From NCBI GenBank assembly GCA_964392945.1, contig CAYMSH010000027.1, positions 1-24,000 on the forward strand: DNA of 24,000 nt. The letters are read 5' to 3'. Both the position numbers and the translations under genes were made by a program. This document shows, piece by piece, positions 1 through 24,000 of this stretch. The stretch is from an uncultured Planctomycetaceae bacterium. GTDB taxonomy: Bacteria > Planctomycetota > Phycisphaerae > SM23-33. The first letter of the stretch is position 1. Every line of letters begins with the position of its first letter. A model generated the notes under the pieces. That model was not told the DNA's origin. It searched no databases and saw nothing but the letters and a program-made list of their open reading frames with translations.

Positions 1-57
1 GCTGAACTTCTCGCTCATTCTGTCCGAGACTGGCTTGTTTTGCTACATGGTATCTAA

Positions 58-97
58 CGGGGCGACAGAGTCGTGCGGCTGCGTTTCTGTCGCCCCG
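58..97. other. GC-rich stem-loop (12-bp stem, 16-nt loop) downstream of kptA
   Basis: CGGGGCGACAGA (58-69) is the exact reverse complement of TCTGTCGCCCCG (86-97). No clear U-tract follows on either strand. Confidence 0.5.
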
Positions 98-124
98 CTG
101 GGGCTCTTTAAAGAGAGTCAAATA

Positions 125-186
125 CCGGGCCCTCACGGACCCGGCTAAGGCCTGCCTGTCGGCAGGCCCTATCGGCCCTTCGGGCC
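125..186. other. Cluster of three short GC hairpins (possible terminator or REP-like structures 3' of kptA)
   Basis: CCGGG(125-129)/CCCGG(140-144). GGCCTGCC-TGTC-GGCAGGCC (149-168). GGCCC-TTC-GGGCC (174-186). The GGCCCT motif recurs. Confidence 0.4.
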
Positions 187-252
187 CAAGTAAGCCTCTG
201 TCGGCCCTGCGGACCTGAACAAACAGCTGGTTTAATCATCTCATGGGAGATG

Positions 253-807
253 TCAATCTTCAGGGAACTGAAGATACTCGGGGCCAACGCAGTCGGTAAG
301 CCACACTCCGTTAGTCGACAGGAAGAACTCCGCGCCGGCGGCCGCCAGGTCAGCGGCGCGGACCTTGAGTACAATCGGTCTACCGTATCGCCGTCCGACA
401 CTCTCGGCCGTCTCGGCGTCAGGCGACAGGTGTACGTGATGGCGCTGGCGTTTGACCAGGCCCTGGGCTTTGATCGCCTTGATATTCCCCGCGGCCGTCC
501 CGTGATAGAGAATCTCCGGCGGATCGGCGGCGCTGTAGCCTAAGTCCACGTTGATCGAGTGGCCCTGGCTGGCGCGGATCATTGCGCCGTCGGCGCTGAA
601 TTCGAACCGCTTCTTGTCGTTCGTAGCGACTACCTCTTGGAGCTGCTCGAAGCTCATGGCCCGCCCGACTTCTCGGCATCCGCGCAGCAAGACATCGACG
701 CGAACCCAACCGGAATGGTCAGGTTCAACGTCGATAGTCTCGGGCCGATGCCGGAGCACCAGCGAGAGGAACTTGCTGATGCGCGTTTTCTTTTTCTCGT
801 TCATCAT
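253..807 (-). CDS. kptA: RNA 2'-phosphotransferase (Tpt1/KptA family)
   Basis: 184-aa ORF that aligns by eye along its full length with E. coli KptA. Matching segments: SKFLSLVLRHRPE (Arg-His), DKKRFEF, IRASQGHS, LYHGT, RHHVHLS, NGVWLT. Same strand as rtcB and 34 nt downstream of it. Confidence 0.9.
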   Translation of the reverse strand: MMNEKKKTRISKFLSLVLRHRPETIDVEPDHSGWVRVDVLLRGCREVGRAMSFEQLQEVVATNDKKRFEFSADGAMIRASQGHSINVDLGYSAADPPEILYHGTAAGNIKAIKAQGLVKRQRHHVHLSPDAETAESVGRRYGRPIVLKVRAADLAAAGAEFFLSTNGVWLTDCVGPEYLQFPED

Positions 808-841
808 CTGATTCTCATCGCGCCTCGGCGCGGGGGCCGAA

Positions 842-2245
842 TCAATCTTCGGGGCGCTGGCCGCCGGGCGCCATCTTCACCAGCCGCGGATCGAATCTGC
901 CGATCGGATCGACAAGATCGCGCTGCGCCCGCATGACCTCTTCGATATCCTTGTACGCCATCGGCGCTTCGTCCAGGCCGGCGGAGATCAGCTCCACGCG
1001 ATTGGCCTTGAGGAACTTCTTCACGTCCGACCAGGTGAACATCTCCTTGGCCTTCTTGCGGCTCATTCGTCGCCCGGCTCCGTGGGACGCCGAGTTCAGC
1101 GATTCGGCGCAGCCCTTTCCGCGCACAACGTAACACGGGGTGGCCATCGAACCGGGAATAAGCCCCAGCACGCCTTTTTCGGCCGGCGTAGCGCCCTTGC
1201 GGTGCACGATGACCTCACGCCCGTCGTGGATCTCTTTCCACGCGAAGTTGTGATGGTTCTCGATATCCGCCAGGACCTTGGCCCCGATGTTCCGCACGAC
1301 GTAGCGGTGAATCAGTTCGTGGTTCGCCGCGGCGTATCGGCCCATCAGCTCCATGGCGGCCCAGTATTCCTTACCGGGTTCGCTGTCGAGATCGAACCAC
1401 GCCAGGTGCAGCAAGTCGCGAGGCAGTTCGGGGTGCAGCTCCATCGCAAGTTTGCTGTAGTGCTGTGCGATCATTCCGCCGACGCCGCGCGAGCCGCTGT
1501 GGCTCAGCAGAGTCAGGTACTGACCGGCGGGCAGTCCCAGTTCGTCGGCTTCAAGCGTAAGCACGCCGAATTCCGCGAAGTGGTTCCCGCTTCCGCTGGA
1601 GGCCAGCTGGCGCCAGGCCTTGTCCTTGTGCTTGAGCGTGATCGGCGAGACGGTCCAGTCTTCGTCCATCACATCGTGCTCGCGTCGATGCCGCGAGCGG
1701 AATCCGCCGCCGACTCCGAAACACGTCTCGCGATTCAGTGCGCCTTTCAGGCGATCGGTTTGTCCTTCGATCGCCGAGGCCGGCATGTCCAGCACGCTCA
1801 TTTTCATGCGGCATGCAATGTCCATTCCAACTGCGAACGGGATAACGGCGTTGTCAGTGGCCAGCACTCCGCCGATCGGCAAACCGTAGCCCATGTGCGC
1901 GTCCGGCATGAGCGCGCCGCATACGGCGACCGGCAGACGGCTGGCCGATTCGAGCTGCCCAATCGCGTTGTCGTCCAGATCGCGGCCCCACTGTCGCCAG
2001 GGCGCTGGCTCTGCGCGCGGCTCGAACGTCTTGCGCGCCGCTACTCTTTCGATAAGCGCCGAGGCCAGCTCGCCCCAGATCGCATCTTCGGTGTGATCTT
2101 CGGGACAGTCGACTAGATCGCCGATGATCTGGCGCATCTGCTGCTTGTGCACACCGGCCTTTGCGGCGCGAGCTACGGTCTTCTGGGCCAGTTTCATCAC
2201 CGGCCCCTTGGGGATTCCAAGATTGCTTAGTTCTCTTGCTTTCAT
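842..2245 (-). CDS. rtcB: RNA-splicing/repair ligase RtcB (3'-phosphate/5'-hydroxyl ligase)
   Basis: 467-aa ORF with RtcB hallmark segments GMDIACRM, SGSGNHFAEF, SHSGSRGVG, ENHHNFAW, SASHGAGR. Its ATG lies 2 nt after the rtcA stop. Confidence 0.95.
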   Translation of the reverse strand: MKARELSNLGIPKGPVMKLAQKTVARAAKAGVHKQQMRQIIGDLVDCPEDHTEDAIWGELASALIERVAARKTFEPRAEPAPWRQWGRDLDDNAIGQLESASRLPVAVCGALMPDAHMGYGLPIGGVLATDNAVIPFAVGMDIACRMKMSVLDMPASAIEGQTDRLKGALNRETCFGVGGGFRSRHRREHDVMDEDWTVSPITLKHKDKAWRQLASSGSGNHFAEFGVLTLEADELGLPAGQYLTLLSHSGSRGVGGMIAQHYSKLAMELHPELPRDLLHLAWFDLDSEPGKEYWAAMELMGRYAAANHELIHRYVVRNIGAKVLADIENHHNFAWKEIHDGREVIVHRKGATPAEKGVLGLIPGSMATPCYVVRGKGCAESLNSASHGAGRRMSRKKAKEMFTWSDVKKFLKANRVELISAGLDEAPMAYKDIEEVMRAQRDLVDPIGRFDPRLVKMAPGGQRPED

Positions 2246-2247
2246 AA

Positions 2248-3282
2248 TTATGCGTCCTTCTTCATATCCGGTTCGACCCGGACTTGGCAGGCCTTCGGCC
2301 CGATTTTCTCGGTAGTAATCTCAACGTCCAGAAACTGCTTGATCAGGTCAATGTTTGTTTTCGCGTGGCGAGTAAGCCCTGTAGTGACGAATCGCCCGCC
2401 GGCCAGAGCCATAGGCACGAGCAGTTGATCGGCCAGGTACGGACCGATCGGAACCTGTGCTGCTAGGTACTTCTGGGCCTGCTGGACCGCGTGGTTGGCG
2501 ACGGCTTTTGCAGGCACGTTGACCTGGCCGAAACCGGTGAACAGTTCAGTAACGTTCTCCGACTCGATCTCCAGCAGCACGACGTTGCCCGGCCCGGCCG
2601 AGTCCCTGCGAACATCAACGTGCAGTTCGTCATCCGACCAGCCGAGCTTTGACTGCACCTTCCGCAACTCCTTGCGTGCGATCTCTTCAGGCAGTCTTGC
2701 GATCATCGCCACGGCCCGCCTCGCTACGGTCCGGCCGCGTTCGATAATCTCCAGCCGTTTGAGTTTTGAGACCGGCTCGATCGTCACGAGGAACTCGCCT
2801 CCGCCGGCGGGGTAGAAACCCGGCCGGATGAGCGTAACGGAAATCTCGGGGCCCATGCGATTAAGAAGCGGAATCAGCGCCTTGGCGAGGAAATCCACCG
2901 GCGGAGCCCAGGGGTTGTGCGTTCCGCCTTGAAGAGTAATCTGCGACGGCTCGTCGGCGGTCATCAGCGCAGGCAGCACGGTCTGCAAGACCAGCGTCGC
3001 GCTGCCGGCGGTGCCCACGGCGAACCGGTAACACCCGCCGCGCACCTGGCCCGGCTCGAACGTAAGGGCCCCGGACCGCATCTCTGCGCCCTGGGCGTTT
3101 CCGCTGCATACTTCCAGCGCGGCTTTCACCGCGGTAAGGTGCTGGCGGAGCAGACCGGGCTTCTTCCGCCCGGCGCGTATGTTCTCTATTCGGAGCGGTT
3201 TTTCCGTCTCCATCGACAACGCGAGCGAAGACCGCAGGATCTGCCCGCCGCCTTCTCCATATGATCCGTCAATCGTCAACAT
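2248..3282 (-). CDS. rtcA: RNA 3'-terminal phosphate cyclase RtcA
   Basis: 344 aa from the ATG at 3282 (MLTIDGSYGEGGGQILRSSLALS...). AAAGGA Shine-Dalgarno about 9 nt upstream. Also GGTHNPWAPP, ADQLLVPMALAG and C-terminal LTRHAKTNIDLIKQFL (His in the position expected for the adenylylated residue). The ORF-track start at 3474 reads through a tRNA-like RNA and is rejected. Confidence 0.93.
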   Translation of the reverse strand: MLTIDGSYGEGGGQILRSSLALSMETEKPLRIENIRAGRKKPGLLRQHLTAVKAALEVCSGNAQGAEMRSGALTFEPGQVRGGCYRFAVGTAGSATLVLQTVLPALMTADEPSQITLQGGTHNPWAPPVDFLAKALIPLLNRMGPEISVTLIRPGFYPAGGGEFLVTIEPVSKLKRLEIIERGRTVARRAVAMIARLPEEIARKELRKVQSKLGWSDDELHVDVRRDSAGPGNVVLLEIESENVTELFTGFGQVNVPAKAVANHAVQQAQKYLAAQVPIGPYLADQLLVPMALAGGRFVTTGLTRHAKTNIDLIKQFLDVEITTEKIGPKACQVRVEPDMKKDA

Positions 3283-3313
3283 GAGTCTCAATCCTTTCGC
3301 CCGGTCTGGGCTC

Positions 3314-3340
3314 GGGGCCCGGGCCGATCGCCCGGGCCCC
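3314..3340 (-). other. Perfect 11-bp all-GC hairpin between the Y RNA array and the rtcA ribosome-binding site
   Basis: Minus strand: GGGGCCCGGGC GATCG GCCCGGGCCCC. No U-tract follows. The rtcA SD is about 17 nt downstream. Confidence 0.6.
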
Positions 3341-3371
3341 ATCGTACCGCCTGCTCGACATTTGTACATCC

Positions 3372-3399
3372 AATAAAAGACCCGCGGCGACAAGGGTCT
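3372..3399 (-). terminator. Candidate intrinsic terminator ending the Y RNA array
   Basis: Minus strand: AGACCC (3399-3394), loop TTGTCGCCGC, GGGTCT (3383-3378), then TTTATT (3377-3372). The stem is only 6 bp. Its loop contains the 3' basal strand of module Y-4, so the two folds may compete. Confidence 0.4.
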
Positions 3400-3507
3400 G
3401 GAGAAACATTTCCGGTGCTCTACCAATTGAGCTATTGCGAACATGCTCGCAAGCGGGACTCGAACCCGCAGCATCCGGCCAAATGTAGTTACTCCGGCAT
3501 TCGCCGC
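3384..3507 (-). ncRNA. Y RNA-like module Y-4 (permuted tRNA mimic, YrlA type)
   Basis: Minus strand 5'>3': GCGGCGA(3507-3501) ATGCC GGAG TAACT ACATTT GG CCGG ATGCT [GCGGG TTCGAGT CCCGC 3469-3453] [TTGCGA GCATGT TCGCAA] TA [GCTC AATTGGTA GAGC] A CCGG AAATGT TT CTCC AGACCCTTG TCGCCGC(3390-3384). The order is T arm, loop-closed acceptor helix, complete D arm. The enclosing stem takes the place of the anticodon stem. Ends are approximate. Confidence 0.75.
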
Positions 3508-3551
3508 CGGCCAAATGCCGACGCCCGGTTCTCACCGGACGCCGACGCCTA

Positions 3552-3697
3552 TGCGTTACGACAAGTTATGACGAAACGTTTTGCGCGCTCTACCGCTGAG
3601 CTACAGCCCCAATAGATTCGTTAAATGGAGCCGGCGGGATTCGAACCCGCGACCTCGGGTACCTTAACCTTGTAGTTCCGTCCGCATTCGTGACGCA
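3552..3697 (-). ncRNA. Y RNA-like module Y-3 (permuted tRNA mimic)
   Basis: Minus strand: TGCGTCACGA(3697-3688) ATGCGGA CGGAAC TACAAGGTTAAGGTACCCG AGGTC [GCGGG TTCGAAT CCCGC 3650-3634] [CGGCTCC, 16-nt loop, GGGGCTG; 7 bp including 2 G-U] TA [GCTC AGCGGTA GAGC] G CGCAAAAC GTTTCG TCATAACTTG TCGTAACGCA(3561-3552). The basal helix is 10 bp with one mismatch. CGGAAC/GTTTCG forms a second helix. Confidence 0.65.
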
Positions 3698-3708
3698 GTT
3701 TTTTCGCC

Positions 3709-3844
3709 CCGGTCGGCGACAAACGTTGGCCAGACAGTCTTACTGAGCTATCTCGACGCTAATCGAGAGCGAGATCTGAACTCGCGACCTCCCGCACGAG
3801 GCGGGCGCTCTAACCATGTAGTCTGGGCGGCATTCGCCGACCGG
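3709..3844 (-). ncRNA. Y RNA-like module Y-2 (tRNA mimic opened in the D-loop)
   Basis: Minus strand: CCGGTCGGCGA(3844-3834) ATGCCGC CCAGAC TAC ATGGTTA GAGC G [CCCGC CTCGT GCGGG] AGGTC [GCGAG TTCAGAT CTCGC 3785-3769] [TCTCGA TTAGCG TCGAGA] TA GCTC A GTA AGACT GTCTGG CCAACGTTTG TCGCCGACCGG(3719-3709). The basal helix is a perfect 11 bp. CCAGAC/GTCTGG and GAGC/GCTC also pair. Confidence 0.7.
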
Positions 3845-3864
3845 TATGCATTTAGTTTTCAAAA

Positions 3865-3950
3865 TGGCGACAAGTGGTGGCGTGAGATTCCGCTTTCGCG
3901 ACCGGGATTCGAACCCGGATTACCGATGTACTCACGCCGGCATTCGCCAA
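3865..3950 (-). ncRNA. Y RNA-like module Y-1 (minimal: T-arm mimic plus GNRA mini-helix)
   Basis: Minus strand: TTGGCGA(3950-3944) ATGCC GGCGTGAG(3938-3931) TACATCGGTAAT [CCGGG TTCGAAT CCCGG 3918-3902] T [CGC GAAA GCG 3900-3891] GAAT CTCACGCC(3886-3879) ACCACTTG TCGCCA(3870-3865). It has an 8-bp helix plus a 6-bp basal helix and no D arm. Confidence 0.65.
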
Positions 3951-4137
3951 TTGCATTCGTCTGGGACCGACATTCGCCGGTCAACGGCGATTGGGACCTT
4001 TCGACCGCAACCGCCGGTTAAGTAAGCCGCCCCCCCGCGCGGCCTACAGTTTGATGTTCTTTGATCAGATCGGGAGACCCGGATAGAATCGGCGCTTCAA
4101 TTCAGCTTGGTTTTTCGCCGTCTGGCCTGCTCTCGAC

Positions 4138-5715
4138 CTACAATTTTACATCTTCAATCTGACCGACCCAGTAGCCCGCCTGCGACCGACCCGCGGCCAC
4201 GTCTGCGATCAGGCCGAACACCTTGTCGCTGAAACCAGCAACGTTGATGATGTCATCACGCTCTGCAGCCTGGGTGGTGTCGTAAGGCTGGATGTCGATG
4301 CAGACCATCTTCGCCTGCGGATTACGCCGCTTGAACACGGCCCATTCCTTCATAGTCGCAGTGGCGCTTCCGCCGCATCGGCCGTAGTACGGCGAGTCAA
4401 CCCACGATTCGTTGTCCGAAACGTAGATCACCAGATCGCCCCGGGCCTTGCGAGCGTTCAAGTGTCGCAGCGGCGCGGCGCAGTTCGTTCCGCCCTGGGG
4501 CAGATTCGCCAGCTTCCGGGCGTTAGTCATCACCGAAGCTCGTGGTTTCAGGGCGACTTTCACGATCTTGGACTCGAACGGAACCACCTGAGTCAGGCGA
4601 TTGGTCCGCAGCATGGCCGCAGCCACGAGAGCCGCAACGTCGATGCATCGCACGACGGTGGTCGAACCCTTTCGGTATCCGGTTACCGGCGAGTGCATCG
4701 ACCCCGAAACGTCCGGGAGCACATAAACCTCGCCGTCAACCACAGGCACGTTCCGCAGCGAGATCTCCAGCGCGTCCTGCAGAGCCCCGCGGATCGCCGT
4801 CGGCAGATCGCTTGAGGCGCACATGTAGGCGGTCATCAACTGGTACGGCAGGACACGAGCCTTTGCGATAAGCTCCGGATCGGCCAGCCGCTCTGCGATC
4901 AGACGAACCATCTTCGGATCGTCCAGCACGCCGTGACGCAGGAAGGTGTTCAGGTTCATTCGAGTCATCTGCCACGAAGCGTTCTCGGCGATGCCCACCC
5001 AATGACGCTTGCCCAGCTCCAGACCGGTCAGCATCTGGAAGGGAACGTCCGGGGCGTCGATCGCAGCGCGATCGTCAGAGCACTTGAACCGATCGTAAGC
5101 ACGCACTACCTCGGGCAGCGCTTCTGCGTTGTGGTCCCGACCCAGCAGGTAACCGTACAGGCTTTCCCGCGAGGCGCTCCCCGGCTTGGGGTGAACCATC
5201 TTGATCACGTCGGCCAGCGACGGAGACGAACCAACCGAACCGGTGAATATTTGTCGATCGGTCCGGTTCGAAAGCCACTGCAGGATCAACCGCTTGGGCA
5301 ACGAGCCGAGGCTCTTTCGACCCACCACGCCGCTTCGCATGATCTGCACAAAGTTCCGCAGCATCTTCGGGTTGTCGATCACTCGATCGAAAACCTCGGC
5401 CAGCAATCCCGGACTGCGAACCGACAGAACGGCGCACAGCAGCGCGGGGGTGTCCTTCATGTACGCGCGCTTTCGGGCATACAACGCCATTCGAGCGACG
5501 AACTCCGGCTCGACTCTACCAGCCAGCTCCAGCACCTGGTCCAACTGCCCCTGGGCCGAAGCGTAGAACGTGGAGTTCAGGCAGCCAGTGGCGGCCAGTT
5601 GCGCCAGTGCGTGGCGATCGTCAAGCCTGTAGGCCTGTCCGCCAGCCTCGTTGACAGCGTTGGTCTTGGGCAACAGCTTGCCGACTATCGATTGAAATAA
5701 AGTCTTGTTAGCCAT
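4138..5715 (-). CDS. rsr: Ro 60 kDa autoantigen ortholog Rsr (TROVE domain + vWA domain)
   Basis: N-terminus typical of Ro/TROVE proteins (MANKTLFQS...NEAGGQAY...FYASAQGQL...YARKRAYMKDTPALL). C-terminal vWA domain with MIDAS motif DVSGSM. Start set at ATG 5715; the ORF track offers an alternative 8 codons upstream at 5739. Confidence 0.92.
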   Translation of the reverse strand: MANKTLFQSIVGKLLPKTNAVNEAGGQAYRLDDRHALAQLAATGCLNSTFYASAQGQLDQVLELAGRVEPEFVARMALYARKRAYMKDTPALLCAVLSVRSPGLLAEVFDRVIDNPKMLRNFVQIMRSGVVGRKSLGSLPKRLILQWLSNRTDRQIFTGSVGSSPSLADVIKMVHPKPGSASRESLYGYLLGRDHNAEALPEVVRAYDRFKCSDDRAAIDAPDVPFQMLTGLELGKRHWVGIAENASWQMTRMNLNTFLRHGVLDDPKMVRLIAERLADPELIAKARVLPYQLMTAYMCASSDLPTAIRGALQDALEISLRNVPVVDGEVYVLPDVSGSMHSPVTGYRKGSTTVVRCIDVAALVAAAMLRTNRLTQVVPFESKIVKVALKPRASVMTNARKLANLPQGGTNCAAPLRHLNARKARGDLVIYVSDNESWVDSPYYGRCGGSATATMKEWAVFKRRNPQAKMVCIDIQPYDTTQAAERDDIINVAGFSDKVFGLIADVAAGRSQAGYWVGQIEDVKL

Positions 5716-5788
5716 CTCGCACCATCCTTTCAAGGCCAAGTTCCAGCCCCTGCTGGAAATAACTCATTCATGCCTTGCCCTCCTATTA

Positions 5789-5805
5789 GCAGCAAGCGTG
5801 CCAAA
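5789..5805 (-). promoter_or_regulatory. sigma54 (-24/-12) promoter for rsr, the Y RNAs, rtcA, rtcB and kptA
   Basis: Minus strand: TTTGGCACGCTTGCTGC. TGGCACG matches the -24 element exactly. CTGC stands in for TTGC at -12, and the GG-to-GC spacing is canonical. It lies about 75 nt upstream of the rsr ATG and faces the divergent sigma54 activator gene rtcR. Confidence 0.6.
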
Positions 5806-5937
5806 CTTGCTGAATAAAAATGTAATAATCGTAAATCGTTGTCTATACGTCTTTTGCGCATGCCCTCGTCAATTACCGTCCACTGGCGACGACAAACAAT
5901 GTTTTATCTTATGGGATAAGTGCCTATCTTTATGGCT

Positions 5938-7545
5938 ATGCCTAAAGGAAACACAGTTGTATTTGGTCTGCTTGGAACCATGCTGGACTCCGGTCCGGCC
6001 CGGAATCGCTGGGACAAGTGGCGCCCAACGGTTTCGATCTTCCAGCACGAGGAGTTGCTCGTCGATCGCCTCGTGCTGCTTCACGACAAGAAGCGCGACG
6101 GTCTTGCGATCCAGGTCTGCGATGACATCTCCTCGATCTCTCCGGAGACCGAGGTCTGCAGGCACATTCTGGACTTCGACGACCCGTGGGATTTCGAGGA
6201 GGTCTACGGGGCGCTGCACGATTTTCTGCTGGGCTATGCGTTCGATCCGGAAGAGGAGGAGTACCTGCTGCACATCACGACAGGCACGCACGTGGCCCAG
6301 ATTTGCATGTTCCTGTTGACCGAGTCGAACTACTTTCCGGGCAAGCTGCTTCAGACCAATCCGTTCGGCAAGAACCGGCGCGGCCCGGGCGGGTACACGA
6401 TCATCGACCTGGACCTGTCGAGATACGATCGGATCGCCCAGCGATTTCAAGCCGAGCGTTGCGACGACCTGTCGTTCCTCAAGTCGGGCATCGAGACTCG
6501 CAACAAGCGGTTCAATCTCCTGATCGAACAGATCGAGCAAGTCGCGATCCGCAGCGACGCCCCGCTGCTGCTTACCGGCGCTACCGGAGCCGGCAAGTCG
6601 CGCCTGGCCCGCCGGGTCTACGAACTTAAGAAAGCTCGCAGACAGGTTTCGGGTGAGTTCGTCGAGGTCAACTGCGCGACGCTTCGCGGAGATGCGGCGA
6701 TGTCGGCGATGTTCGGACACGTAAAAGGCGCATTCACCGGCGCGTTGCGGGACCGCCCGGGTCTGCTGCGTGCGGCCGACGGAGGAACCCTGCTGCTGGA
6801 CGAAGTCGGCGAACTCGGACTTGACGAGCAGGCGATGCTGCTGCGGGCCGTCGAGGAGGGCCTCTTCCTGCCGGTAGGCACCGACAAGGAGACCGCCAGT
6901 TCATTCCAGCTTATCTGCGGGACAAACAAGGATCTCAAGCAGGCCGTCGCCGACGGCGCTTTCCGCGAGGACCTGCTGGCCAGGATCAATCTCTGGACAT
7001 TCCACCTGCCGGATCTGGCCCAGCGGCCTGAAGACATCGAACCGAATCTCGACTACGAACTGAGCCAGCTGGCCGAAACCACCGGCACGCGAATAACGTT
7101 CAACAAGGAGGCCCGGCGGAGTTTCCTGCGGTTCGCCACTTCCCCCGAAGGGCTGTGGCTGGGAAATTTCCGGGACCTGAACGGAGCCGTGGTGCGCATG
7201 GCGACGCTCGCGACGGCCGGCAGGGTCACAGTCGATATAGTCGCCGGCGAGATCCAGCGGCTCAAGGATTCCTGGCTTCGCAGCGCCGAGGCCTGCGATC
7301 GCGACGCCAGGCCGATCGAACTGCTGGGCTCGGAAACCGTGTCGAAGATGGATCGTTTCGATCGCGTTCAACTCTCGGACGTTCTGGAAGTGTGCGACAA
7401 GTGCAAGTCGCTCTCGGATGCGGGGCGCGCGCTGTTCGCCGAGTCACGCAAAGCAAAGCAGAACCCCAACGACGCCGATCGCCTGCGGAAGTACCTCGGA
7501 CGCTTCGGTTTGACATGGCGAAAGATCCGCGAATCGAGCGATTAA
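5938..7545 (+). CDS. rtcR: sigma54-dependent transcriptional activator RtcR (CARF-like sensor + AAA+ + HTH)
   Basis: N-terminus MPKGNTVVFGLLGT...RWDKWRPT resembles the RtcR CARF region. Walker A GATGAGKS (6577-6600), GAFTGA (6727-6744), C-terminal HTH-like segment. Start is uncertain: ATG 5938 preferred, ATG 5932 and GTG 5920 are alternatives. Confidence 0.92.
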   Translation: MPKGNTVVFGLLGTMLDSGPARNRWDKWRPTVSIFQHEELLVDRLVLLHDKKRDGLAIQVCDDISSISPETEVCRHILDFDDPWDFEEVYGALHDFLLGYAFDPEEEEYLLHITTGTHVAQICMFLLTESNYFPGKLLQTNPFGKNRRGPGGYTIIDLDLSRYDRIAQRFQAERCDDLSFLKSGIETRNKRFNLLIEQIEQVAIRSDAPLLLTGATGAGKSRLARRVYELKKARRQVSGEFVEVNCATLRGDAAMSAMFGHVKGAFTGALRDRPGLLRAADGGTLLLDEVGELGLDEQAMLLRAVEEGLFLPVGTDKETASSFQLICGTNKDLKQAVADGAFREDLLARINLWTFHLPDLAQRPEDIEPNLDYELSQLAETTGTRITFNKEARRSFLRFATSPEGLWLGNFRDLNGAVVRMATLATAGRVTVDIVAGEIQRLKDSWLRSAEACDRDARPIELLGSETVSKMDRFDRVQLSDVLEVCDKCKSLSDAGRALFAESRKAKQNPNDADRLRKYLGRFGLTWRKIRESSD

Positions 7546-7558
7546 TCGCCGCCTGCCA

Positions 7559-8551
7559 TCATCGCCTTTCCGGCGCGAGCACTACTCGGAATCCGAGTAT
7601 AGCGTAGGATGAGATTTCCGGCGGGATGCTGTATCTCGCCGCCGATCGCAGGAACGGGTGGACCTGCTGGTCGAGGTCCTTCCTGTCGTGGCGTTTCTTG
7701 TCGCCTTTGTGCACGCCGGAGAAGCATCCGCCGCGAACGACTTTTTCGGTTCCCTTGTCCGGTCCGATCGGATCTTTGCTCGCCGACTTGTCGTACGGAC
7801 CGTACCAGTCGAGGCACCATTCGTAGACGTTGCCGTGCATGTCATACAGACCCCAGGCGTTGGGCTTGAGCTCACCGACTTTTCGCGTTCCGAACGATGT
7901 GAAGCTGAACGTCGCGACGTGCGCGAACTTCCTGATCGAGTTCAGATCGCCGGGATCGCACTCGACGTTGTACGGCGTTTTCACGCCCGCCCGGCAGGCG
8001 TATTCCCACTGGGCCTCTGTCGGCAGGCGGTAGACGTAGCCCTTGGGCAGCCGGCCGGCCTTGCGTTCGATTTCGGTCAGCTTGCTGCAGAATTCATTTG
8101 CACGGGCCCAGGTGACGCACTCCATCGGGTTCAGGTCGGTTCGATCTCCGCCCGTGGCGCCGGCTCCGTTTATCAGTCCGCCGCCTCTGGGATATCGCCA
8201 GCAGAACGCCATGCCGTCGTGGATCGGACCGCGTTTGAACCGCCAGGCTTCGTAATCGTAATCCGGCGGGACCATCAGCTTGTAGAACTCGCGCTGGGTC
8301 ACTTCGCAGGCGCCCATGTAAAACGGCTTGGAGATCGTGACTTTGTGCGCCGCTTCGTCGCTGCGTCGGCACAGTTCGCCGGCCGGGCTGCCCATCGTAA
8401 ACGAACCGGCCGGGATGAGCTTCATCTTCATCTCGATGCTCGGTACGGTGTAATCCTTGTCGCTCAGCAGCTTGGGTCGATCGCCGTCCTTGCCGACAGA
8501 TATCCCGCACAGCAGCGAAAGCAAAACTATATTGATGATCCTTGTCTTCAT
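7559..8551 (-). CDS. Secreted FGE-sulfatase/SUMF1-fold protein, paralog F1 (not a true formylglycine-generating enzyme)
   Basis: N-terminal signal peptide (MKTRIINIVLLSLLCGISVG). Family segments MKLIPAGSFTMGS, EVTQREF, RLPTEAQWEYACRAG, NAWGLYDMHGNVYEWCLDWY, RGGCF, LRSAAR, LGFRVV. Starts 10 nt after the stop of gene A1. Confidence 0.85.
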   Translation of the reverse strand: MKTRIINIVLLSLLCGISVGKDGDRPKLLSDKDYTVPSIEMKMKLIPAGSFTMGSPAGELCRRSDEAAHKVTISKPFYMGACEVTQREFYKLMVPPDYDYEAWRFKRGPIHDGMAFCWRYPRGGGLINGAGATGGDRTDLNPMECVTWARANEFCSKLTEIERKAGRLPKGYVYRLPTEAQWEYACRAGVKTPYNVECDPGDLNSIRKFAHVATFSFTSFGTRKVGELKPNAWGLYDMHGNVYEWCLDWYGPYDKSASKDPIGPDKGTEKVVRGGCFSGVHKGDKKRHDRKDLDQQVHPFLRSAARYSIPPEISSYAILGFRVVLAPERR

Positions 8552-8561
8552 GATCCTGCCT

Positions 8562-11500
8562 TTATTTAACTGGTGCGGGCCTCTTCGTAACGATCGGTCC
8601 GCGTGCTCGTTTGATCCACTTCTGCATCAGCGGCAGGTCCTTGATCTCGCCGGAGACTTCCTGCCTCATCCGCCAGTCCCAGTCGATAGTAGTGCTCCAG
8701 CCGCCGCCGGAGGCCTCTGATTTCTGCAGCCGCTCGGCCAGAGGGATATCCTCGCGCTGCGTGGCGCCGCCGAGCTGGATCTTTACGTGCTCGCTGATGT
8801 AGCGGCTGTAGTTGGTGTTGTAGTAACCGCGATAGACCTGGTAGGCGAAGCTGTCCATCCAGAGCTTCTCCGGCGAGTAGCGCAGCATCGCCTTTTTGTG
8901 CGTCTTGGACAGTTCTGTCTTCGCCGCGGCTACCTGCAGGACCATCGCGGCGGTCCCCTTGGCCATGTAGGCGTCGCGCTTGCCGCGAAGCATGCGATCT
9001 TTCTCGCCGGCGAGTTTGTCCAGGCGCCGCTGCTCGGCGATCTGCTCGGGATTAGCCTTGTTGAGCTCGTCGGACAAAGCCCGCTCGCGTTTACGGTATT
9101 TGTCGTGAATCTCTCGCGGGAGCTTTGACAGCGCAGCGTACTCGGCGTCGCCGTTGCGGTAGTCGCTGAAACGCTTGTTCAACGCCCGATCGCGATCCGA
9201 GGCGGCCTTGCGGGCAGTTTCATCCTTGAGCTTCCGCTGTGCATTGATCGCCTTGCGTTCGACGATCACGTCGGGACGTTTTTCGAATTCCTCCCGGAGT
9301 TTCCTGTCCCGCGCGCGGCGTTTTTCTTCGGCGTCTTTGCGCTGTGCGTTCAGCGCCGTCAGCTCCTTGTCGGTCTTGATGCGTTCTCTCAGAAGCGTAT
9401 GGATCTTCGAACGAATCTCTGACGACTGCTTTCGCAACGCGTCAATTTCGGCCCTGGCCTCCAGCGAGTCCGGCTGTTTGTCGAACTTGGTTGCGAGATC
9501 CTTTTTGCTGTCGGCCATCTTCTTTTCGACCGCCTTTAATTTCGCCTCGGCCGCGGCCAGTTGGGGCCAGCGTTTTTCAAGTTCCCTGGCCCGGGCTCCC
9601 TGCTCGGTTTGGTATTTGCCGTAAGGTTCGTTTAGTTTGCGGCTCATCTCGGACATCTTGCGGTTAAGCTCGCTGCTGTCGCCGCGAGCGGCGGCCAGGG
9701 CTTTGACCACTTCCAGCGTGGGTCGCCTCGGCGCATCGCGAGTCGGAGCCGGAACCTTGCTGAAATCTTCGTGAACGGTGTGGTGGATCACAACGCTGTC
9801 GATCACGCCCTTGAAACGGCCCGACCCGTCGCGCGAGGTCGCAATGAAGTTGCGATTGTCTCCGCCGTCGGCGAACAGATCTCGCGGGCGGAATGTCGAA
9901 GCCTTCTCGGCGATCTTCTTCCCGTTCAGCCAGAGCGCGGTCTTAGTTCCGTCGATCTCGACGCGAACAGTCGCCCACTTGCCTTTGGCCAGCGGTTTGG
10001 CGCCGTCGAGCGAGACAATCGTCTTGCCGCCGACTTGCGCCCTCAGCGTCAGAGCGGTTGTCAGAACCAGGCGACTGTCGGCGCTCGAGCCGAAATCGAG
10101 AATCGTCTGCGAGCCGGCGCCTTCGGGTTTGACGGAGACTTGAACGGTCATCGCCTTGAGATCCGCCCCGCGCGGGGCCAGTTCACCGTACTGCGTTTGG
10201 CCGTCGAAACGAAGACCGCGTCGCTGGCCGTCGATTACGAATTCGGGGCGAGCATACAGGTAGCCGTCGAGGTTCAGACCCAGCCGCTTTCCGTATCGCC
10301 TGTCGGCTCCGCTGGGGAATCGGTACCAATCCTCCAGCAGCGTGTTCTCGCCGCGGTCCATCGCGTAGTTGGCCCAGAGGGAGTATTTGTGCAGCGTTTC
10401 CTCGCCGAGGCGTTTGATCGGATCGGCGATGCGCGGGGCCAGCGCCGCGGGGGCGGCGCCTATCAGCTTGATCGACCAGGGGTAGCGAGGAGCGTGGCGG
10501 CCGCTGTAGAGATTCCTGGCCAACTGCCTGTCGGTGAACAGCGCCGTCGGCGTCGCGGCGACGCTCAACCAATAGCCCTTGTCGCCGTGGCGAGTTTTCA
10601 GCTTCATCAGGCCCTTGTTCCACATCGGGCTGTAGCGTCGCACGCCGTCGGCTCCAACGGCGATTATGCACGCGCGCCAGTCGCTGTAGAGATCCGGATC
10701 GTGCCGACCGGTGAAATCGACAGCGATCTCGGCGGCGCCTTTGGCAGCGGTCAGGCTCACGATGTTAACGCCGAACGGCTCGGGCGCCTGTTCCATCGGA
10801 ATACGGTAAGCGCCGGCCTTGCCGTTGACCGGTTCGAGCTGACTCTGGGCCGGGCTCCGGTATCGGCCGGCGAACAGGTTCTCAAGCTCGCAGTCGAATG
10901 TCGCCAGGCGGGCTCCGTATTGGCCGAACATGTCGCCAAGTCCGCGGATACCGTTTTCAAACAGACCGCGCTGCTGTCCGACACGGGCCATGCTCTGCAG
11001 CATGCAGAACTCATCGACTCCGTGCGGCAGGCAGGTGAAATAAGCGTATCCCCAGTTCGGATCGTCACAGGTGATGTTGTAGAACATCGTGTATCCGTAT
11101 CCGAGGTCGCCGTTAAACACGTGCCTCCAGGGCGTCTTGATGTGGTGGTTGCCCTTGAGCATGCTCGGGTCGGCCATGCATTGGTGCATGTCGGCCTGGG
11201 CCTCGCCGCCGCCGATCCGTATGCTGTTGGGCAGGCTTCCGTGACCCCATTCGTGCCACAGGGCCGGAGCCCAGGGCCCGCCGCCGGCGCCTTTAAGAAT
11301 ACAGGCCCCGTATCCGCCGCCGGCGTAACCGCCGATAAACTGGTGCCCGTCGCGCTTCGTGCCGGCTACGGTGATCGCATGCTTGAACTTCTCTTTGCGG
11401 TCCCAGTACTCCATCAGGTTGCCGGCGTATTCGTTCAGGTCCCACCAGTACTCGGCGCACTTGATCGAGCCGTCTCGGTACCACTGGGCCTTGTCGGGCG

Positions 11501-11927
11501 CCTTGTCGTTGACCCACGGGTCGCCCTCGCTGCCGGCCTGGCTGCCGGATACCCATATGAAATGCGGCGACTCGACCTGCATGGTCCCGGGCTTGCCGGG
11601 CTTGGCGTTGTTGGGCCATCTTACGTCCAGGGACGGCGACTTGACGTAAACGGTCTTGTCGAGCCCGGCTCGGATGCGGGCCATCTCTTTGACGTACAGG
11701 TCCATGATGAACTTCTTGTCGGCGCCGTCGAAGCTGCCGCGAACGAAGCATCGCTTCCGCCCGTCGGCCAGCCGCAGCACAACGCCCGGGGCCCACGGAC
11801 CGCCATCGCCGTTGAACTTGCTGCTCATGGTGTTGCCCATGCCGCGGAAGCCGATCAAGTGCGCCTTGAACGGCTTGTCGCCAACGGACACATGCGATCG
11901 TTTCGGCGTCCAGGTGCGAAGGATCAT
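8562..11927 (-). CDS. Large HExxH / LamG-like / coiled-coil protein, paralog A1 (uninterrupted part; see the in-frame TAG upstream)
   Basis: 1121-aa ORF. HEWGH at 11241-11255 followed by a conserved GGGE (possible third zinc ligand). LamG/ConA-like segment about 9762-10250 (FDGQTQY...LDFGSS...WATVRVEIDG...LWLNG). K/E/R/A-rich predicted coiled coil about 8898-9695. Trp-rich tail (WSTTIDWDWRMRQEVSGEIKDLPLMQKWIKRARG). Paralogous to 15815-19783. Confidence 0.8.
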   Translation of the reverse strand: MILRTWTPKRSHVSVGDKPFKAHLIGFRGMGNTMSSKFNGDGGPWAPGVVLRLADGRKRCFVRGSFDGADKKFIMDLYVKEMARIRAGLDKTVYVKSPSLDVRWPNNAKPGKPGTMQVESPHFIWVSGSQAGSEGDPWVNDKAPDKAQWYRDGSIKCAEYWWDLNEYAGNLMEYWDRKEKFKHAITVAGTKRDGHQFIGGYAGGGYGACILKGAGGGPWAPALWHEWGHGSLPNSIRIGGGEAQADMHQCMADPSMLKGNHHIKTPWRHVFNGDLGYGYTMFYNITCDDPNWGYAYFTCLPHGVDEFCMLQSMARVGQQRGLFENGIRGLGDMFGQYGARLATFDCELENLFAGRYRSPAQSQLEPVNGKAGAYRIPMEQAPEPFGVNIVSLTAAKGAAEIAVDFTGRHDPDLYSDWRACIIAVGADGVRRYSPMWNKGLMKLKTRHGDKGYWLSVAATPTALFTDRQLARNLYSGRHAPRYPWSIKLIGAAPAALAPRIADPIKRLGEETLHKYSLWANYAMDRGENTLLEDWYRFPSGADRRYGKRLGLNLDGYLYARPEFVIDGQRRGLRFDGQTQYGELAPRGADLKAMTVQVSVKPEGAGSQTILDFGSSADSRLVLTTALTLRAQVGGKTIVSLDGAKPLAKGKWATVRVEIDGTKTALWLNGKKIAEKASTFRPRDLFADGGDNRNFIATSRDGSGRFKGVIDSVVIHHTVHEDFSKVPAPTRDAPRRPTLEVVKALAAARGDSSELNRKMSEMSRKLNEPYGKYQTEQGARARELEKRWPQLAAAEAKLKAVEKKMADSKKDLATKFDKQPDSLEARAEIDALRKQSSEIRSKIHTLLRERIKTDKELTALNAQRKDAEEKRRARDRKLREEFEKRPDVIVERKAINAQRKLKDETARKAASDRDRALNKRFSDYRNGDAEYAALSKLPREIHDKYRKRERALSDELNKANPEQIAEQRRLDKLAGEKDRMLRGKRDAYMAKGTAAMVLQVAAAKTELSKTHKKAMLRYSPEKLWMDSFAYQVYRGYYNTNYSRYISEHVKIQLGGATQREDIPLAERLQKSEASGGGWSTTIDWDWRMRQEVSGEIKDLPLMQKWIKRARGPIVTKRPAPVK

Positions 11928-11990
11928 CCCGGGCTTAACATCGATAACATCGACACCCTTCCGCGGCCACCAGTCAACGAGTCGCGCCTA

Positions 11991-12158
11991 GTAAGCCTTC
12001 GGCTCGCCATTAACCCACAGAGTGACATTGCACCCAACCCACCCCGGTTTGAGCTTGGCGCCAGGATACCGCGTAGCGGAATAAAAATCATATTCCCCAG
12101 CCGCACCGGCACAAATAAACCCCACACACACAATCGTAACTATAAGTTTGATTCTCAT
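11991..12158 (-). pseudogene. Detached N-terminal fragment of A1 (signal peptide plus conserved N-terminal region), same frame as 8562-11927
   Basis: MRIKLIVTIVCVGFICAGAAGEYDFYSATRYPGAKLKPG...GEPKAY, then TAG (11988-11990), then in frame ARLVDWWPRKGVDVIDVKPGMILRTWT. It aligns with the A2 N-terminus (GGYDFFAPARYPGAG...GYQRRVVNWWPRKGVDIIEVKDGMPLRTWT). Confidence 0.7.
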
Positions 12159-12187
12159 AATATCCCTACATCCGTCCGCAGTATCCG

Positions 12188-12315
12188 CCACCAGCCACCA
12201 GCCGTTAGCCGTTAGCCGTTGCCGTTATCCGTATTATCCGCCGTTACATGCCGTTTGTTGTTTGCCGTCGCCGTTGCCGTAACCAAATCCGTGCCATCCG
12301 TGTCATCCGTGGTGG
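12188..12315 (-). repeat. Degenerate short tandem repeats / GGA-rich tract in the B1-A1 intergenic leader
   Basis: Plus strand: CCACCAG x2, GTTAGCC-like heptamers, then three 9-nt-phased (A/C)ATCCGTG units (12286-12311). On the coding (minus) strand these read CACGGAUG, CACGGAUG, CACGGAUU. There are nine GGA triplets in 12159-12335, one of them in the A1 Shine-Dalgarno. Confidence 0.7.
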
Positions 12316-12335
12316 AAAAAAGTCGTTGCCGTTGT

Positions 12336-15300
12336 CTACTTCGCCGCGATCGGCGCCATGCGGAAGTCCGGGCGGTCCTTGTCTCTAGGGTCGCGATAGC
12401 CTTTGTGCGTACCGTAGTACGGTACGTTGGCGTCGATCCAGGTTACGATCTTGACGAAGTCGGCCTGGGTCAGATTCTCTTTGCACGGGGCTTTGCGAAT
12501 CTGTCCGACCAGGCTGCTGCGATGCGAGCCGTGTGTCAGCGGCGGGACGGCCGGGAAGCCAGCCTGGCCGTAGCGTCCATCGCGATAGTTGACCAGTCCC
12601 TTGCCGATGATATTCTCGTAAGATCGGTTATATCGCTGGGTCAGCGCGTCGGTCAGGTCGAGGCGGCCTTTGGGTTTGGCGCCGCTGTGGCAGGAGACGC
12701 ACTTTTTGTTCCAGATCGGCTGCACGTCCGTAACGTAGTGGACCATGCGAACGCCTGTGTCGCCGGGTTGGGCGGCGATGGTCTGGGGCTTCTGGGTTAT
12801 CGCAGTCGGCCTGGTCTTGAGGGCCGGAGCCTTCCTTCGCAGCTCGTGGCAGCCGATGCAGGATCGGTGCTCCCCGGGCATGAGGTTGATGAACGTGGGC
12901 ATGTGCTGCAGGGCCATGTAGTCTTTGTCCAGCGCCTGGAAGAAGATGTTCTTTTTCGCCGGCGCGTTGAAGTACGCCGATCCGTCGGGGTGGACCTTGA
13001 CCACGCCGTAGACCCGCTTGCGATGGACATCGACATTCATGCCCATGCCGCCGTTGGGGTCAGTCCAGGGCCAGGCCAGGGCGCCCATCACGCGAACGTA
13101 TTTCACCCGGCCGCGCTCGATGCCGGTCATACCCTCGTAGATATCCTGGATGAAGACCGTGCCAGTCGTTGGCGGCTTCTTGCTGTTGGACTCGACGGCG
13201 GCGATCTGTCCGGGCTTGATGCGGGAAAGCAGCGGGACCGGCTGGTAGCAGTTGAAATTCGGGTCACTATAGAGCTTGGCTCGATTGCCCCAGGAGTCCA
13301 GCACATAGAGCCCGTAGCGTGAGGCCCTGCTGAGCTGGTGGGAGACCAGGAAGAACTTCTCGGAGAACGGGAACGGGTCCATGAAGACCCCGTGCCTGCT
13401 GGAGGGGTATCCCATCGAGTGCGGATATCCGACGGCCGGGGTGATGCAGTTCATCGCCTCGGTTGTGCGACGATTGCGGCGCGAGTCTACGAGAACCACC
13501 GAGCCGACGGCGTTGTAGTGATGTCCGCCGCCGATTGTCACTATGCGCTTCGAACCGGGAATCTCTCGCGAGCCGCTCATGCCTGCCGGCCAGACCGTGT
13601 TGTTCTTGTATATGTGTTCGACGCCGGTTCCGTCGGGTCGAATCGCCCAGATGCCGGCCCCGTTGCCCAGGCCCTTGTCAACGTACTCCCATCGCGTGTA
13701 GAGCACGCGTCCGTCGGAGAGGATCGTCGGAGAGGTTTCATTGACCGGGCTCTTGGAAAGCTGGCGAACGTTCTTGCCGTCGGCGTCCATGATGTACAGC
13801 GTCGAAACTCCTGACCCCGCAGCGCAGAAAACGTTATGCATCGCGCGGGTCGAGGTGAACATTATCTTGCCGTTGGGCAGGTAGCACGGGTCCATGTCGT
13901 CAAAGAAACGGGCCCCTTTCCGCACCACGTCGCACCGCCTGCCCTCGTCTTCGGCGGCGCTGGTGAAAGTAAGCTGGGTCAGCGAGCCGGGGATCATTTT
14001 CCCCGCAGCGGGGTCGAGCTTGATTTCGTACAGTCGGAAGGCGTCGTCGGGCTTCTTCCTGTAGGCGAAGATCAGCCGCCTGGCGTCGAACGACAGGTCG
14101 AACCGATCGAACAGTCCGCCTTTAAGCTCCGGCACGAGGTTTGTAACTTTGCCTTCGGCCCCGATCGGCGAAAGGACGCAGATGGCTCCGCCCATTTCCC
14201 TGGCGCCCTGGTCGTTGTAGGTATGTCCGTAGTGAGTTGTGTCGGGGCGCTTGAGGAACAACAGTTTCTTACCGTCGAACTTCAGCGCCGGATGGCTCAG
14301 CATTGCGTCGCGGCGCATGAGAGTAAGCGAATCGTGCATTTGCTGCAGCTCTTCGGGACCGCCTTCGGCGTTGACCTTGGCCTGAGCGCCTTCGAGTTTC
14401 GACAGTTGTTTGAGCCACTCGGCGCCGCCGGGATACCGAGCGCCGTAAGTCGCGGCGGTGTCGGCGATCGCCATACGCAGCGTGGCGGTGTTGACCGCGC
14501 CCGGGGCCAGGAACACGTTGCGATAGCGCGGCTCGACCCTTGTCAGGTCGACTGTTCGCAGCGGCGGGCTCCATCCGGCCGGAAGTTTTTCCGGTGCGTC
14601 GAGGCGCAGCTCGGCCAGGTTCGGCAGCGGTCCGCTCCGGGCGAACTTCAGCGTGTGCCTGCCTTTGGGGATCGACACCTTCAGAGGCGGAGCCCACAGC
14701 GCGTATCTGCTGGACCACGTGGTCAGGATCGGATTCTCGAACGGCGCCGAGCCGAACGTCACGCCGTAGCAGCATTTGCCCAACGGCTTGTTGTCCAGGA
14801 ACACGTTGACCGGGCGGGCCTTGGCCGCGGCGTATTTAACGTTAAGCAAGTACTCGCCGCTGACCGGAACACTGATATCGTATTCGACGAACACCTGTTT
14901 GGCTCCGACCGGTCCGCCGCCGGCGAGCGTGCCGAAGTCGGCGTAATGGTCCGGGTTCGAGTAGATCTCGGCGTTCCCGCGATCGAACGTGCACGCGTCG
15001 ATCGTAATCGATCCGGGCGGGCGGGGTTTGCGCCTGGGCGGAAGCTCGGCGGGGGCTCGCATCGCCGCGACGTCAATCTTGCTCGATGCGGCCAGCGACT
15101 TGCGAAACTCCGCCGGGATGCTCTGGATGTCGCGCACCTTGAACTTCGGCGGACTCCAACTGTCGGGAAACGCTTCATCGGTATCCAGGCGCAACGCAAC
15201 GAGGTTCGGCATCGGGCCGCGACGGGTGATCTTTATCGTCTTAACGCCTTTAGTGGTCTTCAGGACAACAGTGCTATGTTTCGTCGAAACGGTTTCCCAT

Positions 15301-15674
15301 CGAGCAGCGCTTGACGCGGCGCTGCGTTTGTCGGATTTCGGGGCAAACGTTACGCCGGTGCACGTCTTGGCCTCGTTCCGGGCGTCGAAGAACAGTTCAA
15401 CCGGACGGGCCTCAGTAGCGGTATAGAGGATATGGATCGTGTACTGGCCGTCAACGGGAATATCGACGTCGTATTCGACTGTCCAGCCCCAGGGCTTCTT
15501 CTCGCCGCCGACTACGATCGGCCCGGCGTCGGCGAGCTTGCCCGGATCGGCGTCAATCCGAACGTTTCCGCGAGCGAACGACCAGGCGGGAATCGTCAGC
15601 GATCCGGCGTCGGCCTGTATCGCAAGGCCCAGAATCGCCAGTAGAATCAAAGCCAGACGCGATCCGATCTTCAT
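12336..15674 (-). CDS. Secreted multidomain protein, paralog B1: two CBM-like repeats + PD40/TolB-like beta-propeller + tail with two CXXCH motifs
   Basis: Signal peptide MKIGSRLALILLAILGLAIQADA from ATG 15674, with GGAG SD. Two internal repeats share (F/C)xFxRGN...YxxxxARPVxxF...GPxPNLxxLRLD. Propeller-like segments (DGKxxF, VNETSPTILSDGRVLYTRWEYVDKG). CIGCH at 12846-12860 and CVSCH at 12687-12701; the second sits in a PSCyt1-like context (CVSCHSGAKPKGRLDLT). Confidence 0.8.
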   Translation of the reverse strand: MKIGSRLALILLAILGLAIQADAGSLTIPAWSFARGNVRIDADPGKLADAGPIVVGGEKKPWGWTVEYDVDIPVDGQYTIHILYTATEARPVELFFDARNEAKTCTGVTFAPKSDKRSAASSAARWETVSTKHSTVVLKTTKGVKTIKITRRGPMPNLVALRLDTDEAFPDSWSPPKFKVRDIQSIPAEFRKSLAASSKIDVAAMRAPAELPPRRKPRPPGSITIDACTFDRGNAEIYSNPDHYADFGTLAGGGPVGAKQVFVEYDISVPVSGEYLLNVKYAAAKARPVNVFLDNKPLGKCCYGVTFGSAPFENPILTTWSSRYALWAPPLKVSIPKGRHTLKFARSGPLPNLAELRLDAPEKLPAGWSPPLRTVDLTRVEPRYRNVFLAPGAVNTATLRMAIADTAATYGARYPGGAEWLKQLSKLEGAQAKVNAEGGPEELQQMHDSLTLMRRDAMLSHPALKFDGKKLLFLKRPDTTHYGHTYNDQGAREMGGAICVLSPIGAEGKVTNLVPELKGGLFDRFDLSFDARRLIFAYRKKPDDAFRLYEIKLDPAAGKMIPGSLTQLTFTSAAEDEGRRCDVVRKGARFFDDMDPCYLPNGKIMFTSTRAMHNVFCAAGSGVSTLYIMDADGKNVRQLSKSPVNETSPTILSDGRVLYTRWEYVDKGLGNGAGIWAIRPDGTGVEHIYKNNTVWPAGMSGSREIPGSKRIVTIGGGHHYNAVGSVVLVDSRRNRRTTEAMNCITPAVGYPHSMGYPSSRHGVFMDPFPFSEKFFLVSHQLSRASRYGLYVLDSWGNRAKLYSDPNFNCYQPVPLLSRIKPGQIAAVESNSKKPPTTGTVFIQDIYEGMTGIERGRVKYVRVMGALAWPWTDPNGGMGMNVDVHRKRVYGVVKVHPDGSAYFNAPAKKNIFFQALDKDYMALQHMPTFINLMPGEHRSCIGCHELRRKAPALKTRPTAITQKPQTIAAQPGDTGVRMVHYVTDVQPIWNKKCVSCHSGAKPKGRLDLTDALTQRYNRSYENIIGKGLVNYRDGRYGQAGFPAVPPLTHGSHRSSLVGQIRKAPCKENLTQADFVKIVTWIDANVPYYGTHKGYRDPRDKDRPDFRMAPIAAK

Positions 15675-15693
15675 GGCAAATCTCCGTAAAAGA

Positions 15694-15741
15694 CACTGAA
15701 ACAACAGAATACCATTCTACACGTAACGCGGTGTTTCAGTG
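15694..15741. promoter_or_regulatory. 10-bp perfect inverted repeat with a nested palindrome in the divergent B1/A2 intergenic region
   Basis: CACTGAAACA (15694-15703) and TGTTTCAGTG (15732-15741). A nested AGAAT-ACC-ATTCT lies at 15706-15718. The element is 20 nt upstream of the B1 ATG and about 75 nt upstream of the A2 ATG. Confidence 0.45.
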
Positions 15742-15814
15742 AGAATTTCTCTTTTCTGGAATATTCGTAGGCCTTTGTCGTATAACTTCCTAGTCCCTAC
15801 ACAGGAGTCTTTTA

Positions 15815-18800
15815 ATGGCCAAACGGGTATGCGTGTTATGCTTGATGTTACTGGTCCCGGCGACCTCGGCGAGCGCGGGCGGGTACGACTTTTTCGCCCC
15901 GGCGCGATACCCCGGAGCCGGCAGGGCGCCAGGCGTCGATCTGTATAAGGTCAACCAGGCCGGCGGGCCGTCCGCCGCGGGCTACCAACGCCGCGTCGTT
16001 AACTGGTGGCCTCGCAAGGGCGTCGATATCATCGAAGTCAAAGACGGCATGCCGCTGCGAACCTGGACCATGCGCGACAGGAAGATGGATCCCGACGCCG
16101 TCGGCGAGCACCTGATGCTCGGGATCGAGACGCTGACCAGGCGACTGAGCTGGAACTGGAAGCGAGTTGGCAAATTCAAGGCCCGCCTGATCGCCTTCCG
16201 GGGGATAGGTAATCGTTACGGCAATCCGTTCGAACCGGGCGAGTATCACTGCCCGGGCGTCGTGCTGCTGCTGGAAGACGGGACTAAGCGATGCTTCACC
16301 CGAGGCACGTTCATCGAGGCCGACGAAAAGTACATTCTGGCCCTCTACCTCAAGGAGATGGCCCGCCTCCGCGCCAACGGCCCGAAAGACAAGTTCCAGC
16401 TCGTGGAAAACAGGTTAAGCCGCTGGCCCGACAACGCCAAACCGGGCCAGCCCGGGACCATGCGCGTCGAGAGCGAACACATTGTCTGGGTCTCCGGTTC
16501 GCAACACGCCCCGAACGAGAAATACAGCCCGTGGGTCGATCGCGACTATCCGGAAAAGGCCCGTCTCTATCGCGAAGGTTCAGTTGCGTTCGGCGAGGAC
16601 ATGTGGTCCTACCACGCATACGCCGGCGTGCTGATGCCGTACTGGGACCGCACCGAACAGCACAAGTATGTCGTAACAGTAGTCGGCACCTACCGTGACG
16701 GGCACCAGTGGCTCGGCGGTTACGCCGGCGGCGGATACGGCGGGTGCGGAATTAAATTCGCCGGCGGCGGGCCCTGGGGACTCGTCCTGGCCCACGAATG
16801 GGGACACGGACTGCCGATAAGCGCCCCAGTCGGAGCAGGCGGCGGGGAGACAGTCTCGGACGCATGCCAGGCCATATGCGATCCCGCAGCGCCGATGTTC
16901 TACCAGAACGCAAAGAGGCCCTGGCGGAACTGCATGCACGAGGGATACGGAACGTGCCTGTTCTACGGGATCATGGGCGACGATCCCAACTGGGGATACG
17001 CCATGGCGATCACCCCGCCGGTAGGCGCCGGCGAGAAATCGGTCTTCCACACACTGGCTCGCGTCGGCCGGCAGCGCGGGCTCTTTGAAAACGGCGTCCG
17101 CGGCGTCGGCGACATGATGGGCGAATTCGCGGCCCGCCAGGCCGAATTCGACTGCGAAATACGCGAGAACCTGCGGCGCGATCACATCTCGGTCAAGCGC
17201 AACTGGCTCGAGGCGGTCGATCGCAAGACCGGTCTGTACCGAATACCGTGGGGCGAGTCGCCGGAAATGTTCGGGGCGAACATAATTCGCCTCGTGTCGA
17301 AAAAGGGCGCATCCGAGATTTCCGTAGACTTCCGCGGATTCTACGACCCCGACACCCGCGGCGACTGGCGGGCGTGTATCGTGGTCGTCGGAGCCAATGG
17401 AAAAGTTCGCTACTCGCCGCTCTGGAACAAGGGCGTAATGAAGATCGCGATCGGGCCGACAGATCGCCGGTTCTGGCTGACGGTGGCCGCCACTCCCACA
17501 GCGCTGCCTACCCCTGAAGGAGGCGGGATCGGAGCCATGCTATACGGGCGCCACGCCTACCGTTATCCGTACGAAGTAAAACTCTCCGGCTGCAAACCGG
17601 GCACGCCGCACAACATGCCCGGCGATGTTGACGACTACGGGCTGTCGTATCTCGGGGGCTTTCGGAGCAGGTTCGACGGCGGGGTATGCGTGATCCCGCA
17701 CCCCGGCGACAGCGCCGAAGCTGCGATCCTGAACAAGGCCGTAGCCCCGCTTCGGGCCCAGATCGATAAGGTCAAAGATGCGGCCAAACGCTTCCTGGCC
17801 GAAGACAAGATCGACACGAAACACTACCGCTACCTCCGCCGATTCAAACCGCACCTGGCGTTCCTGGACAACTGCGTAAACTGGATGCTCGACGGGACAA
17901 AAGGCTCGCGACATCCCAACGGCGGCGGATGGGTCAGCGCCTCGTCCACAGTGGCGCCGACGGCGTACGTGGCGCCGGATGCGATGGTGCTCTACGGAGC
18001 CAAGGTGCTCGACAATGCGGCGATCGAAGATTACGCTGTGATCAAGGGACCCAAAACGGTGGTCTCGGGGCACGCCAAGGTCAGCGGCCAGGCGTATGTC
18101 GCAGGCGACGTGAAGATCGGCGGACACGCGCGAGTGGTCCATCCGATCATCTCCGAAGACGTACAGGTAACGCCGAATGAAGTTCCGCTGCGCCCGTTCC
18201 AGGAAAAGAATGACGGTAAGAAACTCTGGGCCAACTACTCCATGGACCGCCCCGAAACCCAAGTGCTGGAAGACTGGTTCCGGTACAAGGACAGCCACGG
18301 TATCCGCGGGATGTTCTACGTGCTGAGCCTGAACGGGCATCTCTGCGGTAAGCCTGAATTCTTCATCGATGGCGATCGGCGAGGATTCGCTTTCGACGGC
18401 AAGACCCAATACGCAGAAGCCTCGCCGCTCCTGGCCGACCTGGGGCAGATCACGATCGATATCGCCGTCAAGTTCGAACGCAGCGGCGCTCAGACGCTCT
18501 TTGATTTCGGCAGTTCTCCCGATAACTGTTTTGTGTTGAAAACTGTGCGACACGGCAAGCCGGAGTTAGTCGCGAAGGTAAGCGGTAAGACCGCTGTAAC
18601 GCTGACAGGCGACAAAGCGGTTTCGCCGAACAAGTGGGTTTCGATCCGCGTGGAAATTGACGGCGACAAGGCGTCGCTCTGGATCGATAATCGAAAAGTC
18701 GCACGGAAGGCGTCAAGTTTCCGCCCTGCTGATGCGTATCCCGCCGGAGCCGAAAAACGCAACTTCATCGCCGCCGGCAGAGATGCGACGGGACACTTCA

Positions 18801-19783
18801 AGGGCAAGCTGGACTACCTGCGCGTCTACCACGCGGTCTTCGATGATTTCGCCAAGGCCCCAGCGCCGCGCCGCCACGCCCCGCGGAAGATCACCAGCGA
18901 GTTCATCGAAACCTGCAGCAAACTCTACGAAGGATCGGCCGCCAAACGCTCGGCCGCAATAGACGCCAAACTCAAGCCACAGTACGCCTTCTATGAAGCG
19001 ATGGCCAAACGCAGAAGCGAACTGCTCAAAGAAATCCAAAGCGCCGACTCGCAAGCCGTCGCCGACGCCAACCGCAAACGCGATGAGATCAACGGGAAAC
19101 TCAGCCAGCGCACGCGCGAGCTGCGAACCGAGTTCGACAAGCTCCCCGAAACGATCAGGAAACAGGCCGAATACCGCAAGCTCGAAGACCAGGTGCGCAA
19201 ACTAGACACGCAACGCCGCGAAGCGATAAAACAGTTCGAAGCCAAACACAAAATCGACAAGAACGATCGCAACCAGCGGCGGCGTATTGGCAAGCTGGCC
19301 GAACGGGACCCGGCGATCGCGAAACTGGCCCGCGAGATCAACGCCTTGAGAACTCGCGCCAGGTCGCAGCGGCCCAATGCAAGGGCCTACGTCGATCAGC
19401 GAACTGTCGAATTGAGACAGCAGGTCACAAGGGCCGGCGTGGCTGTTCAAAACGCGGTCAAACAGAACACGGCCGCCAGGAAGCCCGAGTACGACTGGCT
19501 TACGTCGCTGGGCTGGATCGCCTACAGCAGGCATTACAACTATCCGTACAAGTCGTACATGCAAAAGAGAATCGGGAGGACCGTCGGCGGGAAGATCTGC
19601 CACGAGAATTTCGGTTCGCTGAAGTCGATCATGAATTTGCAGAACAAGACCCAATGGCGATCGACGTGCGATTGGGAATGGCGGCTGAAAAAGGAACTCG
19701 ACGGTTCGATCAAGGATCTCCCGCTGATGCGTAAGTGGCTCAATCGCGTGCGAGGGACAGTTAACGGCGAACGACAGGAATAG
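15815..19783 (+). CDS. Large HExxH / LamG-like / coiled-coil protein, paralog A2 (intact, with signal peptide and an extra insertion)
   Basis: 1322 aa. AGGAG SD 8 nt upstream. Signal peptide MAKRVCVLCLMLLVPATSASA. HEWGH at 16793-16807 plus GGGE. LamG-like segment (FDGKTQY...FDFGSS...WVSIRVEIDG...LWIDN). K/E/R-rich coiled coil. Trp-rich tail (CDWEWRLKKELDGSIKDLPLMRKWLNRVRG). Confidence 0.85.
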   Translation: MAKRVCVLCLMLLVPATSASAGGYDFFAPARYPGAGRAPGVDLYKVNQAGGPSAAGYQRRVVNWWPRKGVDIIEVKDGMPLRTWTMRDRKMDPDAVGEHLMLGIETLTRRLSWNWKRVGKFKARLIAFRGIGNRYGNPFEPGEYHCPGVVLLLEDGTKRCFTRGTFIEADEKYILALYLKEMARLRANGPKDKFQLVENRLSRWPDNAKPGQPGTMRVESEHIVWVSGSQHAPNEKYSPWVDRDYPEKARLYREGSVAFGEDMWSYHAYAGVLMPYWDRTEQHKYVVTVVGTYRDGHQWLGGYAGGGYGGCGIKFAGGGPWGLVLAHEWGHGLPISAPVGAGGGETVSDACQAICDPAAPMFYQNAKRPWRNCMHEGYGTCLFYGIMGDDPNWGYAMAITPPVGAGEKSVFHTLARVGRQRGLFENGVRGVGDMMGEFAARQAEFDCEIRENLRRDHISVKRNWLEAVDRKTGLYRIPWGESPEMFGANIIRLVSKKGASEISVDFRGFYDPDTRGDWRACIVVVGANGKVRYSPLWNKGVMKIAIGPTDRRFWLTVAATPTALPTPEGGGIGAMLYGRHAYRYPYEVKLSGCKPGTPHNMPGDVDDYGLSYLGGFRSRFDGGVCVIPHPGDSAEAAILNKAVAPLRAQIDKVKDAAKRFLAEDKIDTKHYRYLRRFKPHLAFLDNCVNWMLDGTKGSRHPNGGGWVSASSTVAPTAYVAPDAMVLYGAKVLDNAAIEDYAVIKGPKTVVSGHAKVSGQAYVAGDVKIGGHARVVHPIISEDVQVTPNEVPLRPFQEKNDGKKLWANYSMDRPETQVLEDWFRYKDSHGIRGMFYVLSLNGHLCGKPEFFIDGDRRGFAFDGKTQYAEASPLLADLGQITIDIAVKFERSGAQTLFDFGSSPDNCFVLKTVRHGKPELVAKVSGKTAVTLTGDKAVSPNKWVSIRVEIDGDKASLWIDNRKVARKASSFRPADAYPAGAEKRNFIAAGRDATGHFKGKLDYLRVYHAVFDDFAKAPAPRRHAPRKITSEFIETCSKLYEGSAAKRSAAIDAKLKPQYAFYEAMAKRRSELLKEIQSADSQAVADANRKRDEINGKLSQRTRELRTEFDKLPETIRKQAEYRKLEDQVRKLDTQRREAIKQFEAKHKIDKNDRNQRRRIGKLAERDPAIAKLAREINALRTRARSQRPNARAYVDQRTVELRQQVTRAGVAVQNAVKQNTAARKPEYDWLTSLGWIAYSRHYNYPYKSYMQKRIGRTVGGKICHENFGSLKSIMNLQNKTQWRSTCDWEWRLKKELDGSIKDLPLMRKWLNRVRGTVNGERQE

Positions 19784-19787
19784 ACAT

Positions 19788-20786
19788 ATGAAATCGCGAG
19801 TATTTACGTTGGGACTATTGACGCTGTCGTTGGCGTTTGGGCCTTCCGGGACCGGGGCGGCGCCGTCTGTGCGCGTCAAGCTGCTGGTCGACAAGGATTA
19901 CACCGTTCCGAGCGTTGGGATGAAGATGAAGCTCATCCCGGCCGGTTCGTTTACGATGGGAAGCGCCAAGAGCGAACCGGACCGTCGTGCCGACGAAACC
20001 CAGCACAAGACCACTATCAGCAAACCGTTCTACATCGGCGTCTACGAAGTCACGCAGAAGCAGTACTACGACATAGTGCTGCCGAATTTCGATCACGACA
20101 GTTGGCAGTACTCCCGCGGCCCGCTCCACGCCGGCGCGGCGTTCTTCTACCGAGCCAGGAAGGCCCGCTACGTTTACGAAGGCGGAAAGCTGAACCTCCA
20201 GCATCCGATGGAATGCGTCACGTGGGGCAAGGCGATGGAGTTCTGCAAGCAAATCACCCAACGCGAGCGCAAAGCCGGCCGCCTGCCGAAAGGCTACGTC
20301 TACCGCCTGCCGACTGAAGCTCAATGGGAATACGCCTGTCGCGCCGGGACCAACGGTCCGTACAACGTTGACTGCGACGGAAAGAACGCCAAGCAGCTCA
20401 AGAGCCCCAGGTACCTCAAGAGCTTCGCCAACGTAGGCGAGGGCAAGCCGATCGACGTAGGCCAAAAAAAGCCCAACGCCTGGGGACTCTACGACATGCA
20501 CGGAAACGTTTACGAATGGTGCCTCGACTGGTACGCCCCGTACGCCAAAGGCGACGCCAAGGATCCCGCCGGCCCAGCCGACGGCAAGAAGCGCGTCGCT
20601 CGCGGGGGGTGTTTCAACGGCACAGCTCCTCACGCCCCGCCTGGAGTAATCGCACGGGCCGACAGCTTTTCCAGCATAGGCCCGTTCCTGCGATCGGCGG
20701 CCCGGTCCAGCTTCCACCCCGACGTGAACTTCTACGCCATCCTCGGATTCCGCGTAGTCCTGGCGCCGGAGATCGGTGTGAAATAG
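19788..20786 (+). CDS. Secreted FGE-sulfatase/SUMF1-fold protein, paralog F2
   Basis: 332 aa, starting 4 nt after the A2 stop, with AGGA SD and a signal peptide. Same family segments as F1 (MKLIPAGSFTMGS, RLPTEAQWEYACRAG, NAWGLYDMHGNVYEWCLDWY, RGGCF, LRSAAR, LGFRVVLAPE). Confidence 0.85.
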   Translation: MKSRVFTLGLLTLSLAFGPSGTGAAPSVRVKLLVDKDYTVPSVGMKMKLIPAGSFTMGSAKSEPDRRADETQHKTTISKPFYIGVYEVTQKQYYDIVLPNFDHDSWQYSRGPLHAGAAFFYRARKARYVYEGGKLNLQHPMECVTWGKAMEFCKQITQRERKAGRLPKGYVYRLPTEAQWEYACRAGTNGPYNVDCDGKNAKQLKSPRYLKSFANVGEGKPIDVGQKKPNAWGLYDMHGNVYEWCLDWYAPYAKGDAKDPAGPADGKKRVARGGCFNGTAPHAPPGVIARADSFSSIGPFLRSAARSSFHPDVNFYAILGFRVVLAPEIGVK

Positions 20787-20792
20787 CCTTAT

Positions 20793-23700
20793 CTACTTCC
20801 CGCTGGACGCGATTTTCCCTTCCAGCGGCGGGAGTCGGAATTCCGGATCGTCTTTGTACTTCAGTTGCTTCTTGCCGCGATAGGTTCCGTAATATGGCGC
20901 GTTGGCGTCGATCCAGGTTACTATCCTGACGAACTCGGCCTGGGTGAGTTTGGCTTTGCAGGGGGCTTTTCGGATTCGCCCGACGAGGCTGCTGCGATGC
21001 GAACCGCGCGTCAGCGGAGCGGCCGGTCGGAAACCGGCGCGCCCGTAGCGGCAGTCGGCGTAGCTGATCAGCCCCTTGCCGATTATGTTCTCGTAGGAAC
21101 GATTCCACATGCCCGTCAGTTCGCCTGTCAGCACGAGATTGCCTTTGGGATTCTTCTCGCCATGGCAGCCGACGCAATGCTTGTCGAGAATGGGTTGAAT
21201 GTCTGAAGCGTAGTGGACCATTCGCGGGCCGGTCTCGCCGGGTTGGGGCTTAAGGCTCTGCGGAGCGTGCTTTATCGCCGTGGGCCTGGTCTTCAGGTTC
21301 GGGGCGTTCTTGCGCAACTCGTGACATCCGATGCACGACCTGCTCTCGCCGGGCATGAGGTTTATCAGCGTGGGCATCTGCTGCAAGGCCATGTAGTTCT
21401 CGTCCAGCGCGTGGAAGAATACGTTTTCCTCGGCCGGTACTTTGAACAACGCCGAACCGTCTTCGTGGACATTCACCACGCCGTAGACCTTCTTGCGATG
21501 CACATCGACATTCATGCCGACAACGTTCATTCCGTGTGCGCCCCAAGGGTACTCCAGAACTCCCATAACTCGCAGGTATTTAACTCTTCCGCGCTTGATG
21601 CCGGTCATGCCGCGGTAGATGTCCTGCAGGAACAGTGTGCCGGTCTGCTCTTTCTTTACGCCGGCCAGTTCGACAGGGGCCAGTTGCAGCGGCTTGCGTC
21701 GCGGACGGAGCGGGATCGGCTCGAGGCACGACAGCTCCGGATCGGAAATGATCTCCGCACGATTGCCCCATGCGTCCAGCGCGTATATCCCATACTCGGA
21801 TCCGCGAGGTTTCTTCTTGGGCTTGGCGCCGGTCTTGCTCGCCGGTTTCGGGCCGGTCTTGTGGGCCGCCAGGAAGAACTTCTCCGAGAATGGATACGGG
21901 TCCATGAAGAAGCCGAACTTGTGTATCGGGTGTCCCATGCAGGGGTACCCGATCTCGGGAGTCAGGCTGTCCATGGCTTTGGTTCCTCGCTTGCCCAGGC
22001 GGGTGTCCAGCAGGATGATCGGACCGACGGCCGTGTTGTGGTGCGTTCCGCCGGTGGTGATGAGCTTCGGGCTTCCGGGAATGCTGCGGACATTGCTCAT
22101 GCCCGCGGGTCGAACGGTGTTGTTCTTGAACACGTGGTCGTTGCCCGTGCCGTCGGGGCGGATCGACCAGAGGCCCTGTCCGTTGCCCAGGCCCTTGTCT
22201 ACGTACTCCCATCGCGTGTAGGCGATGCGACCGTCGTGGAGAATCGAAGGAGCCGTTTCGTTGATCGGGCTGGCCGATATGCAGCGAACGTTCTTCCCGT
22301 CGGCGTCCATAACGTACAGCGTAGTAACCGTGGACCCCGCGCAGAAGACGTTCCGCTGGCTGCGCGTTGAGGCGAACACGATCTTACCGTCGGGCAGATA
22401 ACACGGGTCCATATCGTCAACACCGCGATCGACGCCGCGCCCCTGCCAGGCGTGACACTTGATCGCCTCGGCCTCGGCCGCGTCGCTGAAAGTAAGCTGC
22501 CTCAGCGAGCCGGGCTTCATCAGGCCGGTCTTCGGGTTGAGCTGGATTTCGTAGATGCGGAAGACCTGGCCTCTCTTGTCCTTCTGGTTCTTGTCTATCT
22601 TCTTCTTGTATCCGAAGACCACTCTGGTGGCGTCCCACGACAAATCGAACCGATCGAACAGCCCGCCTTCGAGCTCGGGAATCAGGGGGGTGACCTTCCC
22701 GCCGGGAGCGACAGGCGACAGCAGGCAGATGTTCCCGCCGGAGCCTGTAGCGTGTTGATCGGTGTAGGTGTGCCCGTATCCGCCGGAGGTGCGTTTCAGG
22801 AACAGCAGCTTATCGAACTTCAGCTCCGGATGCGACGTCATGGCCTCGCGACGCAGTGCGGCCAGCGCTTCGTCGGAATCGGGTTTGGCTTCCAGTGCGC
22901 TCAATCGCTTGAGGTATTGCGGCCCGTCGGGATACCGCGATCCGTAGGTCTTGATCGTATCGGCGATCGCCAGCCTCAGGGCTCCGGTGTTGACCGCGTC
23001 TGCCGGCAGGAACGCAGTTCGCTGCCTGGCGGGCACCGCGTCAAGATTCTTGACCTTGCGGGCGGCGAGCTTCCAGCCCTTCTCGAACGGTTTGGATGAC
23101 TCGATTCGGAATTTCACCAGGTGCGGAAGCGGGCCTTTGCGAGCGAACTTCAGCGTGTGCTTGCCCCTGGTGATCGACAGCTTGACTTCTTGTCCGCGTC
23201 TGTCGGTGATGGGCTCCCAAATCTTGGCGGCGCTGCTGGATTCCCACGAGAAAATGATCGGGTGCTCGTACGGAGCCGATCCGAACGTAACGCCGCGACA
23301 CGCCTTGGCCTGGGGCTTACCGTCAACGTAAACGTCCAGCGGTCTGGCGGCCGCAGCGGCGTACTTTACGTAAATCGCATACTCTGCGGTAGCGGGGAAG
23401 TCGATTTCGTATTCGATCGATCCGCTGTCGGCCTGGTGCGACTCGCTGCCGATCAGCGGGCCGAAGTTGGCGTACAGTTCCGGGCTGGCGAAGATTCTGG
23501 CGTTTCCCCGATCGAACGTCCAGGCGTCGATCTCGAATTGCCCAGCCGGTCTGGGCCTGGCCGCGGGCTTAACCGGAGCCCGCAACGCTACAACGTCTGA
23601 ACCGCTCCTGTTCGTCAGGGCCTTGCGAAAAGCCTCCGGAACGCTTTCGATATCGCGCGCCTTGAACTTTGGCGGACTCCAGTCATCCGGAAATGCCTCG

Positions 23701-24000
23701 GCGGTATTCAAACGCAGCGTCACAAAATGCGGAAGCGGTTTGCTGCGTGCGATCTTGACGGTATGGACGCCCTTCTTTGCGATCTTCAGATTGACGAGCC
23801 TGCGCCATTGATTCTTGAGCCCGTCCCACGTGGCGCCGCTGCTGTTGGACGTAAGTTCGCCGCCTGCTGCGGCGAATGTCACTTCCTCGCAGCACTTGCC
23901 CAGGTTCCGCGAACCGAAGAAGACTTCGACCGGTCTGGCGTCAGCGGCCGCGTACAAGATCTCCAGCGTGTAGTCGCCTTTTACCGGGAAGTTGACGTCA
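20793..24000 (-). CDS. Paralog B2 of the CBM-like / beta-propeller / two-CXXCH protein (5' end beyond the window)
   Basis: The reading frame stays open to position 24000. The codons above the listed Met translate DVNFPVKGDYTLEILYAAA, which aligns with B1 repeat 1 (DVDIPVDGQYTIHILYTAT). CIGCH at 21321-21335, CVGCH at 21162-21176. Collinear with B1 throughout. Confidence 0.8.
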   Translation of the reverse strand, partial: DVNFPVKGDYTLEILYAAADARPVEVFFGSRNLGKCCEEVTFAAAGGELTSNSSGATWDGLKNQWRRLVNLKIAKKGVHTVKIARSKPLPHFVTLRLNTAEAFPDDWSPPKFKARDIESVPEAFRKALTNRSGSDVVALRAPVKPAARPRPAGQFEIDAWTFDRGNARIFASPELYANFGPLIGSESHQADSGSIEYEIDFPATAEYAIYVKYAAAAARPLDVYVDGKPQAKACRGVTFGSAPYEHPIIFSWESSSAAKIWEPITDRRGQEVKLSITRGKHTLKFARKGPLPHLVKFRIESSKPFEKGWKLAARKVKNLDAVPARQRTAFLPADAVNTGALRLAIADTIKTYGSRYPDGPQYLKRLSALEAKPDSDEALAALRREAMTSHPELKFDKLLFLKRTSGGYGHTYTDQHATGSGGNICLLSPVAPGGKVTPLIPELEGGLFDRFDLSWDATRVVFGYKKKIDKNQKDKRGQVFRIYEIQLNPKTGLMKPGSLRQLTFSDAAEAEAIKCHAWQGRGVDRGVDDMDPCYLPDGKIVFASTRSQRNVFCAGSTVTTLYVMDADGKNVRCISASPINETAPSILHDGRIAYTRWEYVDKGLGNGQGLWSIRPDGTGNDHVFKNNTVRPAGMSNVRSIPGSPKLITTGGTHHNTAVGPIILLDTRLGKRGTKAMDSLTPEIGYPCMGHPIHKFGFFMDPYPFSEKFFLAAHKTGPKPASKTGAKPKKKPRGSEYGIYALDAWGNRAEIISDPELSCLEPIPLRPRRKPLQLAPVELAGVKKEQTGTLFLQDIYRGMTGIKRGRVKYLRVMGVLEYPWGAHGMNVVGMNVDVHRKKVYGVVNVHEDGSALFKVPAEENVFFHALDENYMALQQMPTLINLMPGESRSCIGCHELRKNAPNLKTRPTAIKHAPQSLKPQPGETGPRMVHYASDIQPILDKHCVGCHGEKNPKGNLVLTGELTGMWNRSYENIIGKGLISYADCRYGRAGFRPAAPLTRGSHRSSLVGRIRKAPCKAKLTQAEFVRIVTWIDANAPYYGTYRGKKQLKYKDDPEFRLPPLEGKIASSGK

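What the first reader, a model, noticed from the sequence alone, without database searches (positions are those of the whole stretch)
253..7545. RNA-repair supra-operon that adds kptA (Tpt1) to rsr-Y RNA-rtcA-rtcB under RtcR control
All five elements are co-directional and tightly spaced: rtcA to rtcB 2 nt, rtcB to kptA 34 nt. They lie behind a single sigma54 promoter that faces rtcR.
Established knowledge:
- RtcR is a CARF-domain sigma54 activator of rtcBA.
- RtcB seals 3'-P or 2',3'-cyclic-P ends to 5'-OH ends.
- RtcA cyclises 3'-P ends, and also 2'-P ends.
- Rsr/Y RNA scaffolds exoribonucleases.
Bacterial Tpt1/KptA is largely an orphan enzyme. Its known substrate, the 2'-PO4 splice junction, is made by a ligase type that bacteria are not known to have. 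Physical linkage to rtcBA-rsr suggests KptA acts on 2'-phosphorylated or 5'-phosphorylated ends produced during the same RNA-damage response. The rtcA-before-rtcB order also differs from the enterobacterial operon.
Basis: partly seen in the sequence, partly recalled or inferred. Interest (0 to 1): 0.7.

Follow-up and report, generated by a model that had tools for sequence, protein, structure and literature searches.

The report
RNA-repair operon that captured kptA
A marine planctomycete-like bacterium has a known stress-induced RNA-repair operon (Ro protein, Y RNAs, RNA cyclase, RNA ligase) that has gained the orphan enzyme KptA/Tpt1 as its last gene, apparently by deletion of an NAD-recycling gene block; this offers a natural system for testing what bacterial Tpt1 does.

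Summary
On the minus strand lie rsr, four tandem YrlA-type Y RNAs (not one), rtcA, rtcB and kptA. They sit behind a conserved sigma54 -24/-12 box that faces a divergent rtcR. The spacers are 2 nt (rtcA-rtcB) and 34 nt (rtcB-kptA). There is no terminator before kptA and a cluster of strong hairpins after it.

KptA is a full Tpt1: it scores above the NCBIfam equivalog cut-off and keeps the Arg-His-Arg-Arg tetrad. The same layout recurs in a sister lineage (KptA 87.5% identical, dN/dS 0.18).

The linkage is young and narrow. In a related lineage about 9.6 kb lie between rtcB and kptA. This block encodes NAD salvage and ADP-ribose processing genes (pncB-nadE-nrtR-pncA-ARH...) and has its own promoter-like site and NrtR operators. 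Another relative keeps only an ARH fragment after rtcB, and two have no kptA.

Across 80 species-level kptA loci, 28 carry NAD/ADPr neighbours, 6 have rtcB within 10 kb, and none has rsr or rtcR.

kptA therefore looks like a gene moved by deletion from predicted NrtR control to predicted RtcR control. Its role in RNA repair is plausible but unproven. I rate this a new variant of a known operon, of moderate interest.

The parts
5938..7545 (+). rtcR. It encodes a sigma54-dependent activator with the RtcR (CARF-like) N-domain, an AAA+ domain and the GAFTGA motif. The mechanical ORF starts at GTG 5920; gene callers on identical contigs give 535-537 aa.
   Evidence: (PF06956 267 bits; NF038308 781 bits against cut-off 650).
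5788..5803 (-). Sigma54 -24/-12 promoter element TGGCACGCTTGCTGCT, 73 nt upstream of the rsr ATG, facing away from rtcR.
   Evidence: 2 matches in the window, 0.69 expected; the block GTTTGGCACG-TTGCTGCT-ATAGGAGGGCAAGGCATGAATGAGT is conserved in L181, whereas the intergenic sequence upstream of it is largely diverged.
4138..5715 (-). rsr, a Ro60 orthologue (TROVE plus vWA), 525 aa, with an AAAGGA Shine-Dalgarno sequence before the ATG at 5715.
   Evidence: D. radiodurans Rsr 2NVO, E 7e-15 over residues 18-498.
3861..3950 (-). Y RNA module 1. It is a short YrlA-like RNA with the Ro-binding helix GGCGAAUGCC...CUUGUCGCC and a T-arm, but no D-arm.
   Evidence: 44.4 bits, E 1.9e-8.
3710..3840 (-). 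Y RNA module 2, YrlA-like and the weakest match of the four.
   Evidence: 28.2 bits, E 9.5e-4. It shares motifs with the other modules and is collinear and conserved in L181.
3552..3694 (-). Y RNA module 3, YrlA-like with a tRNA-like T-arm and D-arm.
   Evidence: 59.3 bits, E 9e-13.
3381..3507 (-). Y RNA module 4, a YrlA match above the Rfam gathering score.
   Evidence: 72.2 bits against 69. A compensatory T-arm change is seen in L181.
2248..3282 (-). rtcA, RNA 3'-terminal phosphate cyclase, 344 aa. The HxxTN nucleophile motif is kept (TRHAKTN).
   Evidence: (NF003246 440 bits against 352). E. coli RtcA 1QMH, E 1e-96.
842..2245 (-). rtcB, RNA ligase, 467 aa. It is the long form with an N-terminal extension of about 90 aa. 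The start codon lies 2 nt after the rtcA stop.
   Evidence: (PF01139 288 bits); the MPDAHMGYG, GSGNHF and SHGAGR motifs align to TTHA1785/PH1602.
808..841 (-). The 34-nt rtcB-kptA spacer. It has no terminator-like or promoter-like site and is conserved in the sister lineage L177.
   Evidence: z -1.1.
253..807 (-). kptA (Tpt1), RNA 2'-phosphotransferase, 184 aa, with catalytic tetrad R19-H20-R67-R122.
   Evidence: (NF002014 246 bits against 239). Runella Tpt1 7KW8, E 5.5e-52; dN/dS 0.18.
58..171 (-). Cluster of GC-rich hairpins 80-200 nt after the kptA stop, the likely 3' end of the transcription unit. One hairpin, CCGGGUCCGUGAGGGCCCGG, is followed by UAUUUGACUCUCUUU.
   Evidence: z -4.7 and -4.9; 0 of 200 shuffles fold as well. 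Three metagenome contigs end 252-316 nt after kptA, and the window itself starts 252 nt after it.

Best explanation
The region is one RtcR/sigma54-dependent RNA-damage operon, rsr - four YrlA-type Y RNAs - rtcA - rtcB - kptA, with rtcR divergent.

kptA was not recruited on its own. In the ancestor of this planctomycete clade, rtcA-rtcB was followed by a module carrying NrtR-type operators: pncB-nadE-nrtR-NDT-pncA-DUF4291-ARH-YdjM-...-kptA-ARH. This module encodes NAD salvage and ADP-ribose processing. A deletion of about 9.6 kb removed everything between rtcB and kptA. It left kptA 34 nt behind rtcB, without the promoter-like site and NrtR operators that precede the module, so kptA is now transcribed by read-through from the sigma54 promoter.

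Inferred mode of action. RNA fragments ending in 2',3'-cyclic phosphate activate RtcR. Rsr and the Y RNAs handle damaged or misfolded RNA. RtcA re-cyclises 3'-P and 2'-P ends, and RtcB seals them. KptA uses NAD+ to remove RNA 2'-phosphates that RtcB cannot join and that block further processing.

Shown here: the anatomy, conservation in a sister lineage, purifying selection, and the deletion history. Inferred: co-transcription, induction by RtcR, and the RNA substrate.
For: Anatomy.

Promoter: a sigma54 box is present and conserved.

Transcription unit: no terminator or promoter consensus lies between rtcB and kptA, the spacer is unstructured, and strong hairpins follow kptA.

Sister lineage: a 197-kb contig, plus L177/L178, shows the same rtcR<->rsr-gap-rtcA-rtcB-37 nt-kptA layout. 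RtcB is 92% and KptA 87.5% identical to the window's proteins.

Selection: kptA dN/dS is 0.18 against 0.14 for rtcB. dS is similar for the two genes (0.38 and 0.32), so they were inherited together.

Deletion history:
- L179/L180 carry rtcA-rtcB-[TTGACA..TAATAA promoter-like site plus palindrome TAGTGTAATAAGTACACTA]-pncB...kptA-ARH.
- The palindrome fits the NrtR core GT-N7-AC (PMC2330246) and recurs upstream of pncB or nrtR in at least 10 loci, representing about six distinct clusters. It is absent from the window.
- L174 is syntenic on the upstream side and keeps an ARH fragment directly after rtcB.
- In the RtcB tree L179 branches basal to (window, L177, L174).

Independent rtcB-kptA links elsewhere:
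- Tannerella: RtcB-phosphoesterase-PrfH-...-KptA, all co-directional.
- Mucilaginibacter: rtcB <-> WYL regulator-kptA.

Enzyme: the KptA catalytic tetrad is intact.
Against: - There are no expression data. Planctomycete promoters are poorly defined, so an internal promoter in the 3' end of rtcB cannot be excluded.
- The linkage is narrow. None of 80 diverse kptA loci has rsr or rtcR, and none of 80 RtcB loci at 55-68% identity has kptA. Two close relatives end the operon at rtcB.
- KptA's dominant conserved neighbours are NAD/ADP-ribose genes (28 of 80), so its primary role may be metabolic.
- RtcB junctions carry no 2'-PO4.
- The closest characterised homologue, Runella Tpt1, is ineffective on terminal 2'-PO4 and 3'-PO4 ends (PMC6573784).
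- The direction of the event (deletion here, or insertion in L179) rests on one NJ tree and one ARH remnant.
Confidence: 0.6

Rival explanations
1. The adjacency is a relic with no shared pathway. [quoted passage not shown] It merely survived next to rtcB after the NAD module was deleted, and any co-transcription with rtcBA is incidental.
For: - 28 of 80 species-level kptA loci sit among NrtR, ARH, NADAR, DUF4291, PARG, Macro or PncA genes.
- All five non-identical close relatives examined first have this context.
- NrtR-type operators precede these clusters.
- Archaeal Tpt1 enzymes dephosphorylate NADP(H), and an ancestral metabolic role has been proposed (PMC10622864).
Against: - After the rearrangement kptA was kept intact under purifying selection in two lineages, while the salvage and ADP-ribose genes next to it were lost.
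- rtcB lies within 10 kb in 6 of 80 kptA loci. At least three of these are in RNA-repair-like contexts (a PrfH string and a WYL regulator). By a rough estimate not computed here, chance would give about 0.3 of 80.
Confidence: 0.25
2. KptA acts in the damage response not as a phosphate remover but as an NAD+-dependent 5'-phosphate ADP-ribosyl capping enzyme. It would mark or protect broken RNA ends until repair or decay.
For: Tpt1 enzymes, including bacterial ones, ADP-ribosylate 5'-phosphate ends in vitro. ARH, Macro and PARG hydrolases reverse the modification (PMC11833690). Genes for such hydrolases flank kptA in relatives.
Against: - Ribotoxin breaks and RtcB substrates have 5'-OH ends, not 5'-phosphate ends.
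- The window lineage lost the ARH genes adjacent to kptA.
- The physiological relevance of this capping is unknown (PMC11833690).
Confidence: 0.08
3. kptA is transcribed independently from an unrecognised promoter inside or just after rtcB, so it is a neighbour rather than a member of the RtcR regulon.
For: Only sigma70 and sigma54 consensus scans were possible, and planctomycete promoter rules are poorly known. In L179 the kptA-containing module does have its own promoter-like site.
Against: - The spacer is 34 nt and has no promoter-like hexamers.
- The spacer is conserved, with a short gap, in the sister lineage.
- The NrtR operator and TTGACA/TAATAA element seen in L179 are absent from the window.
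Confidence: 0.15

Closest known systems
Salmonella Typhimurium rtcR <-> rsr-yrlB-yrlA-rtcB-rtcA operon (RtcR/sigma54; PMC3854526, PMC7790460, PMC4201824)
   Same: - A divergent rtcR with the RtcR N-domain.
- A sigma54 promoter.
- rsr as the first gene.
- Y RNAs in the rsr-rtc gap.
- rtcA and rtcB adjacent.
   Different: - Four Y RNA modules instead of two.
- The order is rtcA then rtcB. This order is known from Pelobacter (PMC3854526).
- rtcB is the long 467-aa form, not the E. coli-type (NF007153 162 bits against cut-off 407).
- kptA is the terminal gene, where Salmonella has a dinJ-yafQ cassette downstream.
Runella slithyformis Tpt1 in its HD-Pnk/ligase repair cluster (PMC6097658)
   Same: It is the closest solved homologue of the window's KptA (7KW8, E 5.5e-52), with the same catalytic tetrad. 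It is also a bacterial Tpt1 clustered with RNA-repair genes.
   Different: The partner genes differ: HD-Pnk and an ATP-dependent ligase there, RtcA, RtcB, Rsr and RtcR here. No damage-sensing regulator is described there.
NrtR regulons for NAD salvage (PMC2330246), and the ARG-centred ADP-ribose-processing systems with Nudix-HTH regulators described in planctomycetes and other phyla (PMC9503650)
   Same: In relatives (L004, L008, L009, L010, L012, L179) kptA lies in clusters with nrtR, pncA, pncB, nadE, ARH, NADAR, PARG, Macro and Nudix genes. These clusters are preceded by palindromes of GT-N7-AC type.
   Different: The window has none of these genes or operators. The ARG-centred systems were defined by the absence of a coupled ADP-ribosyltransferase, whereas these clusters contain KptA.
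RtcB-PrfH ribosome/RNA rescue modules
   Same: In the Tannerella MAG locus L088, KptA is co-directional with RtcB and a PrfH-like RF-1 domain protein. This is a second and independent RtcB-KptA string.
   Different: There is no rsr, Y RNA, rtcA or rtcR. Other genes (a phosphoesterase and an FtsH-like AAA/M41 protein) lie between rtcB and kptA.

Membership tests
Tpt1/KptA RNA 2'-phosphotransferase | Sequence match to the family model above the curated threshold | tested here: met
   PF01885 164 bits (cut-off 26); NCBIfam equivalog NF002014 246 bits (cut-off 239).
Tpt1/KptA RNA 2'-phosphotransferase | Catalytic Arg-His-Arg-Arg tetrad (Runella R16-H17-R64-R119) | tested here: met
   R19, H20, R67 and R122 are invariant in a 29-sequence alignment and align to the Runella Tpt1 residues.
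Tpt1/KptA RNA 2'-phosphotransferase | NAD+-dependent removal of an RNA 2'-phosphate | not testable with these tools
   Needs a biochemical assay or yeast tpt1-delta complementation.
RtcR-regulated rtcBA RNA-repair operon | Divergent rtcR encoding the RtcR N-domain plus a sigma54-interaction AAA+ domain with GAFTGA | tested here: met
   PF06956 267 bits, PF00158 160 bits, NF038308 781 bits against 650. GAFTGA is present in the translation.
RtcR-regulated rtcBA RNA-repair operon | Sigma54 -24/-12 promoter upstream of the first operon gene | tested here: met
   TGGCACGCTTGCTGCT at 5803-5788 (-). It is conserved in L181.
RtcR-regulated rtcBA RNA-repair operon | rtcA and rtcB adjacent and co-oriented, with active-site motifs | tested here: met
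   2-nt spacer. The RtcA HxxTN motif and the RtcB metal and GMP-His motifs align to solved structures.
RtcR-regulated rtcBA RNA-repair operon | RtcR-dependent induction of all genes, kptA included | not testable with these tools
   No transcript data are available for this uncultured organism.
E. coli-type RtcB (NCBIfam NF007153) | Score above the equivalog cut-off | tested here: not met
   162.6 bits against 407. The protein is the long form with an N-terminal extension, closer to TTHA1785/PH1602. It is an RtcB-family member by Pfam only.
Rsr/Ro60 with YrlA-type Y RNAs | Ro60 orthologue with TROVE and vWA domains | tested here: met
   PF25045 61 bits and PF05731 30 bits, both above cut-off. 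2NVO matches over residues 18-498. The NCBIfam Rsr equivalog is far below its cut-off (66 against 900), so this is a divergent orthologue.
Rsr/Ro60 with YrlA-type Y RNAs | YrlA covariance-model match within 4 kb of rsr | tested here: met
   Module 4 scores 72.2 bits against a gathering score of 69. Modules 1-3 fall below the gathering score (44, 28 and 59 bits) but share the Ro-binding helix and T-arm, and are collinear and 88% identical in L181.
NrtR regulon | An nrtR gene or an NrtR operator (palindrome with GT-N7-AC core) near kptA | tested here: not met
   The window has no match to TAGTGTA-N5-TACACTA at up to 2 mismatches and no nrtR homologue. Both are present in relatives.

The most novel reading that the evidence does not exclude
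This lineage may be the first natural case of a bacterial Tpt1 wired to an RNA-damage sensor (RtcR). More generally, RtcB-based RNA repair and the KptA/NAD-salvage/ADP-ribose-hydrolase module may form one functional unit. In that unit KptA would clear RNA 2'-phosphates that RtcB and RtcA handle poorly, and the salvage genes would recycle the nicotinamide and ADP-ribose>p it produces. The L179 super-cluster (rtcA-rtcB-pncB-nadE-nrtR-...-kptA-ARH), the Tannerella RtcB-PrfH...KptA string and the Mucilaginibacter rtcB<->WYL-kptA pair would then be variants of a single, undescribed NAD-dependent branch of bacterial RNA repair.
Probability: 0.3. Interest if true: 0.75.

Novelty: new variant of a known kind. 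Interest (0 to 1): 0.55.

Why it matters
What Tpt1/KptA does in bacteria is a long-standing open question. The Shuman laboratory states that no evidence exists that Tpt1 expression responds to physiological cues (PMC10622864).

This locus and its relatives predict two regulatory settings for one orthologous gene. One is derepression by ADP-ribose through NrtR. The other, in this locus, is induction by RNA damage through RtcR and sigma54. This gives concrete conditions and partner enzymes (RtcA, RtcB, Rsr/Y RNA) for testing substrates.

The locus also shows how a deletion can move a gene from one regulon to another.

If the RNA-repair link is real, it adds an NAD-consuming step to the Rtc pathway. 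If it is not, the data still point to NAD/ADP-ribose metabolism as KptA's main context.

Tried and rejected
- Literature. Full-text searches for KptA/Tpt1 together with RtcB, operon or gene neighbourhood found no description of kptA in an RtcR operon. The most relevant survey, Burroughs and Aravind 2016 (PMC5062991), is not held, so prior description cannot be excluded.
- Metagenome scan with RtcB. It returned only relatives at 68% identity or less, most of them stand-alone rtcB, and none with kptA. It was uninformative about the close clade. That clade had to be reached through protein clusters and exact look-ups.
- Viral contigs. Only 1 of 80 KptA loci has an RtcB nearby, so there is no phage link.
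- L019 (Verrucomicrobiaceae). RtcB-RtcA lie 5 kb upstream of nrtR-...-kptA, but four opposite-strand genes separate them. I did not count this as an operon.
- L179. No Y RNA was detected in the 184 nt left upstream of rtcA, so it remains unknown whether that lineage has rsr and rtcR.
- rtcB-kptA spacer. A small CGCGC...GCGCG hairpin was considered as a terminator and rejected: its z-score is -1.1 and no U-tract follows.
- rtcA start. The 408-aa ORF was rejected in favour of the ATG at 3282, because the family match begins at residue 65 and the extension overlaps Y RNA module 4.

Full report
**What is in the window**

Positions 253-7545 carry, on the minus strand, five kinds of element. They are rsr (4138-5715), four tandem YrlA-like RNAs (3950-3381), rtcA (2248-3282), rtcB (842-2245) and kptA (253-807). 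rtcR lies divergent on the plus strand at about 5938-7545.

Family assignments are strong:
- RtcR: NF038308, 781 bits against a cut-off of 650.
- RtcA: NF003246, 440 bits against 352. E. coli RtcA 1QMH matches at E 1e-96, and the HxxTN nucleophile motif is present.
- RtcB: PF01139, 288 bits. Metal-binding and GMP-His motifs align to TTHA1785/PH1602.
- KptA: NF002014, 246 bits against 239.
- Rsr: a divergent Ro60 with TROVE and vWA domains.

The mechanical rtcA ORF of 408 aa over-extends into a Y RNA. The real start is the ATG at 3282.

**Promoter and ends of the unit**

A sigma54-type element, TGGCACGCTTGCTGCT, lies at 5803-5788 (-), 73 nt upstream of rsr. It is one of only two such matches in 24 kb, where 0.69 are expected by chance. 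In a relative (L181, RtcB 83% identical) the box and the sequence following it are conserved inside an otherwise diverged intergenic region.

No sigma70-like promoter or terminator-like site lies between rsr and the end of kptA on the operon strand. The rtcB-kptA spacer folds no better than shuffled sequence (z -1.1). The 200 nt after kptA contain several very stable hairpins (z -4.7 and -4.9), one of them followed by a U-rich stretch. By anatomy, kptA is the last gene of the unit.

**Y RNAs**

Instead of one Y RNA there are four modules, scoring 44, 28, 59 and 72 bits against Rfam YrlA (gathering score 69). All four share the Ro-binding helix (GGCGAAUGCC...CUUGUCGCC) and a T-arm. Modules 2-4 also carry a D-arm-like element.

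L181 has the same four modules in the same order. The array is 88% identical there and shows compensatory changes in a T-arm. Multiple Y RNAs per rsr locus are known (PMC4201824), so this is an extension of known biology rather than a new kind of feature.

**Is KptA a functional Tpt1?**

The Arg-His-Arg-Arg tetrad (R19, H20, R67, R122) is invariant in 29 homologues and aligns to the Runella Tpt1 catalytic residues. Runella Tpt1 (7KW8, E 5.5e-52) is the closest solved structure.

**Is the linkage conserved?**

Three metagenome contigs carrying the identical KptA (their Rsr differs from the window's at about 1% of positions) show the same locus. All three end 252-316 nt after kptA.

A distinct sister lineage has the same layout and the same upstream synteny: DUF6055 - FGE-sulfatase - rtcR<->rsr - 858-nt gap - rtcA - rtcB - 37 nt - kptA. 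Its RtcB is 92% and its KptA 87.5% identical to the window's proteins. Between the two lineages kptA has dN/dS 0.18 and rtcB 0.14, with similar dS values of 0.38 and 0.32. kptA has therefore been inherited together with rtcB and kept under purifying selection.

Other relatives differ:
- **L179/L180 (RtcB 83.5% identical).** rtcA-rtcB is followed by a 128-nt spacer and then pncB-nadE-nrtR-NDT-pncA-DUF4291-unknown-ARH-YdjM-unknown-kptA-ARH, all co-directional. The spacer carries a TTGACA...TAATAA promoter-like site and the perfect palindrome TAGTGTAATAAGTACACTA.
- **The palindrome.** It fits the NrtR core GT-N7-AC (PMC2330246). It recurs upstream of pncB or nrtR in L004/5, L008, L009, L010, L012, L039, L040 and L179/180, and is absent from the window.
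- **L174 (about 82-89% RtcB identity, depending on the region compared).** It shares the upstream DUF6055 and FGE-sulfatase genes but has lost rtcR to rtcA. Its rtcB is 5'-truncated and is followed directly by a fragment of the same ARH gene.
- **Two further relatives.** Their operon ends at rtcB. One has an unknown 218-aa protein next; the other has a tRNA gene and an integrase-like ORF.

In an RtcB neighbour-joining tree, L179 branches basal to (window, L177, L174). The simplest history is an ancestral rtcA-rtcB-[NAD/ADPr module]-kptA arrangement. A deletion of about 9.6 kb then joined kptA to rtcB in the window lineage, and other deletions occurred elsewhere.

**Wider survey**

Among 80 species-representative genomes holding the nearest KptA relatives found (48-60% identity; Bacteroidota, Planctomycetota, Verrucomicrobiota, Acidobacteriota and others):
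- 28 have NrtR, ARH, NADAR, DUF4291, PARG, Macro or PncA/B genes within 10 kb.
- 6 have an RtcB within 10 kb.
- 1 has an RtcA.
- None has Rsr or RtcR.

Five close metagenomic relatives examined individually all show the NAD/ADPr context. Conversely, none of 80 RtcB loci at 55-68% identity has kptA. Only 1 of 80 viral KptA loci has an RtcB nearby.

Of the six RtcB-proximal cases, three look meaningful:
- A Tannerella MAG has a tight co-directional string: RtcB - calcineurin-like phosphoesterase - PrfH-like RF-1 protein - unknown - FtsH-like AAA/M41 - KptA.
- Two Mucilaginibacter genomes have rtcB divergent from a WYL/WCX regulator gene that is followed 25 nt later by kptA.

By a rough estimate not computed here, six of 80 is well above what one rtcB per multi-megabase genome would give by chance. 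These events are nevertheless few.

**Interpretation**

The operon reading is well supported by anatomy and by a second lineage. The strong version, a conserved supra-operon that reveals KptA's pathway, is not supported.

KptA's most conserved partnership is with NAD salvage and ADP-ribose processing under predicted NrtR control. [quoted passage not shown] It also fits the proposal of an NADP(H)-related or signalling role (PMC10622864).

The window shows a lineage in which that gene lost its own control region and fell under the RtcR/sigma54 operon, and has since been maintained. I take this, together with the Bacteroidota cases, as moderate evidence that KptA is useful in an RtcB-type RNA-damage response. 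The likely function is removal of RNA 2'-phosphates that RtcB cannot join and that RtcA cyclises only very slowly (PMC3854526).

Against this specific chemistry, RtcB junctions carry no 2'-phosphate. The closest characterised enzyme, Runella Tpt1, is poor on terminal 2'/3'-phosphates (PMC6573784). The substrate therefore remains open.

**Novelty**

The rtcR-rsr-Y RNA-rtcBA operon, the reversed rtcA-rtcB order, and multiple Y RNAs per locus are all known (PMC3854526, PMC4201824, PMC7790460). I found no paper describing kptA inside an RtcR operon, or an rtcAB-NAD salvage-kptA super-cluster. The key comparative survey of RNA-repair systems could not be read.

I classify this as a new variant of a known kind. 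Its value is practical: it predicts regulated expression of a bacterial Tpt1, which the field says has not been seen (PMC10622864), and it names the conditions and partner enzymes to test.

Noticed in passing
window 3381-3950 (-); L181 4831-5396: The rsr-rtcA gap holds four tandem YrlA-like modules, not one. The array is collinear and 88% identical in a relative whose RtcB is only 83% identical at the protein level. A compensatory change is seen in a T-arm (GCGGG/CCCGC to GCCGG/CCGGC). Module 3 also gives weak tmRNA-like hits through its T-arm and acceptor-like end.
   Followed up: partly
L004, L005, L008, L009, L010, L012, L039, L040, L179, L180: kptA sits at or near the end of clusters containing pncB, nadE, nrtR, pncA, ARH (2-3 copies), NADAR, PARG, Macro, Nudix, PnuC and a NadR-like kinase. 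The palindrome TAGTGTA-N5-TACACTA (NrtR core GT-N7-AC) lies upstream of pncB and nrtR. About a third (28 of 80) of diverse kptA loci share parts of this context.
   Followed up: partly
L088 10550-11433; L004 6519-7721 and 9577-10011; many loci L019-L087: Several proteins with no clear Pfam match recur next to kptA across phyla. They include a 159-aa protein (11 loci), a 134-aa protein (15 loci), a 144-aa protein, and a 400-aa protein with a faint Band_7 match. DUF4291 and YdjM recur as well. These are candidate unknown components of the KptA/ADP-ribose module.
   Followed up: no
L052 and L081 6984-10555; L090 8939-10540: In Mucilaginibacter a WYL/WCX-domain regulator gene is followed about 25 nt later by kptA. 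In two of three genomes the pair is divergent from rtcB. This may be a second type of sensor-regulated kptA.
   Followed up: partly
L088 3640-12292: A Tannerella MAG has a co-directional string: unknown - RtcB - calcineurin-like phosphoesterase - PrfH-like RF-1 protein - unknown - FtsH-like AAA/M41 - KptA - two unknowns - TatD.
   Followed up: partly
window 1-252; L001 10556-10871; L002; L003: Three metagenome contigs end 252-316 nt after kptA, and the window itself begins 252 nt after it. The breaks fall just past a cluster of GGGCC-rich hairpins. This suggests a repeat or a strain-variable junction downstream. In the sister lineage a 2013-aa protein gene follows after 443 nt.
   Followed up: partly
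L174 9683-11764: This is a decayed version of the locus in a syntenic relative. rtcR to rtcA are missing, rtcB is 5'-truncated and sits on a long branch, and a 143-aa ARH fragment follows.
   Followed up: partly
L181 7990-8326: In this relative the operon ends at rtcB. A hairpin follows, then an opposite-strand tRNA gene (identified by reading the sequence, not by a tRNA scan) and the start of an integrase-like ORF. The region downstream of rtcB appears to be a rearrangement hot spot.
   Followed up: no
window 7559-23957: The operon is embedded among repeated cassettes of giant DUF6055/Laminin_G_3 proteins, each paired with an FGE-sulfatase-like gene (8562-11927 with 7559-8551; 15815-19783 with 19788-20786). 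Two proteins of about 1100 aa with an HZS_alpha domain are also present. This gene content is typical of Planctomycetota.
   Followed up: no

Follow-up and report, generated by a model that had tools for sequence, protein, structure and literature searches.

Four structurally distinct predicted Y RNAs in the rsr-rtcA spacer of an uncultured Planctomycetaceae bacterium

Gene content and organization of the locus

The window, by which the whole 24,000-nucleotide stretch of DNA analyzed is meant (GCA_964392945.1 CAYMSH010000027.1:1-24000), contains a Ro60 orthologue gene, rsr, in the order rtcR (divergent)/sigma-54 promoter, rsr, four predicted Y RNAs (M1 to M4), rtcA, rtcB, and kptA. The protein-coding genes, with their Pfam matches, and the promoter are as follows.

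5920..7545, plus strand, rtcR, sigma-54 enhancer-binding activator, divergent from rsr (RtcR, 7.5e-80; Sigma54_activat, 4.7e-47)
5788..5804, minus strand, sigma-54-type promoter TTGGCACGCTTGCTGCT, 5' of rsr, between rtcR and rsr (pattern search and sequence)
4138..5715, minus strand, rsr, Ro60 orthologue (vWA_Ro60, 1.5e-16; TROVE, 4.8e-7)
2248..3282, minus strand, rtcA, RNA 3'-phosphate cyclase (RTC, 1.7e-79, residues 8-323 of the 344-aa product)
842..2245, minus strand, rtcB, RNA ligase (RtcB, 2e-85)
253..807, minus strand, kptA/Tpt1, RNA 2'-phosphotransferase, final gene of the operon (PTS_2-RNA, 4.4e-48)

The promoter TTGGCACGCTTGCTGCT agrees with the -24 GG/-12 GC consensus TGGCAC-N5-TTGC at all but one base. 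The likely start of rsr is ATG 5715, and gene calls on identical contigs give a product of 525 aa; the open reading frame listing begins at TTG 5739, and relatives align from residue 9. An exact look-up of this 525-aa protein gave no record, and one was obtained for RtcB. For rtcA, ATG 3282 is preferred over ATG 3474 because the 344-aa product has its RTC domain from residue 8 onward and gene callers choose the same 344 aa, in agreement with the initial annotation of this DNA, which had rejected the upstream start. A reading frame from ATG 3474 would traverse Y RNA M4, and standard pipelines could lengthen rtcA in this way, the added 64 codons crossing a Y RNA gene. With the rsr stop at 4138 and ATG 3282 as the rtcA start, the spacer measures 855 nt (4137-3283), the length originally reported. 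The same spacer is present on three metagenome contigs with a single SNP (3883 A>C), and these contigs therefore carry no covariation information; rtcA is called as 344 aa on two of the three, and the spacer is left empty there.

A consensus scan of the minus strand of the spacer gave no sigma-70 promoter and no intrinsic terminator, and the simplest interpretation is a single polycistronic transcript. Additional stable hairpins were seen in folding, both in the M3-M4 interval and immediately 5' of rtcA. Upstream of M1 (4137-3951), neither a fifth module nor a YrlB-like plain hairpin was found (best score, 6.7 bits with model R1, described below); this segment folds into unrelated hairpins and holds two orphan GNCGAAUG-like motifs.

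Identification of the four Y RNAs

Bacterial Y RNAs are recognized by a GNCGAAN0-1G motif, by the order T arm/acceptor stem/D arm, and by location on the same strand as rsr and <4 kb from it (Chen et al. 2014, PMC4201824). The four modules are all on the rsr strand and 188-757 nt downstream of its stop codon, within the published distance. Each is enclosed by a conserved Ro60-binding stem (5' strand GNCGAAUG, 3' strand CUUGUCGNC), into which the 5' and 3' ends of the ~90- to 143-nt RNAs pair; M1, M2, and M4 have GGCGAAUG as the 5' strand, and M3 has CACGAAUG, whose partner strand has changed correspondingly. In M3 and M4, but not in M1 or M2, the T arm is followed by a closed acceptor-like stem-loop and then by an intact D arm. 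Matches to the Rfam YrlA model (RF02553; curated cutoff, 69 bits), searched permissively over 3200-4250 (~1 kb), and to model R1, which was built from the four modules, are given below.

3950-3861, minus strand, M1 (YrlA, 44.4 bits, E = 2.2e-8 in the 1-kb search; R1, 73.4 bits)
3840-3710, minus strand, M2 (YrlA, 28.2 bits, E = 1.1e-3 in the 1-kb search; R1, 97.8 bits)
3694-3552, minus strand, M3 (YrlA, 59.3 bits, E = 1e-12 in the 1-kb search; R1, 119.9 bits)
3507-3381, minus strand, M4 (YrlA, 72.2 bits, E = 2e-16 in the 1-kb search and 4.5e-15 in the whole window; R1, 121.6 bits)

The YrlA model thus matched four of four modules in this search, and every match spans model positions 1-114, i.e., the model from end to end. 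Such agreement greatly exceeds what chance would give. M3, M1, and M2 score under the 69-bit threshold, yet their full-length matches are significant. These matches, together with an rsr/rtc context that is the known one, bear out the YrlA-type identity proposed in the initial annotation. The accompanying remark that the copies look unannotated holds for M1, M2, and M3, which are the genuinely hidden ones, but not for M4, which is the sole match above any curated Rfam cutoff in the whole window. A standard pipeline, comprising Rfam with the curated cutoff, tRNA finders, and ORF callers, would report one RNA of the four. Run unfiltered over the 24 kb, R1 returned only these four modules (73-122 bits), the next best score being 10 bits. 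ARAGORN found no tRNA or tmRNA gene in the whole window, and the Rfam tRNA model had no match there.

The minimum-energy fold coincides with the proposed structure for M1 and M4, and single-sequence folding z scores were -2.65 (M1), -1.95 (M2), -0.01 (M3), and -1.54 (M4). The values for M2 and M4 are modest, and that for M3 is nonsignificant. As this thermodynamic signal is weak or nonsignificant, the structures described here rely on comparative evidence.

Structures of the four modules

The elements of each module, written as DNA unless U is used, are listed 5' to 3' along the minus strand.

M1
3948-3941 with 3874-3866, minus strand, Ro60-binding stem, GGCGAAUG with CUUGUCGCC
3938-3931 with 3886-3879, minus strand, second stem, GGCGUGAG with CUCACGCC
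3918-3902, minus strand, T arm, CCGGG-TTCGAAT-CCCGG
3900-3891, minus strand, mini acceptor-like hairpin, CGC-GAAA-GCG

M2
3838-3831 with 3722-3714, minus strand, Ro60-binding stem, GGCGAAUG with UUGUCGCCG
3815-3807, minus strand, D loop and 3' strand of the D stem, GGUUAGAGC
3805-3791, minus strand, anticodon-like hairpin, 5 bp with a 5-nt loop
3790-3786, minus strand, variable loop, AGGUC
3785-3769, minus strand, T arm, GCGAG-TTCAGAT-CTCGC, T loop UUCAGAU
3768-3751, minus strand, closed 7-bp acceptor-like hairpin with tetraloop closure, TCTCGA-TTAGCG-TCGAGA
3750-3743, minus strand, TAGCTCAG (DNA) or UAGCUCAG, equivalent to U8, A9, 5' strand of the D stem, A14, and G15

M3
3692-3685 with 3565-3557, minus strand, Ro60-binding stem, CACGAAUG with CUUGUCGUA
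3650-3634, minus strand, T arm, GCGGG-TTCGAAT-CCCGC
3633-3604, minus strand, acceptor hairpin, CGGCTCC-16 nt-GGGGCTG
3633-3627 and 3610-3604, minus strand, acceptor 3' strand CGGCUCC and 5' strand GGGGCUG, with G3·U70
3626 and 3625-3611, minus strand, A73-like A followed by a 15-nt loop
3603-3602 and 3601-3587, minus strand, UA followed by the D arm GCTCAGCGGTAGAGC

M4
3505-3498 with 3394-3386, minus strand, Ro60-binding stem, GGCGAAUG with CUUGUCGCC
3469-3453, minus strand, T arm, GCGGG-TTCGAGT-CCCGC
3452-3435, minus strand, 6-bp acceptor-like hairpin, TTGCGA-GCATGT-TCGCAA
3434-3433 and 3432-3417, minus strand, UA followed by the D arm GCTCAATTGGTAGAGC

The four T arms, and the closed acceptor-like hairpins directly 3' of them, occupy in the minus-strand sequence exactly the positions first assigned to them. 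TA plus D-arm sequence comes next in three modules, as had also been noted, with full arms in M3 and M4 and one strand only in M2. M4, with Levitt pair A15:U48, represents a compact canonical YrlA class, and M3, with Levitt pair G15:C48, is a full YrlA that also carries a variable-region hairpin. M1 lacks a D arm altogether and represents a T-arm-only class. The description of all four as circularly permuted tRNAs accordingly fits M3 and M4 (T arm, closed acceptor, D arm) but not M1, which consists of a T arm and a mini hairpin only, or M2, which is opened in the D loop, unlike classical YrlA.

In M2, the D stem is split, with GAGC (3810-3807) 5' of the T arm and GCTC (3748-3745) 3' of it, and no second GAGC occurs downstream of the acceptor-like hairpin. 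In the T loop, G takes the place of tRNA A58, and the second stem contains one C·C mismatch, on which grounds M2 could be decaying.

Conservation across rsr loci

Eighty rsr loci were retrieved with the Rsr protein, the best (71% identical) from Planctomycetales metagenome-assembled genomes and others from Acidobacteriota, Verrucomicrobiota, Myxococcota, Rhodobacteraceae, and further groups. Searched with R1, these loci gave 244 further matches, which without exception lie on the rsr strand and almost all <~2.5 kb 3' of rsr; the opposite strand (916 kb), which served as a built-in control, gave no R1 match. At least one match was present in 76 of the 80 loci, with 1 to 9 per locus (median, 3) and at least four in 28 loci. 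An array of four is therefore typical rather than exceptional, which corrects the initial annotation. Tandem arrays of one to nine structurally distinct Y RNAs appear to be the normal state in this widespread rsr clade, and Y RNA diversity is consequently undercounted. Among the eleven closest loci, Rfam at its curated cutoff reports one or two Y RNAs in six and none in five.

The usual synteny is rtcR divergent from rsr, followed by Y RNAs, rtcB, and rtcA, with rtcA placed first, as here, in a few loci. Arrays precede rtcB, rtcA, kptA, or nothing, and a few loci place them upstream of rsr. Many relatives' arrays open with a ~65-nt plain-hairpin Y RNA, of which there is none in this window. 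Real tRNAs are interleaved with Y RNAs in close relatives. Cultured relatives whose arrays are of this type include Lacipirellula limnantheis and Adhaeretor mobilis.

In an alignment of the best 150 matches, 92.9% of cells are paired (71% when shuffled; 36-62% in slid controls) and 982 cells are changed on both sides (241 in shuffles), pairing counts that are inflated by the fitting of this alignment to the model. The counts were therefore repeated on plain MAFFT alignments of single classes. In the M1 class (17 members), aligned in this way, pairing reaches 93% of cells, and both sides have changed in 14 of the 22 pairs. The Ro60-binding stem covaries and is 98% paired in the 150 sequences. 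The helices thus show the compensatory changes in homologous spacers that had been proposed as a check on the original claim. The tertiary Levitt pair, 15:48, also covaries. Among 110 full-type Y RNAs, 84 have G:C, 25 have A:U, and 1 has A:C; the pair is thus compatible in 109, against an expectation of 70.8 for independent positions. The Fisher test applied to this pair takes no account of phylogeny.

M2 and the split-D class

The parse of M2 is identical in 10 class sequences from five phylum-level groups. On MAFFT alignments of the class, 96.2% and 93.5% of cells are paired; all five pairs of the anticodon-like arm covary, as do most pairs of the acceptor-like hairpin and of both closing stems. 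The split GAGC/GCUC helix is nearly invariant; a single double change, from A-U to C-G, occurs in two Rhodobacteraceae sequences that are almost identical. RNAalifold, run without structure input, arrived at this architecture too, and the split D helix was among its predictions. A class model (R2) gives M2 110.9 bits and 11 members 87-126 bits, versus ≤66 bits for other Y RNAs. The class has 11-13 members in Planctomycetota, Verrucomicrobiota, Acidobacteriota, and Proteobacteria.

M2 is thus predicted, from its sequence and that of its relatives, to possess each of the four cloverleaf arms, the D loop being the site at which the Ro60-binding stem is inserted. Chen et al. (PMC4201824) give the order of YrlA as T arm/acceptor stem/D arm and that of Yrn1 as D-like arm/anticodon-like arm/T arm, the acceptor position of Yrn1 being taken by the Ro60-binding stem; M2 conforms to neither. 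Given this published topology, a Yrn1-like interpretation of M2 was rejected: the T arm of M2 is followed 3' by a closed acceptor hairpin, and its D loop is broken by the Ro60-binding stem. The main texts of Chen et al. 2014 and Wang et al. 2018 describe neither the M2 layout nor the tRNA-Ala-like acceptor of M3 considered below. The M2 class is tentatively proposed as a third Y RNA topology; the chance that it is at once real and new to the literature is slightly less than even. The layout corresponds to the intermediate predicted by a published model in which Y RNAs arose from dimeric tRNA transcripts (cited in bioRxiv 10.1101/312249).

M3 and its tRNA-Ala-like acceptor

The M3 acceptor retains G1-C72, G2-C71, G3·U70, G4-C69, and A73 beside a large loop. 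The acceptor identity set of tRNA-Ala comprises G3·U70, A73, G2-C71, and G4-C69. The same acceptor is shared by 29 Y RNAs from 24 loci. Its loop ranges from 5 to 62 nt, pairs 1-4 are kept, and compensated variation is seen at pairs 6 and 7. The Rfam tmRNA_permuted model scores 28.9 bits (cutoff, 47) in M3, where it aligns only to the T arm and acceptor, and such weak tmRNA matches are attributed to the tRNA-Ala-like acceptor. M3 was rejected as a tmRNA, since the match is under the cutoff, there is no tag reading frame, and ARAGORN finds no tmRNA. Like the YrlA of Mycobacterium smegmatis, RNAs of the M3 class could be opened by RNase P, receive CCA, and then be recognized or charged by alanyl-tRNA synthetase; this sequence of events is improbable, but, if it occurs, M3 would give a Ro60 particle a chargeable tRNA-Ala-like end.

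Function and alternative explanations

The spacer very probably encodes four distinct bacterial Y RNAs, as predicted from structure, conservation, and operon context, with roles proposed from other bacteria. On the model of Salmonella, Mycobacterium, and Deinococcus, RtcR would sense damaged tRNA, whereupon the four RNAs would be cotranscribed with rsr and the repair genes. As in other bacteria, the RNAs would then be cut out of the polycistronic transcript, and the Rsr ring would bind each through its closing stem. The differing tRNA-like heads may act as adaptors that tether Rsr to, or gate its access to, tRNA-recognizing partners (e.g., PNPase, RtcB, or tRNA-processing enzymes) in RNA repair or decay.

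Only some of the four might be functional, with M2 and perhaps M1 carried in the transcript as decaying duplicates. Their Rfam YrlA scores (28 bits for M2 and 44 bits for M1), the M2 T loop UUCAGAU, and its single stem mismatch are in keeping with decay, but the M1 (17 members) and M2 (11-13 members) classes are conserved with compensatory changes across phyla, and this preservation of the helices by compensation makes decay very improbable. Still less probable is a mainly cis-acting spacer that sets expression of rtcA/rtcB relative to rsr through processing, stability, or attenuation. The scan that detected no internal promoter or terminator and the extra hairpins between M3 and M4 and just 5' of rtcA would suit such a role; however, the conserved parts are the Ro60-binding stem and nucleotides of tRNA tertiary contacts rather than features linked to the gene that follows, the array is succeeded by varied genes or none and in a few loci lies upstream of rsr, and in the three bacteria tested the homologous RNAs are stable and bound to Rsr. 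Remnants of a tandem tRNA array (tRNA pseudogenes or a dimeric-tRNA artifact of the covariance model) are scarcely credible: dimeric tRNAs can mimic the T-then-D order, close relatives interleave real tRNAs, and Rfam tRNA matches bridge adjacent Y RNAs at loci L008 and L010, but ARAGORN and Rfam give no tRNA match in the window, both Ro60-binding strands bracket every module, and the acceptor helices are closed by loops.

As four Y RNAs, the array is a further, well-populated example of a known system, and its subclass structure is the part of specialist interest. It may represent a set of specialized adaptors, two of them (the M2 and M3 classes) new in kind. The conserved classes offer handles on what the tRNA-like heads of Ro60-bound RNAs recognize in RNA repair operons, the most useful being the D-loop-opened cloverleaf of M2 and the tRNA-Ala-identity acceptor of M3.

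Comparison with known systems

Two-piece (permuted) tmRNA and the permuted tRNA genes of algae and archaea share with these modules the order T arm and 3' acceptor strand, loop, 5' acceptor strand. They differ in that the modules have no tag frame and no anticodon loop and their RNA ends form the Ro60-binding stem. The modules were also rejected as genuine tRNA genes: ARAGORN and Rfam call no tRNA, the M2 anticodon-like loop is 5 nt rather than 7 nt, and M1, M3, and M4 lack an anticodon loop.

Yrn1 of Deinococcus radiodurans (PMC4201824) resembles M2 in its anticodon-like hairpin 5' of the T arm, whereas M2 adds the closed acceptor hairpin, the Ro60-binding stem placed via the D loop, and a closing-stem sequence of YrlA type. 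M1 is similar in layout to the YrlB-type Y RNAs of Salmonella and Mycobacterium smegmatis, which have a Ro60-binding stem, a possible T arm, and no D arm. The YrlA of M. smegmatis has a 7-bp acceptor stem and is cleaved by RNase P and acquires CCA (PMC4201824); its 7-bp acceptor with a large single-stranded loop is also seen in M3, a likeness drawn from the published description.

The closest counterpart of M3 and M4 is YrlA of the Salmonella rsr-yrlBA-rtcBA operon, which is controlled by RtcR and induced by tRNA fragments (PMC7790460). Y RNAs bind Rsr and are processed from a polycistronic transcript (PMC4201824), and the structure of YrlA is L shaped (Wang et al. 2018, bioRxiv 10.1101/312249). 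Salmonella YrlA and M3/M4 share the GNCGAAUG closing stem, the order T arm/closed acceptor/D arm, the T and D sequences, and the Levitt pair, although M3 departs from YrlA in its 7-bp Ala-like acceptor, 16-nt loop, and score below the Rfam cutoff. At the locus level, the Y RNAs of both organisms lie directly 3' of rsr on the same strand, in an RtcR/sigma-54 operon with rtcA and rtcB, but the Planctomycetaceae locus has the order rsr, Y RNAs, rtcA, rtcB, kptA and encodes four predicted RNAs rather than two.

Additional elements of the rsr-rtcA spacer and promoter region

Sequence elements other than the four Y RNAs (M1 to M4, from rsr to rtcA) occur on the minus strand of the rsr-rtcA spacer and in the promoter region:

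3979-3953, minus strand: two orphan Ro60-binding 5' motifs, CGGCGAAUGUCGG and GACGAAUGC, directly upstream of M1
3549-3517, minus strand: 13-bp hairpin (-28 kcal/mol; z = -4.2) within the 44 nt that separate M3 from M4
3340-3314, minus strand: 11-bp all-G/C hairpin, GGGGCCCGGGC-GAUCG-GCCCGGGCCCC, between M4 and the rtcA start
5925-5895, minus strand: direct repeat of CATAAGATA (two copies; …ccataaagataggcacttatcccataagataaaac…) in the interval separating rtcR from the sigma-54 promoter

The two motifs upstream of M1 lack a 3' CUUGUCG partner and may be left over from a module that was lost, e.g., the plain-hairpin Y RNA of relatives. The very stable hairpin at 3549-3517 lies outside both M3 and M4 and could have a role in processing or stability, and that at 3340-3314 has no U tract. 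The CATAAGATA repeat, located upstream of the sigma-54 promoter, might represent a binding site for RtcR. The sole difference among the spacer's four copies, which come from independent metagenomes, is an A>C substitution at 3883 in the near-identical contig L082; it would break a U-A pair in the second stem of M1.

Y RNA arrays of related loci

Among the related loci retrieved with the window's Rsr protein, the longest arrays are all from Rhodobacteraceae (L073, L075, L076, L078, L079, and L080), with 6 to 9 Y RNA-like modules in ~1.3 kb, some of which have divergent D arms, e.g., GGCG…ACGC. In the closest Rsr relative, L001, the Y RNA array is interspersed with eight tRNA genes:

L001, 6488-7575: tRNA-Gln(CTG), -Gln(TTG), -Arg(CCG), -Arg(ACG), -His(GTG), -Pro(CGG), -Leu(CAG), and -Leu(GAG)

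All eight read CNN codons and therefore carry G at anticodon position 36. A tRNA-Leu(GAG) gene is also found immediately ahead of the YrlA RNAs in L002 (8892-8975). The array tRNAs of these two loci might serve as spare tRNAs against an anticodon nuclease; the window lacks these CNN-reading tRNA genes.

Matches to the Rfam “tRNA” model in two other relatives (L010, 8230-8373, and L008, 7926-8097; 144 to 172 nt) were not called by ARAGORN. Their coordinates span two neighboring Y RNAs with an Ala-like acceptor, the first contributing its 5' acceptor strand and D arm and the second its T arm and 3' acceptor strand. These bridging matches are the mirror image of the covariance-model artifact in which dimeric tRNAs mimic the T-then-D order.

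RtcB and KptA

The window RtcB (842-2245, minus strand) shares 28 to 36% identity with RtcB of most related rsr loci, placing it in a different RtcB subfamily, and 56% with that of L069. Next after rtcB in the window is kptA/Tpt1 (253-807, minus strand), which among the relatives is found only beside the Rhodobacteraceae arrays.

Follow-up and report, generated by a model that had tools for sequence, protein, structure and literature searches.

Does a set of three secreted proteins, encoded twice within a short stretch of an uncultured marine Planctomycetaceae genome, work as one system, and if so, on what? The window analysed here, 24,000 nucleotides of contig CAYMSH010000027.1, had been read from its letters alone as carrying two diverged copies of a trio, A, F and B, proposed to form an undescribed extracytoplasmic system. 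The six open reading frames of this sequence-only reading are present where it placed them, with corrections to the frame of A1 and the extent of B2. Copy 1 runs in one direction with short spacers on the minus strand: B1 (12336..15674, 1112 aa), a 177-nt spacer (12159..12335) with short tandem repeats (AACGGCT x4.9, ATCCGTGCC x2.8 and others), A1 (8562..12158, nominally 1198 aa but interrupted by a TAG in the window) and F1 (7559..8551, 330 aa). In copy 2, A2 (15815..19783, 1322 aa) and F2 (19788..20786, 332 aa) lie on the plus strand, while B2 (20793..24000, minus strand) is convergent with F2 and runs past the window end, with about 78 N-terminal residues missing; a sibling contig gives 1147 aa. 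The A-to-F gaps are 10 nt for A1-F1 and 4 nt for A2-F2, as claimed. Signal peptides had been assigned to every member; scored by hydrophobicity, signal-peptide-like N-termini are found on F1, F2, A2 and B1, and on A1 when it is read from its start before the TAG; the N-terminus of B2 lies outside the window and was seen in the sibling contig alone.

The two copies are certainly true paralogs, as had been proposed. Sequence alignment gives 54% identity over 334 aa for F1/F2 (E=7e-127), 56% over 1082 aa for B1/B2 (E=0), and, for A1/A2, 50% in the N-terminal part (541 aa) and 34% in the C-terminal part (605 aa). Because, for each A-F type, its orthologs in other PVC classes are 60-85% identical, closer than the in-genome paralogs at about 50%, the duplication is old and has been kept under selection. 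The set is also larger than three genes in two copies: past the window end, the sibling contig carries B3 (1179 aa) and F3, which encodes 317 aa and shares about 31% identity with F1/F2. It also has an adhesin-like partial reading frame whose 1745 or more residues include LamG, Ig, PA14 and dockerin-like domains.

Profile searches agreed with the earlier domain calls and went on to name families. A, previously considered a putative zinc hydrolase on a long coiled coil, matches DUF6055 and Laminin_G_3 and has a long helical tail. In A1, the gluzincin peptidase domain is followed by a beta-sandwich, LamG, about 330 aa of alpha-helical tail and, at the C-terminus, a small domain; A2 adds a left-handed beta-helix (hexapeptide) insert of about 200 aa at approximately residues 596-800, which A1 lacks. 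The zinc motif HEWGH is confirmed at 11255-11241 in A1 (minus strand), with Glu242 as third ligand (11204-11202), and lies at 16793-16807 in A2 (plus strand), with Glu345 (16847-16849). A1 residues H225, E226, H229 and E242 are invariant across 68 homologs, and its AlphaFold model (pLDDT 89.7, pTM 0.83) shows a zincin-like sheet with an active-site helix. The NCBIfam Svx/AvrXca model matches A1 at 1e-17 and A2 at 2.5e-32, the latter match including the model's LbH part, at 64-112 bits against an equivalog cut-off of 625. These matches begin only at about profile position 250, and the catalytic N-terminal half found no direct Pfam or NCBIfam match. The gap is bridged by intermediate sequences (P0296-P0310), which share about 30% identity with A2 over residues 142-596, a span that includes the HExxH motif, match the DUF6055 and Svx models over nearly their whole length, and carry LbH and LamG domains. 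Foldseek against the PDB did not recover a zincin fold in A, returning only LamG-type matches, so this assignment rests on the motif, secondary structure and transitive homology. Judged by sequence, then, A is a divergent branch of the DUF6055/Svx-AvrXca gluzincin family.

The founding member of this family is a peptidase shown by experiment to cleave extensin (PMC9266454, PMC13164431). Svx of the plant pathogen Pectobacterium atrosepticum (NCBIfam NF040510, Pfam DUF6055) depends on Zn and is inhibited by EDTA (PMC9266454); through its LbH domain it recognises the arabinan that decorates plant extensins, and its substrate specificity is set by glycan recognition through an accessory domain (PMC13164431). 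The family is assigned to MEROPS M106 (PMC11241649). Svx, like A, is secreted; its HExxH...E zinc site precedes a beta-sandwich and, as in A2 but not A1, a left-handed beta-helix 'acyltransferase-like' domain. The homology is significant and collinear, although the catalytic half of A is too divergent for a direct model match, and the His-to-Glu spacing differs (X12 in A, X22 in Svx). Beyond Svx, A has a conserved N-terminal region of about 140 aa, LamG, the helical tail and the C-terminal domain. A further difference is its near-obligate FGE-fold partner gene, the Svx papers describing peptidase and LbH domains only, and A occurs in PVC bacteria, Svx in Proteobacteria.

That partner, F, matches Pfam FGE-sulfatase (~1e-41; for F1, 6e-41 over profile positions 5-226 of 255). 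The sequence-only reading had called it non-catalytic in appearance, and the FGE catalytic cysteines are indeed missing: no Cys-x4-Cys was found after RGG in F1, the pair is absent from all 44 F and F' sequences (F' being the FGE-fold partner of B), and alignments of F2 to solved FGEs end at residue 276. The loop connecting RGG to RSAxR is of variable length. On this sequence evidence, F has an FGE/C-type-lectin fold and is unable to make formylglycine. The best PDB sequence matches of F2 are TvpA (8e-22), PvdO (2e-19) and PorK (2e-14). PvdO, PorK/GldK and Treponema TvpA resemble F as exported FGE folds without the copper-binding Cys pair, but all scores fall far under equivalog cut-offs (including those of F1 against NCBIfam PvdO and GldK), no pyoverdine, T9SS or diversity-generating-retroelement genes lie nearby, and F is defined instead by its pairing with A, and F' by pairing with B.

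B had been read as a heme-motif propeller protein with carbohydrate-binding-like repeats; it is a recognisable hydrazine-synthase-alpha-fold protein. Profile searches returned HZS_alpha (2e-21 for B1) with weak PD40 and cytochrome c matches, the PDB sequence match of B1 is 5c2v_A, and Foldseek on the B1 model (pLDDT 85.6) ranks the same entry first (E=7e-27, TM 0.61, 790 columns). After the signal peptide, B1 has two CBM6/35-like beta-sandwiches and a helical linker, both additions to HZS alpha, and then the full body known from Kuenenia stuttgartiensis (PDB 5C2V), namely a beta-propeller and two domains that each contain one CXXCH, a middle domain (first motif) and a C-terminal cytochrome c domain (second motif). 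In B1 these motifs are CIGCH (12860-12846) and CVSCH (12701-12687), both invariant in 61 homologs; in B2 they lie at 21335-21321 and 21176-21162, all on the minus strand, and their spacing is constant in all B genes. Homologs of B likewise bear CBM_6 or CBM_35. No electron donor or acceptor gene was found near B. Non-anammox 'HZS_alpha domain-containing' homologs are uncharacterised (PMC12758564). Unlike the published non-anammox clades, B has no beta/gamma (CCP-like) or FG-GAP neighbour, and it adjoins DUF6055 peptidases and FGE-fold proteins, a context unmentioned in that paper (PMC12758564).

The families recur together far outside this genome, a point on which the original proposal depended. 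Among PVC MAGs from four PVC lineages, F adjoins A genes with the conserved tail in 31 of 33 cases, and the A-F pair is solid: 22/27 pairs join A1-type to F1-type or A2-type to F2-type (r=0.91), and A and F are fused in one protein (P0127). B is found no more than 10 kb from A in 14/38 A-anchored loci; among those of 15 kb or more the count is 12/18. The trio as one unit thus survives in part, with A-F as a tight core and B common but facultative, often with its own FGE-fold partner, to which it is fused in one protein. This looseness could mean that the families are merely co-located, A-F being a two-protein peptidase and B (with F') a separate enzyme in shared islands of secreted degradative genes, with no three-part system; we consider this unlikely, yet it is the most serious competitor. 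It would explain why 6/18 long A-anchored loci and every Akkermansiaceae locus have A-F but no B, why one locus (L044) has B without A-F, and why B occurs in B-B-B arrays and in F'-B arrays (L042, L046, L047, L049). Against it, 6/7 B-anchored loci have a DUF6055 gene no more than 10 kb away, B1-A1-F1 are co-directional and closely spaced in the window, and A and B each pair with FGE-fold proteins, suggesting a shared logic.

We favour a glycoprotein- or glycan-degrading module with an A-F core and a frequent, facultative B, a reading to which we give about an even chance. The region belongs to an array of paralogous secreted modules in which A would act as an endopeptidase, combining the HEWGH...E domain and beta-sandwich with an optional beta-helix, a lectin-like LamG domain and the long tail. 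Translational coupling, joint duplication, cognate pairing and occasional fusion link the A and F genes, whose products most likely combine into a single extracytoplasmic enzyme in which F would serve, without catalysis of its own, in recognition or regulation. By analogy with glycan reading in Svx, and from neighbouring glycoside hydrolases, sulfatases and esterases, we propose that A-F cuts the protein cores of substrates that carry dense glycosylation and possibly sulfation, and that derive from algal or particulate matter. B, as a CBM-bearing two-haem c-type cytochrome, would most likely perform glycan-targeted redox chemistry on the same substrate class, rather than nitrogen chemistry. 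Among the neighbours are GH127 (8 loci), sulfatases (6 loci), GDSL esterases, GH95, GH106, GH32/43, GH78, GH10 and BNR sialidases. On the other side, GH127 also acts on non-protein-linked glycans, which counts against a glycoprotein substrate, and CAZyme neighbours were found neither in the window nor in several related loci (L047, L049). Genomes carry several copies (one Akkermansiaceae MAG has five loci), a pattern typical of substrate-specific degradative repertoires. Named matches fall almost only within the PVC group (Planctomycetota including Phycisphaerae, Verrucomicrobiota, Kiritimatiellia, Victivallales), a few being labelled Sumerlaeota, Clostridiales or Nealsonbacteria. A possible functional analogy is with M60-like O-glycopeptidases, or mucinases, gluzincins (HExxH...E) whose lectin-like modules direct them to glycosylated proteins and which are encoded among glycoside hydrolases. 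The concept is alike, but domain set and partner proteins differ, and no sequence or profile match between A-F-B proteins and M60-like families was seen. As to novelty, the literature searched contained no description of an A-F-B association; A and B themselves fall in recognised families.

Redox chemistry could instead be central, with FGE-fold proteins as active PvdO-like oxidases or cofactor carriers, B exchanging electrons with them and A processing the product, in oxidative modification or cleavage of cross-linked or recalcitrant glycoproteins or glycans. The F3 match extends over the full length of both the PvdO model (130 bits) and the FGE Pfam profile, one protein (in L016) fuses NPCBM, HZS_alpha, cytochrome c and FGE domains, both haem motifs of B are invariant, and BamB/PQQ_2-like propellers repeatedly adjoin B. 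We nonetheless judge this improbable: F and F' lack the conserved Cys pair or another obvious metal site, every score is under its family cut-off, the PQQ_2 proteins are BamB-sized with faint PQQ matches only, and we know of no such redox chemistry for this fold pairing.

A structural role is more doubtful still. F matches GldK/PorK (93-95 bits), GldJ and solved PorK structures, A has its long helices, which might serve as fibre or strut, and all proteins are predicted to be exported, as would suit a cell-envelope or surface apparatus such as a PVC analogue of GldJ/GldK-type lipoprotein rings. The GldK scores are far under the cut-off of 350, however, no other T9SS or gliding genes lie nearby, the zinc-peptidase residues of A are invariant, and a multi-copy, variable, island-like spread among CAZyme neighbours does not resemble that of a core machine. 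Least credible of all, despite its full HZS-alpha fold and both haem motifs, is B as a nitrogen-cycle enzyme related to hydrazine synthase and acting on hydroxylamine, NO or ammonia, since the position of the anammox haem-ligating Tyr591 is Arg, with no Tyr in CIGCHELRR, a feature shared by other non-anammox homologs (PMC12758564), no beta/gamma-like or other multi-haem gene was found near B, and its N-terminal CBM-type modules and neighbours indicate glycans.

The frame of A1, first reported as open, is broken in this window at codon 57 by an in-frame TAG (11990-11988), and the longest clean reading frame begins at 11927, without a signal peptide. Sibling contigs read GAG at this codon and encode an uninterrupted A1 of 1198 aa. 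The TAG lies in a 65-nt patch (11987..12051) with 14 substitutions relative to the sibling contigs, all transversions. Since this patch is missing from the sibling contigs, the TAG is probably an assembly or consensus artefact. The sequence around it is 99.85% identical to one sibling contig (L001) across 14.2 kb, and two others (L002 and L003) terminate inside or beside the patch.

The genes for A, a secreted DUF6055/Svx-like gluzincin, and F, an FGE-fold protein, are coupled: they are co-duplicated, cognately paired and sometimes fused. In the window, all six ORFs of the sequence-only reading were recovered, namely F1 (7559-8551), A1 (8562-12158) and B1 (12336-15674) on the minus strand, A2 (15815-19783) and F2 (19788-20786) on the plus strand, and B2 (20793 to past 24000) on the minus strand, where B denotes a two-haem protein with the fold of hydrazine synthase (HZS) alpha and CBM-like modules. 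B2 extends past the end of the window; in the sibling metagenome contig L001 it encodes 1147 aa. BLASTP bears out the paralogy of the two copies, with 54% identity between F1 and F2 (E=7e-127), 56% between B1 and B2 over 1082 residues, and 50% and 34% between A1 and A2 over the N-terminal 541 and C-terminal 605 residues, respectively; the A-to-F gaps of 10 nt (A1-F1) and 4 nt (A2-F2) also stand. The array is more extensive than the two copies first described, running past the window through B3 (1179 aa, after B2), F3 (317 aa, after B3), a third FGE-fold gene with ~31% identity to F1/F2, and a large ORF. This partial ORF (L042 1-5238, upstream of F3-B3-B2; at least 1745 aa) encodes LamG, cadherin/Ig-like, PA14/GLEYA and fn3 domains with weak CopC and dockerin matches, and looks like a giant surface protein of adhesin type at the head of F3-B3-B2. 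Both copies had been thought to keep all domains, which holds except for an insert of ~200 aa in A2 (hexapeptide/left-handed beta-helix repeats) that is missing from A1. Signal peptides, predicted from a basic start, a hydrophobic core and small residues ahead of the likely cut, are seen as Sec-like N-termini on all members with a visible start, that of B2 lying outside the window. The B1-A1 spacer (12159-12335) is dense in short tandem repeats (AACGGCT ~4.9 copies, TGGTGGC 2.4, CGGCAA 3.2 and ATCCGTGCC 2.8). Scans for promoters and terminators did no better than shuffled controls.

A1 had been taken as open over its whole length; an in-frame TAG at codon 57 (11990-11988) interrupts it, and the longest clean ORF begins at 11927, without a signal peptide. 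The sibling contigs L001-L003, which match the window at 99.85-99.89% identity along 12-14 kb, read GAG at this codon and thus encode an intact A1 of 1198 aa. Nearly all differences between the window and its siblings are confined to a 65-nt patch (11987-12051) of 14 substitutions, all transversions, one of which makes the TAG, and two sibling contigs stop exactly there. The stop is probably an assembly or consensus artefact and not the mark of a pseudogene, a real hypervariable spot being the alternative. A diversity-generating retroelement (DGR) had been considered as the source of the patch because the best PDB match of F is a DGR variable protein; it was rejected, as the window contains no reverse transcriptase, the patch is N-terminal in A1 and not in a C-type-lectin C-terminus, 14/14 substitutions are transversions and the sibling contigs break at this point. 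Eight more mismatches, seen against L001 and not in the L002 or L003 comparisons, cluster in A2 (16500-17500) and probably represent strain variation in the peptidase domain.

In Pfam, A matches DUF6055 and Laminin_G_3. The DUF6055 scores (74-78 bits) pass the cut-off of 27, with only profile positions 250-415 of 417 aligned, and the NCBIfam Svx/AvrXca model NF040510 is matched at 1e-17 by A1 and 2.5e-32 by A2, the latter including the beta-helix part of the model. The two NF040510 scores, 64 and 112 bits, stay below the family cut-off of 625 and cover model positions ~292-535 only. As these direct matches are limited to the C-terminal half of the A peptidase domain, the catalytic half was compared transitively. 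An exhaustive phmmer search with A2 residues 1-600 against 1.84 billion representative proteins gave only 333 matches at E<=1e-3 (57 at E<=1e-30), indicating a small family. Its weaker matches include proteins of 650-975 aa (P0296, P0298, P0300, P0301, P0310 and others); the five named here align with A2 residues 142-596, spanning HExxH, at ~30% identity (E 1e-21 to 3e-30), and cover DUF6055 positions 33-415 of 417 and Svx model positions 28-568 of 601. Such intermediates have beta-helix-type matches and, in five of seven, also a LamG domain. Because they bridge the A2 catalytic domain to both the DUF6055 and Svx models, A belongs, as a diverged lineage, to the Svx/DUF6055 family.

The H, E and H of HEWGH and a Glu 12 residues past the second His are invariant in 68 aligned homologs of A, a His-to-Glu spacing of X12, whereas that of Svx is X22 (PMC9266454). 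The peptidase of A2 is followed by a left-handed beta-helix (Hexapep E=0.008, Svx model 458-535, LpxA-type PDB matches) that A1 lacks, and the sole matches of the A profile to PDB sequences are hexapeptide-repeat acyltransferases, which correspond to this insert. The AlphaFold model of A1 (pLDDT 89.7, pTM 0.83) runs from a mixed sheet with the motif helix and the helix bearing the Glu, through a beta-sandwich, LamG and ~330 residues of long helices, to a small conserved C-terminal domain. Svx of Pectobacterium atrosepticum is, by experiment, a secreted, Zn-dependent and EDTA-inhibited gluzincin (PMC9266454), which cleaves plant extensins and requires its beta-helix domain to recognise arabinan side chains (PMC13164431); DUF6055 has been equated in one paper with MEROPS family M106 and called undescribed there (PMC11241649). 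Within the Svx family, A represents a new variant with an extended architecture; its catalytic residues are intact, it has lectin-like modules and it is predicted to act as a secreted zinc peptidase.

F1 and F2 match Pfam FGE-sulfatase (PF03781) at 6e-41 and 1e-43, the match ending at profile position 226 of 255, and alignments of F2 with solved FGEs (1e-15) end at residue 276, immediately ahead of the catalytic segment. A Cys-x4-Cys pair past the conserved RGG, where we take the copper-binding pair of FGE to lie, is found in none of 44 sequences of F or of F', the FGE-fold partner of B, from the window (F1 and F2 included), related loci and F3; the loop from RGG to RSAxR varies in length. By sequence, the nearest solved relatives of F2 are the Treponema variable protein TvpA, PvdO, FGEs and PorK, and the NCBIfam models for PvdO, GldK, GldJ and EgtB all score far under their cut-offs. 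Since the Cys pair is absent, the alignments fall short of the catalytic segment and the scores are so low, F is counted as a non-FGE member of the C-type-lectin-like fold, predicted to be non-catalytic. The missing pair, together with the predicted signal peptide of F, also led us to reject a true FGE serving neighbouring sulfatases.

B matches the HZS_alpha middle domain in Pfam (2e-21), with weak PD40 and cytochrome c matches, and finds a single PDB sequence, hydrazine synthase alpha (5C2V chain A). In its structural model (pLDDT 85.6), two beta-sandwiches at the N-terminus lead through a helical linker into a body of propeller and haem domains; for this model Foldseek ranks 5c2v_A first (E=7e-27, TM 0.61 over 790 columns), with TolB-type propellers next. 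Two CXXCH motifs and the propeller motif RWEYxDKG are invariant in 61 B homologs, fitting the HZS alpha layout of propeller, middle haem domain, C-terminal haem domain and two CXXCH. The N-terminal repeats of B1 yield CBM_35 matches that are sub-threshold only; family members carry Pfam CBM_6 or CBM_35, with NPCBM modules instead in one fusion protein. B is best described as a CBM-bearing protein with an HZS-alpha fold and two haems predicted from its motifs. Hydrazine synthase itself was rejected because Tyr591 is missing, no beta/gamma-like partner genes are present and the NCBIfam hydrazine_alpha model, with its cut-off of 800 bits, gives B no more than 57. The first haem motif reads CIGCHELRR in B, in contrast to CSGCHYGSY in HZS, and the B family consensus has no Tyr past it; Tyr591 is the proximal ligand of haem alpha-I, an anammox-specific site, and is also missing from other non-anammox HZS homologs (PMC12758564). 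Beside B, no gene with at least two CXXCH (beta/gamma, dihaem CCP-like) occurs in the window or the A-anchored loci.

A profile-guided scan of one genome per species, mapped by tblastn and ORFs, gave 38 A-anchored loci, all from MAGs, with titles naming Planctomycetaceae, Phycisphaerae, Kiritimatiellia, Verrucomicrobia/Akkermansiaceae, Victivallales and one bin labelled Clostridiales; protein matches added Sumerlaeota. The co-occurrence of A, F and B extends beyond this genome. F adjoins 31 of the 33 A genes with a conserved tail (27 immediately downstream on the same strand, 4 immediately upstream), the remaining two having GH127 there instead. Cognate types, A1-type with F1-type and A2-type with F2-type, make up 22 of the 27 pairs (r=0.91), and the five non-cognate pairs are near-ties or involve a second F gene. 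Both A-F types persist in several lineages of PVC bacteria, the group including Planctomycetota and Verrucomicrobiota, at 60-85% identity to the window copy, compared with ~50% between the two paralogs; the duplication is therefore old, as the sequence-only reading held, with A and F copied together. Moreover, P0127 (1819 aa) is an A-F fusion that keeps the gene order. Further A paralogs (A') recur as neighbours at 33-35% identity. A link between the helical tail of A and an adjacent F gene was discarded, the 'tail-less' A' being proteins of 1300-1480 aa with merely divergent tails.

Of the 38 loci, 14 include B; among the 18 that span at least 15 kb, 12 do so. The Akkermansiaceae loci lack it. 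Around seven B homologs on long contigs, a DUF6055 gene lies within 10 kb in six and FGE-fold genes are found in four; B appears to be placed non-randomly close both to A-F and to an FGE-fold partner of its own. Three related loci (L046, L047 and L049) contain F'-B-B(-B) arrays resembling F3-B3-B2 past the window, and a 1297-aa protein of L016 fuses two NPCBM, an HZS_alpha body, cytochrome c and FGE domains. Taken with the A-F pairs, these arrays and this fusion suggest that FGE-fold proteins partner both A and B. Additionally, BamB/PQQ_2-like propellers of ~440 aa, which possibly also belong to the neighbourhood, are encoded directly beside B in L046 (13522-14856), L047 (1-874 and 21008-22333), L048 (16461-17777) and L050 (5383-6720 and 13528-14844); the window has no such gene.

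Carbohydrate-active neighbours include GH127 (8 loci), sulfatases (6 loci) and GDSL esterases directly upstream of A (4 loci), as well as GH95, GH106, GH32/43, GH78, GH10 and BNR sialidases. GH127, a beta-L-arabinofuranosidase family, stands beside A in Verrucomicrobia and Planctomycetota (L013 12685-14454, L021 11119-13053, L045 16167-18083; also L026, L004, L009, L024, L027 and L034), which is suggestive because Svx targets arabinosylated extensins. By analogy with Svx and extensins, and in view of the glycoside-hydrolase and sulfatase neighbours, the substrates would be proteins or proteoglycans with heavy glycosylation and perhaps sulfation, derived from algae or particulate matter. A and F would form a complex in which F helps to recognise the substrate or regulates access to it, and B would act on the same material by glycan-targeted redox chemistry. 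This whole reading, a glycoprotein-degrading A-F complex joined by glycan redox chemistry, we regard as evenly poised between right and wrong, the A-F pairing being its strongest part and the chemistry of B its weakest. Against it, the window contains no CAZyme genes, GH127 also acts on non-protein-linked substrates, and no obvious electron partner for B is encoded nearby.

The F'-B arrays would also suit an independent enzyme of B and F' that only shares islands with A-F, which we consider rather unlikely with DUF6055 genes so regularly close to B. A redox-centred set, in which B feeds FGE-fold proteins that are active in a PvdO-like way, could draw on the L016 fusion and the two invariant CXXCH motifs of B; F was rejected as PvdO at 90-130 bits against a cut-off of 500, with no pyoverdine genes nearby, and such a set is unlikely. 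PorK is among the solved relatives of F2, and a structural apparatus in the envelope, akin to GldJ/K, is very unlikely, F having been rejected as PorK/GldK, the T9SS ring lipoprotein, at 93-95 bits against a cut-off of 350 and with no PorL/M/N-type neighbours. A nitrogen-cycle role for B, which its HZS-alpha fold might call to mind, is extremely improbable in a protein lacking Tyr591.

Every component falls within a known fold or family, and none is new in kind. The near-obligate A-F pairing, the F'-B pairing and fusion, and the A-F-B neighbourhood were not found in the searchable literature on DUF6055, HZS_alpha and FGE-sulfatase with PVC taxa; a survey of HZS homologs describes a beta/gamma-like and FG-GAP gene context and leaves FGE, sulfatase and carbohydrate links unmentioned (PMC12758564). 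If the glycoprotein-degrading reading is true, many uncharacterised 'HZS_alpha domain-containing' proteins would gain a first functional context, in glycan or glycoprotein turnover and not in nitrogen metabolism, with a bearing on the origin of hydrazine synthase. Furthermore, the Svx family would widen from a plant-pathogen virulence factor to a degradative enzyme that is common in the sea and in fresh water and is obligately partnered by a lectin-fold protein, and FGE-fold proteins would emerge as subunits with which extracytoplasmic enzymes of PVC bacteria are repeatedly paired. PVC bacteria are important in degrading sulfated algal polymers and sinking particles. Being small and well defined, the candidate complex is directly testable by expression and assay. 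A more far-reaching proposal, which we hold to be distinctly unlikely, is that CBM-bearing HZS-alpha-fold dihaem proteins and their FGE-fold partners constitute an unrecognised class of extracellular, carbohydrate-targeted haem enzymes of PVC bacteria that work alongside the Svx-like A-F in an oxidative attack on recalcitrant glycoproteins or polysaccharides, comparable to LPMO/cytochrome-dependent systems, and that this glycan-linked redox chemistry was the ancestral niche from which anammox HZS alpha was recruited.

Upstream of the A-F-B genes, the window holds a complete RNA-repair locus (253-7545), with KptA/Tpt1 (253-807), RtcB (842-2245), RtcA (2248 to ~3270) and a Ro60-like TROVE+vWA protein (4138-5739) on the minus strand and the sigma-54 activator RtcR (5920-7545) on the plus strand. 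RtcB is a flanking gene common to the window and L046, where it adjoins an A-F pair. Between the Ro60 and RtcA genes lie up to four Y-RNA-like (YrlA) genes (3381-3950, minus strand), at 3381-3507 (72 bits, over the gathering score), 3552-3694 (59 bits), 3710-3840 (28 bits) and 3861-3950 (44 bits). The longest RtcA ORF shares its 5' end with the first of these, and its Pfam match starts at residue 72; the RtcA start is therefore probably further downstream.
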